The notes under the pieces are model-generated. The model was not told where the DNA came from, searched no databases, and was given only the letters and a program-made list of their open reading frames with translations. Made by a program: the position numbers and the translations under genes. 64,000 nucleotides of DNA from Amoebophrya sp. A120 (taxonomy: Eukaryota > Protista > Dinoflagellata): NCBI GenBank assembly GCA_905178155.1, contig CAJINV010000006.1:3568169-3632168 (forward strand), read 5' to 3'. Positions 1 through 64,000 of the stretch are shown here, one piece after another. Numbering within the stretch: the first letter of the stretch is position 1; every line of letters starts with the position of its first letter.

Positions 1-38
1 CGCGCTGGTTAGATTTTCGCGCACGCATTTGGTTACCA
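1..38. mobile_element. Terminal fragment of the TIR element family also at 19698-20962 (truncated by window start)
   Basis: 1-38 is the exact reverse complement of 19698-19735 (TGGTAACCAAATGCGTGCGCGAAAATCTAACCAGCGCG). Confidence 0.8.
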
Positions 39-655
39 GATCAGGCTGTTGACACTGCCACTGGCCTGTAGTTGTGCATAGAAAGACAAAGATCTATACC
101 ATTACCAATGGGCCATAAGTAAGCACACATTAGCACTGACTTCTGTTCAATTTGATCAAGTGCTTCAAAGGGGTTAAACTGTTTGTACATATTCATATTT
201 TAATAGCAGGGCAGCTGCAGCAAGTGCATTTGCAGAATTACATGTTACATTTTTTGTTTTACTGTGACACATCATCGTACATAGACATCCAAAGAAGTTG
301 AAGTGGCGAGCGCTGTTGACTATTCAACGCAACAAATAATTTCAGTTTGTTTTCACCTGAGTCGCTAGCTGATGAAAGGGAAAAGTAGAGGACGACGTCG
401 GTGGGTTTCTTTCTTTCTTTCCGCGCCCGGGCACGGCATCAAATGTTCAAGGCGCTCAATGTCGGTGGGTTGACTTCGTATCATGATGCGCAATCGATAC
501 CATAACATTATCTATGATTATGATCCAACTAGAAATACTAGAGTCTTCAGTTCTTGTGCACGAAAGTGCATTGCGCGTGCCCATTGATTTGCATTTGTTT
601 CGACACGCTTTATTTGACGTCTAAGTGGAAGCATCATGATTCTCATTGTTCGTGC

Positions 656-1929
656 TCATTGCTCCACCGGCACTCCAGCGGTTTTTGGACCACCGCGGGA
701 CGCATGTTTTTGCTGCATCTGCGATTCTATGCGACCTCCGTTCCCCGTCGTGGTAGCCGCAGCCGCATGCGCCGCTTTCCCGTGTTCACCCGCCGACGCA
801 GTGGCCTTCTTCGCCTCCGCTTTTTTCTTTTCCGCCTTGTTGGTCGTCGCCTCCTTCTTGTTCACCTCCTGCTTGACCACCACCTTGTTTTTCACCGTGT
901 CAACCTTGTTGCTGTGTCCTGAACAAAACTACCATCGCCCTAGATTGGTCACGCATGAAATTACGTCGCATGTTTTGTTTTTTACATCAAATGAACTTGA
1001 ACATGTTGATATCGAACTCGATCTCCTCTGTTCAACAGAACTCGATCATGTTCTAATGCAAGAATACAAATACCGCGTCCAGCAACAGAGTCTGTTGGAC
1101 GCGGTATTGCATTACAAATTTAGGGCAATGGTGCTTTTATCATGTACGATATGCTCGTCACCGTGTCCATCTCCATCAGGTTCACCGCCTCCGGCACCTC
1201 GTCGGTAAACTCTTCATGCGTCCCATCCAAGCAAAAATTTGTAATCAAGTAGATCATCTTTGTCTTGTCAGTACAAATCTTGGTTGTAAATCAAATTTCT
1301 GTAAGATTGCGACAAGCTGATGCGACCTACCCCAGTCCACCGGGTAGGAAGCGTAAAATCAACATAGACATACTGAAGACGTGAGTTATGCTTGAAAAAT
1401 GAAACCTTTATTCGACATCGACGCTCACTATTGCGTGAACATGCAACTTCCAAAGTAAGGCGTCACTTGATTAAAGAAAGTTGCATGGATAGGCATCATC
1501 TTCAAACTCGGCATCGATGCCCTGGCGGTTTCCAGCATTCTGCAGAGCAGAGGCACCAAACTATGCTGTGGAAAACTACCGCGTTCATCATGTTGAGGTT
1601 TGTTCCCCATCCTCATTCTTTCTGGTATGCGATAGGATACGAGGGTGCGTTTGCGTAATCAGCATTACAAATACAAATTGAAATACATTTCGATTTCTGC
1701 TGCTGGTTCAAGTAGTTTTCCACGGCATAGCAGGGTGAAGAAGACGCAGACCAGCTTCTGCAAGAAAAAGCGCAGCTGCCACATGATGCCTGGTTTTTAG
1801 ATTTGTTTTCGTTGTTTTGTCATGATGCAGCAGGGATATCACTATGAATGTGGTGGATGAGATAGAGATGAGGGTGCACATCTGTACCGTGAAGTCTTCT
1901 TTATTATTTCGACGTTCCGACTTCATCAT
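656..1929 (-). CDS. Hypothetical multi-exon protein with Lys/Ala-rich C-terminus; exon structure uncertain
   Basis: Last exon 656-~918 (KKEATTNKAEKKKAEAKK) follows a TTCAG acceptor; probable exon ~1148-1230 ends at a GTAC donor; further open stretches to ~1929; intervening DNA has decayed GCATTACAAA motifs. Confidence 0.35.
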
Positions 1930-2874
1930 GCAACATGATGGTAAGACTCAGTATAATCAGTTGCATCGTTCAGCACACTAAACTACCTTTCCGGTCTCGT
2001 CGCCTTTGCGGGATGACGCCACTACGTGTAGTCCGCGATACGTACCCTGGCTGGATAATTCTTCGCACGACTCCAAGAAATACCTCGAATGGACAATAGT
2101 GTGAATGATATACAACCCGTGAACCTGATGCTGTAACGCTTTAATGGTCAGTATCAGCAGCTTCTGGATCATTTCAGCTTTCGTAGCTCAATTTCACATG
2201 ACAACAATCCTTCTAGAGCCTCAAAATGTAGTTTTGTACCTTCAATCGAACAGTGGCAGAAGAAGCGATCCGGGCCCTCAATTGAGCTGTCCACGGCAAG
2301 AACCACTTCTAAGATGTACCGGCAAGAAGACTTCTTGGAACAAAAGTGTACAACTACCACACAGGAGCTAGATTTTTGAAGTTGAAACTCTGAATAATCA
2401 ACAAGTTACACTCATCATGACACGACGGAATTCATGAAATTGAAGGAAAGTGAAACGCCTTCATAAAGCACCTCTAACGACAGTCACTACATCGAACTTG
2501 TCCACGATTTTTCTGTTTCTTGCAACTCTTCGTTTCACGACGACGATCGACGTAACACATGCTTCTATCTTGATTTTTTGAAATCAGGGCCCACCTATGA
2601 CTGCTTTTTGCAACGATTCCCGTTCATTCTCAAACGACAACGACTTTTTCGACGAACGACCCACAATTTGCCTTGCCATGAACAAGAAGAGTTTGCTTAC
2701 AGCAGCTTGACTTTTTGTTTTTACATTCAACCGACTGCCGCTATGATATCCTCCCACAACGAATACACGAGTAAGTTTCAGTAGTATTTTCGAGCTGGAG
2801 CAACAGCAACTAGATGGAAAATTTATGTTTGTGTAACACCGACATCAGCTTCTCTGGAGTGGATGCTTAACACT

Positions 2875-3147
2875 TTGCACGAACAACACCAAGCTGTATC
2901 TGCCCGGCGCGATAGAGAAAAACGCTGCTCATCTTTCCATGCGGAATCTAAAGAAGACCTCTATTTGTGTCTGACATGTTGAATGAAAGTAAAGTGAAGA
3001 CTTCAGGCTCTATGCATACGGGCACTATGCATACGGGCACTACACAGACGGCAACGAAATTGATTTCAAAATGGTCAATTCATCCTTGGTCAAAACTAGT
3101 GTATGGTCCTCACAATGGCTGAAAAACTGCAGCGGGCTTGAAGAACA
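2875..3147 (-). pseudogene. Diverged duplicate of the 3' end and downstream flank of the RAD51 paralog
   Basis: 3040-3147 aligns with 13344-13456 (GATTTCAAAATGGTCAATTCATCCTT.GTCAAAACTAGTGTATGGTCC); 2875-2975 resembles 13180-13285; no upstream coding part seen. Confidence 0.7.
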
Positions 3148-4644
3148 AGAAAGATATACATATATTTACAAATTAAGTTCCTCGTCGTGAATTTGCCACG
3201 CAGAAAGAGAACAACTTTTTGCACTTCGTCCTTGGAAGCACAGCATTGCTGCACCCTCGTGGCACTGAAACAACACTCATCACAACTACCAAACTCGCCT
3301 TCTATTTTTCATCTACACTTCTACTTCTTCTTCGTCTCAACATATTCTGCTGCCCACGACATCGTAAGTGCAACCCATAATATCTTCAAAGATCAAGATT
3401 AGCATCCAATGGGTCGCGCTCCTATTTTGGTGTTACGTTCGCCGTGCTCCAAGTAATCAAATTGTGCTCAGCAGTCGGTATTTTAGTGTAGTTCTGGTCC
3501 TTGCTGGGGGTTAGCATGGTCGTCTTTGTTTACTTAAAAAAATGCATGAGGTCCGTGGTCGGTAACGATATTTACTTATTGTTTAGGTAGTATTTCGATT
3601 TTTTCATAAGAGTGCTGTACGAGATTGAGAATGTTCTTTGAGTGATAGTTCTTGGGGTTACTGCTCGACTAAATCTGAATCTGAGAGTGGGCGACATTAC
3701 TGCTGACTGAGACGAAGACTTTTAGGCTCCACTGGCAAGAACTCTGCGCCGACACGTGGCCATCGAGCTGCTCGGTGCGTAGACGTAATCTAGTGAGCAA
3801 GTACTTAGTTAGTAATCCAGTGCTGCTGGTGGCAAGTGTCAACGTATAAACGCAAGGAGTGACCTTCTTAACCCTACTTGATTACAATTAGCCTGGTCGT
3901 GGCAGAGGATATTGCAAAAGTGGCGCGCGTTCACTCTTTTACAACGGGAACGGAGGGAAAGCAAAAGCATGCAAGCATATACGCATAAACGGCGCTGGAT
4001 AAAGATAGTCACAGTTCTATTTTCCTAATATGCTAATGCTATTGCTATTCCTCGAAAATTGTCCACGATCATGCGACCGCAGTTTCCTTCAGTGGAGCTG
4101 GCAACACTGCGCGCCTACACTAGAGGGGGGTACCCAAAAGACAGGCTCATGCGCAGCGCCGCTCCGTTCGTCGCGTCCGACGTGTAGTCCATCGTCATGC
4201 CCTACTACAACAGGCATGGCTGAATGAATGGAAGAAAGCAGCTGCCTTCCCTTTCGCAGCTGCAAAATTCAAATCATAGCCGTCAAGAAGTAAAAATACG
4301 TGCGCCCTCAAACAATCCAGGTGAACAAACTTTGGTGGAGCTACAATACTTGTTTAGAAAAGAAATTTAGTTTGTGCGTCGGAATGCCTTCGATATAATT
4401 TATTTTAAAACGCTGATATTACCGATACTTTGAAAAATTATATTTCTATCATTTTGGGTGCTGAGTAGATTGCAAAGGCATATAATACCAAACGAACAGC
4501 AAGGCATGTAACAAAACAGAGAAGGTGGGAAAGTGAAATAAAAGCCCCGCCTGTCGTGCATTCGTTGCGCGCCTTGTCTACCAGTTTACAGATACACGGC
4601 GCGCAAAGGCAAATGTGCAAATCTTGGCCCTGATTGTTTTACAC

Positions 4645-7600
4645 TCAAGGCCGCCTGCTCCCCGCACCATCCAACGGAGGACGGCGACTCTCCAACGCCG
4701 CGGAGCTTTCATCGGGCAGGAGGGTGTACGAGTCCCGTTCCGGTTCCAAGCCAAGGCGGATGTGCTGCGCAATAAGCCGAACCCATCCTCGGGGGACCGG
4801 TTCGAAACTTCGGCCGAACTTTCCTGGGACCTGTTTTAAGGATAACGGACCAGCACCCTGCGACACAGCGCGAAAATGGTTCTCGACCTCTTTCGCATGG
4901 TTATCGAGCTCTGCCCGCGTGAAAACGCTGTCCGCGGCGTATCGGGAGAAAAGCACAGAAAGCGCTGGCCATATGGCCTTCAGTTTTTTTGTTTCGGGCT
5001 CTCCTGCGTCTGCGTAATCAAGGAAGTAGGCGCGTAACATACAGGCCGGCCCCCCCCCCCCCCCCCTCTATGCCTGCGCTAGCCGTCCAGGTGGGGGGTG
5101 CGTGGGGCAGCTCAGTTGGCCCGGCCTAGCTAGCGCCCACCGAGATATGACGGCACACGACTCCGCGCACCGGGGCCCCCGCATGGCATGCCAGCCCTCC
5201 CCTCGCCGCCGGCCGGCCCTTAGAGCCAGGCCAGGGCAGTCAATCGAACCTCGGGCCGCGGCCGGTGCCCGGACCGGCTTGTGGGCGTAAAGGTCGGCAT
5301 CTGCATCCATGGCGCCGACGCTGGTTCAGCAGCACTGCGCGGCTTTACAAGTTCCTGCCCCGGAGTTTTTGGAGAATCATGCCAAGTTTTTTCATCTCTC
5401 TTGTCGAGGACGGTTGGAACTGAGGCGCAAAAAATGTGCCAAACATCTGCCGGCGCCCGACAAAGAAACCGCAGACGACCGCGAGGGCGCGATCGTCTGA
5501 CGCTGCCGAGGGCCTGCTACATACCACCTGTGGGAATGGCCACAAAAATCACAAAGAAACGCCCCCCCGCCCTAGCTACTGGCCAACGCACTATAATGAT
5601 AATCAATTTAGCTGCCCCGATCGCGTACCCCCGGGCCCGCCCCTGTTCTTCCCCTGGCGGAAAATAGATCGCGGCGCCCACGCTGCCTAGATAAGGCGTT
5701 CGCGGTTTTTTCGGGCTTGCCGCTTTTGCTCTTCCAACGCCGGGGGCCTTTTCCGCGGGTTTTTCCTTCCAATACCCCAAAAAAACCGCGGACGCCCTGC
5801 CTGCCTAGCTACTTCGACAGAGTTCTATGGCCCATTTTTCCTAACCCTTCCAAGCCACCCGCCCATCCCGGGGCCGGTGGCTGCGACGCGTTGGCAGGCG
5901 GATTTTGTCACCAGTAACCGACCGCCTGTGCCCCCGCCAACCGCCTTACGAACTTCATGCCCCTGGAGCCCGGGCAGGGCACTTCATTCCCTACCTACCT
6001 AGCTACCCCCCGACGGCCTTGCGCTGCGAGAAGGAAAAAGAAGGGCCGTCGCCACACACCACAAAGGCATTCGCCCAAAACAGGAAAACAAAACTTGAAG
6101 CCAGAAGGCCAACGCTTTTTATTCTTGTAATACCGCGGACGGGCAATGTAAAAAAAGCCAAGCGCGGGCGGTGTCTAGCCCCGCATCGCCCGAGAAGCGG
6201 GAGGCCACCGGGCGCGGAGTCGGTCCTCGTAGCTGTTCCACAATGGTCAGGCTGAGGGCAAAGAGATCAGACTTGGGGCTGTACCGCGAGGGGAATGCTG
6301 TGAATGGCTGCCCGGCGCGCCAGAATACGGCAGCACGTTGCCGGCAATCTTCTTCGGCGAGCGCGGGGCTTTGGTACAGGCCGACCGCAGGAAGCTTGTC
6401 GAAGTCGAGGCACTGGGAACCACCACTCGGGCCGACGGACGAGAGCAGCTGTAGTGGCGCCACACAATCTTCCCTCGATTTGAACACGGGGAGCCCAAGC
6501 AACACCGCACCCACTTCTCCAGCCTGGCCGGAGTGGTCGCGCGCGTTAACAATGGACGCTGCGTCGAAGTTAATAAGAAATCTCGGCTTGGAATTGGATT
6601 TGAAGTCAGAGCCCGAGTCAGAGCCTTCCCCACCCTCTGTTTGTGTTTCTGCTTCGAGTCCCACACTCGATGGGCTCACATCGTTCAAGACAATTCCACC
6701 AGCAGCAAAATGCTCGAAACACCCATGCGCCCTCTGGACATAGCCGGCCACATCGCTCAAATGGTGTCGCCACCAAATCCCATCTCCATCTTCTGCACCG
6801 GCCGGCCCTTCGTTGCCCAGCTTTGGCGAAATAATCTCGACCCGCTCCACGAAAAATAGAAAGCGAGCAATCGGGTCCGGCGATGAAGACACAAAGACCC
6901 GCGGGACCCGGGCAACACAGTCTTGCACGTCGGTTCGCCCATGGCTGAGCAACAAGTTTAGCAAAATTTCGCTTTCCGCCACTTTTTTTACGCAAGCCGC
7001 GTCGCTGTCTCGGCACTCGACGACCTTCAGCACCTGTTCGTACTTGTCATCGCCGAACACCTTATTCTTGATATTGGTGCTGCTGAGCGATAGCGAAGAA
7101 GTTGTAAAGGCGGTGGACACAGAAGTCTTGTGTGACAAAAACTCCGTCCAAACCTTGCCATTCAATCCACGTCCCCCGGGCGCGCCCTGGTAGGATATGG
7201 TGTACCCCGCCTGGTCTTTATCGGGCCTGCCCTCTTGGCGGCCCATGGCAGCAACAGCTTCGCTCGAAAGATGCACGGTATGACGATTATTTCCTTCACT
7301 GACGGCCCCCGTGTCCTCAGACGTCGCAGGGATAACAAAGTTTTCGACCCATAGTTCGAACTGAACTTTTTCGCTTTCGCATGGTGGGGGTCCGTTCACG
7401 AGCAAGTTGCCCATGGTCTGCGGAGCTTCTTCACAAGCAGCCCGCAATTTGTCCACAACGAAATTTGCCACCATTCGGCGTAAGCCTGTGCTGGGTTCAG
7501 CCGAGACACGGGATTCCAAGCTCGTGTGAGAGTCCAGCTCCGGTTTCAAACCAAGGCGGATGTGCTGCGCAACTAGCATCTTCGACTCGTCACGCAAATG

Positions 7601-10600
7601 CAACCCGTCCTCCTCACCTTGATCTTTTAAAAAAGAGAAGACCTCCTGCGCGCGGTCATGAAGTTCTTCTTCCGTAAATACCCCGCCTTTCATTTCTTTT
7701 GCTTTGAAACAAATTTCCGGAATTTTTTCGCCGCGAGCATCAAGCTCATTCACGGGCAGGTGGTTTCCCGCTAAAGTGCGGCCCGGAGAAACCAGGCTTA
7801 GAAGGGGGCCGCCAGGACCGCGCGCCGGCTGCAGATGCTGCATAATAGTTTGACTGGCGGCAAAAAGATCCGACTTCGGGGTGTAGCGCGCGGGCGGTTG
7901 TGTGAGCGCCGGCTTTCTGGAAAGGCGACGGACCGAGTCAAGCCGTTTGCACTTTTCATCGCTTCGCGCCGGGCTTAAAAAGCCGGGGGTTGAGTCAAAA
8001 TTTACGGAGCACTGACCTTCGCGAAGAAGCTGATCGCTGCCCGGCGTTTCACATTCGGTTTTGCTATTCGGTCCGGATACAACAGGATTCCCCAACACCA
8101 CTACCATTGCCGCATTATTACGGCGGGCATCGGCGTCCATGTTGACAATGGACGCAAGATCAAAATCAAATTGCCTGGGTTGGTGAGGTTTCCACGCAGG
8201 CGAAGCCGTCTGGCCCTCGGGTTGATGGCCCTCTGCCTCGTTCTTCGTCTTTTGAATTATTTCAAAGCCCATGTTGCGGGGCTTTAGGTCGTTCAAAATA
8301 ATGCCTGCTGCAGCGAAGCGCTCCAGACAAAAGTGTAGCTGGCTGACGTAGTGGTCCGCATTTTTCCGGAGGTGCTCACTGTCTTGCTGCGTTGTGCCCT
8401 CAAATCCTGGCGCGAGAACAACTTTCACCCGCTCCACGAAAAAAAGAAAACGGAGCCGGCCCGGCTCAGCAAAATCTAGCTCGTCCTCGTCGGTGCGGGC
8501 AAAGACGTAAGACACAAAGACTCGCGGGACCCGGGCAACACAATCTTGCACGTCGGTGCGTCCGTGGCTCAGCAACAAGTTAAGCAAAATTTCTGTCCAC
8601 GCCACTTCTTTCATGCACTTCACGTCATTCTCTGCGCACTCAACCACCTTCAGCACTTGTTCGTACTCATCATCACCGAACACCTTATTATTCAGCAAAT
8701 TACTAGTGAGGGCACTGCCCGCTTCTTCCGCAGCCCTTTTTGTCGAGTGAAACTCCGTCCACACCTCGCCAACCGTTCCTTTCCCCCCGGGTTCGCCCTC
8801 GTAGAGTATGAGGCTCTCTTTGTCGCCTTCGTCTGCACTGCCCTCGGTGCGGCCCATGGCAGCAACATCAACATTGCTCCAAAGGGGACGTACGGTATGA
8901 TGATTATTTTCTTCAGCGCGGCTCCCGGCGTCCTCAGACAATGCTGGGTGCACAAATTTTCCGACCCATTCTCTCGCAGAGATTTCGCCATCGCATGGTG
9001 AGCACGATCCCGCTGTTGCAGCTCCTCTTTTCTGGGGGCGATTATGCATTGCAAATGCGTCTATGTCATGTCTGGAAGATTGCAAGATCTGTCTCGAAGG
9101 TTTCGCATGCCCAGAAGGTGAAGGTCTGGGCTGGAATGCGAGCTGGTGTAGCCGTACAAGCTTTGAGAAGGTCAATGCGCGATGCCTATTAATTCATTAT
9201 CCTGAACAAGAAGAAGGCAACATCATCGGGCGCCCAAAATTGGGCCGCTTTTTCATCATGTGCTCAAGCAATACAGATTCATTCGTGCGTCCTCGCCCAG
9301 ACCTAGAAGGACAGACTCGGGCTATTCCAGGCCCACAGAACATATTTGCAATGCACAGCCACCTCGAAGTTCTTGTTCATCTGCTGGTGAATGTAAATCG
9401 CACGAGAGATGATCATGAGCACCAACATGAGCGTTCTCGAGCAGGTAGCGCATAGTCTCGGGAGCAACCTGGCAAGCAATCCACAATTCTTGCGTAACGC
9501 GATATACCACCTGTGCGTGCCACAATTTGGTCTTAGCAACCGGGTCACTTTTTTCATCCTGGGATGATTTTGACGCGTGTTGAAGAAAGCTCAGCTCAGT
9601 ACTGTTTGCGAGAAGCCTGCTCGTCAAGTCCGAGTTGCTAAGCAGTTCAGGATGCTGCCCTCTAGCAGGTGCGTCTCTGACTTCTGAAATCGCAGTTGCA
9701 GTGGATGCAGGTGTGATGGAACCTCCAGGGCCACGCCGGCGGGCTTGTTCCGCTGTGGGAAAAAAGTTGTGGTAGCGTTGTTGTACAAAACTCATTTCCT
9801 GCTTAGTATCCCGACGAAAAAAAAACTGCTTACACTTACACACTTGCTGTAGCTTCAACAGCAGCACAACGCGTTTTATTTATATCCGCATGACACAGAA
9901 AACTTGCAGTGTTAGATATCATACACAAGAAATGGAAAAACACGTATGGCTACATCACGACTAGGCTCCTGAGTACAATGTAATCCGGCATGAGAGAACC
10001 TGATGTCTGTCTTGTAATATGGTCTGCAGCACTTCAAAAATGTGTAACGGTAACACTTTTTTCGTTGCATAATGCTCTGCGTTCTTGCGTGATTGTGATG
10101 CCTCGTTCCTCGAACTGTTCGTGACCGAAATCGGCAGCAGTGCGGGCGACAAAGCGTCAGAAGCAGTTTGAGCCCCGCCGGGAAGCTGTTTTTGCTGAGC
10201 CGGGGCGGACGGCTGTGAAAAAGAAAGGCTTGGCTGGACTTGGGTTTTCTCGGTACTAGTGGGAGAAGACGCTTTTTCTTTCAGCCGCCCGTCCGACTGG
10301 TGCCCGACTGTCGCATGATTCGCCACCAGCAGGGAGGTGGATGAGGACTCCTGATCTTCGTTCCCAGAAGTGCCCTGCTGCTGGTTATGTTCCATCCGTA
10401 CACGCGCAAACGAAGCGGGCTCCCACCGAGTGGTAGGATTTGTTGTTTGCTCTGGAGGATGAATGCTCGATGAGGCGCTCTGTTTAGCAGCTCTTGCTTC
10501 CTTTGGTCGCCCCATGATGTCGTCTACCGCAGCGGTAATTCGCGTTTCGTTGGAAGGCTTAGTATATGCACTGCAAACATGCCGGCGCCGGGGTCTGGGT

Positions 10601-11828
10601 AACAAGGCTTGTGATGCTAATACAAACTCGGAGTATCACGAGCAGGACGTCTCAAAATATTGCCAGCCCTCTGCCGAATGACATTATAGCTTTCGGGCTT
10701 CTTACGTGCTGCCTATGGATTCATCTGCGCTTCAAACTGCGTTTTTGTATGACAGAAAAACGGGCCTTTTGGGTACCAACGTGCATGACGGACTCGAAAG
10801 TCTGTCCCTGTGTCTGTCGTGCCGGCCGAGCACTACAAAAGCCTGTCCCTGCATTCTTCCAGACCCAGACACTCTTGATTTGATACTATCGTGGCGGTCG
10901 CGGCGGCGCCAGGAACGTCTTGTCCCTGTGGCTTTTTTATTTGGTCCTCTTCCTTTTTCGGGGTCGCGTAGCCCAACAAGGACCAGGGAAAAGAGAAGCC
11001 GGGTTCTGCCGGAAAAAGGTTCTTGCCAAGCCAGGAGTGGCTCGGCTGGTGGTCATCCACTTCTCCACCGGGAACCGCCGCATGCGTGCACGCCGGTGTT
11101 CCATAATTTTCGCTTCCTTCAGCACAGTCCGCGGCGGTCGCCACTGGCTGTTCCTCTGCCGCACGGCGTGCAGCTGTTCCGCGAAGATTGCCGTATTTGA
11201 CGCGATATGAAATGCAAAAATGTCTGGGTCTGGAAGAAAAATGCATGATTTGTCATGCATATTTCTCATGACCCATGATGCCTGTAATGCTCGACCTAGC
11301 ATCGCAGACTTTTAGAGGGCTTCCTGATGCACCCTCCGCATGACAAATGGCCCGTCCGTGTAGCAAAAACTGCACCCCTCTTGCTGGTCATGCAATACAA
11401 ATCTTTTTAGAGTCCAAAAACAGCACGACAAGTTGCAACGTTCCAGACCCAGACATTTTTACATTTGATACGCGACGCTTGGCTGCAGGCTGAGACGGAG
11501 CAACTACGGGCCCAGCTGTCGGTCCGCTTGTTTCCGGTCGGTTCTCGAGCGCGCTGGTGGGCACTCGTCCTTCTTTTTCCACCGCCCGACCCGACCCGTG
11601 AGAAAGTCCTCCATCCTCCCCTGGACCCCTGCCCAAATCGGGTTCCACGTCGTTCACCTCCCCTGCCCTCCTGACTCGCATTGCATGCGCGTTCTGCGGT
11701 GCTAAGCTGAAGTAGAAACACCCCGGCACGACCGCGGAGAGAGGGAACAGAAACCCGGGCAGAAGTAGGCGCCCAGATTTTGCTTTGTTCATTGTCTTCA
11801 TTTTGGATTTGCTGCTCAGCAAGCTCAT
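4645..11828 (-). CDS. Signal-peptide protein with long low-complexity N-terminus and tandem protein kinase + pseudokinase domains
   Basis: Approximate exons 11828-11471, 11205-10886, 10564-10072, 9806-9358, 9042-~6162, ~5034-4645; the first four joins are in frame after removing element+5 bp. Domain 1: GGKGTVGEVW, VLK, NDLKPRN, DFDLA, GFLSPA, KSDLFA. Domain 2: GGRGLNGKVW, VLK, NDVSPSS, NFDAA, KSDLFA. ORF 4645-5040 repeats the AQHIRLGL.PE.DS tail of domain 1. The last join is uncertain. Confidence 0.75.
5035..6161. mobile_element. ~1.1-kb GC-rich insertion or intron in the second kinase domain tail
   Basis: Separates segments that are contiguous in domain 1; poly-C run ~5050-5066; GCGCG direct repeats at 5030-5034 and 6162-6166 give the in-frame join TARAYFLDY; lacks TAT/ATA ends, boundaries uncertain. 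Confidence 0.45.
9043..9357. mobile_element. Introner family A, degenerate
   Basis: TATGCATTGCAAAT...ATTTGCAATGCACA; DR GCGAT/GCCAC; removal joins upstream exon to the kinase ORF in frame. Confidence 0.65.
9807..10071. mobile_element. Introner family H/F-like, degenerate
   Basis: TATCCCGACGAAAAAAAAACTGCTTACACTTACA...TGTAACGGTAACACTTTTTTCGTTGCATA; in-frame join; TAAG acceptor available. Confidence 0.6.
10565..10885. mobile_element. Introner family A, degenerate
   Basis: GGGTCTGGG / TTCCAGACCCAGACAC TIR cores; DR lost, but element+5 bp restores frame; a GT...TAAG splice is also in frame. Confidence 0.7.
11206..11470. mobile_element. Introner family A
   Basis: TATGAAATGCAAAAATGTCTGGGTCTGGAA...TTCCAGACCCAGACATTTTTACATTTGATA; perfect DR CGCGA; join KRRV-KYG. 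Confidence 0.92.
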
Positions 11829-13343
11829 AAAAAACTAAATCAAAAGGCGACTTTTCCTTTTACTTGTCTTCCTGCTGCTTCAGCTTCTACCTCGTGTTCG
11901 TCAAAAAAAAGGGGAAAAAATACGAAAAAAAAAACGTGAAAAAAAAATGTGAAAAAAAAGTTGAGAGTTGTGTCCGCGTTAAATTCAAAATTCATACGTA
12001 AAGTTCGCGATTTATCGTAAAAGCTTGACAAGATTTCTTTATTCTTAGTCCCCGGAGTAGCAGACTTCTTTATTTCGTCTTGTTTGTGTGTGCTTGGAAC
12101 AAGTTTCAGACTACAATTGAAAATTTTTTTTTGTACTACAGAATAAAAAAGTTCTTGGGAGTCGGAGTCGTGGTCTTTAGGCTTGCTTGTCGTTGAAGAA
12201 GTTCACAAACTCCCGTACCCGGTCAAATGTTACAAAGCGCGTGACTCTGCACAGAGGACAGGCACAAGCGATGTTGAGCTACTGTGCTTGCAAAGGTCGG
12301 GGTACGATCTTCACAAAACACAGCTTGTTCGTTGGATTCGTTAACGTTACTTAGCAGAGAGGGATACTTAATTTGCGGTTTTGTTTTTTTATTCCGCACC
12401 TGTCATTAGAATAGCAGCACAGGTACAGGAGCAATATCATTTCATCGCCAAGAAGACAAGAAGATGCTTCTCGCCTTTTGAGCGCACCATGGTCAGCATC
12501 TAGAACAAGAAGCCACCGACCACGAGCACTAGTACTATTCTATTACTAACTTAAGTTTAACTTTTCACGAGTAATAAATCCAACGAGGCAGAAGTCACTT
12601 GACCTTTGGGACGATGAAGCTGCGAACGATATGGTAGAAGAGGCACGAAGATAGTACCGACGTTGCCGTACGATTGTTCTTGTGCTTCTTCGACGCCAGT
12701 ATATTCACTTTCATTCTTTATGGTCACGACGAGATTTCGGCTTTAATACCGGATGAGAAAACCGAGACGAGACCAGGAGATTGCTTCATGGGCCGTGATG
12801 ATGGTGCACGAAACTCAATACGAAAATTCAACCGATAGAACTACTAAGGACAGAACTACTAACGACAATAATGTTCCTGCTTTTGTTGAATTCAGTCAAT
12901 ACGACAACGACCGAGGAGAAACCGCGGTACGGCGAAAGCGAAACCGAACTCATCTCACAACGATTTTCTTTCACGAACCGCCCAGTTTTGGGCCCGACGT
13001 TAGTATGACATTCTCTGAACCGACGAAAGAGGGATGATTTTGCCGTTTTTACACTGTCACTGCCTAAACTTGCGCCGGAGGAGCAGGTAATAAAGGTTGC
13101 AAAGCTCGAAGATAGATTTTTCACTATTTTACCGATATCACCCCTACTGACACTTCTTGCCGAGTTGATGTTTTGACATGTTGTACGAACAACACCAAGA
13201 GCCTGCCTGGTGCGATGGAAAGGAACGCGGCTGACCAATCTTCCAATACGGAAATAAACGAAGATTTTTATGCTGCTTCTAAACATGAATGGCCATGAAA
13301 TGAAGAAAATGTCTGTTACTTCTAAACAAGCCGAGTTGTACTT

Positions 13344-15434
13344 CTATGCAGACGGCAACGAAATCGATTTCAAAATGGTCAATTCATCCTTCGTCAAAAC
13401 TAGTGTATGGTCCACACAATGACTGAAAAACTGCCCCAGAGCCGGCTTGAAGAAAAGCGTTTTGTTTTTCGTCGAATCTTCTTCCTCATTGTTGTCATGC
13501 TGAAAGAGATGTTGAGAGTTGTGCTGCACGTCGCCCTTCCCTCCTGTAGCTGCAATTATGTCCTGTTGGCCTTGTCTCTGCACAATAGCCTGTTTCATCA
13601 TTTTCGGTTCAATTTCGATTCTTCGTTTCTTCACCTCAGGTGACGGTGGTTTCTGGTGCTGGTGGGCAGGAGCAATCTGCTGTACTTCATCCTCTCCACG
13701 GCGCTGATCGCTTTCCACCACGAACGGATCCGCCCCAGAAGCAACCGGAGCGGGTTCGTTAAACTGTATTTTGTTGAGTGCAGCCACAGCCTGGCTCAGT
13801 ATTTGTTCCTCCTCCTCCTCCTCGTCGTCAAACAAATCGCTGTCAAACACCTGGTCCATCAAACTGTTCATCTTCGCCAATTCCACCGCCTCTTTTTCCT
13901 GCTTGTTCGTCGGCTTAAAACGGATAAAATCGGCTTTGCTTGTAGTCGTCCCGGAAGATTTGGCGCCGTCCACCAGTGATGCTGCTCCAGCATCACAAGT
14001 TCCTCCGGAAGATGATGAATCCATACTAGAAGTGGCACCCCCACCATGCATCCGATACCCCCGCCAGAGCGTATCGTCTCCATAGGGCAAGACAAAGCTC
14101 CTCGTTAGGTGGTTCACGAGGATATATCAACTGTAAAAGTGTCTGGGTCTGGAAGATTCTGACACTTGTCATGCACGTTTTGTATGAGCCATGATGTCTG
14201 TGATGCATACCCGCCTAGCAATGCAGATTTTTTGAGGGCTTCTTGATGCCTATTCCGCATGACAAACGCCTTCTCAGCCGCGTAGTACTGCATTCCCTTT
14301 GGTACTCATGCAATACAGATTTTTTTGGAATCCAAATGCAGCATCACAAGTTGCATTCTTCCAGGCCCACACATTTTTGCACTTGGTAGGATACTCGTTT
14401 TCGCAACTTGCCGGATTTTTTGCATGGTTTTGAAAATTTTTTTGTTCAGGTTCAAACGGTCGGCGATTTGTGATTGCTTGTTGTCGTGAAATATCCTGTG
14501 CAGAAGTATCGCACTCGTATTGCAATCATGCATTTACAATTTTTTTTCTTAAGGTGAATCCGCATTACAAATTTTATTTCTCATGCTGAGGAAATTTGTA
14601 ATGCATTTATACGACTACGATACTTTTGCACTGTATATGAAATCCGGTAGTTTTCGTTGGGTCGATTGCACTCCGGATCAGAAACGCGATGGAGTCGACG
14701 ATGAGAAGGTCAAATTTGTTCGATTTTATTGTATGATCGGTTTGATTTTTGACGCATTGTTCGGTAATTTTCCCGTCCAAGAATTTGGAAAATTCCTCTA
14801 GATCGTAGACTCGTTCGAATTCGAACTCAAAAGGCGCAGCGGAAATTGTGATGGCGCAACCTGTCGTCCTGCCGGGGAAGAATTCCGTCCCGGAGGCCGA
14901 AAGGTGTTCTTGGAAAACGTCCTGCAATTCCAATGGATATCTCCCCTCCGGATCCAACATCCTACCGCCCTGCGTGTCCACGTAGCAGATGCGGAAAGTG
15001 GGACGTCGACGAGGATTTCTGAGTTCTTTGTCATGCTGTTTTCCAAGAGCCAGAGCAGCGACCGAGTGGTCTTCAGCTTCACAGCGTGCCAGCAAGTTCC
15101 CGCGGACGACGTTGTGCAACAAAAACTCGGAGATTTTCACGTTCGGCAGCCCGACGAGTTGCCAAATACCGGGGGTGAAGCCTTGGTTGTCCAAGTAGGC
15201 GTCGATGGCCGGGACGCCGGAGGTTATGAAGGATAAGGAATCCGAGCCTTCCTTGATGTGCTGGAAGGGGGCGGAGTAAGAAGAAGAAGATGCGGAGGAC
15301 GGTTGTCCACCTTCTGAACCGTAATTGGTTTGCTGGTGCTGCGAAATCTTCTTGTCGTTCCACGTTTCATTGGAGCTTTCGCCGTCCGAAACATCTTCAG
15401 CAGCAGACGGAATGGAACTTAGAAAGGCGTCCAT
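13344..15434 (-). CDS. RAD51 paralog (RAD51D-like RecA fold) with degenerate Walker A
   Basis: Three exons split by two introners. Motifs ITSGVPAIDAYL..GF.PGI.QLVG, ICYVDT, Walker B LLIVDS, SILVNHLT (formed across a splice junction), KPALG.FFSHCVDHTLVL. Confidence 0.8.
14125..14388. mobile_element. Introner family A
   Basis: TIR GTGTCTGGGTCTGGAAG; perfect DR GGATA; join SIL-VNH. Confidence 0.92.
14492..14637. mobile_element. Introner family B
   Basis: TATCCTGTGCAGAAGTATCGCACTCGTAT...ATACGACTACGATACTTTTGCACTGTATA; perfect DR TGAAA. Confidence 0.92.
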
Positions 15435-15837
15435 CTTGATGTTATCTTGATCTTCCCTTTCGTGCTCTCAAACACTTGCAGATGAGTTAACTCATGCACA
15501 CAATCTTTATCTTGCTGTTGCTGCACATGATGTCAAATTCAATTCTATCCAGTAGTTGCACTCGAAGCAAAGACGCACTCGCAACAGTAGCAGCAAAAAT
15601 CAGAAGCACACGAGGAGCGCCAGTATTCGCATGAGAACAGCAGTTACTTGCACTCATACGGCAGTGTGCTGTTTCCTTTTCAGCATCAGCGGTCTCTCCT
15701 GCTCATTGCTTCCCAAAGTTTTTTCTCCTTACATTTTGGCTGTCCTACTTAGCCCTAATCGTTGGTCCTGAAAGCTCGGTGACAATAGCGTCTGCCCGGC
15801 ACCATCGCAGTCATTGTAACTTCAAAATTTGCATTCG

Positions 15838-18800
15838 TCAGAACGAAATCAACCGCAACAGCATCTTCCTGTCTTCTTCCTCCGTCGGCGGCGAATAAGC
15901 CTTCCTTTGCAACATCTTTCCCTTCGGCTTATTACCAGCAGTGGACGAAGAAATTGTCGATGACACAAGGTCGAAAATGCGGTTTGAGGTGCCTGCATTC
16001 GCAGTCGCGTTGGCCGACGTCGGAGTTGAGTTGTAGCTGGTTTCGTATTGCTGCTTTTTCTGCTGCTCGTCAGACACGGTTCCATCGGTTTGGTCTTTCG
16101 ATCCGCCATCAGTACCACCAGCACCACCTGCTCCCGTGGGGCTCTTGTTTCCGTTCGTCTTTTTGAAAATCCTTTCGTAAAAGGAAGAAATTTTCGCGGA
16201 AGAAACTGCAGCAGCGGTGGCGGAGGCTGCTGTGGAGATTTCTGCATTAGCATTATCTCCTTGAGCAGCTGCAGTAGCTCCACCAGTTGCAGCTGTTTTG
16301 CTGCCCTGCGCGCCGGTACTGTCCTCCAAAAGACTGTCGAGAGACACATTCACAATTCGCGAAGCCGGCTCGAACTTCAAGTCAGACACATTCAGCGCGG
16401 GGGCCGCGGGGGGAGGGGGTGGTGGAGTACTCCCTTTTGACGGTATTACTGCTGCATCCGTGCTCTTCGGCGATGTTGTAGTGGTCGCGTTCCCGTTTAG
16501 TAGAGCTTCGACGATATTACCAGCACTTCCACTTTTCTGTTCCGCGGACACTGCAGCGTCAACTACCGGAGCGCCGCCACTAGACCCAGGGGCAACACCA
16601 GCTGCTTCCTTGCTCGTGGTCTTGCTACCCGGACCAGGACCGATGCCACCCGGGACGAGGTTGTTCTGGACTCCACTAGCAGTGCCTGCTCCTGCAGTGG
16701 TAGTCGCAATAGTATTCGCCACGCCGGCAAGAAAACCGCCGACAGACTCGTAAACATCGGTGACTTTGAGTTTCGCTGCACCGGCCATTTTCTCCTCGCC
16801 CTCCGAACTCGCTGTGGTGCTGCTGGCAGCTGCGGGCGGAGGAGGCTTGTGCGGTGACAACATTTGGCTGAAGAGACCACCCGAGGAACCTGTGCTGCCA
16901 CTTTTAGGTGAAGATGTAGATGTAGATCCAGAACCACCAGAACCTCCAGGTCCTGTCAACCCAGGAGAACTCGTCAGCAAACTTTCACTCAGCACTTTCT
17001 GCTGGTGTTATCAAATGCAAAAGTGTCTGGGTCTGGAAGAGTGCGCGACTTGTCATGCTGCTTTTCCATGACCCATGAGGTCTGGAATGCAGGACCTAGC
17101 ATGAAAGATTCTGCGGAACATTTCTCATGCCTATCCTGCATGAGAAACTCCCTCCCGACTTGGTCAAAACTGGACGACTTTTGGAAATCATGCAACACAA
17201 ATTTTGCATGCTGCAGATTTAGCATGACAAGTTCCAATCTTCCAGACCCACACACTTTTACATTTGCTAGGTGCTTCCGCAACGCAATCCTGGTCAATTC
17301 CCCGGTCAACGGGTCGAAGATCTCCGCCGGCAGAGGGTCGCCCGCGATGAAAAATTCTGTTTCGGACGTGAGATACCCCTGGTCCAGACGCTCGCGCATG
17401 ACAGATTTAGTACTGAACTGGTGGGCTTTGTCAGAAGAATTCTGTTGTTGTGTGGAAGTTGAAGTCCCACCGCTGCTTTCCATATTGACGCACACGTACT
17501 CGATCACGTTATTTTCTTGTGTTGCTTCATCTTCCGCAATAGACCTTTCTCCAGTCGGGAAAAGGGTAGTTGAAATAAACCTGTGACCGAATCTCACCAC
17601 CTGTTGCTCTTCCCGACATTTTTTCAAAGCGGGAGCGATAGAAGGAAGCCGCTCATTAATTGGCACGTTCACATCGATGGGCAGGAGCTGAATTCTCCCA
17701 ATGTTCTGCATACTTGGCGGTGGAGGTGCTGGGGCTGGCACAGTGGTGGAACCTGTAGTTTTCTCTCCGTTTACAAAATCAAGCACTGTAGTCGCAACAC
17801 CAGAAGTTGCGGCTGCTACTCCAACTCCTCCGGTACTAGTTGTACCTGTTGTAGTGGCAATTGCTGTAGTACTGCCAACTATAACATCATCGTTACCACC
17901 ACCACTCCTCGCCGCAACCGTCGTGGAAACTGTAGTTATCACGTTCGTGCCCGTTTGCTTCAAAAAATTTCCGACGAAGGAGACGTTGGTGTTCATGGTT
18001 TCAAATTGTTTCAGCATCTTGTTCTTGATCGTCTTTTGCTGCTCCTCCTCCTGTTCTTTCAGCTTCTTCTCCTCAATAATCATCTCCGACCGCGCCCGCC
18101 ACTCCGCGTACGATTGAGGAACGTTTACGTTGGTGTCGGCTGTGGACGATGTGGTGTCTCCTGCTTGCTCTTTCATTTCGGATGCTGTACCTCCTGTGGC
18201 AGCCGAAAAAAGGTCGGCTTGAAGACCGACAGCACCGCCGGTGGCTACAGCCGGTGGCGCAGCTGTACTAGTCAACGGTTCTGTTTGCCTCTGCGCTGTT
18301 GACGGCACCGGCACTGCAGCCCCTACCACTGCCGCGAACCCTGACGTGACAGAAGTTTGGTCCAACAGCGAATCGAGTAACAGTGCCGTCGGACTTTCGG
18401 CTTCGAGAAGATCTTTATTACGACTACCCGCTGCAGGAGTAGTTGTACTTGTAGCTTGGTGTGGAGGTGGCGAAGTAGAGGTACCTCCTGTCGTTGTAGT
18501 GCTGGAAGTTGCTGCACCTTCGTCAGCACCAGCACCCGCAGCCAGCAAATTCAACAAGTCAATACTCGCCCGGCGGTTCTCTTCGGTAGATGTAGTGCTG
18601 GTTCCGGCGCTTGAAAAAGATTGGTTTTGCGCATTAGTTGGCTCATTCGACACTACAGCTCCTGCAGCCCCCGCTGTAGAATTCCCCGCACTCGAGACTT
18701 ATGAATTGCACAAGTGTCCTCTGGGTCTGGAAGATTCCAACTTGTCATGGTAAAAAATCTGAAGCATGCGAAAATCTGTGTTGCATGAGTGCCAAGAGCT

Positions 18801-19566
18801 GTACACTTTTGACCAAGTTAGTAGTTGGAGGGGAGTTTCTCATACCAGGAGAGGCATGATAGGGATCTCACAGAATGTCTGTCATGCTAAGTCCCGCATT
18901 CCAGACCTCATGGGTCATGGAAAATCTACATGACAAGTCTACACTTTTCCAGACCCAGACATTTTTACATTTGATAGGACTGGGGGAGTTGGGCTGTCGA
19001 AGAGAGACAGTAGGTCAACAGAGTTAGAAGAACCAGGTGCACCTCCACCTATCGTGGCCGGATTGCCGGGCGTATTGAGATAATTGACCGGAGATGAAGT
19101 TGTGGCCCCCTTAGAAGCACAAGCATCAATTTTCTCCCGAAACTGGGTATACAGCACCCCGAGCTCCGTCATCTCATCCAGGCCTTTTTTCCCTTTGTTG
19201 GCCCGGATCAAGTCTTCCAGCATCCCAACCCAAGCTTGCTCAAAGCCGGAGAATGACTCGTTATGAATTGCAAAAGCATCGTACTAGTATGAATTCTTGC
19301 ATTACAGATTTCCTCAGCATGATAGATGGAACGCTTGCATTACAGATTTCCTCAGCATGTAATGCATGACTGCGATAATTGCTACGAGTACGATACTTTT
19401 GCAATGCATACATGTTATTGTTTTGCAATTCCAAACCGTAATACACAAGCACTTTCTCGATTCGCAAGTCGGACCGGCACCAGGACCGCAGCTGGGGTAA
19501 ATCTGCGTTTTGGAGTTGCGTCTCATCGCAACAGAGAATTTCCGTGGAGAGCTCTTCAACGTCCAT
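15838..19566 (-). CDS. Hypothetical Ser/Thr/Gly/Ala-rich protein (4 exons)
   Basis: Start MDVEELSTEIL at 19566; in-frame joins across elements 19262-19410, 18700-18976 and 17009-17269; no domain recognised. Confidence 0.75.
17009..17269. mobile_element. Introner family A
   Basis: ~30-bp TIR; DR GGTGT/GGTGC; join RKH-QQKVL. Confidence 0.9.
18700..18976. mobile_element. Introner family A
   Basis: TIR CTGGGTCTGGAA; DR AGACT/GGACT; in-frame join. Confidence 0.88.
19262..19410. mobile_element. Introner family B
   Basis: TATGAATTGCAAAAGCATCGTACT...AGTACGATACTTTTGCAATGCATA; DR CTCGT/CATGT; in-frame join. Confidence 0.85.
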
Positions 19567-19697
19567 TTTTATTTGGGGCAGGAGGTAGGATTTTGGGTTT
19601 ATTTTGAGAAATGGAAAGAGATAGAGAAGCAGTTGATGTGTCAGAACTTCTTCTTGTTCAGTTGGACGATATGAAGATCGCGCCCGGAGGGCGATAT

Positions 19698-20962
19698 TGG
19701 TAACCAAATGCGTGCGCGAAAATCTAACCAGCGCGAAAGCCAAACCAGCCGCGCGGCTGCCACCACCATTTCTTTTTTTTAATTAGAATCCCACTTCTTC
19801 TTCTTGAACCGCGGGCCGCAGTTTGCGGTCGCGGCCCCGTTCTCCTTGATTCGCGGGCCGCGACATGCGGTCGCGGCCCTAAAGGGCCGCGGACAACTAC
19901 TGTCGCCCGCGGCGGCCCGCAGGCTCCTGCGATAAGCATTGCAGGCGAAATTCGGTCTGCTATTTCGCAGCGGGGCATCCTTTCCAGCCCCCTGCATGAC
20001 AAACTGGCCCCCTGGCCAGGAAGGTATGTGCCCGGGGGGGCGAGCCCCCCCCGGACCCCCCCCCATCCACCTTCGCCGCGGGGCATCCTTTCTAGCCCCC
20101 TGCATGACAAACTGGCCCCCTCGCCAGGAAGGTATGTGAAAAACCGCAAAGCAAAGAACCCGGGCTGGGCCACCAAAGTCGGCCATTTCAGACCCGGGGA
20201 AGATGCCGAATTTCTGCCCACAACCCAGGGCAAGTGCGGACTTTGTGACATACCCCCGCCCGCTTCTAGTGCGGTTTTCTTTTCCCAATCGCGATGGTAC
20301 GGCGCAGGCGCGCGCCCGCCGGACCGCCCTTGGTGGCCAGTTTCTAAGCCTGCCGAGGGTTCTCGACTTTTGCTAATTCTTCCTTATTTTTCAAGCTTTT
20401 AGGTGGCCGAAGGGCTCTGCACATTTTCACCGCCCGCATCTAACTGGCAGTTTTGAAGCCTGCGGAGGGATTGCGCTTTTGCGCAATTTCTCATCTTTTT
20501 TCATTTTCCAAGTGGCCCGGGTGATCTGCACAAAATCCGACGATTGCTTCCGCCCACGTTATGAAGCAACTTTTTGCCATTTTTTTCCAACTTTTTCCAG
20601 TTACGAAGCGGCCCAAGGCTTCCGAACAGGTCGCGGGCCTGCTTCTCCAACGCAGCTGGCCAGCGGGCGGAGCAAATAGCAGTCCGTCTCTTTTTCAGAT
20701 ATCAAGTGGGCCAAACCGCAAAAATGCTCTTTTTTCACCTTCTCCCGCTTGGTTTCTGCCGTTTTTGCGACATTTTTGACCTCCTGGCCATTTTCCCATC
20801 TGCTCCGCTTTTTTTCCCTTCTCCCGCTTCATTTCTGGCCATTTCCCTGACCTTCACGCCTCCCGGCGGTTGCCCTATATGGTAACGGCAACTGCCTTCG
20901 CGCTGCGTTTGCTAAGCAATATCGCAAGCGCGCAGAGCGCGCGCGCACGCATTTGGTTACCA
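19698..20962. mobile_element. Non-autonomous ~1.27-kb TIR element, intergenic, GC-rich
   Basis: 21-bp TIR TGGTAACCAAATGCGTGCGCG at both ends; internal ~60-bp direct repeat (19971-20030, 20079-20138); second copy end at 1-38; no credible ORF. Confidence 0.8.
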
Positions 20963-21862
20963 GATTACAGAAGAACCACTGCTCGCCAACTTCCAAACCA
21001 GCAAGCTGCAGCTAGATCATGTTCTTCATCTTCATGTGCTAATGCTAAGTGTTCATGTTGCGGTTGCGAATCAACTTTACACGGAAGACCAAAGTTGTAG
21101 AGAATGTAGAGGCCGCGGAGGAGCTATCCCGTCCCTAGTTGTACCAAGATCATCGTCTGTGTTTGTACAGCCAAAGGCGATCAGTACGCAAGATGAGCGA
21201 GATTTTTCGTACGTTTTTCATTTGACAAGACACTTGCTCTGTTACTGTTCATGCTGTTTTATGCCAAACAGCATTACAAATCGAGCGGGTCTTTCGGGCA
21301 AGAGCAGGAAGGACGCGGAAATGATCAATCTTGCTGCGCTTGATGCGTGTGCGTGCCTTCTACATACAAGAACAATTGCAGTACAACACAACAAACTGAT
21401 ATCTTTGCTGTGCGAAGCTTCGGCAGCAACATTGCGCCATCGCAAGTGGCGAGTGAACAGATTGTGTGTAAAATGTGCGCAGACGAGAAGATTCCTCACG
21501 ATTTCCATGAGTCATGTTCTTTCATCATGAACAGATTGAAATACTGGCACTTTTGATTTTTCGTTAATGCTGAGATTGTCAAATGGCACAATAATCTACG
21601 GTCGACGTTGATAATCATCTTGCTCAAACAAGTTCAAGTTGGGTATTGGTACTGCAAAAATGAAATATATCTTCTAGTACTACTCTGGGTTGTGGGTATA
21701 GGATTTAGGAAAAAAATGTTTATCTTCTTGGCCGCGGGAAAGAGAAATAGTTCGTGCTTCTTATCTGCCAGAAGGTTCAAAAAATGGGGCCGACATAATG
21801 CCCGTCCTCAATCAATGGAGTAAATGAAGGCTCTACTCCTGTCTCGAGGACCTGCGCTTTGT

Positions 21863-24427
21863 TTATTTCTTCCCCCCGCTGGTACCACCGCTAGGCCGCT
21901 CCTTCGAAAAACCAGCAGGATCGTCACCTCCACCAGCGGCGACTTCGTCCTTACTAATTTGCCGCAGCTGCGCCGCCGCTGCCAGGACGACGCCCGAATA
22001 ATGAGTGGACGAGGCAGATCGAGCTGAGGCTGCCCCTGAGAACCGCGTTGCGGTGCCTATGCCTCCTGGGTGATCCTGCTGAAGATGAGAACCGTGTTGA
22101 TGGTGGTGATGCACTTCAGCCACCGAGCCGCCGGCGTAGGTAGAGCTGCTGCCGAACTCGATGTCGTGCGTATTCGGCCCCCCAACAGCCGCACTGCCGA
22201 GAGGCTTAGTCCTCGGTTTGTTCTCTTTTTTCTGGGTCGAAGAAGGCAATAGAAACTCGCTAGACCCCCGTCGCTGCGAGCTTCTCCTTTCCGTGCGTGG
22301 CGTCACAGCGGGGCTGCGTTTTTTCGTCGGCGTAGTTCCGATGGTTGGGCTATCCACTGCAAAAGTATCGCACTCGTATGAATTGCAGGTATGTATGACA
22401 AATCTGGTTTCCTACCCAAATCTGCATTACAAATTCCAATTTTCTACCACCTGATAAAATTTGTCATGCGATTTATACTAGTACAATGCTTTTGCAATGC
22501 ATATGGACTGCCCCCCGGCGGGCTCCCCCCGCCAGGACTGCCTCTATTCATTTTCCGCGGAGTGTTATTTCCGCCCGTTATGCATTGCAAATATGTCTGG
22601 GTCTGGAAAATTGGAACTTGTAATGCGGGTCTTGCATTCCTGTGAGATCTGTATTGCATGACCCACAAAACTCGTAGCCTCTGTTGTCATACAAAAACGC
22701 AGTTTCTCATGCGGAGCGCGTATGAGGAAGCGTTCTGCAAACTTGTAATGCTTTCCTGCATGAGGGAGCGCTTTCGTCATGCGCATTTTAGCATCACAAA
22801 TTTCCAGACCCAGACATTTTTGCAATTGATACCCGTCCCCGTTGGGCTACTTCCGGTCGGGCTGCTTCCGCTTCCCGAACTAGCCTTTATGGCGCTCTCA
22901 AGCGTTACATTCTCAACTGTTCTTACATGAATTTGTCATGCAAAAGCACCTTAAGGCGGCAGATGATCGAGCTGCTTCGCATGACAAATTTCGGGAGGGC
23001 TAGACAGCTTCTAAATCTGCGCCAAACTTGTAATGCAAAAGGCGCAATCTTCCTCCTTCCAATTTTGCCAGTCTTGCATTACAAATCCATGTAACAGTTG
23101 AGAATGTAACATTTGAGAACTCCATAGCCTTATTCGCCGGGGTGTTGCCTCCAGTCGGACTCCCAGTTGGGCTGCCACCCCCTGGGCTGCCCTTGTTCCT
23201 GGGTGTGTTCCCTCCCGTGGGACTCCCAGTTGGGCTACCACTGCCCTTCGGACTTCCCTTAGCTTTTGGAGTGTTGCCTCCCGTCGGACTACCAGTTGGG
23301 CTACCACTGCCGGCTGGACTTCCCTTAGCTTTTGGAGTGTTGCCTCCCGTGGGACTACCGGTAGTTGGGCTACCACTGCCCTTCGGACTTCCCTTCTGTT
23401 TCACAGGAGTGTTCCCCCCCGTCGGACTGCCGCTTGGGCTGGCTTTCTTCACCGGAGCGTCCGTGTCCTTCCGAGGAGAGCCCCGGGCTGCACTCTGCAT
23501 GCTGCTTCCACCAGCAGCAGCAGTCCCGCTACTTGCCGTCTTGTTCTTCCCGACTAAAGAACTTCCGTGTAGCTGATGATCAGCGCTTGCATGCTGCAGC
23601 TGGTGCGGCACTGAAAACCGGTCGTCTGTCTTCAAAACGGCTCGCTCTGTGTTGCTACCGGCAGTACTTCCTGCAGCCGCGCCGACGTGCAACTTGCTCA
23701 GGTAGCTGTCCAATTTGTGGCTGTACCTGCCGAACGACTGCATTTGCGAAAAATCCACCAGCGCTGCGCCGTCACTGCTTGTCTTGCTCGCCACAGTGGT
23801 GCCGGTGCCGTTTCTAAAAGTAGCATTTGGATTTTCAGTGCCTTTGGTCGTGCTCATATTACCACCATCTTTGCTTGATGTTCCGGTGCCGACCAGCGGG
23901 GGCAACATCAGCGTCGAGTTAGTATTCGACATTTGCTGCCTGTCACTGCTCTTCAGCCCGTTCGAATCATCCGAACTCCGCTTAGACTGAAGGAATTCCC
24001 CCGTTCTGGGCTGATTCAACAGAAGATCATCAGAGCCCTGGCTTCTCCCGTTCTTGGTGCTGGCAGCGCCGGGAAAGCCTCCGGGAGCAAGTTGCTGTCG
24101 CTGCTTGTACTCTTCGTGCTCGAAAACGTTGGTAAAACTCCGCTGCTGCAGATGGTGGTCCCGAGCCGCGGCGACGCCACCTCGGGATGAAGGTGCCCCG
24201 TCTGCTGCATCCTCTGCACTGTCACGAAGATACGAGGCCCAACTGTTCGGATCCGGCGCTGCGCAGTAAACCAAGACCAGCACCGTGTTGAGACCGAGTA
24301 AGATGGCGAGGAGGACGACGGCGATACAGCAACAATTCTGAAATTTCTCTTCATCAGAAGAGGTCGTCGTGGGGTATGCAAGTGACAAAAATATTCTGAC
24401 TAGGGTGGTCCTCAATTGGGGCTGCAA
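21863..24427 (-). CDS. Membrane-anchored low-complexity protein with GSPTGGNTP repeats (5' end uncertain)
   Basis: Hydrophobic CCCIAVVLLAILLGLNTVLVLVYC; GSP/GGNTP repeats continue across exons separated by three introners; upstream TTTTTGCAG acceptor suggests a missing first exon. Confidence 0.72.
22351..22503. mobile_element. Introner family B
   Basis: TIR TGCAAAAGTATCG; DR TGGGC/TGGAC. Confidence 0.88.
22579..22831. mobile_element. Introner family A
   Basis: TIR ATGTCTGGGTCTGGAAA; perfect DR CCCGT. Confidence 0.92.
22888..23126. mobile_element. Introner family D
   Basis: TATGGCGCTCTCAAGCGTTACATTCTCAACTGTT...AACAGTTGAGAATGTAACATTTGAGAACTCCATA; perfect DR GCCTT. Confidence 0.92.
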
Positions 24428-24631
24428 AAATCAAAATCCCGGATGTCTAAGCTCAGTTCTGGGAATAAATCACATAAGCAACAGTAGCAGCCAGCACGAG
24501 ACGGGCATGATTTCCACTTCCCTTTCTTTATATGATTCGTGACGCGAAGACGACCTCGAACCTACACAGCCAGCTTCGTCAAGTATCTCACGAAATGGTC
24601 CAGATGATAAATGCAACAGCTTATGAGTTCT

Positions 24632-27600
24632 TCAAATGTAGGGCATAGGGATTGATGCGGTTTGGAGGACGGTATTAACGTAACATACTTGCAACTTGCA
24701 TAATTTCATCTCCGTTGACGCCGTCTTTTCTGCCACAACACCCTTGGTCACGTTCCTTGAAGAGTACAGTCTTCCGTAGAATTCTCCTTCCCCGCCTAGG
24801 TCCTCGAAAGGGCCTGCTCCTGCGTCCTCAGCCTTATCTCGCGCAGAAGCACGCAACCCGAGCCATCGCGAGTGGAGTCCGGGATAAACAGTGTCTGGCG
24901 TGGGGGTCGTTATTGATGCAGCTGAAAGAGGACTTTTCTCGTGTTCCACCGAGGACGTAGTTGGTGCGGGGCACAGTGGCAAATCCTGTAGGCACATCCC
25001 ACTCAGCGTGAGGTAGACGAAGGGGTGCTCGTACGTCACGTCTGAGATGTTGAAGTGGTCCGGTTTGATGTTGGGCGATAGTATGTTGCCAGATGTTGTG
25101 CCAGTAGAGTCAGCACCACCTTCGGGCGTCAGAGAGGTAGAGGACGGTCCGCCCTGCTGGTCATGATTTATGCTTCCCTCTTGCTCGTGCTGGTCCTCCT
25201 CAACAACAACTCCGTCGTCTTGTTCGTCGCGCAGAAGTCCAAGCGAAGGCCTGGGTGTCTCCTCCTCCACCTCTGGTGGTCTACTACTTTGCGTGTAATC
25301 ATTAGCATTCCCCCGACCCAGGCCCTTGCTGATGACAACGTTCTTCTGTAAGGAAGGTGATGGTGCAACTGCCGGTCGTGTTGACCCATTTTCTTTTTCG
25401 TTTTGGAGCTCCACGTCGCTTACGCTTGTTTGTTGAAGAGCCGATGAGCTGGGCACTATTTCCAGAAGTTCTTGTGCTGTTACAGTCGCAGGCGGCTTAT
25501 TTGTTCTGTGCGAAGATATTACGCCGTCGGCGGGAGGTGGACGGCCACGAGGCGTCTCAAAAAATGCTGACGCCAAAGGGGAACGACCAGCACCCGAAAA
25601 TAAAATAACTCGCTTCGTTTCGAATTCCGCCACAGCCTCGCAGCTTCTCGCAGCACGAGAAGCTGGAGAACTTCCAACTACTGCAGGTCTACTCACCTTC
25701 ATCTTCACCCGCTGCCGGATGTTGTGATGCTGGATTTTTACCACGTGGGAGCTCTTCTGGTTGCCTCTGGTGGTCGATTCATCTTGAGGTATATGTGATA
25801 CCTTTGATGTATCAGCTGCAAGGACGCCAGCTTCTCGACTTTTTGCATCATCATCAAGTCCTCCTCCACCCAGCATCTTCCACGGCACGCATTCCGCCGA
25901 GCACTCCTATGCTGTGCAAAAGTATCGTACTAGTATAAACCAGCCATGCTCCGGCTGCCGCCGGAGCGCAAGGCTGTTGGGCCGGGGCAAGATAGTTTGC
26001 CGATCGGACCACAACGCCACGGGCCTGTGCACAACGAAGCATGCTGGAGTTTGCGCCGCGCCAACCCGCCGGACCACTTGCGCGCCTCCCGCGCCTGTGG
26101 GCGCTCTGCGCAGGGAGCAGCTGCAAAGAACACCGGGGGCGAACAGAAGCCGCCCGGCGCGAGAGGGTGGCGCGGGAGGGTGGCGCGAGAGGGTCGCGCG
26201 AGCGGGTGGCGCGAGAGGGTGCGCGAGAGGGTGGCGGGGACAGGCGCCGAACAAAACAACTCCGCGAAGAGCCTGCAACGCTAAATGTGGGGACTCCCAT
26301 GCGGATTCGCGCCCGCTACTCTGTGTTTTTACCCTCTCGCAGACCTCTCGCAGACCCTCTTTTTTCCCTCTTTTGGGGGTCCCCGCTAATAGTCCGGCTA
26401 TACTCGAGGGTAGAGGTCGACAGAGGTGGCCCAGAGGTGGCCGACAGGGTGCGCGAGAGGTTGGCCCTTATTCGCGCCACCTCTCTCGACCTCTGTCGAC
26501 CTCCCGCGCCCCCTCTTTTTGACCTCTCTGCACCCTCTGAGGCACTTAGGCGCCGCCTTAAGGTGGGTCCTTCGGCGGGCTATACTCGCGCACCCTCTCG
26601 CCGACCCTCTCGAAAGGGGTCCCGCGCCACCTCTCCACCTCTGTCGACCTCTTTTTTACCTCTTTTGCCCTCTTTTTGACCTCTCGGCCACCTCTTGTTT
26701 ACCCTCTGTCTACCTCTTTTTTCGCATGAATATAATATATAGTAATTGCATTACAAATTAGCCCAGCATTACAAATTAAATTTGTAATGCTGATTTACTT
26801 TAAGAAAGAGATTTGTCATGCATGAACGCAATTAGTACGAGTACGATACTTTTGCACAGGATAACTCCCCCGCCGGGGCGAATTTCTCCCAGGCTCTCCC
26901 ATCCGCTATAGAAGTGCACAACTCCCCCTCCCCCTCATTTGTATGGCATGAACAGCAATACAAGCACCAGCGCTCACGGCGCCTATGCATGACAAATCTA
27001 TGTGCCTAATGTAGTACTCTTTTGGCCTACTTCCGGAATTTGTCATGCAAACAGTGCCACAAGGCAGCGACTGGATTTGGGATTTTGCACGACAAATGAG
27101 GGCGAGGGGGAGTTGTGCACTGTAATATCCGCCATGAACTCTTCATACAACCCACAGTCCCGCTCGCAGGTGGGAAGCAGATCTGCGTCCGCACAGGAAT
27201 CATATTTCTCCAAAGCCGTGCCACTACACGCTTCCACCCCAACAACGACTTTCACTTCCCCAGTCCCCCCAGATAACTTCGGATCCGTGAACGCGGTGGC
27301 TGTTTTCGCAATTAACCGTTGCTTTTCGTCCGCGAGTTCTCTCGTGTACTTTTGGAGGCCACAGGGGACTATTTTCCTTTTTGAAGGAGAAGAGGTAGGT
27401 AATCCTTTGTTCTGAACAACAAATAACTCCATCTTCGCCTCTTGGGGGCAGCAGCTGACCGAGCACGTTCCTTCCACGGGCACCCACTCTGTCACGGGGC
27501 AGTCGCAGGTCGGCATGTTTTGACAAGTCGTTTTCCATATCAAATGCAAAAATGTCTGGGTCTGGGAGATTGCGAGATTCGTCATGCTAGTCTGGCATGA

Positions 27601-28788
27601 CTCTAAACTCTGTATTGCGTGCCCGCGAAGAGGTCCTCTTGTCTGTCATGCAAAAACGCAGTTTCTCATGCGGAGTACGCAACTCTGAACCACGGAAAAA
27701 CTTGTCATGGTGGGGAGCGCATTACAGTGTGCTTAATATTCCCTTCCTTGCATCACAAGTTTCCAGACCCAGACACTTTTGCATTTGATATTCCACACCC
27801 GGGCTCCGGCCTTTTCCGCCTCCCAACGGAGCCGCGGTTGTTTTAGAATGGAACTGATTTGGTCCACGTATCGGGTGATATTTCCTTGTCCGCAGAGGTT
27901 GTAGTTCTCGTTTTGCTTTATTGCGGTGAGGAAATGGTGATCAGAGTTGTTGTTATCTGGTTTTAGGACTTCTATCTCACCTAGAACGTTCAACCGTTTC
28001 TCCATGACTCCGCAGGAAGTAGGGACAACTACCGGCGGTGTAGTAGTTCCACTTGAGACCACGTCGACTTCATCATCCTCGACCGAATTTTTAACTGGGC
28101 AGCAGGACAGATCGCAGGGAGCTAGATCCAGCCAGGGGTTTACGTCGTCGATGATACACTCGTCTACTACTATTTTTTCACGTCGTGGTCCCTGATGTCC
28201 GCTCTTCTCCCCGTCCCGGTCTTTTTCAAGTATGTTGCCGGATGAAGATGTAGGCTCATCTCTTGCTGTACTAGTTTTCTTGTGATTTTTCTTTTCCTGC
28301 TCGACAGACAGGAGGGAGAGGCGGGGCCTCCCTGCGAGGACCTTGTTGTGTCGCTGGAGCAGTGGTTTTACGACCTGGTTGCTCGAAAAAGAGGGTCTTG
28401 CATCTGGTCGTGTAGAAGATGTTGGCGGCGATGCTAAAGTGGTTCGGGAGTGCTGAACGGTGACCTCAGACTGGTCATCTACTTCACGTTCCCCTTGATC
28501 TTCTTCATCTATGCCAGCTGCTGGCGCACCACCTCTACTTCGCGTGCTCCCGGCGGGGTTCCTCGCAATTTGACCACGTTGTACTTCTGTTTTCCTTGTA
28601 CGGAGGCCGGACGTCGTCGTCCTCGACGTTCTCAGCCGCGTGGCGCTGACGCAGGAACAAATGACGCTTCTTGATGTAAAAGTACTGTTCAAAAGCTGCA
28701 CCAAGAGGACGGCCCGACAAAGCATCGTGGATGAAGATGCCGCCACGATGTCAGCCCCTTTGGGAGCAGGAAAGAAACAAGACGACAT
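24632..28788 (-). CDS. Putative secreted protein with thrombospondin type-1-like Cys/Trp repeats
   Basis: Four exons joined in frame; motifs PWLDLAPCDLSCC, CPVTEWVPVEGTCSVSCC...CGLQKYTR, and WEKFAPAGECSAEC (formed across a splice junction); hydrophobic N-terminus. Confidence 0.65.
25908..26863. mobile_element. Introner family B with ~800-bp GC-rich cargo
   Basis: Family B TIRs, perfect DR ACTCC; internal 25940-26742 rich in GAGAGGGTGGCGC and GACCTCT repeats. Confidence 0.88.
26907..27127. mobile_element. Introner family C
   Basis: TAT...AGTGCACAACTCCCCCTC / GAGGGGGAGTTGTGCACT...ATA; perfect DR TCCGC. Confidence 0.92.
27538..27790. mobile_element. Introner family A
   Basis: TATCAAATGCAAAAATGTCTGGGTCTGG TIR; perfect DR TTCCA. 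Confidence 0.93.
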
Positions 28789-29438
28789 TATCTATCAATC
28801 AGGGGGTGATATCTGGTTTTACTTAAATAATAGGCTGCTATGATGTTGTAGGACTAGGAGAGATGGGCGCAATAATAGGTCATCAGGGAAATCACGGAAA
28901 AATAAATGGTCTTTCACATGGTGCGATCAGTCGAGCACCAAGAAGAACTACTCCGGGGGATTACTAGTAGATGCATCTATCGTAGTACTGAGAAGTAGGA
29001 TTGCGAAACACAAACACGTTTCGAGATTTATAAAATCACGTGTTTGAATGATGAACTAGACTTTATCGACCTTCATCTGGACGACGAGAAAAGAATGAGC
29101 GCGCGACGAGAAGACGATGTAAAATGCAACTTCTTTGCACGATGTTGCGTGTAATTACGAGGACACGAACGGCTGAAGCTGATACGAAGCGGAATGACAA
29201 ACCATGTCATTTTTGAACGATAATGGAAACACGAAATCAAAGCAGCAGCACAACGCGTTTTTTACATGTTTCAGTTTATTTCGTACGATTGCGTTACACG
29301 AGAGACTGGTGCTGGACAACCGTGGTGAACAATAAATCGCACTAGATGTGCTGCAGTCACAGTAGTTCCTATTTCTGTCGGCATCAAGTTTCTTGCAGGC
29401 CTCGCAACATCATCGAACTCGAGCCACCAGCCTCCTCA

Positions 29439-30725
29439 TCAACTGAGGAAAAACTTCACCCCGCTTGGCATCTTCTCGTAGTTATCTGGATCACTATTTT
29501 CGGCAGTGGTTATTCCCTCCTCGCCTCCGATCTGGTCGTCCAAAGAGAACAGCTCCACCTTCCCTTCCTTTTCCAGAAGTCGCAATCCGGACACAAGCAT
29601 CGGCTTACTGATCCTCAGAGAGCCACGGCTTGGCACAACCGTCGTGCCGTTGTCTGTCGTGCCTTTTCCTAGTGGTTGGTCATGATTCCCGCCGAAAATC
29701 CGCAAAGAGTTTCTCTCCGTACTCATCTCTTCGAACAAATTTTCCACCGTTTCGACAGAGTTGTGCGCCTTTTTGTCCTTCAGAAACAGAAAAATCTTGT
29801 CCGCAAAGTCCCGCTTTCCGTTTGGGAACGGATACACCCGGAGGCCGATCGTTTGTCTACTTGATGGCGCAGATGTTTTGCGGCCTGGTTCGACGCGACC
29901 ACCGCTTCGATCCTTGCTCCTGCCTCCTGCGGAAGAAGATGAAGGAGCTGAGGCGACTTTATTTTCTGGTGATACTGTGGCAAAAATCCTCTCCGCTTTG
30001 CAAGTTGCATTTGGCGAGTACGACGAGGGCGGAGTGGACGGTCTCAGCTTGCCTCTCTCGCTATTTGTGTCGGTTCTTGTGTCGCTTCGTCTTTGCCCAC
30101 CACGATCGTCGCACATGTAGTCTGCAATCGCTTCAAAAAGTTCAGGCGCTACTTTCCTGTTGATCGAGGGGTTGTGAAAAAGTTTTTCTGTAGTTGCGCC
30201 CTGTAGTTGCCCACTTGATGTCTGACTACCTCCCGCGGTTGTGAAGGTGGTCATGCTAGTAGTAGTACCACCTCCCGATGCGAACAAAACTTCGCATGTA
30301 GAAGACGTACTCGAGGACACGCTAGCCGATTTTAATATCCCCGCAGGTGGAGATGCTTGTCTCCAACAAGAGTCCACGATCCGCTCCGCCCAGAGTTCTA
30401 ACTGTCTTTGCTGCGTCTGCAAATTCGGTTGCAGGGTGAAAAACGGCGGGAAATCAAACCAAGACGTGATTTTTTTCTTGCCGGGAGGGGGTGGTGGAGG
30501 AGCAGCAGGTCCTACGGTGGAGGAGGATGGTTGCGATGGCGCAGTTCTAGTACAACTCGGGGTTGCTACTTTGTCCGCTGAATCGTGATCCGGCCTGGGA
30601 ACAACCTCCACTGCGGGTTCTTGATCGGAGGACTCATTCATGGGTCGTTCTGCGAGGGCTGTCATCATTCCGGTCTTGTTCCGAATATTTTTTTCTTTGT
30701 TGAAGGAGCTGGAGCGGAGGCTCAA
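29439..30725 (-). CDS. VPS25: ESCRT-II subunit VPS25, intronless, with low-complexity insertions
   Basis: FPPFFTLQPNLQTQQRQLELW, LFHNPSINRK and C-terminal GVKFF match the VPS25/EAP20 signatures; real start probably the Met near 30668. Confidence 0.88.
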   Translation of the reverse strand: MSLRSSSFNKEKNIRNKTGMMTALAERPMNESSDQEPAVEVVPRPDHDSADKVATPSCTRTAPSQPSSSTVGPAAPPPPPPGKKKITSWFDFPPFFTLQPNLQTQQRQLELWAERIVDSCWRQASPPAGILKSASVSSSTSSTCEVLFASGGGTTTSMTTFTTAGGSQTSSGQLQGATTEKLFHNPSINRKVAPELFEAIADYMCDDRGGQRRSDTRTDTNSERGKLRPSTPPSSYSPNATCKAERIFATVSPENKVASAPSSSSAGGRSKDRSGGRVEPGRKTSAPSSRQTIGLRVYPFPNGKRDFADKIFLFLKDKKAHNSVETVENLFEEMSTERNSLRIFGGNHDQPLGKGTTDNGTTVVPSRGSLRISKPMLVSGLRLLEKEGKVELFSLDDQIGGEEGITTAENSDPDNYEKMPSGVKFFLS

Positions 30726-31393
30726 TAACTTGTTTTTTTATCACGACTTCCTACTTGTTCTTCTAGAGAAATGCCGATTGAGATGATGTCAAGAGCCAAC
30801 GAAGAACGCGGCCATGCGGGCTATGCTCAAGCAAAGCCGCAGAACATGTAAAGTGGAGTACCCATAAATAGGTGGTCAAACGGCTGTCAAAGGACAAAGC
30901 CATGGTCAGCATCAGGCTCGGGATCTGGATCAAGAATCACCGCCACCAAAAAAACTGTCTTATGTTGAGCTTGATCTTCCTTTTCTCACCTGCGAGTGGT
31001 TTCATCATCGTGGGTGGATCTTCGTGATCGTGGTCTTCGTGCTGGAGCATGATAAAAGTCATCTTCAGCGATAACTTTGGTTCACAATGATCACAAAAAA
31101 CAGGCCACTGCTCTTTGATGCCCGCATTAAAGCGAGGACAACTGCAACAGCTGCACGAGGACAGACAGAGAACATCTTTAACACGCCGCGATAGAAAACT
31201 ACCACGACAGTTTTACTGTATGTCGGTCAGTAGCAGTACTGCTCCGGTGCACTACTACACGCTGAAAAACCCTTCTTGGGCCGCCAGGTCGAATAAAAAG
31301 CTGCTTATTTATTTTTCTTCGTTTCCTTCCAGAAGTACAACTGTTGAAACTTGGTATTGTACAAGGTTTGAGCAAGTTCTTTCGAAAAATACG

Positions 31394-31616
31394 GAGCGGG
31401 GTAACAAATTCTGCCGAGTTGTGGCCGTCCCACTTTTCACCCGCCCGGCCGGGTGGGTGACTAGTGGGACGGAACCAGGAGCCTGACCACCTGGCCGAAT
31501 CTTGCTTTTCGCCGTTCTCGTGGTCAGGGTCCTGGTTCCGTCCCACTAGTCACCCACCCGGCCGGGCGGGTGAGAAGTGGGACGGCCACAACTCGTCCGA
31601 ATTTGTTACCCCGCTC
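31394..31616. mobile_element. 223-bp hairpin MITE with ~97-bp inverted arms
   Basis: GAGCGGGGTAACAAATTC...GAATTTGTTACCCCGCTC; arms ~31394-31490 and ~31520-31616 nearly perfectly complementary; intergenic. Confidence 0.85.
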
Positions 31617-32459
31617 TAGCTTACAGTTGCATTAATATTGCCTGGTATTGTCATTGACACTGTCTTGATGAAGTAGACGCCTATCCCTTGTTCTACCAAC
31701 TTTTTCGTTCCCCGCTTCCTCGACTCGCCATCTTCATCCGCATCTCAGATTCCAAAGACAGATAGATACCACGATCGATTTTACACAAGTGCGAGAAGTA
31801 GTTCTAACGCAACTAAAAACTGATACGTTCTTGAAGCTGGTGCGGGTCTTCAACTTCTCCACTGCGCTTTTTGTGAATAGAGTTTCAATTTCATTCAGAT
31901 TCGTACCGTAATTAGTACTTGTTGTTCTTGATCTTGAACTTGTTTGGATAAGATTCACTTTGAAGGTTTAATTTGGGTGACATATATAGACATTGATAGT
32001 AGTTCGTCGTCGAGTCTTTCAATACTACCCGCCTCTCGGGCAGTGGCAGGTGCGACCAAACTAATTTTGGGCTGTAGCGACGTCCCATGGCCCTGCTGCC
32101 CGCCGACTTTTGTTAATCGCTAAAAATAAACTCAAGCTCTTGATGAACCGACGAAGCCTTTTGGTATTGAAATCTTGAAAATAAGTGCCTGCAACGCTAC
32201 ACGACTTCCACGAAAACGCATCGCACTATATAATGCGGTGTAGAAATTAAAATTATCGTGTTTGTGTAGCTCGTTTGCTATTTCAGTATAAAATCGTTGT
32301 AAAGTTCTCTTCTCGTTTTACTTGTTGAATTAGTTTGATGATATTGACAATCGAATAGGAATAATAGAGTTCTGTATTCTCGGTGATAGTGAACTTCTTG
32401 TTCTCCTTCCATTAATTTTTGCTACGTTTTGTCCCAAGCACGACAGCACACCACCTTCC

Positions 32460-35400
32460 CTACACCGGTACCGATGTCGCGTGGTGTCCGCTGCCCATAC
32501 TAGTGCCTCCCATAGGCATCGGCGGCGGACTATCAAAAGGAAAAATCCCCCCTCCCCATATCGAAAACGAAATTTGTGATGCTGTATTTGAGTACACAAG
32601 TCGACTTGTAATGCTAGAAGGCCAAGAGACGCAGCTGTGGCCTCGTTTGCAGGCAATTTGTCATGCTGTTTCCCACTTCCAGCTGCCCCCTGTCATGCTG
32701 AAGATGCAAGTCTTTCCCACGCCAACCACCACTACAGTCCGCATCCTTTCCCTTCTAGCATGACAAACCTGATTTGTGGCCACAAATCTGCATCACAAAT
32801 TTCTAGTTTGAGTATGGGGTGGGGGGATTTTTCATTTTGATACGGACTGCTTTTCGCGGCCATGCTCACATTCATCTTCGGCATAATCCCTCCTGGCGGC
32901 GTATGGATGTGTCAGGTTTGAAATCGTCAAAGTTGAAATAGTTTGCCATGCATAAAACGGATACCAGTTAGACCTACAGTTTGTAGTCGGTGCATGACAA
33001 ATCTTCCCGGTCCTGGAAGCGAGTCTGTGATGCGGTTTAGGGTAAAAGAGCTGTCTTCTGGCATGCTAGTCAGCAGTCCAACTTTTGACCCTTGCCAGGA
33101 CTATAATCTGCCTCCCGTGCGTCCTCTGCAGTAGAGTCACTTTTTGTATCGCATTTTATGCATGACAAATCATTTCAACTTTGACGATTTCAATCCTGAC
33201 ACATCCATACGGCGCCGGACCACCGCTTCCCATCTGCACTTTCGTCATGTTCAGGGGTTGGATGCCCATTTTTTGGATCACGGTTTTGTGGTTATGCTGC
33301 ACGGCGTGGGGTTGATTCGCCGGCTGTATGCTCTTCTGATGTTGACCGTTAGCTCCTGGTTGATGACCACCAGCGGCCGCTGCTAGATACCCCCGCCCTG
33401 CTCCGGAAGTAGCGCTGCTCCTGGCGCTACTCTATCACAAGAAAAAGTGTTAACGTTAACAGTTTTATACAGATTGCAGCCATGCATCACAAATGTAGCT
33501 CAATATGCATGCTATGCATTACAAATTTTAGAATGTTTTGCGATGCATTGCTGCATAACAAATTCCGTTAACGTTAACACTTTTTGCTGTGATATACTCC
33601 GTGCGGAAATCATGTCGGGTTGTTTGTTTCGGGCCGATATGCATTGCAAAAGTATCGCACAACTCGTATAAATTGCATTACAAATTGACTTCGCATTACA
33701 AATTAAATCTGTAATGCGGATTTGCCTAAAAAAAAAAGATTTGTAATGCATAAATGCAATTAATACGTCGAGTACGTTACTTTTGCACTGCATAGCCGAT
33801 GATGCGGCACTACTTCTCGACGACTGCACGACCACCGTGCGTTTTGGCGGGTTATGGGGCTCTCAAGCGTTACATTCTCAACTGGTACATGATTTGTCAT
33901 GCAAAACTAGCATCACTATCCACACGATCTAGCTGCTTCGCATGACAAATTTCCAAAGGGCTAAACAGCAACGAATAATCTGTGCGGAGTTTGTAATGCT
34001 ACAGGTGCAGCCTTCCCCCTTTGACTTTTGCTACTCTTGCATTAGAAATTCGTGTACGTAACTGTTGAGAAGGTAACGTTTGAGAACACCATACGGGTAA
34101 GAACTTGACTGTAGTGTGGGTTGTTGCCCTGCGGTTTCTTGCTGTGCAGCGGGTGCTGGCGAGGGCTGGTAGTCTTGCTGCGCCGCGGGGACAAATTCTG
34201 CGGAGGCTGTCGCACCTAGATACCAGGATTCAAGTTGAAAGTTGGGATTTATTGTAGCGAGAATAAAGGAGCATGAAGATGAAACATCCAACATAATGGC
34301 TAAGTCTACTTCAGGAGGGGGAGAAGAGATGTTGGTCAAAACTTGATGAAACTTGAACTACCACCATCCTAGATTCCGAGAACATCAAACTCAAAACTTT
34401 ACCCTGACTACTTTCCGCGACGTGCGCCGGAGCTACTTCGACTACCCTTGTGTATCCTGTGCAAAAGTATCGCCTTCGTAGTAATCTAAGGATCGCAGTC
34501 ATGCAGCATTACAAATATGAATAAGTATCCATCCCAAGGCAAAACAGCATTACAAATTACCTTAACCTTTGTCATGCTGAGCTAATTTGTATTGCAATTT
34601 ACACTAGTACGATGCTTTTGCAATTCATATTGTGTCTATCGTTCCAATCTTCGACCTTTGCCACGGACCCGGGGGCTATCAAATGCAAAAGTGTCTGGGT
34701 CTGGAAGATTCTGAGACTTGTCATGCACGGTTTGCATGAGCCATGATGTCCGTGATGCATGCCCTAGCATCACAGGTTTTTTGAGGGATTCGTGACGCCT
34801 ATTCCGCATGACAAATGTCCTCTCCGCGTAGCAAAAATTAGATTCCTTTTGCTGCTCATGCAACACAAATTTTTTTGACATCCAAATGCAGCGTCACAAG
34901 TTCCAACCTTCCAGACCCAGACACTTTTGCATTTGATAGGGGCTCGTGCGAGTAGGGGAGATACAGTGGCTTTGCGTTCCGGCCCTTGTGGTGCTGATAG
35001 GAATGATTCAGTTTTAATAGATCGATTGTCATGTTTGTTGCGTATGGCAAACTGACAAAGTGTTCTAACATTTGCATGACAAACAGAAGACAAACAAAAA
35101 ACACATTCGTCTACTTAAGTACCTCGTTCGTGACAATGTCGAATCCGCGCTTCACTGGCTCTTTGAATCTGTCGATCGCGACCTTATTCATCCTCCTCTC
35201 CTCCGTAATCTGGTCGTGCCTGATGTCCTGCACGTGCTTGTTATGGTAGTCGATATAGCGGTATGCATTGCAGAAGTATCGCACTCCTCGTAGTATTTTG
35301 CAATACAAATTAGCTCGGCATGACAAATGGAATTTCTCATGCTGATTTAGCTTGAAGAAGAAATTTGTCTTGCTTGACTGCGATCAGTACGAGTACGATA

Positions 35401-38400
35401 CTGTTGCACAGGATAGGCGGTTTTTGTACCGCTCCTTCGTTTCGTCTTCCGCCAAATCTAACCACTTCACCATGTCCACATTGTGCACCTCATCCGGACT
35501 ATGCAATACAAATCTACCGCACACGACGCTGACGCACAAACTGCATCACAAATTTCGACCACATGATGAAAGTAGCAATCGTTTGTCATGCTGAGTTTGG
35601 TAGAACAAAACTCGTATCATGCAGAAGTGCCATTGAAAAATGTGCGGCAAATTTTTTACTATGGATACGGATTAATCACGCTGTAGAAAGCGCTCGGCCG
35701 GTTCTTTATCGTGGGTGGCACCTGCGCAAGCGCTATCAAATGTAAAAGTGTCTGGGTCTGGAAACTTGTGATGCTGGGTGGCGTATCATGAGGAGGCCAC
35801 AAGTGCTGTCTCAGCAAGGCAAGTTTCTGAGCTTTAAGGTGTTGCCTATTCTGCATGACAAACTGCGTTTCTGCATGACAGAAAAGTGGCGCTCTTGGGT
35901 AACGTGCATGACAGCTTTGAGAGTCATGCCAGACAAGCATGACAAACATACACTCTTCCAGACCCAGACACTTTTACACTTGATAAGCGCTCGGTGGACC
36001 TGTTCCACCTCGTGGGCCTCCTGAAATTGCGCAATGCGCTCCTCTTCCGCCGGGTCGAGAAACCTTTTTTGTAGTGTGTTATATGCATGACAGATCCGTG
36101 GTTCTCATGCGCATGCCAAATCAAGTGCATAGCAAATGCAAAATCTACACAAAAAGACGACTTAATACTGTTGCGTCAGAGGGTTCATGCGGTTCCTGGT
36201 TCGGTGCTTCGCGGTCGCTTCCAACAAGTATGCGAGTGCACAACTCACCCTCTCCTGCATTTGTATAATGGCATGAACAGCAACACAAGCAACAGCAGAA
36301 AAGGGGTCTTCGCATGACAAATCTGCATGCGGATTGTAGTACTTACTATTTGAGGTTCCAAAATTTGTAATGCTAACAGTGCTTACGAGCAAGGTGTAGT
36401 GACTTTGGAATTTTGCATTACAAATGAAGAGGGGGAGGGGGAGTTCGAGTTGTGCACTCTCATAACAAGTTCAACTCGTAATCCCGCTTCGTCTTCTCCG
36501 AGTGGCTATCCTGTACAAAAGTATCGTACCCGTACTAGTCGCCGTCTTGCATGACAAATCCACCAAGTAAGGTAAACCAGCATTACAAATTGCATTTTTT
36601 CTCTTGAAAAAACTTGTCATGCAATTTATACTAGTACGATGCTTTTGCATTGCATAGTGGCTTGCTAGATACCGGTTGGTCACCACATTGAAGTCTTTCT
36701 GGAGAAAAGTTGGCACCATCCGCTGCTTCGGTAGCTTCTGGGCGGGTAAAGGCCGGGCTTCGGGCCGGTCGGGATGGTGGATCGATATGGCGTTCTCAAA
36801 CGTTACATTCTCAACTGTTACATGGATTTGTAATGCAAGAACAGCAACAGTGAAAGTGGCAACGTTGCAGCTTTCGCATCACAGATTTTCCACAGAGTAT
36901 CATGCTGTTGAGCCCTTCGAAAATTTGTCATGCTAAGCACCTTGATCAAGTGGAGGGTAGTGGCAATTTTGCATGACAAATCCGTGTAACAGTTGAGAAT
37001 GTAACAGTTGAGAACGCCATAATCGAGACCGGAAGGTTTGACATGATATTGTAGTCGTAGAACCTTGAGATTTGAATTTGGTATCCTGAGTAGTTGTATC
37101 CGTGTCGTGGCATGACCAAGCCGTTATTTCTTCATGATCCTGCGCGAGCGCGAGAATCCGAAATGGACATGCTGTTGTTCGTTGCACCTTAACAAGATCT
37201 TCAAGGGTGTTGTGGAGGACCAAAACAGGCGAGTTTGTTGTACTTAGTTATACTTATATCTATATGTAATTGTACTAGAAGAGAAGTAACATTGATTTTT
37301 TTGGCACAGCGAACTGATTAGATTTCCAAAAAAAATGTAAAATTTATACGAGTCAGGAAATTTCCGTTTCCCCACTTTGCTTGGTTTCAGGCTCTTGTCT
37401 GCTATGTCTTCGCCCAGACCCGAGAGTTTTGAGGCGTTATTGATGATGTCGAAGCTGAGACGAGTTTTTTTTTGTGGTCCGAGCATCAGGAGTAAGATCT
37501 GTCAGGCGCATTGTGCATCACAAGTCGACCTGACAATTACCATGCTGGCGCACCACAATCATTCCTCATGCGCGTTGTGCATCACAAGTTCATCTTTAGT
37601 ACTTGTTCTCCCGTAGTAGCTGGATATCCTTTGCTCGATTTAGATGCTGGACCCGACACCGCTCTTCTATTACTCGCTGGCCCTTTTCCTGTGATAGCGG
37701 TTTTTCCTTGATAAAGTCATGAATTGTCCGCCTGCTTTTTCATTCTAGTAGAAATGCGTGGTTGTGCATGATAGATCCTGGTGATCAATGTTGTTTTCAA
37801 AAGTTTGTGATGCAAAAATCCCTACTTATACCTTGTCATTGTCCCTGAATTTCTGTAGTAATGGGTCGTAAACTCGCTCCTGTTCCTTCATCATGCCCAG
37901 CCTGATATTGATTTCCGGCCCCTTCAGCGTGTCTATCCAGGAAAAGACACCCATCCCCATCAATTTTTTGCATGACAAATAGCGGATTTTATGGCTGTTT
38001 TGCATGACAAATCGGATGGGGATGGGTGTTTTTTCCTGGATAGTGTCCGGGTGTATCACATGCCGCTTGCCGTACTCGTATTGCCTGGATGGTTTTGATT
38101 TCGACAGTGGTACTTCTAAGCAACATCTTCCACAAGCACAACTTCAAGGGACTGCATCAACAGCAGCACGCATGAAAAATGTATGCCATGCCGTCCTGTC
38201 TTTCACGCATGACAAACATCAAAAGATTAATTCTTACCGCATCGAGTCGCCCCAGGTTGCCGCGTTGTTGCTTTGTAATTTCTGTATGTCGATGGGCGGC
38301 TCCCTTTTTGTTGACGAGCTCGACTTTCCCACCTCCGCTGGCGTCAGCATCCGGTCTGACACGGCTTTGTTCGAAGGTTTTCTCGTCTCCACTGCTGCCC

Positions 38401-38470
38401 CGGAAGGCTCAGGCATGGGCAGGTCCATGCGGCTTGCCGTACGCCCGGCTGCCGGCGGGCCGTCGGCCAT
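32460..38470 (-). CDS. Conserved-looking hypothetical protein with repeated (F/Y)(D/N)II(T/S)N motifs, about 22 exons
   Basis: Reconstructed through 14 TIR elements and ~7 GT-AG introns: RVYDPLLQKFRD, HLNRAKDIQLLRE, FDIINN, DYNIMSNLP, KDFNVVTNRY, LNLLEAT, ERYKNRY, RGFDIVTNE; TAG at 32460-32462; first-intron acceptor uncertain. Confidence 0.75.
32531..32842. mobile_element. Introner family I
   Basis: TATCAAAAGGAAAAATCCCCCCTCCCCATA...TATGGGGTGGGGGGATTTTTCATTTTGATA; perfect DR CGGAC. Confidence 0.92.
32902..33209. mobile_element. Introner family E
   Basis: 37-bp TIR TATGGATGTGTCAGGTTTGAAATCGTCAAAGTTGAAA (1 mismatch); perfect DR CGGCG. Confidence 0.93.
33433..33594. mobile_element. Introner family F
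   Basis: TATCACAAGAAAAAGTGTTAACGTTAAC TIR; perfect DR TACTC. Confidence 0.92.
33638..33794. mobile_element. Introner family B
   Basis: TATGCATTGCAAAAGTA TIR; perfect DR GCCGA. Confidence 0.92.
33853..34093. mobile_element. Introner family D
   Basis: Family D TIRs; perfect DR CGGGT. Confidence 0.92.
34453..34629. mobile_element. Introner family B
   Basis: Family B TIRs; perfect DR TTGTG. Confidence 0.9.
34677..34938. mobile_element. Introner family A
   Basis: Perfect 31-bp TIR TATCAAATGCAAAAGTGTCTGGGTCTGGAAG; perfect DR GGGGC. Confidence 0.95.
35262..35415. mobile_element. Introner family B
   Basis: Family B TIRs; DR AGCGG/GGCGG; join RYKNR-YID. Confidence 0.9.
35500..35667. mobile_element. 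Introner family J
   Basis: TATGCAATACAAATCTACCGCACA...TGTGCGGCAAATTTTTTACTATGGATA; DR CGGAC/CGGAT; in-frame join. Confidence 0.82.
35734..35985. mobile_element. Introner family A (inverted relative to 52103-52358)
   Basis: Family A TIRs; perfect DR AGCGC. Confidence 0.93.
36229..36464. mobile_element. Introner family C
   Basis: TATGCGAGTGCACAACTC...GAGTTGTGCACTCTCATA; perfect DR ACAAG. Confidence 0.92.
36507..36656. mobile_element. Introner family B
   Basis: Family B TIRs; perfect DR GTGGC. Confidence 0.92.
36786..37021. mobile_element. Introner family D
   Basis: TATGGCGTTCTCAA.....TTACATTCTCAACTGTTACA TIR; perfect DR ATCGA. Confidence 0.93.
37934..38042. mobile_element. Introner family G (109 bp)
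   Basis: TATCCAGGAAAAGACACCCATCCCCATC...GATGGGGATGGGTGTTTTTTCCTGGATA; perfect DR GTGTC. Confidence 0.92.
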
Positions 38471-39181
38471 GTTTGTTGAAATAACTGCCAGAAGGGGATA
38501 GTACAATGCGAATGCCCTCTTGCAGCTTATTTTCCGCTAGGTTCAACACACGCACGAATTTTATTGTCGTGTCTTTTTAAAAATTGAAATATTGTGCTTG
38601 TTTCAACGAGGAAATGACTCGAGGATATGAATATGATCACATCTCGAGAACTAAAATTATTTTTACTTCTCGAGATGTGAAGATACGAATAGAACGGTGC
38701 TCCTGCTGCTGCTGCTGAAAAGCTACGACAAATTTCCAGCAACAAGCGACGCGAGCGCTCTCGTGCTCTACTCCAGCAAGCTTCTCTTCAAAAATACGTC
38801 ACTCTACGTCTACACGAACCACTCGCACTCGTCAAGCAGTCCTAGAACTAAATATGACTGATGTCGACCACGAAAAAATATCTGGAGCTGCACGCTCCAC
38901 GAACGAATTTCTAGAAGACCACGACAACAAGCAGGAGGGGCGAACCAATCAAAAGAGTTTTAGGTTTTATTGTTGTTCCTCGTGCACCAAAAGCGAGGAG
39001 TTGGTAGGAACTTCGGTTCAACTTTTTTCGAAACGCACAACATTATCGTATATCATTTACAAGATTATAGACCACTACAACATACAACTGCAACCGGGTT
39101 TCTTTCTTCTGCTGTATTCTCGGGTATTTTTTTTGTCTTTCTAGGAAACGAATTTCTCAAGTTTATTCTGTTGCGAGCTTG

Positions 39182-39497
39182 TATGGAAGCGTCAGGTTTG
39201 AAATCGTCAAAGTTGAAATAATTTGTAATGCATAAAATGCATGACCCGAGGCACGTATGTTGCAGAGCAGGGAAGTGAGGCCGATTGTAAGCCTGTTTCT
39301 TTGGGGTTACAGCTCGAGCTGCTAAAGTAGCATGAGAAAATCGCTCTTCTTTGCCTAAAAAGCATGACAAACTGGATTTTGGGACCAACGAAATTTGTCT
39401 TGCGCCGCTTGGAAACTGGGTTCCAACTCAACTGGCATCCATTTTATGCATGACAAATTATTTCAACTTTGTCGATTTCAACTCTGACACATCCATA
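39182..39497. mobile_element. Family E element outside any recognisable CDS
   Basis: Family E TIRs; perfect DR GCTTG; ~240 nt downstream of the TMBIM stop at 39735. Confidence 0.9.
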
Positions 39498-39734
39498 GCT
39501 TGTTGGTAAGCACGTGCTACTTCTACTTCTACTGGGAGCTAAAAATCTTGATTACAAACTACTTGAGGCAGTGGGGACATCAAACCAATTATTGCGTAGC
39601 GGTTGGTGGAAGGCGAGCAAGGCATATGTACAAATTCTAGCACTCGTTTATTTTTTGCACCTGTATTCTCGAGTATGTTTCATCGTCCGCTGTAGTCAGC
39701 GCTACCGCGTCGGTATAACTTTTCGGCCTTCATC

Positions 39735-42020
39735 TCAGTTCCGCTGGCCGAATAGATGGAGCAAGTGGAGAAAGAGTTGGATGATGTCCATGTAGAGGGT
39801 CAATATCAACTGCAAATATGTTGTCTGGGTCTGGGCGGATGAAACTTGTGATGCTAGTACCCTTGAACTCTACATAAAACCTCTATTGCGTCGTGAACAC
39901 TAAAAAGAGGTCCCGTTTTTGCCACGCGAAGAGGGCATTTCTCATGCGGTATGAGCATCAGAATCAGAAAGCTTTGGCAGAATCTATGATGCTGGGGCAT
40001 GCATCACAGACATCATGGCCATGTAAAATATGCATGACAAACTTGGCACTTTTCCAGACCCAGACATACACATATTTGCAATGCATAGTCAACGCCGCGA
40101 AACAGTAGTCATCCATCGAAAATTGGAAGCGGCGGTGCTTTCCCCCCACAATCATTTGCACGTCGTATACCAGATAAAAGCTGAACAGCAACGCTGCTAG
40201 CCCGGAGTATATCGCACGAAAAAACTGTTTCACTGTAAGGATTTTGCAAGTTTTGCATTACAAGTTTGTTACACATGACACTGAAAGTCTGTCATGCGCA
40301 CTTCCCAAGGAAATACACGCTTCAAAATCCAATGCGTTGCAGGTGTAGCAAGACAAATAGTTCTGTGTTTCATTTTCTGCATCACAGGTTCACAGTGAAA
40401 CAGTTTTTTCTTGCGATAAAGTAGACCACCTCGACAATGCGCGACGCGGGGAGGAACCTTGGAGGTTTGATGTCGTGATATGCAATACAAATTTCCCGTA
40501 CATGTACAAGATGCATCACAAATTCTACCAATTTGAAGCGTGAAACTTGTCATGCTAAACTAGAATCGAAGGCAAGTTTTGTCATGCGGAGACCGCATTT
40601 GTACGTGTACGGGAAATTTTTTACTGTGGATACTTGATGCGCGAATCCTATTTCGAAAGTCTTCATGTCATGCAGGAGAACATCAGTAACTAGGAGCACC
40701 GCGAGTACTACAGTTGCAAATTATGAAAAAAAAAAAAACCTTGAAATTAAAATTATTATTCCCAAAAACTATACATGAAAAACAGTCCCATCAGGCTGAG
40801 GCACATGACCCCCGCGAAGAGATACGGGCCGGCGCCGGTGAAATCGTAGGTCGTCTGACACGCGAACAGGGTTATGACAGTGCACAACTCCCCCTCATTT
40901 GTCATGCAAAAACCCAAATCCAGCTGCTACCTTGTGGCACCGCGCGCATGACAAATTCCGGAAAAAATCCAAACAGTACTACAAACACTTGGCGCATGAA
41001 GAACTTGATGTCATGCACAGGGTCCACCTATACTGGTGTTTGTAATGCTGTCGATGCCATACAAATGAGGGGGAAGGGCGGGAACAGTGCACTCTCATAA
41101 GCATCAAGCCGAGCACGATGACCGCCGTCATCCCGGCAACGCCCAGCACCGTCCAGGTTGTGAATCTCGCGCACGCAATCCCGCAGATCAGCCCAAAGGC
41201 CAGCGTAAACACGAACAGAAAGATGTAATTTTTGGGGTACACGCGCGTCACCGTGGGGTCGCAGAAGCTGTAGCACAGCATGGCGCAGGGGAGAAACGTG
41301 GCGAAATATGAACTGCAAAAGTATCGCACTCGTATAAATGCATTGCAAATTTCCTCAGCATGAGAAATAAAATTTGTAATGCGGATTTACCTTAAGAGCA
41401 AGATTTGTAATGCATGTTTGCAATTACTACGAGTGCGATACTTTTGCACAGGATACGAACACGACCAATGCCATGTTGTTCTGGATAAACCGCCATCCCT
41501 TGCAAATATGTCTGGGTCTGGAAGATTGCCAGATTGGTCATGCATTTTTTGCATGACCCGTGGAGCCTGTAACGCATGACCTAGCATCACAGATTTTTGG
41601 ATGGCTTCCTAATGCCTATTCCGCATGAGAAACGCTCTCTCCACGTAGCACAAACTGGACTCCGACGTTTGCTGGTCATGCAATACAGATTTGTTTAGAA
41701 TCCAAAGACAGCATCACAGGTTGGATCCTCGCAGACCCAGATGACATATTTGCACTTGATAACTGCCGCGCTTGGAGCTGGTACAAGACGAACGGAGCCG
41801 CGATCGCGGCCGTGATCAGCAGCTGGCATCCGGTGAGCAGGAAAACTTTGCGAACGAAGCCGTGGCGGGCGTTGATTTCCAGGTTCTCGATGTAGTGATC
41901 CCGGGAATCCTCATTCGGATCATCGAGGTTGTTTTGCTCGATGCGACGGTTGGGGTCAACGGAGCCATAGTTCATACCGACTCCGCCACCATACCCGCCG
42001 GCAGCGACGGGGCCGCGCAT
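39735..42020 (-). CDS. TMBIM/Bax inhibitor-1 (lifeguard-like) membrane protein, paralog A, 7 exons
   Basis: RHGFVRKVF, YPKNYIFLFVFT, FACQTTYDFT, YLVYDVQMIVGGKH, DDYCFAALTLYMDIIQLFL; five exon-splitting TIR elements plus GT-AG intron 40774-40458. Confidence 0.92.
39804..40087. mobile_element. Introner family A
   Basis: Family A TIRs; perfect DR GTCAA; join FAALT-LYMD. Confidence 0.92.
40210..40418. mobile_element. Introner family H
   Basis: TATCGCACGAAAAAACTGTTTCACTGT...ACAGTGAAACAGTTTTTTCTTGCGATA; DR GAGTA/AAGTA. Confidence 0.9.
40479..40632. mobile_element. Family J element nested inside a GT-AG intron
   Basis: TATGCAATACAAATTTCCCGTACA...TGTACGGGAAATTTTTTACTGTGGATA; DR CGTGA/CTTGA. Confidence 0.82.
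40873..41099. mobile_element. Introner family C (inverted relative to 26907 and 59345 copies)
   Basis: TATGACAGTGCAC...GTGCACTCTCATA; DR AGGGT/AGCAT; in-frame join to LFACQTT. Confidence 0.88.
41307..41455. mobile_element. Introner family B
   Basis: TGCAAAAGTATCGCACTCGTA TIR; DR CGAAA/CGAAC. Confidence 0.9.
41494..41761. mobile_element. Introner family A
   Basis: Family A TIRs (left TAT mutated to CAT); DR ACCGC/ACTGC; join AR(Q/R)-FIQNN. Confidence 0.86.
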
Positions 42021-43342
42021 TTTGGATTTAGATTTTGGATTCCTCAGTAGTCCTCACGCTAAGAAAAGAACAATGCAATTTTTTCTGCTTGTTGTCTACA
42101 TCACACCAAACTACTCGATGGACCGTTCACCCGACTGCCGGAGTCTACTCTCCGAGCACGACTAAGTACAATTTTCCGTATCACCTTCGACGAAAATAAC
42201 GACAACCAGAAGGAAGCGCTCTCTCCATCTCGAATACTTCGACTTTGACACGACTTCTCAACAGACCTTCAGAATAAAGACGGTTTATCATCCGGAGCGA
42301 CGATCGCCGAACAGAAAAGGCTGAAGGGTTTTTTCGTAGTTTTCATCTCCAGCTCCGTCGTAAGCCGGGCGGTACGACGAGGACGACGGACCTGGCTGAA
42401 AGGCACGCTGATCATGATCAGGTGTCCAAGTTTCGTGATTTCTTAGGTGGAAACCTTATAAACTTTCTCTTGCGCAAAACAAAGCTACCAACACTAGTTC
42501 AACGTCACAACATGAAGAAAGCCACAAAAGTGGACGAGAAGTACCCTCGGGAGAAAAGGGCTTTCCTCGTCAGTTCAATTCATGATTTTCAATCGCAGCA
42601 GAATTATGATTTCTCAAAATCTATCATCTGTGGACGTTCTGGCTGGTCGTGTCCCTTTCATCGAAAGTAGGTTGAGGTTATTTGTCCCACCTGCTGAATC
42701 AAATTTTCATCCTCGGATCAATTTTGTACACTTTAGTTTGACGGCGCAGTTCAAGATTTAATTTCGATGATGCGTGACCACGGCAATGCCTGGCCGAGGA
42801 CGAGCTTGTCGGAACTACATCAAAGTGGCTTGTACTTGTTGTAATAAACGGCGTTCTTGTACGATAGAGTTAGAGGTAGTAGTAGCTCAAGGGAACAATT
42901 AAACCAAAAAGTTCTTCGTTTGTAGTTGAAAACCGCGACTGGTGCGCACGCGCAGGCATTCGTCTGACCGTGGTCGCCATCTACTTGATGTTAGAGTATA
43001 GTCGGCAGAAGTAGATCGACGTGCAGCTGATACTGATAGTTCTTACCCGCATTATTTCTTGCGCCGTCGGCTACTTCTCGTATTTGTTGATTTCAAGCTC
43101 AGAAGCTTGTTGAGGTGGGGGTAGATTGGTATAGTCGAATCGTATTCGTAGGTATTGATGGAGTGGCGTTATTGCGGCCGTTCGTTGTATTGCTTGTGGT
43201 TCTTTTAGTTGAGTTTCTACTACTCCTGAGAGGGCGGGAAGATGGAAAGCGCACTTGTACTAGTTCTTGAGCGTTCAACATCTTCAAGTAGTTGTGAATT
43301 GTTGCTGCGTAGTGGTCCTGCTCCGTATTACTGTTGATCTGT

Positions 43343-44754
43343 TTACCGTCGCTCCCCCATGATGCGCAAGATGTGCAGCATATCAAGCAAAAAAGTGCCA
43401 ACGTTAACGGTTTTCACAGAATGCAGCCACGCATGACAATTTTTGCCTCGTGAGCATGCTACGCATGATAAATTTGGGGGGCACCTTTTGTGGTGCATTA
43501 CTGCATGACAAATTTCGTTAACGTTAATAACACTTTTCCCTGTGATACAGGAAGAGGTTGATAATGTCCATGTACAGATTCAGGGCGGCGAAGCAGTATT
43601 CGTCCACAGCAAAGCGGTGGCGGTGGTGCTTCCCTCCCACAATCATCTGCGTGTCGAACACGATGTAGAAGGAAAACAGCAACGCAGACAAACCCGAGTA
43701 GACGATCTCGACCGGCCGGGAGTACGGGACGAACATCAGGATGAAACTGGTCAGGCACAGGCACATCAAGGCGCAGAACTGGAGAGTTGTATAGGGGTTT
43801 TTGCTTGTGGAAATATTTTTCATGTAGTTTTAGATGGCAATAATTTATTGCATGACAGAATCCCTTCCTCATTACAGACTTCGCATCACAAGTTGTACCA
43901 GGAACAGGTAAACCTAAACTATACCAAGTAGGGCCCGAACCCGGTGAAGTCATACGTCGTCTGGCACGCGAAGCCGATCAGACTCAAGGTGATGCACGCC
44001 GTGATCCCTGCCGCGGCCAACACGGAAGCGGTTGTGTACATCGAGCACGTGACGCCAACGATGAGGCCGAACGCGAGCGTGATCATGAGCAGAAAGAAGT
44101 AGTTTTTCGGGTATTCACGCGTGACGGACGGGTCGCAGAAGCTGATTTTTTTGTGTATTAGAAATTTCGATCCTTGTGTCTGTTTTTTCCCTGGCAAGAA
44201 TTAAAATTGTCGGCGATTCGAAGATTCACTTCTCAGAGTCATGTGTATTGCACTATACCAATCCAATAGGAGAGCATGTGCATGTTCTTGAGGATGGCTG
44301 TTAGTGATGATGTGTAAATGCACAAGCACATCATTCCATTAGTTCTTGTACCTGTAGCAAATCAGAATGATGGGGATCAGCATAGCGATCGTCAGAAGGG
44401 CCTGGTTTTGCTGGATAAATATCTTCGCGGATTCGTGGTAGGCCACGAAGGGGAAGGCGATTGCGCTCGTGATTAGCAGCTGGACGCCCACGATACTGAA
44501 CACCTTCCGGACGAAACCGTGCCGGACCGCCGTGTCCATTTTATCTGTCAGAACGTCGGCGGAACCTGTTTTGATGGGTTTTTGTTATGCTTCGAGAAGT
44601 TCCACTTTCTCATTAGTTTCAATCCATGCTGTTACAATTGGAATTGCAAATGCAAATGCAATTCCAATTCTGCATGACAAAATGAAAAACAGCACTGGAG
44701 TTTAGTAGTACCGGCAATGGGCTCGTTCTCGTACTGCGGGTTAGATTCCATCAT
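43343..44754 (-). CDS. TMBIM/Bax inhibitor-1 (lifeguard-like) membrane protein, paralog B, 5 exons
   Basis: VRHGFVRKVFSIVGVQL, YPKNYFFL, FACQTTYDFTG, FDTQMIVGGKH, DEYCFAALNLYMDIINLFL; GT-AG introns 44711-44566, 44351-44142, 43924-43779 plus one family F element. Confidence 0.92.
43381..43547. mobile_element. Introner family F
   Basis: AACGTTAAC-containing TIRs; DR CAGCA/CAGGA; join NLFL-HILR. Confidence 0.87.
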
Positions 44755-45759
44755 CTTGTCTTTACTGGTGTTTTTACTTTGGCCTCAAATTTCCACTGCA
44801 AGAGCGTCTACAACTTCACTTCCCAGTAAGTAGGTGTACTTTATTGCGTCTTCTATCTCGTTCTCGGTCTACTCTAGTACTTCCAGTTCCAAATATATAA
44901 TAAAGCAGCGTTCACTACTACGGTGCGAGTAGAGCCTCCTCAACTACAGGCTATAGATGCACGAACAAAGGTGATGGAGTGTTGTTGGGCTGGAGGAGGT
45001 GGAGGACTAGAACAAACATGAGACAACATTACGACTTCAACAACGACAGAAAACAAGAGGTAAAAGTAGGTCTTAGTGCCCACCAAAATTTCGCGTGGAA
45101 GTGGTCACGAAGAAAAATACAAAGAGAAAGACAATAAGTGGGTACAATTTCAAGGGTAGTTGTACATTCAGTGCTGCGGGTCGTGGTGGCAAATAAGTAC
45201 ATTAAAAAGCAGACTCAAACATCAGGAGTTTCGAACATCGAGGCACCTCCTGCGTCCATAGCTGCACAACCGCCGATTTCGACGGAAGCTTCTTGCTTTT
45301 TTGCAAAATATCGTGCCGACGCAAAGTACCACATGCCGATCCACCGATGCAGTTGCTGTTTTTCGGATGTTGAAACTGCTCTCTTCAAAAAGTTCTTCTA
45401 CTCGCGTCAACCGACTACGCGACAACAACAATCTCAAGACCGATGCGATTTAGCGTTTTTTCAATTTCATCTCATCAACTCTTTGTCTCCTCTCAATAGC
45501 TCCTCCTCAGTCTATCTGAGCTCGGAGAGAAAGAACACGAAAAATATTCGTTTGATTGAAAATATTCATTTGAATAGGGGAGGACGGAGAGATGACGAAG
45601 ATAAGGAGAAATACAAAGGAAAAGAAGAGAAAAGAAAAAAGAAATAAAAGAATAAGAAAAAGAGAAACCAAAAGCATAAAAAAGGCAAAGAATTGGCGAA
45701 AATATTGCGAAAATATTCGTTTGAAAAAAATATATCTTTGAAAAGATATATCCTTTTGG

Positions 45760-48620
45760 TTGACTGGTCTGGCCTCGGCATCCTTCTTGGCCTCAGAAGG
45801 CCTCAGAAGGCCACGGCGGCCTCAGTCAGAAGGCGAAGGAGGGCCAGGGCGGCCTCGGAAGGGCCGAGAAACCCTCAATATGCAGTTATCTATCTACTTC
45901 GGGCAGAAGGGAGCCTAAGACGTTGCTTCTTCGGGAAGAGTGAAACAAAGACTCTGACTCGCAGAAAGGTGCTTGCAGGCGCGACCTGAGCGATTGCCAG
46001 ACCGCGACGGCCTGCACGACTGCACCCGCAGCCGCGAGCGTGCCTCCTCATTCCCGAAGCCCACACGCATCCCCACAGCCTCTGTTTCTCCCGATTCCTC
46101 GACTTACGTTGCTACCTACGCCCTTCGCTAGTCTCCCTCCCGCCCTTGCGTGCCCCATGGCTTCCTCGGGTTTCCAGGATTCCCCACACGAAGCGCAAGC
46201 GCGCTGGCGAAACAGAGACTCGAGCAACAGGCGCAGTGGTTTTTCTCTCAGAAAAAGACGGCCAGCAACAGTAGACGTATTTTTTTGGCGGGCTATTTCT
46301 TGAAGTGACTTTTACCCGGGCGGGCATGCGGCTTTCGCAGCTCCCAGCCTTGGAGACAGGGCGGGAATGCGTGGGGCCTTTAGAGGAGCATGCCCGCCAC
46401 GCTGCGCGGGGAGCACGAAAAACCTAGCTACGCTGAATGGCACGGCCAGCGCCCGGGCGTTTCGTTGATAACACCCGCCGGAAAATCCCCGGGCGCGAAC
46501 AATGCGCGAAGTGAGATTAATAGAGAAAAACCAGGGCGGCGCCCGGTCGACGGACAAGAGAAAAACGCTCCGCGCCCTCAGTCGTCGCCCCACACTCTCA
46601 CGCCAAGGCCCCTGCGCGCGCCTAGCGGGCGAAGAGCTTCCCTATCCGATCAACCCCCAACTGTCTGCTTGACGAGAAGAAGGCGCGCGGCGCCTGCAGC
46701 CAGGCTAAGGCGTCTGTGCGCGCGCAGCGCAACGGCAATTTTTTTCCAAGGCAGGCCACCATTGTCGAAAGCGAGAAAACAACTCCGCGCGCCTGCTTCG
46801 CGCGCGACGCAGTTTCTCCCTCCCAGTTACCGGCTGGCGGGCGCGAAAAAATTTTCCGATCGCGCTCTCCTGCAAAGGCGCCCGCCAAAGGGCGCGCGCA
46901 ATACAGGAAAACTTTTTTCAGGCAAGCCCCCACCTGCCGATCGCGAAAAAATTTTTCGTGCTATCAGATCGAAGCGCCTGCGCTTGCGCCCGCAGCGTGT
47001 GCGCGCACTTTTTTTCCGTAAAAACCCCGGCTACAGAATAAGAGTAGAGCTCCGCCCTGCGCGCGCTCTCAGGCCGCGGCGCCTGCCCGCAACGCCCGAC
47101 AACTTTCTTCCCTCCAGTTTCTGTTGCCGGGCGCGAAAAAATTTCCTGCGCGCGACCTCAGACCAAGGCGGCAACGAGCGCGCGCGGTGAAAACTTTTTA
47201 CAATCAGGCCTCCGCGTGCCGGTCGCAAAAAAAAGCTCCACCCTTTGGGGCCGAGACGCCTACGCGCGCGCAGCGCGCGAGTTTTTTTTTCAAACAGAGC
47301 ACCCCTTCCCCCGACGGGCTGCCGGCCGTGAGCAAAGCTGTCCGCGTTCTCAGGCGCGCGCGCGCAAAATTGTCGCCCGGCCAAGCTGCGACTGCCGGGC
47401 GCGAAAAAAATTTGCGACCAAGCCCGCCGGCCAATCAATCCGGCTAGCCCCCCCAGGAAAGCTTGACGCCCCTATGGCAAGGCGTCTGCGCGCGCGCAGC
47501 GCGCGAAGAATTTTTCTCCGGCAAGCCACCCGCTTCCGCACGCGACAGAAACTTTGCGCGCTCTCAGTCCAAGGCGTCTGCGCGCACGCAACGCGCGCGC
47601 GAGAACTAATTTTTTCCCCGACAGGTCACCGGCTGCCGGACGCGAGTAGAGCTCTCCGCGCCCCCAGGACGCGCGAGAGCCTACGGAGGTGCCTGCGCGC
47701 GGTGCTTAGGTGTCTGCGCGCGCGCAGCGCGCGAAAATTTTTTTTCCTGCTAGCCCCCGACTACCGGGAGCGCTGCAAAAAATTTTCGCCGCACCCAGGC
47801 CGAGGCGCCTGCGCGCACGCAGCGCGCGAGCGCTTTTTCATTCGTCGGCCAGACCCCGGCTGCTGGCGGGCGTGAAGCAGCATTTTTGTCGCGCCCCCAC
47901 AAGGTCGGAGCGCCTGCGCGCGCGCAGCGCGCGAAGAAAATTTTTCGGCCAACCCCTAACTACCGAAGCAAGTCAGGGCGCCTGCGCGTGCGCAGCACGC
48001 CACGTCTTTTTTCTCGGCCGGCCGCTGCCCCTGATTGCCAAACGCGACAAGGGCATCGCAAGCAACTACCAAAACCACGGCGCCTGTGCGCGCGCAGCGC
48101 GCCGATTTTTTTTTTCCCGCCGTAAGAGCACAAAACACCACGCGCACACCATCACCAGTACCAATGATGGCGCCGAAATAGGCGCGCGCAATAAGCAAAA
48201 GGCTTTTTCCTGGCCCCGAGCGCAGGCTGGCAGAACACGAAAAGGCGCTCGCGCTCTTCCAAACAAAGCAAAAAGCCGAAGCGGGCTCTGCTTGCGCAAA
48301 ACATTTTCGCGACCGGCCGCCGACCGCTCGGCTCGCATAGCACTACACATCTTCCCAACGTGCGCAACTAGAAATAAGTAAACCGACCCACTTGCGACAA
48401 TTGCGCCGCATTCTGCCCAAAGGGGCCAGGAAACGGATGCAAGCTTCTCGGTAGCGGAAACACGTGCGCAACTGCAACAAGGAACGGCAACTGCAGCAAA
48501 GCTATGTGTTCAAGATAGAAGGGATCGCAGCGCGACTCCTCTGTCCTAGATCGCCCGCAGGTCACAAACGCCGCACGGTGTCCAATGTCGTTCGCGACGC
48601 CGTTCAATGCGTTACCAAAC
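45760..48620. repeat. GC-rich degenerate satellite-like block
   Basis: At least 10 copies of AGGCGYCTGCGCGCGCGCAGCGCGCGA followed by A/T tracts (e.g. 46707, 47255, 47479, 47571, 47710, 47803, 47910, 47976, 48079); AT-rich GAAAATATTCG.TTGA motifs on both flanks. Confidence 0.75.
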
Positions 48621-49818
48621 GAATATTTTTTATCAGAAGTATATTTTTGGCGCGAAAAATATTCGCTTGATTAAAAATTGGCTTGTGTTCTTTTTTTTCT
48701 AAGCCTCCAACCACTCTTGCTCTTGAAAGAACACGATTTATTTTTACGATCATGCGAACGCGAAGGTCACAAGGCAACAAAACTACATGGATGAAAGGAG
48801 AACTACTTACGAGGCTCCCGAGAAAAGGAAAAGAACTTGATGGCGCATCACGAGCATGATGGCAAATAAGGTTCACTGTTTTTTTACTCGTGGAGGTCCT
48901 GCAAGATGAACATCACTGCGTCGACGTGCGACACACTCCTACTTTCCTCCTAGCAAAAAATAAGTAACCACATCTGGCAAAGAACAATCCACTACGTCCA
49001 CCTTCCTCCCGCTCCCGTCAAATGCACCGGTGGAATGTTCTATGAACGCGAAAAACCAGCTGCAAGATAAGGCCATTTTCGTTGTTCATGCAGCACATGG
49101 ACATGCATCCGTTCTTTATCATCTCGCTCTCGCATATAATTTAGACTTCGAGGTAAAGAAAAATAAGATCCAGATCGCGGTACACAGGAGTGCAGGAATG
49201 CAAGAAACCGCCTGTGGTCTTGTCCCAGATGAAGACGAAGATCGGCCATATAAACACAGAAGTTCTACTTATTTGTGTAGTACCCAAAACGGTACTAGGG
49301 GTAGAAGGGCTTGTGATTATGCCGCATCAGCACTTCCTGATCTTCATATTCGACCTCGATGAAGCTATCAACAAGGTTTTTCGCTTTCGTATTCCCATAG
49401 GCGGGGGTGGGGGCACGAAGTTTGGCGAATTTGGATCCTTGGAGACCCGTTTTCCGTGGAAATTCACGTTCTTCGCCTTGATCTTCTTGTAATACTGGGA
49501 AGATGCTGCAGTAGAAGTAGAATTCTTCTTCATCCCGCCCCTAGTGTTGTATCTCGGCGGAGTTCTTGACAGCTTGTACGGCGATAGCAAATCCCCGCCG
49601 TCGTCCGAGGAAAGGCTCGCCTGCGATAAGCGTCGCCGCCTGTCTGGGTCCCCCAGGCCTAACCCACGCATATCCCCATTTAAATCAAGTACCAACGTCT
49701 CGTTCCTGAAAGTAAATCTGTCATGTATGTTGTCCGCACGATCATCGTATCCTCTCATATTTGTGTGTTCTTGCATCACGACAAACTGTCTTTTGTAAGG
49801 GCGAAGACCGTGGTGATT

Positions 49819-52800
49819 TCATTCTGTAGGATACCGTATCGGCGAGATCGAGGCAGCGGCGCCGAGCCGGGTCGGGGGAAGTGGGAGAGGTAGGCGGGGA
49901 AGGGGAAGATTGTTGTGAGATATGAGAGTGCACAAAACCCCCTCAGCCTTATTTCTATGGCATGAACAGCAATACAGGCATCAGCAACAATGCAGGTTTT
50001 GCATGACAAATTTGCAGCAGAGTGTAGTGCTATTTGGGGTGCCATAACTTGTCATGCAAACAGTGCCAAGAGGGGGCAAGGTGTGGATTTGGTATTTTGC
50101 ATGACAAATGAGGGCGGGGAGTTGTGCACTCTCATATGAGGGTGAGATGCTGCAGTGGAGTTGATGTTACTGCTGCTTCGCTCACGACCGCCGCTTCTTC
50201 CTGTAATGCTATTCAGAAAACCGCCGCGCGAAGCGCTATAGGATCTGCTTTTGGAGGATAGTTTCCCGCGTCCGGGTAGCCCACCTGTCATGCCGCTTTG
50301 CTCGAGCAACACATGGTGGTACAGCTCCGGGTATCGCACGAAAAAGTGTTTTAAAACGGTTACAACTGTCGAGGAAATTTTGCATGCAGTAAGAACGCAT
50401 GAGAGAAGTTGTTTGTTCTTCCTGCATAGCATGCATAAAAAGAGAGAAGATCTGTCATGCGTGACTGCAGTTCCTCAAAACTGTTGATGCCTACACGACT
50501 CTATAATTTCTGGTTGATATCGGATCTTGCTCGTACAGAGTGGAATACAGCTATCCAAAAAAAAAAAGAGCCATCCCCCTGCCTTCCCCATCCATCTCTT
50601 GTATGACATGTAGCGAGATCTTGTGCGTGTTTTGCATGGCAAATTGGCTGAGAATGTTATTTTTTTTTGTGCATAACAGCTTCCGAATCGATCTTTCCCG
50701 TTTTGATGTCGTGCTCCGGTGGTCGTGCTTCGTCGATGTGTATTTGGCCTGCTGATCGTGGTTTGCAAAAACACCACCACCCCCGGTACTGACAATCGCC
50801 GCCTCGGGGTCGGGAACAAACAAATCCGGGTCAAATTTCTTCCGGAAACAGCAGTAGTGGAGCACCGTGTAAAACCCGGTCGCGAAACAGCTATGCATTG
50901 CAAAATTTTTATCGCACTGGTACTACTAATTGCAGTTATGCATGAAGGTTGTAGTTAGGATGAATCAGCATGACAAATTCCATCTGTAATGCGGGTCCAG
51001 CTACTTCTAATGCAATGTCTCCTTAAAAGTACGATGTTTTTGGTTTTGCATGGCATAACAGCAGATGATTAGCAACCCGATGAAAATCACAATTGGGTTC
51101 TTTTCCTTATGGGATTCTCAATTGTTACACTCTCAGCTGTTACATGAATTTGTGATGCAAAATGACCATGAGGCGCCAGACGATCAAGCTGCTTCGCATG
51201 ACGAATTATCGAAGGGCTAAACAGCATGTAGATCTGCGCGAAACTTGTGATGCAAGACTTGCCACCTTGCCCCTTTCCCTCTTGCTGTTTTTGCATCACA
51301 AATTCGTGTAACAGTTCAGAATGTAACATTTGAGAACTCCATATTCTTTCAAAATCTCCACTTCGTAGATGTTGACCAGCAGATCGTGGAAGGATTTATT
51401 GTCTAAAAATTAACCATCCCCATCCAATTTGTCATGCAATACATGTAGTAAAGTCAGTGTTTGTCATGCAAAAAGTGCATGGGGATGGTGAATTTTCAGG
51501 AGATAGGACTCCGGGTGGTCGAACGACAGCTTCTCGGTTTGCAATCCGTTTTTATCCTTCAACGCACCGTAGCTGTCGTCATCGCAAACGAATTCGTAAC
51601 GGGAGCCGTCTTTGCACCGCAACTTGGCCGAGGAACAGCCGTTGTTGCAGTAGGTTGTGAAGACTCGTTTTTCCTCCTCTCCGATCCGGAACATGGGCAG
51701 TATCCAGAGTAAGAGCCTTGCCGTAGAAGTACTACTTCTCGCGGGGCTGACCACATGTAGTATCATTGTTGCATCACAATAATTTCATGTACGCTAGTTG
51801 TACCGTCCTTTTCAGCACGACAAGTATCAAGTTCGTTTGCTTTCAAGAATTGACTGCTTCCCAGTTGTGAATTCAACTTTGTGAAGATGCACTTGGTGCA
51901 CCGCTTACGAGTCCGCCTCCCTCGTGTAGCTGTACGGCGGCAAGACATAAATTTCTCTTGCATAGGCGCGTAGCTGATCAGACAGGTGCTGCTCACCAGT
52001 TTCAGGTCCGAATCCGCCTGCTCCTCGGTGCAAGTGCAGCCGTTCTGCACACCGTTCAGGAGGGGTCGAAACAGTTCTCCAGATTTGCAGATGCAGTTCG
52101 AGTATCAACTGCAAAAATGTCTGGGTCTGGAAGAATGCATGTTTGTCATGCTTGTCTGGCATGACCCTTAATTAAATCTGTCATGCACATTACCCAAGAG
52201 CCCCATCTTTCTGTGATGCAGAAACGCAGTTTGTCATGCAGAATAAGCAACACCTAGAAGCTCAGAAACTTGTCATGCTGATCCAGCATTTGTGGCCTCA
52301 TCATGAGACGCCACCGAGCATCACAAGTTTCCAGACACAGACATTTTTACATTTGATATCGAGGGAAACACGTTGTTGTCCGCTGCGGTACATTGCGGAA
52401 TCGAGTGGGGCTCGTTGACAGCGCGGCTATCATGATTTTTTATGAAAATGCAGAACTCAACTCCCCCTGCCCTCATTCTATGTCATGCAAAGTTATCAAC
52501 TCAACGCATGGTCGTGCCGTGTTCTAGGTGGTGTAGCTTTGAAAGCGTGTTGACATCAAGCAGCTTCAGAAGCTGACGCTGCAATACAACACTGGTCCGC
52601 TTGTAGGTGTAGCTTGTTGAGCTTAATCGTGCGAAACGAAACCCTCCAGTGTACTTACTGGTGTTCGTTTGGTTTATTATCACCGCCCTTCAATACCAAA
52701 AGAGGGCATCAACAGGGAGCTCTTCTTGTGCACTTTCGTACTTTCGGAAGATGCTGCACTACTGCTGGCCGAGGAGGACGAGGCGGAGACTACAGCGACC

Positions 52801-52931
52801 GTGCTACAGGAAAACAAAACGCAAAGCAGCACTGTCCGCGAAGCGCGACGAGAAAGCATGGAGAAAGAACGACGTGAAAACAGCACCATCTTGTCCTCGT
52901 TACGAATCTTCATAGGGATCAAGATGATCAA
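49819..52931 (-). CDS. Cys-rich single-pass membrane protein; 5' exons and C-terminus uncertain
   Basis: Signal-like VLLCVLFSCSTVAVVSA; Cys-rich exons (NCICKSG, NGCTC, YCNNGC); TM IVIFIGLLIICCFATGFYTVLHYCC formed across an introner; seven TIR elements; may extend to ORF 49327-49779. Confidence 0.6.
49921..50136. mobile_element. Introner family C
   Basis: TATGAGAGTGCACAA...TTGTGCACTCTCATA; DR TGAGA/TGAGG. Confidence 0.9.
50332..50519. mobile_element. Introner family H, right end degenerate
   Basis: TATCGCACGAAAAAGTGTTT left end; DR CCGGG/TCGGA; join QDP-ELY in frame. Confidence 0.65.
50552..50675. mobile_element. Introner family G-like, degenerate
   Basis: TATCCAAAAAAAAAAAGAGCCATCCCC...TTTTTTTTTGTGCATA; perfect DR ACAGC. 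Confidence 0.78.
50892..51057. mobile_element. Introner family B
   Basis: TATGCATTGCAAAA...TTTTGCATGGCATA; perfect DR ACAGC. Confidence 0.87.
51108..51343. mobile_element. Introner family D
   Basis: Family D TIRs; DR TTCCT/TTCTT. Confidence 0.9.
51397..51505. mobile_element. Introner family G (109 bp)
   Basis: ACCATCCCCAT / ATGGGGATGGT arms; DR GGATT/GGACT; join PES-FHD. Confidence 0.8.
52103..52358. mobile_element. Introner family A
   Basis: Family A TIRs; perfect DR TCGAG. Confidence 0.92.
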
Positions 52932-53753
52932 AATGAAGGTCGTACGTCAACGTCGAGAAGAGCAATTCAAGTACTTATTATCCTCGATACAGGCACTGCA
53001 TTTTCCTTGGTCGTGATCACGAACTTGTGATACAACAGACAGCTGTTGGTCAATATTTTCTACTCATCTCTCATTCACTTCAACTCTTCTACTTTCTGTT
53101 TGCCACCCTCGTCCGCTGTCTTAACCGTATGCTTTTTTCTTCATCTAGAACAATACTCTGCCCGCTCTGGAACGAAACTACTCTTCGTCGTTACAACACA
53201 GGTTACAGAACAGCCTGAATACCCAGACAATCCCTTTCACAATAAACGGAAACGCTACGAAATAAGCCAGGAAAAATGTCGCGGTCGTTGTTGTCCCAAT
53301 TTCTTTGGTGCGACCACAGCTGCCATGTTGTTGTACAAAAGGTAAGCAAACCACGCCTGGTGTTTCCGCTGTGACAATACAAACCCGTAAAACGACAGAT
53401 CACTACTTTGAGATATGGAGATCAGCGGCAAGAAAAAAAAATGAACTTTTTCAGTAATAGCGTAAATGCTGCGAGCCGAGTAGCAGCTCCGTGCAACTTT
53501 CATCAGTAAAGGAAAACTATACTGTAGTAATCGTAAAATGTAAATGAATGCTAAAAATTACAAAGATTCAAAATAATGGAAAACGAAGAAGCAAGACATA
53601 GCTTCGATGTGAGAAGATGAAGATGCGCCATGTACCTTCGATGGCGCGTTCTGCTTGTCATACAACATCACCTCCATCTCACGTGTTCACTGCCCAATAA
53701 AACCAAAGAAAAAGACGACTGCTCGTCCAACATTTTACATCCCCTTTCCTTCT

Positions 53754-55224
53754 TCACTCCGCTGCCGACACCACGGCTTCATCCGAGTTGTACGAGTATT
53801 CCGAAGAGGATCCAGAGAGCACGGTGTAGGCGTCCGCGTGGCCCTATCCAGGAAAAAAAACTGTGTAAGTGTAACTTTGTAGGAAGAGCAGCATCACAAA
53901 TTCGCTTTGCATTACAGGGAAAACCTGTCATGCGTAGCTAGTACGTGGAAACGCGTATGATAGTAGCCTATGACGCACTTCCAGCATGACAAGTATAATT
54001 GTTTTGCATTTTCTGCATCACACATTTACACTTACACAGTTTTTTTCTTGCTTAGGCCCTCGCCCCGCCTTCTGCGCTGGTCCCTCGAACGATCTGCGGA
54101 CCGGGGGCTGGAGTTTGCTAGTATCGTAGGGAACAAAAATGAACTGCCCCTACTTGTACTCGCCCTGCTTGCTCATTATGTAAAAGTAGTTCTTTTTTTT
54201 CTCATGCAAAAACCCCATCTACGTTACTACGAACTGCAGCTCGAAAAGCAGAAACTGCATCATGATCATCTTCTTGCTTAATATCCTTGTGCTTAAATAC
54301 GGAGTATTGTGATGGGCATAGGGAAAAACAAGCAACGGGGCAGCAGCTGTCCTCAGACTTTGGATACTTTTCGAAGAATGAAATGTGGACGATGTCGCAG
54401 ACGAAGAGCTGCTGCTTTTCTTCTTCTTGTATCACACAGAAAGAAGCAGGTAGGTCAGATCATTTGTAACGCAAAAATACACAAAAAAATCAAATCTGTA
54501 TGGCATATCCTAAACAGCAGGCTATGAGACCGCCCATGACAGACGTTTCTGTGTATTTACTTTTGCATGAGAAAAAATATCTATGACCTGCCTGCTTTTT
54601 TCTGTGGAATATCTTGCAGCACGGGCACATTTGCGCGCAACACCCACCCTTGTCCCGACGTGAAGATTCGTGCGCTGAGCTGCCAGGGTATGCAGTGCAA
54701 AATTCGTTTCATCTTCTCTTCCCGGACAGGCACAGCACGTGCACAAAATGCATGACAAAATTGACTAGCAACTTCCAAGAAGAGGTGGACACTTCTCTTG
54801 CCAAATACAATCAATAGTACGAAGTAGTACGCCCACCACCAGAACATTTGAACTGTCAAGCAAGAGTACGTACTACGGTAGTTTGTTATGCGTGTCCGTG
54901 AATTATGAAATTTCATCCTTTGGATACAGCGCCAATCCCGCGGTTTGTTTCCCGGCAGCAGCACACGGCGCACATGCAGTCCTTGAAGCAACGGCAGGTG
55001 CCACAGAAGCAGCAGCAGATGATCCAGAGAAGAAGCAGCGCCAGCACAACAGCGCCCGCAATCACGCCCCAGGTGATCCACTTTTTCCGCGTGTCATCAT
55101 CTCCGTCCTGGAGGAAGTTGGAAGGTGGCTGAACTACAACTGCTGCTGCAATTTGTTCCTCGACAGTGGTCATCTTCTGCAGCTCGGAAGCTGCAGAGAT
55201 CTCCATCTCGACGTGGGTATGCAT
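53754..55224 (-). CDS. Small single-pass membrane protein with Cys-rich juxtamembrane segment; downstream exons uncertain
   Basis: WITWGVIAGAVVLALLLLWIICCCFCGTCRCFKDCMCAVCCC; putative terminal exons flank the element at 53845-54054. Confidence 0.45.
53845..54054. mobile_element. Introner family H
   Basis: TATCCAGGAAAAAAAACTGTGTAAGTGTAA...TTACACTTACACAGTTTTTTTCTTGCTTA; perfect DR GGCCC. Confidence 0.88.
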
Positions 55225-57293
55225 TGTGATTGATTTCTTCTTTGGTTTTGGTCTTGATTTTAAACAGTTTGGTACCTTCACAACTGCGAAAAGCGAAAGA
55301 CGAGGATATAATAATCAGCTACCGTTTTTCATTTTGTAATTTCGAGAGCTTTCTGTTTTTACTGTACTTTGATAAACAATAAGCAGCAACCAATCGGGCG
55401 CCTGGAATAATATTTTCAAAGTCGACGTGACAAGAAAGTAAGTTCGATAACTTAGTCCTAGCAAAAAGTTTGGTATCCATGCAGCGGTTGTAGTCCTAGC
55501 GCAAAAAACATGCGGAAGCTCTTTGCTGAGCACATGTGGTAATTCGAGAAACTAGATTAAGCAGAGAACCGATCACTTCACCACGCTGAAGAGAAACCGA
55601 TGAAGAGAACGAAAAATGCGTCTCCGTGCGTGAAACCGAAGGAATGGGATACAACTTGCAAGCGAGGAACCGAATTAAACCGAGGAGCGCCCGCGTGGGC
55701 GTGGCCAACTGAGGTGGCAAAGTAAATAAACAAAAGAAACCGAGCAAATCCAAATTGATGTCGCACCACCGAAAATATATGTATCACAATCACTATCATC
55801 ATGGCAAACCGAAAACCTGTTGCACAATATCAGAGCGTGACCGATCATAAGGCGCCGTCTGACCGAGAAGGCGCCGTCGACGAGAAATCTCCGCATGACG
55901 ACGAAGGACTTCATCAGATGCAACCAGTGTCGTGCACCACTACAGATCTCCACTTAGCGGCGTTTTTTTTTACTTAATTCGCAGAAGTTTGATGTTAGAG
56001 ATCAGAAACAACCTTTAGTCGTAGAAATGCGCTGCAGTAAGTTTCAAGTCCAAGTCGTAGTTTTTTCTTGTCGAATCCAGCAGCTTCACCGCGGGGGCCT
56101 GAGTACTTCTCCGGAAGGAGCAGTTGCAACAGTAGCCCGATTTTTTAGTCCTGGTAACGTCGATAGCAAATTTTCACGTTCACGCTGCTGGAAACGACGG
56201 CAATTCTACTTTCACAGCTCTCTAGATAGTAGTTTGTTCGGCAGATGAAGTACAAGTACTCTTGAATTTTTTCTACATTATCCTCTCTACTAGTCGTTAT
56301 TCTTCGTTCTTCTCTTGAATTTATTTTCTGTATTTCAACGGTTAGTGAACTATGTCAGGACAATGTGATTGGTAATGCATAGAAGTCAAAAAATAAAAAA
56401 TAGTGCGTGCGAGATGACGGGAATAAAGTTTAGCATAAGCATGTGTAAGTTGTTGTAACAGGAGATGAAAGTAAAAGGCTAAGTGTAGTGGTCATGTGAG
56501 ATTATAATTTATGTAAAATATTTAAGAAGTAAATGAGGTTACAAAAACAAAACGTAAAAACAAAAGGAGCTTGTTGAAAACAAAATTTTCGAAAGCTAGA
56601 GGAAAAGCTAGCCGCCTGGCACGATTAGAAAATTCGCGTCAAGCAACTAGACCTGTACAGATAGTCGACTACTGCTCGTTGACGATGACGGCTTTGGCAC
56701 ATCTACCTCTCAGGGGAATTGAAGGCCCGACACTCTACTTCGAGCCCAACATGTAGACACGGCAAGCCAGCGCTACTTTCTGGTGCGTCGTAAAATTTCT
56801 CTTACCCGCCTCACTTTCGTGTCTACTGCGCGATACGATAAATGTAAGTAGTCGTGCTCCTCCTGCTAGTAGTAAATCTAGAGCTAGTCGATATCAAGTA
56901 CATCCAGAATATCCCATCACAATTTGCAGCTGAAAAGCCATGTAGCGTGCATCCGGTTCCTGTGTAAAAACTAGTAGCGAAATGCGAGCTCCTGGCACCA
57001 CAGTCACAATTGATTGTGATTCGTTCGCTTCAATTCCGCGAGCGGATTTATCCGCCATTTTTAGCTGGGACTGCGACTGGCTGCGGATAAGAAGTTCGGA
57101 AAAATGGTCCCGACGATGTAGTCTTGGAAGGCGAATAAATGAGACGGAAAAATGGTGGTCTTGGAAAGCTCTTCACTCTTGTTCTCTTGTGCGAAATCGA
57201 AGCAACTCCTCGCCCCTCAAGGCCGTGAAGCTGAGAATTATATCGAGAAACGCCTTTTTGAGTTCGTCTTCGTTCTTCTCCCTGTTTTTTCTT

Positions 57294-59737
57294 TCAGTTC
57301 GCATTCTTGGACTTGCGCAGGTATTGCGCCACTGACATCACCGTTTCTTCGTCGCTCGCGTTCGAGTCTTCTTCGTCCGACCCCGTTTCCGAACTGCCCA
57401 CAGCCTGTCCCATCACCACGGGCGCGCCACTTTCCCCCTCCGGGGAGGCGGGGATTTGTTCTTTCCCCGCTTTGTTCTTTCCCTTGTTCATTTTTCCACC
57501 CTTCTTGCCCTTGCCCTTTTTTCCGCCCTTCGCGGACATGGAGTGTTTGGACAGCGGCTTCGTATGAAATGCAAATATGTCTGGGTCTGGAAGGTTCCGA
57601 GATTTGTCATGCAGTTTTTCCAAGCTCCGCCAACAAGTCTGAAATGCAGGGCCCAGCATCACAGGTTCTGCAGCTCCTTAGTGATGCCTGTTCCGCATGA
57701 GAAGTGCCCTCTCAGTTTGGCCAGAAATAGGCACCTTTTGGTGCAAGCCATGCAAGACAGATTTTTGCAGGATGCGCAACACGCATCACAAGTTCGCAGC
57801 CTTCCAGACCCAGGCATATTTGCAATGCATACTTCGTTTCATCGTCGTAAAGGCCCGCGATCGGCGATTCTTCGTCCTATGCAGTGCAAAAGTATCGCAC
57901 TAACGTAAATGCATTACAGATTTCCTGAGCATGAGAAATAAAATTTGTAATGCTGATTTACCTTAAGAAAAAGATTTGTAATGCATGATCGCAATACAAC
58001 GAATACGATACTTTTCCCCTCCATACGTCCCCTTCATCGACCAGCTGATTTTCCACGTCCGCCTGGCCTTCGCCGTAGCGGGAGCGGCCCGAAAACCGCG
58101 CCGGGCCGGTCACCAGCCCGCCCTGCCAGTAGTCACCTCCGCCACCATACCCGCCATCATTGTAGCCGCCGCCACCGTAACCGCCGCCGCCTCCGTAGCC
58201 ACCGTAGTCATCGTAGCCGCCACCGCCGCCGTAGGCTCCGCCGCCGCCCCAGTACCAGTCGTCTTCGCCCCACTCGTCCCAGTCCCCATCGCCACCGGCA
58301 GCTGCGTATGCATTGCAAAAGTATCGCACTCGATGTACTGATCGCATTTATGCATTACAAATTTCTATATGTCAAGATGAATCCGCATGACAAACAAGGC
58401 CCACCCGAGCGTGGGGACAGGGTCCCCACGCTGGGGCCTTGTGCTCGTCCCTAGTGGCGCTAGTGGGGGAAGGGTGTTCGGCATCGGGGCGGACAGCGTC
58501 CGCCCCTCGCCTCACACCAGGCGCGCGCGTAGTGGCTTAGTGCGCGAAACGCTAGTGGGGGAAGGGTGTTCGGCTTCGGGACGGACAGCGTCCGCCCCTC
58601 GCCTCACACCAGGCGCGCGCGTAGTGGATCAGTGCGCGAAGCGCTAGTGGAAAAAGGGCGAATTAGGCGCCCTGCATTTTGCAAGAAAAAAGAAAAATAG
58701 AAGCAAAGTAAATATCTCTGTGTGGCTTCTGCAAAAAAGTTCTCTAACATTGAAGCGCAACGCCTTTCCGATTCCACAGAGCAAAGTAAGCAGCTGTCTC
58801 CTGGCCGTGCATTGCAGAGATAGCCGCTTACTTATTTTTCCATGGCACCGCAAAGGCTTCTTTGCTTATGGAGGCAGTTTGTGTTACGGCATTAATCTTT
58901 TTCATTTTTTGCGTCGCGTTTCTTTTTTTTTGGCGCTTTTAATTTATTTTTCACGTCAAGAGCGGCATTTGGCGTGAAAAATAAATATTTGCGCCCAGGC
59001 GCTGGCCTCGCCTTTGCTTTATCCTCTCGCTTCGCCTGTCGCGGCCAACTGTCCAGGTCACCTGTCAAGGTCACCTGTCAAGGTCACCTGTCAAGGTCGC
59101 CTGTCAATGTCACCTGTCGCGGTTACCTGCCAAGGTCACCTGTCGCCGGGGGGTAGGCGGGACCAGAACCCGGAAGTCAAGCAATGTAAATATTAATCTC
59201 ATTTCTCATGCTGAGGAAATTATTTGTCATGCGCATTATACTAGATCTAGAACTAGTACGCTACTTTTGCAGTGCATACTGCGTCCTTGTCCTTGTCCTT
59301 CTTTTTGCAACAACAGCAAAACTTCTTCCCACACCAGGTACGCGTATGACAGTGCACAAGAGCTCCCACTCCCCTCCTTTGTATTGCATGAACAGCATTA
59401 CAAGCACCAGTGCATGTGAACCCTGTGCATGACAAGTTCATGCGCCGAGTGTAGAAGTACTGTTTGGATTTCCGGAATTTGTCATGCATGCGGAGGTGCC
59501 ACAAGGTAGCAACTGTATTTGGGTTTTTGCATGACAAATGAGGGGGATGGGGTGCTCCTGTTGTGCACTCTCATAACGCGCCCGGCCGATGCACGACGCG
59601 CCGCGGCAGCAACAACACATCGCGCCCAGAATGAGGGCGAACACGGCGACGCCACCGAGCACATACCACACAATGGGATCACCGGTCGTGTCCGTTACTG
59701 CCTGCGTCACGGCCTCCGCGCCGCGTAAACGGACCAT
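57294..59737 (-). CDS. Single-pass membrane protein with Cys clusters, Gly/Tyr-rich region and Lys-rich tail (5 exons)
   Basis: TM IVWYVLGGVAVFALILGAMCCCC; in-frame joins over four TIR elements, all with perfect DRs; GGGY repeats; KGGKKGKGKK tail. Confidence 0.82.
57563..57831. mobile_element. Introner family A
   Basis: Family A TIRs; perfect DR CTTCG. Confidence 0.92.
57878..58025. mobile_element. Introner family B
   Basis: Family B TIRs; perfect DR CGTCC. Confidence 0.9.
58459..58650. repeat. 92-bp tandem duplication within introner cargo
   Basis: GCTAGTGG recurs at 58459, 58551 and 58643 with near-identical intervening sequence. Confidence 0.85.
59041..59144. repeat. 13-bp minisatellite (AAGGTCACCTGTC) x8 within introner cargo
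   Basis: Eight consecutive units, several identical. Confidence 0.9.
59345..59575. mobile_element. Introner family C
   Basis: TATGACAGTGCACAA...TTGTGCACTCTCATA; perfect DR ACGCG. Confidence 0.92.
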
Positions 59738-60784
59738 TTTCTACTTGTTCAAGAAGAAGGCCCGCTTCTGATAAAAGAGGAGTTTGTTTCGTGTTTAGAA
59801 ATTTAGGAAATCATAATTCTGGGGGGATAATAAAAAAATGAAGATATATTATTGCACGAACAGAATAGAAATGTTGAATACTGTAAAAGATGGAGGGGGT
59901 ACAGCAATTAGAAATTCAAATAAGTTATCGGGGGTCGCGAATTAGAGAACGTGTCGGGCAAACAAGTGAATGATTACCCACCTGAGAAGATGATATTTGG
60001 TCGTCGTGGTAACAAGCTTCTGTAGAAGTTCTCGTTTTCTTCACTTCTAATCGTACCAGCCGACCAGTCAATGAGGACGACTTCAAAATTATTGTTTCCA
60101 AACAGCATCACGACGAGCAATAGTTGTGGACAAACACACGATACCGAGACTGACAGCCATCCAACAGAGAAGATAAGTACAACCTCCACATCAAACCGAA
60201 AAATATCCGCAGAAGCAAACGACGGCTCAAACCGATATTTTACGGGTACAAAGTGTGTTTTTGTCACTTTCATCTCTCAACCGATGGAGTCTTCTTCACG
60301 CCTGTGTTTCTGTAGTGCACTGCAGAGGCGTATGTAAACGAAGTCAGTCAGCTAACCTCACGAAAGCATGTAAAATTCTTCTTGAACGAGGAACGAAGGC
60401 AAGACCGACATATGGCATTTTCTTCTTCACGTACCTCTTGGAAACCGACATTTTGAGAAGTGCATGGCGCAAATAAAATCGACGCTTCTTTCACGTGGCG
60501 TGCGCTGCATCGCTGCGCCGGATAAAGCTACACAGTTGAAAAGTATCTATCTGACAAACCACAACGACGACCACATCAAGTCGTCTTTACGATCATACAC
60601 GCATCATGTCAGGGGTCCTCGCTGAGCAAATTAACTATCTGGACATTTCGATTTTCAACTTCTTCTAGGAATCTATGTCTATCGTGGTTGTACTTCGTTC
60701 TAGGAGGGTGCTCATTTTCATACACTTTTATTTTCTTTTTCACCTTCATCGACGTCTCATTGCAATACGGCTGAGCTTCAACAT

Positions 60785-63700
60785 CTACGTAAAAATCATG
60801 AAACTTTTGCAGCGTTGCAGTACCGCTACGTAATCTTGTTCTGTGTCAAAAAGAAACGAAGCCTCGTTAAATCGAGATTTTCTACAGCTCTTTCTTGTTT
60901 TTACTGCAGGACCGCCATCTTCATGTTCAGTTGCTCTCCTTGTAGTCAGACGGCAGAGCCCGCTGCCGGTTAGTCGCATCTCTAAACTTTCGCAGCATGA
61001 TCTCGTGTTCGCGTCTGGTGCCATCCCGTTCCCTGCACGACCACGAACTTCGTCATCCTGTCCGAGCAACAGCTTCCTAATTTTCTCCAAAGCAAAGTCC
61101 GCCCGGTGTTCCTTCACCTGCATCAACAGCTTGAGCAAAGTCTCCTGTGCGGAAGCTTGCTGGGCAGAAGTGGAGGTTGATGTTCCAGAGTTACTGTTCC
61201 CGCGACGCGCAAGCAGTTGCTCACTATTCCTTGACGTCACTGATGTAGCTTGCTGGAGGTGGTGCAGCTGCAGCACATCTCGAGTGCTTGCGGCTGTAGA
61301 AGCACTCTGACTCCAGGTAGTGGTGACATCATTCCCCTTCCCTGTTTCGACGCCGCCCACATTTATGCTGGGCCCGCTCATATGCAGGCCTCCGACAACT
61401 CCATGAGTTGCCGCTATTAATGACGCGTCGTCTACAATTCCAGTGCTAGTCGTTGTCCTCGTCGAAATCTTCATTCGCCCGTCGTGTAACTGCGTCAAGA
61501 CCATGCTCCGATGCGTCAAGGGGAAGACCAGATGGAGCTCGGAATTTTCGATGCGCAAAACCACCCTCTCTCGGGTTGCGTTCAGCGAAGAAATCGTCAC
61601 CCGGCAGCAGACACCGTACTCGGAAGAGACGACGAGGCGGGATCTGGGATGAACAAGAGGATGGCGATGGAGGCGGTCGTGCAGCTGGTGCAGATGATCA
61701 CGGCCTCCTCCTCGTGGTACATCAGTTCCTTCCTGATGTTGCTCCTGCATTTGAACTGCCATTGTCGAGTCCTCGTCAATTTGCGGCAGGTGCGGTTTTC
61801 TGTTCCAGTCTACTGCCTGATTGTTCATGACCCCGAGGGAAGATGCGCGCAGCTGCACGCTCGTTGTATCATCTACATGAAGACCAAGAGCGTCTTCTCG
61901 TGTTGCATCCTCTCGCTGTTCACCTCCCGCAGCGTCTCTCACCAGATCGAGGAAGGCGTTCAGAAAAATTTCCAAAATTTCCATCCGGTTGTCCGCAAAC
62001 TCGCGTAGGTCCGCTGTTCTGACGGCTGGAACGACGAAAATGGAGAGAGCAAGAAGGAGAGCTGATGCAGCGAGGAATCCTTGGAAGTAGGCGGAAGTAG
62101 TGCTAGTTGTGGTTGAAAGACGAGGGTTGACGATATGAGCCTCGAAGAGGATGAAGAAAACGACCACCAACACAAGGACGAAGATGCTAGCCAAACCGGT
62201 TTTTCCTTTCCAGCACACCGGCGTGTAGTTACATGCTGGCAGCCGTGTTCTAGCCGCCATCAAATTGGTGTAGTCATCATCGTCCCCCCCGTTCAGCGGC
62301 AAGAGCAAAAGTCTCTGCTCCCGCAGCGGTGCAATTTCATCACGTGCTGGTTGCCATGGGCGGGATTGGAACAACTCATCCTCGTAGTGCTGATCAAATA
62401 CTTCTAGTCCTGCCTCGTCATGATCCTCTTCGTCGCCAATGTCCAAGTCTTTTGTCCTACTTTTGAAACCACGATCAGAGGCAGAGGAAGGGCCGTTTTT
62501 CTGCGTCAGCAAGGTTTGCACAAAGGTGGAAATGTACATGTGTTGAGCAGTAGACGATGTAGCCAACGTCGATGGTCCTGCTGAAAAATCTTGCTTGTGT
62601 TGCGCCGACGGCTCAACAACAATGTCAAGCTGCTGTCTGCGATGAAATTCGCTGGCATCCCCAAAGCGAGAAGCTCCGGCTCCTGAAGATTTCGTTCTCG
62701 CGCTGTTCGTCTTCCTAGTCTTGATACTACTTTCCAAAACCCGCAGCGACACCACATCGCAGACACTCGCGGTTTCCTGCAACCAATAGAACGCTCGCCA
62801 TTGCTGGAGCAACACCGTGGACGCTGCGATTATGAGGAGCAGGCAGGAAAATCGCACGGAGAATTTCGCAGAGAGCTGTCGTTGCTCGAATTCACTGTCG
62901 CCGTAATTATCAACCAGGACATCGAGGAAAAGAAACCCAACAGCACCGAAAATCGCAATCGAAAATCCAACCACCCCGGCCTTCCCGTACCAACGGACTG
63001 GCTTTGCAACGGTTTGTGCGTAGATTCCGAAGAACTCGCGTAAAACCTGCTGTGGTGAATGATCTGCACCATTGCCGCTTGTTTTCTGGTACTGGTGTTG
63101 CTGCAGCGTTGTAGTTGTTCCAAGCCGTGGAAGTTCGATAGCGAAGGGTGACAGCTGCTTTTCCAGAATTCTCTCGCGCTGCTGCTGAAAAGAATTGGTC
63201 TTTGATGCCGAAGCGGAATCGACATGAGCAGCTTCTACTTGTTCTCTCCCAGTCAATTTTTGCTCTCGAAGACGTTGAAGTAGCTGGTCTTCTGGTCCTA
63301 CTTGTAGTTGTGCGTGCCGCCGCAGCGCACCCTCTTCATCTTCCAGCGCCAAAAAATCATCTCCCTCAGCCACCGAACGAATCTGGTCTGCTTTCGCAGC
63401 AATGACCTCTTTCATTCGCAGGAGATTGGCCGAAGTGGTGAACCGCACGTCAGACTCGTGAATGCTAGGCGGGACCACGACGTGATCGACGGAGGGTGCT
63501 GCAGTATAATCCCGTCCCTCTACAACTGCAGGAGCCAAAGGAACCGAAGATGGAACTTGCGGTTGCTGTGATGTTCTGGTCGACGCAGCCTTGTTCCGCG
63601 TTAGTTGTTTCTCCGGCGACGACGTCGACGCGCCAGCTGCGTCGGACTTCGTGTTGCGGGCTGCGTCATTCGACTTCACTTTTTTCCTGTCGTTCCCCAT

Positions 63701-64000
63701 ACTTCCTTCACGTTCACCACGATGTGCTGTGCGATTTAGCAGGTTGCCGCGTGGTGCAGGTTCTTGTTTTCCCGCGCCCTGTTGCAGCAATTCCGCATAC
63801 ATCAACTTCCGCCTTGCGTAGTACTCCTCTCTCGACATGCCCCGCAACGAATACGTACTGGAAGCCGCGGAGGATTTGCTGCCGGCTAATATTCCGCCAG
63901 GACCACCAGGAGGTGGCACGCTTGCAGTTCTCCTGCTCTTGCCTTCGCGGAGGACAGATGAAAAGTCTTCACTTGCAGCGAGATGAGGCTCTAGTAGTAC
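60785..64000 (-). CDS. Large multi-pass membrane protein, intronless in window, 5' end beyond window
   Basis: More than 1044 codons; frame stays open to 64000; four hydrophobic segments in two pairs; no domain recognised. Confidence 0.75.
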   Translation of the reverse strand, partial: VLLEPHLAASEDFSSVLREGKSRRTASVPPPGGPGGILAGSKSSAASSTYSLRGMSREEYYARRKLMYAELLQQGAGKQEPAPRGNLLNRTAHRGEREGSMGNDRKKVKSNDAARNTKSDAAGASTSSPEKQLTRNKAASTRTSQQPQVPSSVPLAPAVVEGRDYTAAPSVDHVVVPPSIHESDVRFTTSANLLRMKEVIAAKADQIRSVAEGDDFLALEDEEGALRRHAQLQVGPEDQLLQRLREQKLTGREQVEAAHVDSASASKTNSFQQQRERILEKQLSPFAIELPRLGTTTTLQQHQYQKTSGNGADHSPQQVLREFFGIYAQTVAKPVRWYGKAGVVGFSIAIFGAVGFLFLDVLVDNYGDSEFEQRQLSAKFSVRFSCLLLIIAASTVLLQQWRAFYWLQETASVCDVVSLRVLESSIKTRKTNSARTKSSGAGASRFGDASEFHRRQQLDIVVEPSAQHKQDFSAGPSTLATSSTAQHMYISTFVQTLLTQKNGPSSASDRGFKSRTKDLDIGDEEDHDEAGLEVFDQHYEDELFQSRPWQPARDEIAPLREQRLLLLPLNGGDDDDYTNLMAARTRLPACNYTPVCWKGKTGLASIFVLVLVVVFFILFEAHIVNPRLSTTTSTTSAYFQGFLAASALLLALSIFVVPAVRTADLREFADNRMEILEIFLNAFLDLVRDAAGGEQREDATREDALGLHVDDTTSVQLRASSLGVMNNQAVDWNRKPHLPQIDEDSTMAVQMQEQHQEGTDVPRGGGRDHLHQLHDRLHRHPLVHPRSRLVVSSEYGVCCRVTISSLNATRERVVLRIENSELHLVFPLTHRSMVLTQLHDGRMKISTRTTTSTGIVDDASLIAATHGVVGGLHMSGPSINVGGVETGKGNDVTTTWSQSASTAASTRDVLQLHHLQQATSVTSRNSEQLLARRGNSNSGTSTSTSAQQASAQETLLKLLMQVKEHRADFALEKIRKLLLGQDDEVRGRAGNGMAPDANTRSCCESLEMRLTGSGLCRLTTRRATEHEDGGPAVKTRKSCRKSRFNEASFLFDTEQDYVAVLQRCKSFMIFT

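Follow-up and report, generated by a model that had tools for sequence, protein, structure and literature searches.

Inverted-repeat elements in the genes of the window

The window, a stretch of 64,000 nt analysed as a whole, carries TAT...ATA inverted-repeat elements that are almost certainly the published introners of Amoebophrya sp. A120. Our main reading (probability about 0.6) is that these introners are excised with a fixed cut, as element plus 5 nt, by a spliceosome freed from its need for G at +1 and for AG at the 3' end.

The element system is confirmed as real. We curated 52 elements of 109–972 bp (median 236), 51 from scans and one, 49041-49391, that entered the set through a skip in an RNA-like contig (Table 1; elements are named by their first position). 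The flanking direct repeat matches at 5/5 positions in 31 elements, 4/5 in 14, 3/5 in five, 2/5 in one and 1/5 in one. Two further degenerate elements (49671-49833 and 51701-51964) coincide with gaps in the annotated protein P0004 and are kept outside the 52. As an unbiased control, we scanned for exact TAT/ATA ends, TIRs matching at ≥13/18 positions and a length ≤330 bp, with no direct repeat required. The window gave 44 pairs, with a perfect 5-mer in 26 and a 4/5 match in 9; 10 dinucleotide shuffles under the same criteria gave 0–5 pairs each and no perfect 5-mer, in agreement with the 5-bp duplication proposed in an earlier, sequence-only reading of this DNA. Identity between the two flanks reaches 0.89 at k = 5, against 0.23–0.30 at k = 2–4 and 6–10; the figure is partly selected because most elements were chosen with a repeat filter. 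At k = 6 the repeat is perfect in 0/51 elements.

Ungapped TIRs measure 13–58 bp in 45/51 elements and 3–6 bp in the other 6, a wider range than the 15–37 bp first reported. At 70% coverage, the 51 elements form 7 multi-copy families (12, 11, 5, 4, 3, 2 and 2 members) and 12 singletons, and 44/51 have a near full-length relative (best 96%) in loci L001-L135 of another assembly. A logo of 314 perfect copies, from loci retrieved by one family's TIR pattern, has A at 0.84–0.93 in positions 11–14. Unrelated families share the motif GCATNACA, spaced at 31–33 bp. The elements are non-coding, have TA..TA termini, are inserted in both orientations (56:55 and 16:15), and would shift the frame in 34/52 cases if kept in the transcript. 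Interruption of exons had been claimed for nearly all of them, and it does not hold for every element: 40479 sits within a 317-nt GT-AG intron (40458-40774), and 39182 is downstream of the TMBIM stop codon.

Table 1. Elements (families F1–F7, singletons, degenerate copies) and host genes in the window. Repeat: matching positions of the 5-bp direct repeat. Start and end are those of the sense strand.
Feature	Position	Strand	Repeat	Remarks
singleton	9043..9357		3/5	start TGT
degenerate	10565..10885		1/5	boundaries uncertain
F1	11206..11470		5/5	
F1	14125..14388		5/5	start TAC; within RecA/RAD51-like ORF
F2	14492..14637		5/5	
host gene = P0003 (1008 aa)	15838..19566	-		after removing 3 elements; start approximate
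F1	17009..17269		4/5	start TAG; junction agrees with P0003
F1	18700..18976		4/5	cut ≤4 from P0003
F2	19262..19410		3/5	cut ≥4 from P0003
F2	22351..22503		4/5	
F1	22579..22831		5/5	
F4	22888..23126		5/5	
F2	25908..26863		5/5	lengthened to 956 bp by nested Helitron-like insert (~810 bp, about 25938-26747)
F3	26907..27127		5/5	
F1	27538..27790		5/5	
host gene, homologue of P0005	32463..38564	-		14 elements; ends approximate
singleton in window	32531..32842		5/5	96% copy in L043
F6	32902..33209		5/5	TIR 56 bp
F7	33433..33594		5/5	
F2	33638..33794		5/5	
F4	33853..34093		5/5	
F2	34453..34629		5/5	
F1	34677..34938		5/5	
F2	35262..35415		4/5	Tyr in homologue P0005 fits cut ≤4
singleton	35500..35667		4/5	P0005 collinear across junction
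F1	35734..35985		5/5	P0005 collinear
F3	36229..36464		5/5	P0005 collinear
F2	36507..36656		5/5	P0005 collinear
F4	36786..37021		5/5	P0005 collinear
F5	37934..38042		5/5	109 bp; P0005 collinear
F6	39182..39497		5/5	3' of TMBIM stop; RNA-like contig piece stops at element edge
host gene TMBIM/Bax1-I = P0001 (268 aa)	39738..42020	-		after removing 5 elements and one GT-AG intron
F1	39804..40087		5/5	interrupts FAAL/TLYMD of TMBIM P0001
singleton	40210..40418		4/5	cut ≤4 from P0001
singleton	40479..40632		4/5	nested in GT-AG intron 40458-40774
F3	40873..41099		3/5	cut ≥3 from P0001
F2	41307..41455		4/5	within P0001 gene
F1	41494..41761		4/5	end ATG; cut ≥3 from RNA-like contig and P0001
F7	43381..43547		4/5	RNA-like contig omits 43376-43547 (167+5); DNA contig contiguous
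host gene = P0004 (497 aa)	49000..52910	-		11 elements; ends approximate
degenerate	49041..49391		2/5	start TAC; RNA-like skip 356 = 351+5, cut ≥4
degenerate, outside the 52	49671..49833		3/5	P0004 gap 168 nt (163+5)
F3	49921..50136		4/5	in P0004
singleton	50332..50519		3/5	cut ≤4 from P0004
F5	50552..50675		5/5	in P0004
singleton	50892..51057		5/5	interrupts hydrophobic stretch of P0004
F4	51108..51343		4/5	in P0004
F5	51397..51505		4/5	in P0004
degenerate, outside the 52	51701..51964		3/5	P0004 gap 269 nt (264+5)
F1	52103..52358		5/5	in P0004
singleton	52441..52740		3/5	start TAC; cut 1-4 from P0004
singleton	53845..54054		5/5	start TAA
singleton	54430..54611		5/5	
singleton	54689..54926		4/5	
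F1	57563..57831		5/5	
F2	57878..58025		5/5	
F2	58307..59278		5/5	972 bp; nested unrelated insert ~800 bp
F3	59345..59575		5/5	

Elements are removed together with 5 nt

Window exons match three annotated proteins (P0001, P0003, P0004) at 100% identity, and all three come from Amoebophrya sp. A120 records, which places the proposed non-canonical introns in that organism; A120 annotated proteins are described as gene models built from transcripts (PMC7789003). Removing each element with one repeat, as the sequence-only reading had suggested, reproduces P0001 (268/268 aa) and P0003 (1008/1008 aa) exactly and recovers 8/8 junction peptides of P0004. The homologue P0005 is collinear with its window gene over 7 more junctions, and in a protein-level view the A25 orthologue P0002 is gapless and collinear at the 5 TMBIM sites. 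Removal restores FAALTLYMD in the TMBIM gene, whose label agrees with Pfam Bax1-I. SILVNH is likewise rebuilt, but the RAD51 label attached to it found no confirmation, both exon pieces being without a Pfam hit.

Contigs of run X3, taken as RNA by guess and carrying no junction counts, skip 172 = 167+5 nt at 43381 and 356 = 351+5 nt at 49041. Contigs of the DNA-like run X1 span both sites gap-free, with the elements present and no differences. One X3 contig (49639-49864, depth 10) reads through a degenerate element unspliced. For the TMBIM contig, element+5 is the sole solution that fits length and open frame among 166 intron candidates; +0 to +4 and +6 to +10 give no open-frame solution. Altogether 23 junctions were checked by protein and 2 by RNA-like contig, and 27/52 elements lack a protein or two-flank RNA-contig match. 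Even elements whose ungapped TIRs are weak or whose ends are degenerate (43381, 49041, 50332) are exactly removed. Removal of element plus 5 nt at the RNA level is hardly in doubt.

The cut and the bases around it

Imperfect repeats allow the cut to be placed within the target. It lies at ≥4 for 49041 (RNA-like contig) and 19262 (P0003), ≥3 for 41494 (RNA-like contig, P0001) and 40873, ≥2 for 43381 (RNA-like contig), and ≤4 for 40210, 18700, 50332, 52441 (annotated proteins) and 35262 (homologue); every ≤4 limit derives from annotated proteins or the homologue, the RNA contigs supplying lower bounds alone. The imperfect repeats are compatible with one cut alone, N|TAT...ATA-NNNN|, and we consider it probable that the cut is fixed after target base 4, i.e. 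1 base 5' of TAT and 4 bases 3' of ATA.

Removal of element+5 leaves GT-AG boundaries in 0/52 elements, and 35/52 have no in-frame GT-AG pair within 12 nt (17/52 have one). Of the window elements, 52/52 have T at +2, 16/52 have G at +1 and 3/52 end in AG. AG is not enriched at the 3' end of copies in loci L001-L135 either (22/363), in line with the earlier proposal that AG is not needed, and 6/363 of these copies have GT-AG at the inferred cut. The donors of the window's GT-AG introns are GTATAA, GTACTA, GTATAA, GTATTA and GTATAG; A at -7 is not the rule in these introns.

We compared the two ends in 363 sense-oriented copies from loci L001-L135 (repeat ≥4/5), their strand being inferred by a codon model that alone is right at 34/42 window sites. 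At terminal position 1 the 5' end deviates in 0 copies and the 3' end in 8; at position 3 the corresponding counts are 7 and 0, so intron T+2 and A-7 are invariant while their mirror positions vary (Fisher P-value 0.00016). The total is 15 deviations, and adding copies with 3/5 repeats (n = 379) weakens the asymmetry to 3:12 and 9:3 (Fisher P-value 0.007). In the window, the 5':3' deviations are 0:1 (position 1) and 5:0 (position 3). Since +2 and -7 are invariant and their mirrors vary, this sequence pattern points to selection at the RNA level.

What removes the elements

We propose that a spliceosome with relaxed needs would recognise U+2 and, as its branch site, the A at -7. The latter may act as the branch nucleophile and set the 3' junction by distance, the element ending A-U-A-NNNN| on this side, and the terminal stem may draw the intron ends together. 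Because both element ends read TAT inward, either insertion orientation yields a 5' end N|UAU(C/G), which would resemble the window's ordinary GUAU/GUAC donors. We somewhat favour spliceosomal chemistry. The assignment of A-7 as the branch point is tentative and somewhat less likely than not. The bases preceding it (TTG, TGC, AGG, TCC) would pair poorly with U2. In its favour, Giardia introns have a fused branch/3' motif at a similar distance (PMC10711314). For A120, the available text of PMC7789003 reports most spliceosome proteins and U2, U4, U5 and U6, but not U1. The predicted terminal stem, once formed, would bury both splice signals, a point against the spliceosomal reading.

The same elements and cut could instead be handled by structure-guided, non-spliceosomal removal, by an endonuclease and ligase or a second Euglena-style machinery that would be guided by the terminal stem and cut 1 and 4 bases beyond it. 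Such a stem is predicted for 44/50 elements (z = –2.9 for 43381), the lack of a reported U1 in A120 fits such a route, and Euglena provides a precedent in its spacer rule N3CDG...CH'GN5-6|R, with introns released as circles (available parts of PMC12501133, PMC11282704). However, the invariant +2 and -7 do not pair with each other, and the bases opposite them in the stem change so that the pair breaks (TAC, TAA, TAG; ATT, ATC). The weak-TIR and degenerate elements are exactly removed all the same, and NTAT agrees with local GT-AG donors. We judge this route fairly unlikely.

Removal through conventional GT-AG sites close to where the elements end is suggested by the in-frame pairs in 17/52 elements, by the 6/363 copies and by inverted and direct repeats in 15% of A120 canonical introns (available text of PMC7789003). 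However, it conflicts with the 35/52 elements lacking such a pair and with the absence of GT-AG at the removal supported by 23 protein- and 2 RNA-checked junctions. At these junctions it is refuted, and we consider it highly improbable.

Template-switch artefacts classically arise at hairpins with short flanking direct repeats, and our data derive from cDNA. The skips could thus be reverse-transcriptase switches in genes that are truly interrupted. Against this, retention would shift the frame in 34/52 elements, the skip at 49041 is exact despite a 2/5 repeat, the proteins restored by removal align collinearly with orthologues and strand-specific conservation requires RNA-level selection; we give this explanation very little credence. 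Excision from DNA in some life stage is just as implausible: ciliate IESs are TA-bounded and removed from DNA, and TA ends with precise loss of one repeat recall such programmed excision, but X1 keeps the elements in unbroken contigs, and DNA excision offers no source of asymmetry linked to the sense strand and would not retain four upstream-copy bases plus one downstream-copy base.

Insertion of the elements

The elements may be inserted by an IS3EU/Ginger-like DDE transposase with TA..TA ends and a 5-bp staggered cut, acting in trans by binding the shared GCATNACA motifs three helical turns apart. The shared ends and the 31–33-bp motif grammar are compatible with one mobilising system, short of proof, and we see an even chance that one transposase serves all families. 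The single transposase of the sequence-only reading was not borne out: we found no transposase in 30 window ORFs and 2 annotated proteins or in 92 ORFs ≥280 aa from other loci, and no DDE transposase in 8 long TAT..ATA intervals, where the ORF scanned was that of L069 alone. In the available text of Farhat et al., the absence of a transposase is argued to rule out general mobilisation by one (PMC7789003).

Comparison with known systems

The available text of Farhat 2021 (PMC7789003) describes A120 introners with inverted repeats starting TAT + 7 nt + AAA, direct repeats of 3–5 nt (a 5-bp example stands in the Fig. S19 legend), a mean length of about 240 nt, and 29,850 copies in 1,954 families; the non-canonical introns are RNA-validated and the mechanism is left open. 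The window elements share the organism, the TAT-start TIR with an A-run after 7 nt, a repeat within the 3–5-nt range, the organisation in families, and departure from RNA (X3 being RNA by guess) with non-canonical ends. That text gives variable repeat lengths and variable or unknown borders, whereas we find a uniform 5 bp and a fixed cut; neither the +2/-7 asymmetry nor the 31–33-bp motif appears in it.

In the portions of Gozashti 2025 at hand (PMC12130899), most A120 families carry the label 'TIR DNA, unknown', and their lengths and TIRs match those of the window families. Family 38 (about 808 bp), which resembles our elements in its description, is assigned to Ginger, with '5-bp TSD, TA/TA termini' and LTR-integrase-like homology; fam1 starts are GT 341, CT 258, AT 198 and TT 95 of 1322. 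TSD calls range from 2 to 6 across families, unlike the uniform 5 bp of the window, and the A120 rows of supplementary file 8 that were covered (56/58) show no common cut rule.

The element ends resemble, in sequence, those of IS3EU/GingerRoot, which have TA..TA termini, TIRs and integrase-like DDE enzymes. However, duplications there are usually 6 bp, and the available text of PMC10045372 does not describe them as introns. Euglena nonconventional introns likewise lack GT-AG and have paired ends, TSD-like repeats and fixed stem-junction spacers, but differ in a CAG/CTG core at +4 to +6, a purine exon start and no U+2 rule (available parts of PMC12501133, PMC11282704); window ends read N-TAT...ATA-N4, without the Euglena signature. 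MITE-derived introns of Fritillaria borealis (Henriet 2019) also combine TIR and TSD with non-canonical ends and are reportedly removed by an adapted U2 spliceosome; their ends are mainly AG-AC and AG-AT, whereas +1, -2 and -1 are free in the window (PMC11282704, as available). The U2 signature (GT or GC at +1/+2, AG at the 3' end) is absent from the window elements.

Overall, the sequence-only interpretation is partly supported. As it had suspected, the phenomenon is known: in the parts available, it has been published together with its TAT start and 5-bp repeat (PMC7789003; PMC12130899 supplement row 580). Relative to those parts, the fixed cut, the +2/-7 asymmetry and the shared 31–33-bp motif are additions; the removal rule is new in detail and directly testable.

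Element census and identity

Scans of the window for paired TAT/ATA ends returned 51 elements; a 52nd (49041-49391) came to light through an RNA-like contig. The 5-bp flanking repeat is perfect in 31 of the 52, matches at 4/5 positions in 14, at 3/5 in five and at fewer in two. With no repeat filter, 26 of 44 inverted TAT..ATA pairs of up to 330 bp carried a perfect 5-mer, while ten dinucleotide shuffles gave 0-5 pairs each and no perfect 5-mer; flank identity was seen at k = 5 only. The TAT...ATA elements with 5-bp repeats described in the sequence-only reading are thus real. The statement that nearly all of them interrupt exons has exceptions: element 40479 lies inside an ordinary intron and 39182 past a stop codon. 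The 51 scanned elements form seven multi-copy families and 12 singletons; two degenerate elements, beyond the 52, coincide with gaps in an annotated protein. Every host gene tested is on the minus strand, and families use both orientations (56:55 and 16:15). No AG|G target preference was found at element sites and no Rfam match in the window. Neighbouring elements can share a 5-bp target (ACAGC at 50552 and 50892; one 5-mer twice in L035, a locus of another assembly), a hint of short-range hopping or of duplication.

Searches with the exons retrieved proteins of 100% identity to the window, labelled Amoebophrya sp. A120 by their sources. The accessible text of Farhat et al. 2021 (PMC7789003) describes A120 introners, 1,954 families with 29,850 copies, that have 3-5-nt direct repeats and inverted repeats beginning TAT, followed by seven looser bases and an A-run; a legend terms introner sites variable. 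The window elements fit this description exactly. In the available parts of Gozashti et al. 2025 (PMC12130899), which include 56 of the 58 A120 rows of supplementary file 8, A120 families are mostly classed as TIR DNA elements, and family 38 is entered as Ginger-like, '5-bp TSD, TA/TA termini'. Given the A120 identity and these two descriptions, the use of such elements as introns is already known, as the sequence-only reading had suspected, and the elements themselves are not new. The accessible portion of PMC12005148 reports mostly GT-AG introns in a Karlodinium-infecting strain and in strain AT5. According to the same parts of PMC7789003, neither a transposase nor U1 was found in A120; there and in a 2024 review, as far as their available text goes, the removal of non-GT-AG introns, which in Amoebophrya number in the tens of thousands, is described as an open question. 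The fixed register, the asymmetry at intron positions +2 and -7 and the phased motif reported here are absent from the literature text searched; figures 3 and S19-S25 of PMC7789003 and the figures of PMC12130899 may show the register.

Removal of the element plus five bases

Deletion of each element with one flanking repeat had been proposed to rebuild coding sequence, and the protein comparisons bear this out. Applied to the TMBIM/Bax1-I gene, the rule reproduces the annotated protein P0001 at 268/268 residues, and the orthologue of a second Amoebophrya strain, A25, aligns to the model without gaps at the five element sites. The same rule yields two other annotated A120 proteins, P0003 at 1008/1008 residues and P0004 at 8/8 junction peptides, and seven junctions collinear with P0005, a homologue of the 14-element host gene. 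Altogether 23 junctions are supported by protein records and two more by RNA-like contigs on both flanks, the other 27 of 52 lying outside these comparisons; template-switch artefacts are an unlikely source of such junctions. Removal of the element plus five bases leaves a GT-AG pair in 0/52 cases, in line with the earlier observation that usable pairs are mostly lacking, and ordinary GT-AG sites near the element ends are an unlikely alternative route. Retention would shift the frame at 34/52 elements.

Contigs of one run, X3, whose RNA nature is a guess, skip 43376-43547 (167+5) and 49035-49390 (351+5); contigs of a DNA-like run (X1) are unbroken across both sites, and excision of the elements from DNA is unlikely. 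The X3 TMBIM contig has an open frame only if five elements are each lost with five extra bases and a 317-nt GT-AG intron is spliced out as well. As for retention in transcripts, which the earlier reading had put up for checking, the two X3 skips speak against it, and the counter-case is one X3 contig (depth 10) that crosses a degenerate element unspliced. Two raw-read runs, X9 and X10, place just 6 and 2 reads here and so speak neither for nor against removal. An open frame on both sides barely discriminates between removal lengths (46-50/51 junctions at any length); only the minus-strand count does so, with 43 for +5 and 42 for +8 versus 21-30 for +3, +4, +6 and +7. The table of contig joints was left out as evidence, being filled by X1 repeat-to-repeat joints.

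A perfect repeat lets the junction slide; imperfect repeats pin the cut within the target (bases 1-5, sense strand). The cut comes no earlier than base 4 at 49041 (RNA contig) and 19262 (P0003), than base 3 at 41494 and 40873, and than base 2 at 43381. It lies at or before base 4 at 40210, 18700, 50332 and 52441 (annotated proteins) and, by homology, at 35262, these upper limits (40210 and 35262 included) being gene models from transcript alignments or homology and not RNA reads. The only constant solution is a cut after base 4, which makes the intron N-TAT...ATA-NNNN. In Table S4 of PMC7789003, as far as accessible, every dominant A120 end class begins NT (NT-xx). This fits the cut but is not counted as proof, since NT classes could also arise from ambiguous strands and from the way an aligner places the junction in the repeat.

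Strand asymmetry at +2 and -7

A pattern search found the same families at 135 loci, 594 kb in total, of a single other assembly (full-length identity 96% at best, median 84%). Copies were located by subterminal similarity, with terminal bases left free, and oriented by a codon model that was locally right at 34/42 window sites; agreement with the locus total was required. This gave 449 copies, of which 363 were kept, their strand being unambiguous and their repeat matching at 4/5 positions or more. Because the two ends are mirror images, equal drift is expected. We found that the first T deviates 0 times at the 5' end and 8 times at its 3' mirror, while for the third base there are 7 deviations at the 5' end and none at its mirror, the A at intron -7 (n = 363, Fisher p 0.00016). 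The corresponding window counts are 0:1 and 5:0. With 3/5 repeats admitted, the loci give 3:12 and 9:3 (n = 379, p 0.007), and dropping the local-agreement filter 4:12 and 10:3 (n = 417, p 0.009). Intron positions +1, -2 and -1 are free, with AG in 22/363. The asymmetry held per position only and not per trinucleotide: a more variable 5' trinucleotide, seen in the window (6:1), did not replicate (8:12, n = 310). Strand mutation bias would shift both positions in the same direction, which makes RNA-level selection the likely source. Since +2 and -7 are not pairing partners of each other, they are probably read as bases rather than as a pair.

Shared motif and mobiliser

The 12.6 kb of elements contain 137 occurrences of the motif GCAT(G/C/T)ACA, versus 25 in the remaining 51 kb (shuffling predicts 7 overall); the motif is present in 48/51 window elements and 310/314 others. 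This sharing speaks for one common trans factor. Same-orientation copies are spaced 31-33 bp in 6/7 families and in singletons, and such a spacing of three helical turns suggests a DNA-binding protein. Many ordinary introns also carry the motif, so either these introns represent old elements or the motif serves some other purpose; several GT-AG introns beginning GTAT may be decayed elements. The non-element copies of GCATNACA are strand-biased (17 versus 8), the sense strand reading TGTNATGC. No association of the internal motif with Amoebophrya was found in the literature searched or the PNAS 2025 supplements.

No transposase was found in 30 window ORFs or 92 long ORFs of the loci. The sequence-only reading had called for a search for long ORF-bearing copies with the same ends: among eight TAT..ATA intervals above 400 bp with a perfect repeat, no autonomous copy was seen. 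Two of the eight were resolved. L008 contains the Helitron-like insert; in L069 (476-2934) an insert of 2.2 kb, carrying a 415-aa ORF without Pfam match, interrupts an F1-type element whose repeat is perfect. TA..TA ends are common to the window elements and IS3EU/GingerRoot, whose duplications, in the accessible text of PMC10045372, are usually 6 bp. The elements work like IS3EU/GingerRoot but are not filed as members, because their duplication is 5 bp.

Further features of the window and their positions
Feature	Position	Observation
Insert in F2 element 25908	25938-26747	~810-bp repeat, 78% identical to L008 776-1573, itself nested in another element; no duplication; minus strand, between A and T; ends GC hairpin + CTGG; presumably Helitron-like; 25908 ends still perfect, and removal would involve a 961-nt intron
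Insert in F2 element 58307	~58394-59199	~800 bp, unrelated to the first; internal tandem repeats
Hairpin	31394-31616	Near-perfect, 97-bp arms (96%), 29-nt loop; not of the TAT..ATA kind
GC-rich degenerate repeats	45700-48500	GCGCGCGC with A/T runs; no Pfam match in three ORFs scanned
Gap in X3 depth	45740-48407	Depth absent
Long minus-strand ORF	6119-9879	1146 codons once element 9043 is removed; ~1.6-kb internal duplication; no Pfam match; possibly mobile-element derived
Tandem TMBIM/Bax1-I paralogues	39700-44600	Two; intron and element positions differ
Near-identical repeat, ~75 bp	3050-3125, 13350-13430	Near 3' ends of two different genes
ORF without elements	29442-30737	ESCRT-II (Vps25-type) Pfam match
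GCATNACA outside curated elements	1109, 1662, 35074, 36085, 37515, 37579, 38207, 43850, 43883, 44672	Mostly ordinary introns

Removal mechanism

For its first step a spliceosome requires two invariant bases, U at +2 and A close to the 3' end. GT-AG introns of the window begin GTAT or GTAC, so N-TAT can be read as the donor used locally, its first base being free. In Giardia the branch A lies at -8, close to A-7 of the A120 elements. The Giardia branch motif, CT[A/G]ACACACAG, directly abuts the 3' site (PMC10711314, accessible text). These four features, U+2, the A near the 3' end, the GTAT/GTAC donors and the Giardia spacing, lead us to favour, with some reserve, removal by a relaxed major spliceosome; that A-7 is the branch point, with a measured 3' site, is a more tentative proposal. 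Such splicing would be the extreme of the mode reported for Fritillaria (review PMC11282704, as available).

The main rival is a non-spliceosomal route that reads the stem, as in Euglena (PMC12501133, available parts). Terminal stems are predicted in 44/50 elements and would bury both the +2 and the -7 signals, and the bases preceding A-7 pair poorly with standard U2.

Overall, we suggest, at a probability of roughly one in three for the whole, that A120 would have a U1-less spliceosome, reading a transposon end as a universal splice code. The 5' signal would be N|UAU, the branch adenosine would be fixed seven bases before the junction, and the 3' site would be picked by distance, leaving G+1 and AG dispensable. 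Symmetric ends and the 5-bp duplication would then make each insertion a scarless intron in either orientation and at any target, and a single trans-acting factor on GCATNACA sites, three helical turns apart, would mobilise all families. With the fixed register and the two strand-specific invariant bases, how the elements are removed becomes accessible to direct tests. If this reading is right, splicing in a eukaryote would dispense with the two end bases regarded as central to its second step, and this would account for the ability of a transposon to invade exons without target preference.

Follow-up and report, generated by a model that had tools for sequence, protein, structure and literature searches.

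An internal motif at set distances from the ends of introner elements in Amoebophrya sp. A120

The introner elements of Amoebophrya sp. A120 have an internal anatomy that is new: a site of 11-12 bases, (T/A)GCATNAC(A/G)(A/G)(A/G)T, which is a pseudo-palindrome around CATG, keeps to fixed distances from the element ends regardless of its orientation, and often has a partner on the same strand 31-33 nt away. The explanation preferred here, on sequence patterns and at slightly less than even confidence, is that the motif would be the double-stranded DNA site of one protein, most likely a putative transposase by which all of the families would be mobilised. Introns number in the tens of thousands in A120, their border dinucleotides are arbitrary and U1 has not been detected in this organism; the available text of Farhat et al. 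2021 (PMC7789003) left open both how these introns are removed and what copies them. A short universal motif with a spacing rule provides a bait for a binding protein and a site to mutate. Should that protein be a transposase, the roughly 1,950 listed families would reduce to a single superfamily that shares one mobiliser; should it be a host factor, introns would be defined from inside, on DNA or on paired RNA.

The window, a stretch of 64,000 nucleotides, includes two exons that are 100% identical to A120 proteins P0001 and P0005, and its 50 elements (9043..59575) are the published introners of this organism. They have TAT...ATA ends flanked by a 5-bp target duplication, and each carries 1-7 motif sites. 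The duplication is perfect in 31 elements and matches at 4 or more of the 5 positions in 45; it has no sequence preference (56% GC), including none for GT or AG. Most elements (46 of 50) are 109-321 bp long with no larger insert or nesting flagged, while two of 956 and 972 bp each contain an insert and one (40479..40632) is nested inside a canonical intron (40458-40774). Like MITEs, the elements have terminal inverted repeats, a duplication of fixed length and many short non-coding copies; only one of 271 element copies is non-exonic. The element search found 281 elements, against none in 225 kb of simulated control. Folding z-scores (median -7.7 for window elements below 400 bp; -11.1 and -6.7 in further folds) predict hairpin-forming RNA. 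A120 introns are mostly small transposons without normal splice signals.

The sequence-only reading had called the families otherwise unrelated. Their inverted repeats do differ, but they are not wholly unrelated, since the 5-bp duplication and TAT-(C/G)-N6-AAAAA ends (TAT, seven variable bases and an A-run) are common to them. Position 11, 12 and 13 from the end is A in 40, 41 and 43, respectively, of 48 ends from 24 family units. The element finder partly required TAT, and copies found by homology differ from it at 1.8%. In the text available, Farhat et al. 2021 (PMC7789003) describe for the same organism introner elements with TAT, seven variable bases and AAA, as well as 3-5-nt direct repeats, hairpins and non-canonical splicing, all as here; the present elements differ in having a uniform 5-bp duplication, and splicing takes out exactly the element and one duplication copy. 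That text mentions neither a motif inside the elements nor any rule for its spacing, nor its presence in canonical introns, although its figures may show more. The A120 families of Gozashti et al. 2025 (PMC12130899) are likewise DNA elements with terminal inverted repeats, of 106-349 bp in the 22 of 58 supplement rows compared; family 38, at 808-810 bp, is longer. The word 'subterminal' has no match in the text of that paper, and GCATGACAAA none in 12 of its 14 supplements. The motif was not found in the literature texts searched, and figures and supplement parts outside that search could hold it.

Splicing of the elements is documented by RNA contigs. Sixteen of the 20 joints listed remove an element plus 5 nt, every one of the 16 corresponding to the element and exactly one duplication copy, and there are 54 further joints beyond those listed. 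These contigs come from runs X1 and X4, which represent one sample, and their RNA nature, inferred by software, is backed by four skipped GT-AG introns and by poly-T ends. Among raw RNA runs, 101 partial reads, all on a single inverted repeat, came from X9 and 0 from X10. The other intron structures were taken from protein mapping, as an automatic GT-AG predictor gave wrong structures. One host gene, encoding P0005 (32463..38470, minus strand, 621 aa), has 21 introns, 14 of the element-plus-duplication kind and 7 GT-AG; its A25 orthologue is 80% identical over 352 aa, spanning the junctions. All 16 RNA-verified elements have motif sites in both orientations. No part of the window matches Rfam.

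The motif is strongly concentrated in the elements. GCATNACAA or its complement matches 127 times in the window, where 100 shuffles average 2.44 matches and reach at most 7, and 123 of the 127 fall within 11206-59575; the exact form GCAT(G/C/T)ACAAA occurs 91 times, and the central base is G in 65 matches, T in 34, C in 25 and A in 3. The density per kb, by weight matrix and by exact match, is 20.3 and 10.1 in the elements (10,716 bp), 9.9 and 4.4 in canonical introns (1,816 bp), 0.48 and 0.19 in coding exons that are in part ORF-predicted (20,824 bp), and 0.76 and 0.24 in the remaining DNA (29,044 bp), with a chance background of about 0.36 matrix matches. Exons and intergenic DNA are thus at background level, and the roughly 40-fold difference between elements and exons bears out the earlier remark that the motif is rare in exons. 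At least one exact copy is present in 43 of the 50 window elements and at least two matrix matches in 49, seven of the 50 having been added or re-bounded by hand after motif clusters had been noticed. Among 239 elements chosen independently of the motif, 237 have at least one internal site and 229 at least two. The proposed recurrence across families therefore holds well, extending to all 15 multi-copy families. An inverted-repeat element without TAT ends (31394-31616) has zero copies.

The sites keep set distances from the element ends. Consensus sites no more than 110 nt from an end number 54; the dyad is at 37.5-39.5 nt in 10 of them and at 45.5-51.5 nt in 15, with none between, and the distance does not depend on the direction of the site. 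The end-proximal site often has a same-strand partner 31-33 nt further inward; same-strand pairs at 30-34 nt number 23 against 4.4 expected (largest 15 in 5000) and occur in 14 of 24 family units. The 312-bp element at 32531..32842, spliced as 317 nt by an RNA joint, has such 32-nt pairs at both ends (48/80 and 81/49). The element at 11206..11470, which has seven sites, belongs to the 250-280-bp GTCTGGGTCTGGAA family, present in 13 window copies in both orientations. Placement just inside both inverted repeats had been described as often symmetric; symmetry does occur, but a mirror layout of the outer sites is found in only 14 of 50 elements, while 23 have inverted sites at unequal distances, 11 have same-strand sites and 2 have fewer than two internal sites. 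The three examples offered for symmetry behave differently. The element at 36786..37021, which is the intron 5 region in the P0005 mapping, is a true mirror, with outer sites at 36828 (TTGTAATGC) and 36971 (GCATGACAA) 47 nt from each end and inner sites 48 nt inside them. The element at 33638..33794, of the commonest short family and spliced as 162 nt (element plus 5, by an RNA joint), has sites at 42, 60, 76 and 108 with unequal outer distances (42/50). The 109-bp element at 37934..38042, removed according to the P0005 mapping and with no RNA joint among those listed, has both sites on one strand (37970 and 38002, 32 nt apart), a pair unable to pair as a true inverted repeat.

Sequence comparison among copies provides strong evidence of constraint. 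Divergence is 11.4% in the motif core (1157/10155), 26.8% in the interior (6283/23481) and 12.3% in the inverted repeats; the motif changes at less than half the interior rate, is below the interior in 13 of 13 families, and in nearest-neighbour copy pairs differs by 2.9-12.1% versus 11.2-33.4%. Together with the lower frequency in exons, this slower decay upholds the suggestion of a common cis-signal. One might instead suppose that the motif has no function, being a legacy of the families' common ancestor or serving only for hairpin pairing, and the common termini do suggest common descent, while half of the sites can pair with each other. The conservation is sequence-specific, however, with a central base that varies freely (30.7%), and it holds in the family whose two sites are on the same strand (3.7% in the motif vs 20.8% in the interior); a motif without function is thus hardly credible and is largely refuted. 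The four best motif positions differ by 5-8%, whether measured against the consensus or among copies, no lower than the floor of 7.2-7.8% set by duplication mismatch, while TAT differs by 1.8%. Constraint on the motif is therefore strong among replicating copies, with no clear constraint after insertion. Older copies keep the best motif positions at 4.8% versus 14.3% at interior positions fixed in younger copies, a comparison biased by regression to the mean; this speaks against a role in transposition alone.

Function independent of orientation, as the sequence-only reading proposed, is supported, and families insert both ways (31:36 and 19:28; the insertion strand was called correctly in 19 of 20 window calls). 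This bears on the view that the signal is single-stranded sense RNA, read by an RNA-binding protein or by snRNA pairing. Such a signal would fit the presence of both orientations in every RNA-verified element, an excess of UUGUNAUGC over GCAUNACAA in canonical introns (about 13:5) and a weak post-hoc orientation bias across five asymmetric families (32:15, p 0.02). However, one family, whose six consensus sites all share a strand, is inserted in open frames in both orientations (5:7); the RNA of 37934-38042 offers only UUGUCAUGC and that of 51397-51505 only GCAUGACAA (by protein or ORF support); the dyad position is fixed for either site orientation; and 156 of 194 sites are predicted to be paired in RNA folds. 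A sense-strand signal is accordingly very improbable. The end-anchored geometry and two-way insertion favour reading as double-stranded nucleic acid. Between the two roles first put forward, a transposase site or an intron-definition signal on DNA or RNA, the geometry thus leaves both standing and tells only against the sense strand. Three observations sit less easily with a DNA site: distances over all sites lack a clean 10.5-nt periodicity (R 0.29, with 9.5 nt the better fit), RNA fold prediction pairs 101 of 194 sites with some other site, and the 32:15 bias exists. Neither a general 10.5-nt nor a 16-nt period is established by those distances.

Short subterminal transposase-binding sites in both orientations, at set distances inside the terminal repeats, are well known from Ac/Ds, En/Spm and P elements, and under the RAG 12/23 spacer rule and in subterminal arrays the distances at two ends are sometimes unequal by one helical turn. 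Those systems have other duplication lengths or termini than the present elements, which, unlike them, double as introns, and binding here is predicted. A strict 12/23-like rule was considered and dropped, as short-end/long-end pairing holds in about half of 13 consensus families only. A transposase that recognises the motif is suggested by its repetition near both ends at conserved distances, by conservation above that of the interior, by the uniform 5-bp duplication with common TAT-N7-AAAA ends, and by decayed-element relics among canonical introns. The spacings would correspond to three turns and one turn of B-DNA and, because of this match, protomers may be bound on one helix face and bring the TAT ends together. 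Cut-and-paste would then proceed with a 5-bp staggered cut, the families would form one superfamily of non-autonomous elements, splicing would depend mainly on TAT/ATA ends and a family-specific hairpin, and the copies in canonical introns would have been left behind by older insertions.

Ginger elements have TGTNR termini, a gypsy-like integrase and a 4-bp duplication, while the Ginger2/TDD members TDD-4 and TDD-5, also with terminal inverted repeats, make 5-bp duplications, according to the parts of PMC2836005 available. The elements here have TAT rather than TGTNR termini and so fall outside Ginger by that definition, and their duplication fits the TDD length only (PMC2836005). The available supplement of PMC12130899 lists A120 family 38 as '5-bp TSD, TA/TA Termini' and 'Ginger'. 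No gypsy-like integrase was seen in the ORFs scanned (window, second assembly, long elements and inserts), and no transposase in 26 window ORFs, in 70 of 160 long ORFs scanned in the second assembly (JACKZZ01), or in 10 ORFs from long elements and inserts; seven candidate elements above 420 bp (340 kb covered) have no transposase domain in the scanned ORFs. An 815-bp element (L044:4583-5397) is close to family 38 in its size and in the length of its ends but proved to be a short element with an insert that has no Pfam match. In the accessible text, Farhat et al. report putative transposases from A25 alone and reject mobilisation by transposases as a general mechanism (PMC7789003), and Gozashti et al. 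describe the A120 families as of diverse origins (PMC12130899). MITE-derived introns of Fritillaria borealis and nonconventional euglenid introns share inverted ends, duplications and non-GT-AG borders with the A120 elements; the portion of PMC11282704 available describes end signals alone for them, with no common internal spaced motif.

In a metagenome scan (20 of 64 parts), no other lineage with such arrays appeared among the loci listed. Of 141 motif loci, 111 come from assembly JACKZZ01, which is Amoebophrya-like (66% to an A25 protein) and may be A120 itself, and it counts as extra copies rather than as independent phylogeny; the other 30 were set aside, those listed being tandem repeats or isolated pairs. 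Seven loci in viral contigs, which have only 2-3 exact copies over 3-4 kb and lack elements, were likewise set aside as chance or tandem repeats.

The motif had been tied to transposon families, and it is indeed strong in elements, but it is not confined to them: of 10 GT-AG introns that lack inverted ends, 8 have it as well. These ten introns, from three genes, contain 17 matrix matches versus 1.07 expected (largest 7 in 1000; 16-fold over shuffles) and 8 exact copies versus 0.15 expected. When neutral decay by point changes alone is simulated to the depth at which the inverted repeats are lost, 0.6-1.6 exact copies per kb survive, versus 4.8 observed. It is because of this excess over simulated decay that a host role in marking introns is possible, and the excess goes against a transposase-only reading. 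So does the finding that six of the eight motif-bearing introns have no family similarity apart from the motif, as judged with a 13-family profile library that fails to pick up even genuine singleton elements (10.6 and 15.0 bits). The GT-AG intron at 43779..43924 (minus strand, RNA joint) in a Bax1-inhibitor gene has no detectable inverted ends but a pair of motif sites, at 38 and 71 nt from the donor; its position is probably old, shared with a distant relative, to judge from the P0003 and P0002 boundaries. By the P0005 mapping, 34994..35122 (minus) has sites 45 and, weakly, 77 nt from the donor with marginal family similarity, and 37455..37602 (minus) has three sites and aligns to a family profile beyond the motif (19.7 bits vs at most 13.9 in 40 shuffles), so that it is likely a decayed element.

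These introns bring in a different explanation, in which the motif, either in the gene or in the paired hairpin of the intron, would be bound by a host protein that guides a U1-less spliceosome to its cut by distance from the motif. It would account for the motif in canonical introns where neutral decay under-predicts it, including the probably old one, and for the first site that lies at an element-like distance from the donor in four of the eight; the failure to detect U1 and the sites in both orientations in all RNA-verified elements also fit. The cut would be placed by other features, because the duplications show no GT or AG preference. A host filter, under which only motif-carrying families survive as introns, would explain the motif across differing inverted repeats. 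On the other hand, two of the ten canonical introns have no match, single sites, unlike TAT, do not stay fixed once inserted, one or two of the eight look like decayed elements, and the sample and the decay simulation have the limits just given. Such a host role is on balance doubtful, though a serious contender. Host marking and a transposase role can coexist. Slightly less probable again is the wider proposal that A120 marks all of its introns with a spaced motif read as a double strand, that a host protein sets splice positions in place of U1 and GT-AG, and that transposons became introns by way of the mark.

A host DNA-binding or chromatin protein might also use the motif with no part in cutting RNA or DNA, for example in positioning nucleosomes or nucleoprotein or in easing transcription, with the elements as beneficiaries. 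TTGTNATGC resembles the animal Sox-Oct composite site and TGATGCAA a bZIP site, which is how bipartite sites of protein size look. The DNA-like geometry and the occurrence in both kinds of intron would suit such a protein, yet a general chromatin signal would not need a distance tied to element ends, and intergenic DNA and exons contain the motif at no more than background level, which makes this explanation quite unlikely. Consistent with it is one intergenic repeat without TAT ends, in which two copies lie at 19994 and 20102.

The 50 introner elements mapped in the window, with their TAT...ATA ends and 5-bp target duplications, are those of Farhat et al. 2021 (PMC7789003), and two exons of the window are 100% identical to Amoebophrya sp. 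A120 proteins. Seven of the 50 were added or re-bounded manually after motif clusters had been seen. Splice joints come from contigs of two runs on one sample (X1 and X4), presumed to be RNA, a reading supported by their skipping of GT-AG introns and their poly-T ends. Among the 20 joints listed from these contigs, 16 exactly remove an element plus five bases and 4 remove GT-AG introns. The A120 protein P0005 maps across 21 introns, 14 element-plus-duplication and 7 canonical (GT-AG, with no detectable inverted ends), and its orthologue in the related strain A25 is 80% identical across the junctions. At 8 joints the two duplication copies differ, and there a single shared register would place the 5' cut 1-2 nt upstream of TAT and the 3' cut 3-4 nt downstream of ATA; the target duplications favour neither GT nor AG.

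The sequence GCATNACAA and its complement, matched 127 times versus 2.44 in shuffles, top the 9- to 11-mer counts of the window. An iterated weight matrix finds 268 sites where ~23 are expected and reveals the tolerated variants (T/A)GCA(T/a)NA(C/g)A(A/G)(A/G)T. The sequence-only reading had held this motif to be common to all families and rare in exons, and both claims stood: matrix hits per kb number 20.3 in elements, 9.9 in canonical introns, 0.48 in exons and 0.76 in the rest of the window. A scan of 20 of the 64 parts of a metagenome collection with a motif pair gave 141 loci, 111 of them in one Amoebophrya-like assembly, JACKZZ01, where a motif-blind finder recovered 281 elements in 276 kb (versus 0 in a 225-kb control) and motif density is 19.7/kb in elements versus 0.31/kb in long ORFs. 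When 90 elements holding the search pattern were removed, 239 remained (48 from the window), and 237 of these have at least one internal site; none of their 15 multi-copy families lacks the motif.

Symmetric placement inside both ends, noted as frequent in the sequence-only reading, proved to be a minority arrangement, with mirror-symmetric outer sites in only 14 of 50 elements. Distances to the end, which the same reading had suggested examining, are nevertheless set: of the 46 ends of 24 family units, 32 have their first site at a distance of 36-41 or 43-50 nt. One orientation lies ~3 nt further in than the other, so that the CATG dyads coincide; dyad distances for 54 consensus sites include 10 at 37.5-39.5, 15 at 45.5-51.5 and none between. 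There are 23 same-strand pairs with a spacing of 30-34 nt versus 4.4 expected, and the spacings would correspond to one and three helical turns of B-DNA; no clean periodicity was found over all sites together. Families are inserted in both orientations within open frames, and a family with all six consensus sites on one strand shows orientations of 5:7; a bias of 32:15, found post hoc, is seen in five asymmetric families. That the motif is a sense-strand RNA signal seems improbable. A layout that is anchored at the dyad, indifferent to orientation and helix-like points towards a protein bound to double-stranded nucleic acid, and this protein is unlikely to be a neutral chromatin factor.

Divergence from the family consensus is 11.4% in the motif core, 30.7% at its central base, 12.3% in the inverted repeats and 26.8% in the interior, and in each of the 13 families the motif diverges less than the interior does. 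A motif without function is very hard to credit. The TAT ends differ at 1.8%, well below the mismatch between duplication copies (7.8%), which arises only after insertion; for the motif's four best positions the figure is 5-8%, and it grows with divergence, though at a slower pace than in the interior. Recognition by one shared transposase is our first-ranked, still tentative, reading, given a layout fixed relative to the ends, a uniform duplication length and no clear sign of post-insertion constraint. No transposase was found in the ORFs scanned, and Farhat et al. (PMC7789003) describe none for A120. In PMC12130899, a supplement row labels A120 family 38 '5-bp TSD, TA/TA Termini', and Copia-related homology is reported in the main text, together a lead only. 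An 815-bp element at a metagenome locus (L044:4583-5397) combines the ends of a 236-bp family with a ~560-bp insert and is close to family 38 in size and end length, so the Copia homology of that family may be cargo.

Ten canonical introns were analysed, three with RNA joints and seven by protein mapping. They contain 17 matrix hits versus 1.07 expected and 8 exact copies versus 0.15, with a match in 8 of the 10; in four of these eight the first dyad, measured from the donor, falls within the element distance windows. Alignment to family profiles beyond the motif was clear in one of the eight, marginal in one and absent in six, with a library that barely detects two true singleton elements. 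Simulated decay by point changes alone, deletions being left out, leaves 0.6-1.6 exact copies/kb at 20-30% (enough to erase inverted repeats) and 2.7 at 15%, versus 4.8 seen. Since canonical introns carry the motif and no U1 is detected in A120, a host intron-marking factor that binds it is a possible alternative and a close second; it can coexist with the transposase role. The position of intron 43779-43924 is probably shared with a distant relative. Nine of 11 canonical donors read GTAT or GTAC (e.g. 37689-37831, 43779-43924, 36064-36168), so the TAT end of the elements matches donor positions +2 to +4, and in several acceptors an ATC stands a short way ahead of AG, reminiscent of the ATA followed by 3-4 nt in the elements. 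The predicted canonical intron 52428-52696 holds a remnant of one element end near its 3' end, 14 nt before AG.

The elements were already known; the motif is a real cis-element of that system and apparently undescribed, the texts and those supplements that were searched containing no description of it, its spacing rule or its presence in canonical introns.

Elements 25908-26863 and 58307-59278 each contain ~800 bp of GC-rich repeat DNA, and removal of the whole unit plus 5 bases leaves frames of 904 and 268 aa open; no RNA joint for either was seen among those listed. The insert of the former recurs at two metagenome loci (L016 and L060). A hairpin element with 97-nt arms at 31394-31616, near the 3' end of the P0005 gene, lacks TAT ends and motif; it may be skipped in RNA, because the match of an X4 contig stops at 31620 and this contig has a poly-T end at 31293. 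A 1.26-kb (approximate) intergenic repeat with TGGTAACCA ends (19699-20962) differs from the elements and has two motif copies (19994, 20102) in a 108-nt direct repeat; positions 1-40 are the right end of another copy. The GC-rich non-coding block between gene clusters at 46000-48400, with degenerate GCGCGCGC and AAAATTTT repeats, is motif-free, and three ORFs in it have no Pfam match; nor has a 1024-aa ORF (6122-9193) with an internal 500-bp duplication (6886-7386, 8509-9000). Two adjoining Bax1-inhibitor-like paralogues (38998-42083, 43346-44754) differ in their intron sets. The first 4.7 kb holds a lone TAT-ended hairpin with one motif (1562-1729) and a 106-bp copy, 91% identical, of a gene's 3' end (3045-3145 and 13349-13454).

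Follow-up and report, generated by a model that had tools for sequence, protein, structure and literature searches.

Fungal introner-like elements are canonical from birth. The introners described for Amoebophrya A120 (Farhat et al., 2021; PMC7789003) resemble those of the present locus in their TAT-starting inverted repeats with an A run, their short direct repeats and their many families, and 35% of all A120 introns are canonical (GT-AG). The same report, in the sections considered here, places 19.4% of A120 introns at positions common with A25 (98.6% of them canonical, as against 24.8% at A120-specific positions). It finds IR+DR in 15% of the canonical introns and T at +2 in nine of the nine top non-canonical types (Table S4), and it reports neither a transposase in A120 nor a detectable snRNP27 in A25 and A120 (Table S6). 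The legend of its Fig. 3 leaves the intron border unknown, whereas a fixed cut register is found here; this register, the donor/acceptor asymmetry and the motif common with canonical introns are undescribed in its text sections, and its Figures 3 and S19-S25 may show part of them. The splicing of tens of thousands of non-GT-AG introns in A120 without detectable U1 snRNA is a question left from 2021.

The idea of an intron life cycle was put forward for fungi (Collemare, van der Burgt and de Wit, 2013; PMC3609843), where repeated introns degenerate to a regular spliceosomal look; the abstract of that work contains no splice-site conversion, whereas most copies here, including old ones, are non-canonical. 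Intermediate introns of euglenids (Milanowski et al., 2016; PMC4770533) are likewise non-canonical, with paired ends and apparent intermediates, and a 5' GT was judged there to be no sign of kinship with conventional introns. Their pairing, in the passages concerned, is conserved at +4..+6/-8..-6 and mostly CAG/CTG, in contrast to the TIR transposon anatomy, 5-bp duplication and invariant +2 T of the present elements. The TIR/TSD introns of Fritillaria borealis (PMC11282704, PMC13326754) are also transposon-derived and non-canonical; there, non-canonical introns occupy species-specific sites and GT-AG introns conserved ones, the spliceosome is adapted, and the ends are mainly AG-AC/AG-AT, with no shared internal motif in the relevant passages. 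Furthermore, METTL16/SNRNP27K loss goes with +4 U donors in Saccharomycotina (Parker et al., 2023; PMC10581693), a case shown, in the part of that paper considered, in that group only; the +4 pyrimidine of 9/11 GT-AG donors here is similar, while GTAC is frequent. New here is one cut register for introner junctions, N/TAT...ATA-NNNN/. We consider it probable, with moderate confidence, that the locus holds two intron classes sharing a donor register N-T-A-Y and the intron-only motif TGTNATGC, both likely read by one relaxed spliceosome, rather than present-day introners becoming GT-AG introns.

The window (the whole 64,000-nt stretch analysed) encodes proteins identical (100%) to deposited proteins of Amoebophrya A120, a marine parasite. 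Transcript-type contigs and runs, whose RNA nature is presumed and not on record, establish 32 introns across three genes, of which 21 are TAT...ATA introners flanked by 5-bp repeats and 11 are GT-AG, removal of the introners from RNA being seen directly at 18/21 joints and deduced from transcript length at 3/21. All three genes lie on the reverse strand, namely BI-1/lifeguard-family copy 1 (245 aa, = P0001; 43343..44754; three GT-AG introns and one introner), copy 2 (268 aa, = P0005; 39733..42020; one GT-AG intron and five introners in the CDS, with a further introner, 39182-39497, in the 3' UTR) and a 621-aa gene of unassigned family (31293..38566). The last has 21 introns (7 GT-AG, 14 introners), and its spliced length agrees with a 2,800-nt transcript contig. 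An Rfam search gave no match. An intron finder free of splice signals proved too noisy to use, with 1,158 calls and one wrong end for most known window introns among the calls listed.

Among the GT-AG introns, all on the reverse strand, copy 1 carries 44566..44711 (GTAC; two motifs in inverted arrangement), 44142..44351 (GTAC; without the strict motif) and 43779..43924 (GTAT; two motifs at 33 nt spacing, a 6-bp end complement and a 10-nt tail), and copy 2 carries 40458..40774 (GTAT). The 621-aa gene contributes 38085..38237 (GTAA), 37689..37831 (GTAT), 37455..37602 (GTAC; two motifs at 64 nt spacing), 37064..37349 (GTAT), 36064..36168 (GTAT), 34994..35122 (GTAC) and 34216..34402 (GTAA; deduced from transcript length). 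The seven GTAT or GTAC donors listed by the initial annotation between 36064 and 44711 (36168, 37349, 37831, 40774, 43924, 44351, 44711) are all transcript-supported GT starts, but that list overlooked 37602 and 38237. Position +3 is A in 11/11 donors and the suggested check of +4 yields T5/C4/A2. The two kinds of intron do overlap in length range, as had been claimed, although GT-AG introns have the lower median (148 vs 241, p=0.005, intron 40774 being measured minus its nested element). Their composition has the opposite polarity, GT-AG introns being T-rich at the 5' and A-rich at the 3' end and introners A-rich 5' and T-rich 3'. The base just 3' of the intron is G in 18/27 GT-AG introns, which repeat-derived donors predict and which counts against a division into two classes; birth on NNAGG predicts A at exon -2, found in just 6/27.

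The 21 non-canonical introns have a terminal inverted repeat (TIR) starting with TAT, one of them with ATG for ATA at the acceptor end, and all are repeated family sequences (21/21 with BLAST E<1e-5 in a relative and 50-292 bits on family profiles). The border direct repeat measures 5 bp in 309/374 elements found de novo at a repeat match of at least 4/5. The register fits 25/25 junctions and parallels G/TAY of GT-AG donors. Offsets of -1 or 0 alone are permitted by 18 RNA joints, and protein P0077 rules out -1 through the mismatched repeat copies of introner intron 19258..19411 (reverse strand). In 385 oriented introner copies, mostly from the relative (none of whose loci overlaps a window gene), the donor-end T is altered once and the mirror-image A of the acceptor end 15 times (p=0.0005); clean copies give 0/349 and 12/349. 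A per-column donor/acceptor table was blurred by end alignment and excluded. Insertion duplicates 5 bp (N1-N5) and the excised piece is N5 + element + N1-N4, which sets TAT on donor +2..+4, as TAY in GTAY; the acceptor falls four bases past ATA, with or without an AG or the repeat.

The initial annotation proposed that a repeat-terminal G plus TAT supplies the GT, that an AG is acquired later and that the TIRs then decay, a sequence of events that would, if true, let one watch a transposon become a regular intron. Its opening step survives in better form, the last repeat base and TAT making up donor +1 to +4, and G+TAT gives a GT donor in 116/385 oriented copies (30%). As for the AG, it is already present at insertion: the oldest third of copies has it 16/128 times in the intronic repeat copy and 16 times in the exonic one, and tail-only gains number 6 vs 5 exon-only cases. 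An AG at N3N4 occurs in 16/128 older copies vs 8/129 others (rank test p=0.067), which counts against separating two classes. Across the 385 copies no directional drift towards GT or AG appears, GT-AG copies number 12 with 10.5 expected, and the decay of TIRs after GT-AG status finds no echo in TIR identity (16.5 vs 16.0 of 20, p=0.78).

The intermediates put forward were two. The supposed intron 37831-37707 actually ends at 37689 in 4/4 runs (joint 37687/37831), passing over the AG at 37707; the CAAGG/CCTTG copy taken for its repeat sits 18 nt within the intron (copies of this kind occur in 1/27 GT-AG introns, 0.6 expected), and its ends, said to keep a TIR remnant, pair with a score of 22, the 95th percentile of cross-intron pairs. 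Element 10565-10885 does have family-A TIRs, a lost repeat and an in-frame GT...TAAG option, but its use as a GT-AG intermediate is not borne out. This decayed family-A (F0) introner intron (10561..10886, reverse strand; 78 bits) is modelled with a 4-nt tail instead of the AG at 10558-10559, and the deposited A120 protein P0076 retains an extra Lys, so that the model takes the non-canonical introner junction at 10885 (as judged from the A120 gene model, not RNA). In-frame GT-AG alternatives go unused in all three checkable cases, this one and, by RNA joints, the reverse-strand introners 35500..35667 and 32531..32842, both with a G donor and an in-frame AG three bases before the acceptor. The most decayed elements (10885, 10071 and 9357 in P0076; the second intron of L031) remain non-canonical. 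These observations argue against stepwise conversion of an introner into a GT-AG intron, which does not appear in this sample's living families.

Remnants of introners in GT-AG introns were sought with family profiles, which overlook unmodelled families (introner 915-1151 scored 9 bits). The expected residual family similarity is missing from the 11 GT-AG introns, whose matches are internal only and reach at most 12.7 bits, the nested element excepted; three of them did outscore 20/20 motif-preserving shuffles, which counts against the two-class view. At the introner register the ends of GT-AG introns do not pair (2.57 vs 2.69 cross-intron; introners 6.9/9), and these introns have no ATA at -7..-5 (0/28), no relic of a 5-bp repeat at their junctions (5-mer match 2.15 own vs 2.16 cross) and no fixed pairing offset for tails of 0-21. 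Complementarity of the 5' and 3' ends is slightly raised in 27 GT-AG introns (16.2 vs 14.4, p=0.0046, variable offsets) and in the 11 transcript-fixed ones alone (p=0.043), noncoding controls having no excess. Before 915-1151 was dropped, p was 0.0002; its inner span 919-1147, which has a strong inverted repeat and had been counted as GT-AG, proved to be this unmodelled introner, whose own register keeps the upstream-exon frame.

The GT-AG introns (1,811 nt) contain the 8-base motif TGTNATGC 11 times (0.36 on average in shuffles, at most 3), and it is absent from 3,413 nt of CDS and 4,176 nt of UTR/intergenic sequence (7,589 nt in total). As the initial annotation noted, many canonical introns retain it, 8/11 having TGTNATGC/GCATNACA, and the whole window has 167 occurrences vs 8.6 expected. 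Its density in GT-AG introns is 6.1/kb, where neutral decay at 60-70% identity predicts 0.4-1.1/kb. In old introner copies mismatch is lowest in the motif columns (17.5% vs 27-28% in the TIRs and 47% in the interior), almost independently of orientation (8.8 vs 10.6%). Of 70 motif regions that lie outside known elements in the relative, none is repeated and 69 lack TIR plus repeat. A motif that outlasts the TIRs is also the expected look of a very old introner, which counts against two classes. As to polarity, 19 motif arrangements are inward and 13 outward (introners 696 vs 436), which does not discriminate between models.

The two BI-1 paralogs are sisters in the tree (99/90), one on a long branch, and share 0/10 CDS intron positions and 0/4 GT-AG positions; such young paralogs without common GT-AG positions indicate that GT-AG introns turn over. 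For a ubiquilin (DSK2) exon boundary, followed as a lead to an intron position conserved in distant eukaryotes, a literature search found no description. The copy-specific GT-AG introns of the BI-1 paralogs fit a deep-time life cycle, in which many GT-AG introns, chiefly the strain-specific half, would derive from extinct introner waves; copies that started as GT-AG or turned into it would have survived, shed TIRs and repeats and retained the selected motif alone. Such descent is a tentative possibility, in keeping with the motif and donor register common to both classes, the motif being the slowest-decaying part of introners, the weak end complementarity of GT-AG introns, the slight AG excess among old copies, the fungal precedent (PMC3609843, as far as its abstract goes) and one GC-AG non-conventional intron in the part considered of the Euglena report (PMC4770533). 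Nevertheless, none of the 32 transcript-fixed introns is an intermediate, and the persistence of the most decayed elements as non-canonical, the ignored in-frame AGs, mutation without direction, the opposite end polarity and the scarcity of A at exon -2 all speak against it.

Alternatively, the GT-AG introns may be old and their motifs debris of introners inserted inside them and later decayed or partly deleted. One clear case exists, a TAT...ATA introner of family F12 (40479..40632, reverse strand; 157 bits, 91% to L067, 4/5 repeat) within 40458..40774. We nonetheless find this reading unlikely, since the host intron keeps one motif after excision of the nested element, the other 10 GT-AG introns lack family-level similarity, and neutral debris at 44% of introner motif density would be ~89% identical and readily detectable. 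Ongoing conversion in present families (G+TAT, AG gain, then TIR decay) seems highly improbable: G+TAT does stand in the donor register and some introner copies are GT-AG, but their frequency is at chance level with TIRs intact, tail-only AG gains match exon-only cases, and neither showcase example holds.

Under the favoured reading of two classes with a common register and mark, about 3% of insertions hit NNAGG and are GT-AG from birth with TIRs retained; the +4 T/C preference would be a host trait exploited by TAT-ended elements; selection may preserve the motif in introners and GT-AG introns alike, as an intron mark that works in either orientation; and half or more of the GT-AG introns probably predate the present strain-specific introner families. 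The high canonical share at positions common with A25 speaks for this reading, the 24.8% canonical at A120-specific positions and the IR+DR in 15% of canonical introns against it. A more far-reaching proposal, which we regard as doubtful, is that every intron of A120 is labelled by TGTNATGC, in either orientation and at a spacing of 31-33 bp (~three helical turns), a domesticated transposase-type subterminal site serving intron definition. Measurement from the TIR end (four bases past ATA, with the conserved A at -7 acting as branch point), instead of AG, would then fix the introner 3' end, and GT-AG introns would be fossils of earlier introner waves under the same mark. Given a fixed register, a +2 T that does not vary, an acceptor independent of AG and a motif confined to introns of both classes, the question of how A120 splices without detectable U1 snRNA becomes directly testable.

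Introners in the window are removed in one fixed register, which can be read from mismatched copies of their 5-bp direct repeat (N1-N5), as these tell which copy the mRNA retains. The intron map was drawn from contigs of runs X1-X4 in which introns are skipped (two samples of one study, the RNA flag being a guess), using the joints listed (15 of 50 and 15 of 16) minus two low-depth joints within one repeat. The 28 joints among those listed define 10 GT-AG and 18 non-canonical introns, and four further introns (one GT-AG, three introners) probably exist, since adding them gives a contig's 2,800-nt spliced length; such contigs reveal majority splice forms only. Among deposited proteins labelled Amoebophrya sp. 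A120, P0001 is a 100% match to one exon of the 44754-43343 gene and P0005 is identical to the neighbouring BI-1 paralog, both gene products being of the Bax1-I family. The 18 RNA joints are compatible with offset -1 or 0 only, seven protein-model junctions are consistent with them, and the gene model P0077 rules out -1; the removed piece is therefore N5-TAT...ATA-N1N2N3N4, so that TAT occupies +2 to +4, as in GTAY. Introners that have lost the repeat (10885, 10071) keep the same register. The 3'-UTR introner 39182-39497 is removed exactly, its length again element+5, without any reading frame requiring removal. A 97-nt inverted repeat (96%) without TAT/ATA ends, possibly another MITE, lies at 31394-31616, within the 3' UTR of the gene for the 621-aa protein.

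A family-A pattern scan of a relative's assembly, JACKZZ01, gave at least 173 stretches, and 163 loci were taken (500 kb once merged), a sample that is family-A-rich because that pattern chose it. Coding potential, which called 13/14 known introns right, oriented 385 of 488 full-length hits, 103 being not orientable. The donor-end T is altered in one oriented copy and its mirror base in 15 (p=0.0005); of the 349 clean copies, none has the former change and 12 have the latter. The +4 base is altered in eight copies and its mirror, A at -7, in one; that this A is the branch point of introners is speculation.

Ongoing conversion to GT-AG introns, for which the initial annotation had proposed that a repeat G plus TAT gives the donor, an AG is then acquired and the terminal inverted repeats (TIRs) then decay, is not supported. 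The 385 oriented copies, in which the most decayed are under-sampled because detection required 25 bits and both ends, include 116 with a G donor, 35 with AG in register and 12 with both (10.5 expected). The frequency of G at +1 is independent of element age. Old elements have AG slightly more often (16/128 versus 8/129), but the exonic repeat copy shows this equally (tail only, six copies; exon only, five). TIR identity is no lower in the GT-AG copies than in the others (16.5 versus 16.0 of 20, p=0.78), and in-frame GT-AG alternatives are not used at 32842, 35667 and 10885. If any register of the repeat is allowed, 19/385 copies formally count as GT-AG, and these are one source of canonical introns with inverted and direct repeats. 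Pairing at the introner register, ATA at -7 to -5 and repeat relics were all absent from 11 fixed and 16-17 hand-picked predicted GT-AG introns, the predicted ones being uninformative on donor bases because they were picked partly for GTA starts.

Neither showcase intron behaves as a converted introner. The intron at 37831 had been read as GT-AG with a repeat at its border; its true end is 37689 in 4/4 runs, hence the repeat-like CAAGG is not the used junction and lies 18 nt inside 37831-37689, such a copy occurring in 1/27 GT-AG introns against 0.6 expected. As it comes after 6-7 bp of gapped complementarity to the donor, CAAGG may be an old relic. At 10885, where a GT...TAAG option had been suggested, the A120 gene model P0076 uses the non-canonical junction. 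The P0076 gene carries three strongly decayed introners (9043-9357, 9807-10071, 10565-10885), and within P0076 (6131-9052, -) a large segment is duplicated (39% over 556 aa).

The observation behind the proposal was partly right, in that all seven donors listed are real; the lengths overlap those of introners, but GT-AG introns are shorter (p=0.005). The 8-base motif TGTNATGC is present in 8/11 GT-AG introns (6.1/kb; introners, 13.8/kb), absent from 3,413 nt of CDS and 4,176 nt of UTR/intergenic DNA, and found three times in a further 14,455 nt of DNA free of introns. Same-strand copies within elements are most commonly spaced 31-33 bp apart; the orientation indifference and 32-bp spacing point to a putative double-stranded binding site. 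Because neutral decay would leave only 0.4-1.1/kb, the motif is probably under selection in both intron classes, and a motif so kept cannot prove ancestry, which was the weak link of the earlier argument. GT-AG introns at 34216-44711 have A-rich, G-poor 3' ends (46% A, 7% G) instead of pyrimidine tracts, and T-rich 5' ends (43%).

That GT-AG introns derive in deep time from older introners is rather unlikely. In its favour, complementarity between their two end regions slightly exceeds that of cross pairs, at variable offsets (n=27, p=0.0046; 11 fixed, p=0.043; 16 predicted, p=0.12), and the motif persists longer than TIRs in old introners. Furthermore, the BI-1 paralogs, which come out as sisters (99/90, one of them on a long branch) in a tree of 30 hits out of 75, have no intron positions in common, and A120 canonical introns divide roughly equally into strain-specific ones and ones common to A25 (our arithmetic on numbers in the part of PMC7789003 covered). 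The family resemblance expected by the initial annotation did not emerge: 22 family profiles, made from 374 de novo elements with window copies excluded where possible, scored 50-292 bits along the length of 21/21 window introners and at most 12.7 bits, in internal matches, in GT-AG introns (nested element in 40774 excepted), a maximum to be read beside the 9 bits reached by introner 915-1151, whose family is unmodelled. Three of the 11 GT-AG introns beat 20/20 motif-preserving shuffles, with scores resembling those between unrelated families.

The old introner 915-1151 (-), of a family outside the profiles, has a long subterminal inverted repeat, a 4/5 repeat and acceptor end ACA instead of ATA, and resembles a GT-AG intron in another frame. 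Two family-B introners (25908-26863, 58307-59278) are enlarged to ~960 nt, each by an insert that is GC-rich and contains repeats; the insert of the former matches relative locus L022 (78% over 829 nt) and that of the latter contains a 13-bp tandem array (59019-59161). A GC-rich array of ~10 diverged 45-nt units lies at 46600-48130, in a region without contig cover, and by eye a ~90-nt intergenic segment seemingly occurs twice (3041-3141, 13346-13432), downstream of different genes. Relative locus L031 (5841-6470, +) carries a DSK2-like gene, for which 6jl3 is the top PDB match (E=0.058). Its GT-AG intron 1 contains motifs, has ends complementary over 9 bp and may share its site with a human ubiquilin intron; intron 2 (G-TAT...ATA plus a 4-nt tail, 9-bp TIR, no repeat) is apparently still non-canonical.

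TAT-start introners have been described in A120 (Farhat et al., 2021; PMC7789003), and the parts of that paper covered give GT-AG introns as 35%, U1 snRNA and snRNP27 as not detected and the introner border position as unknown. The elements are thus already known, as is, from the portions of the sources covered, the idea of degeneration in fungi (PMC3609843), which is debated in euglenids (PMC4770533). No account of the cut register or shared motif was found in the literature searched, which included parts of Gozashti 2025 and of the text of Farhat et al., as well as Henriet et al. 2019 and Roy et al. 2023 via a review. Alongside the insertion anatomy, cut register, invariant +2 T, AG-independent acceptor and intron-only motif shown here, we infer a single spliceosome, relaxed at +1 and at the acceptor, with the +4 Y possibly arising from SNRNP27K loss (after the part of Parker 2023, PMC10581693, covered). 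The register and motif findings offer a useful new entry point to the study of non-canonical splicing.
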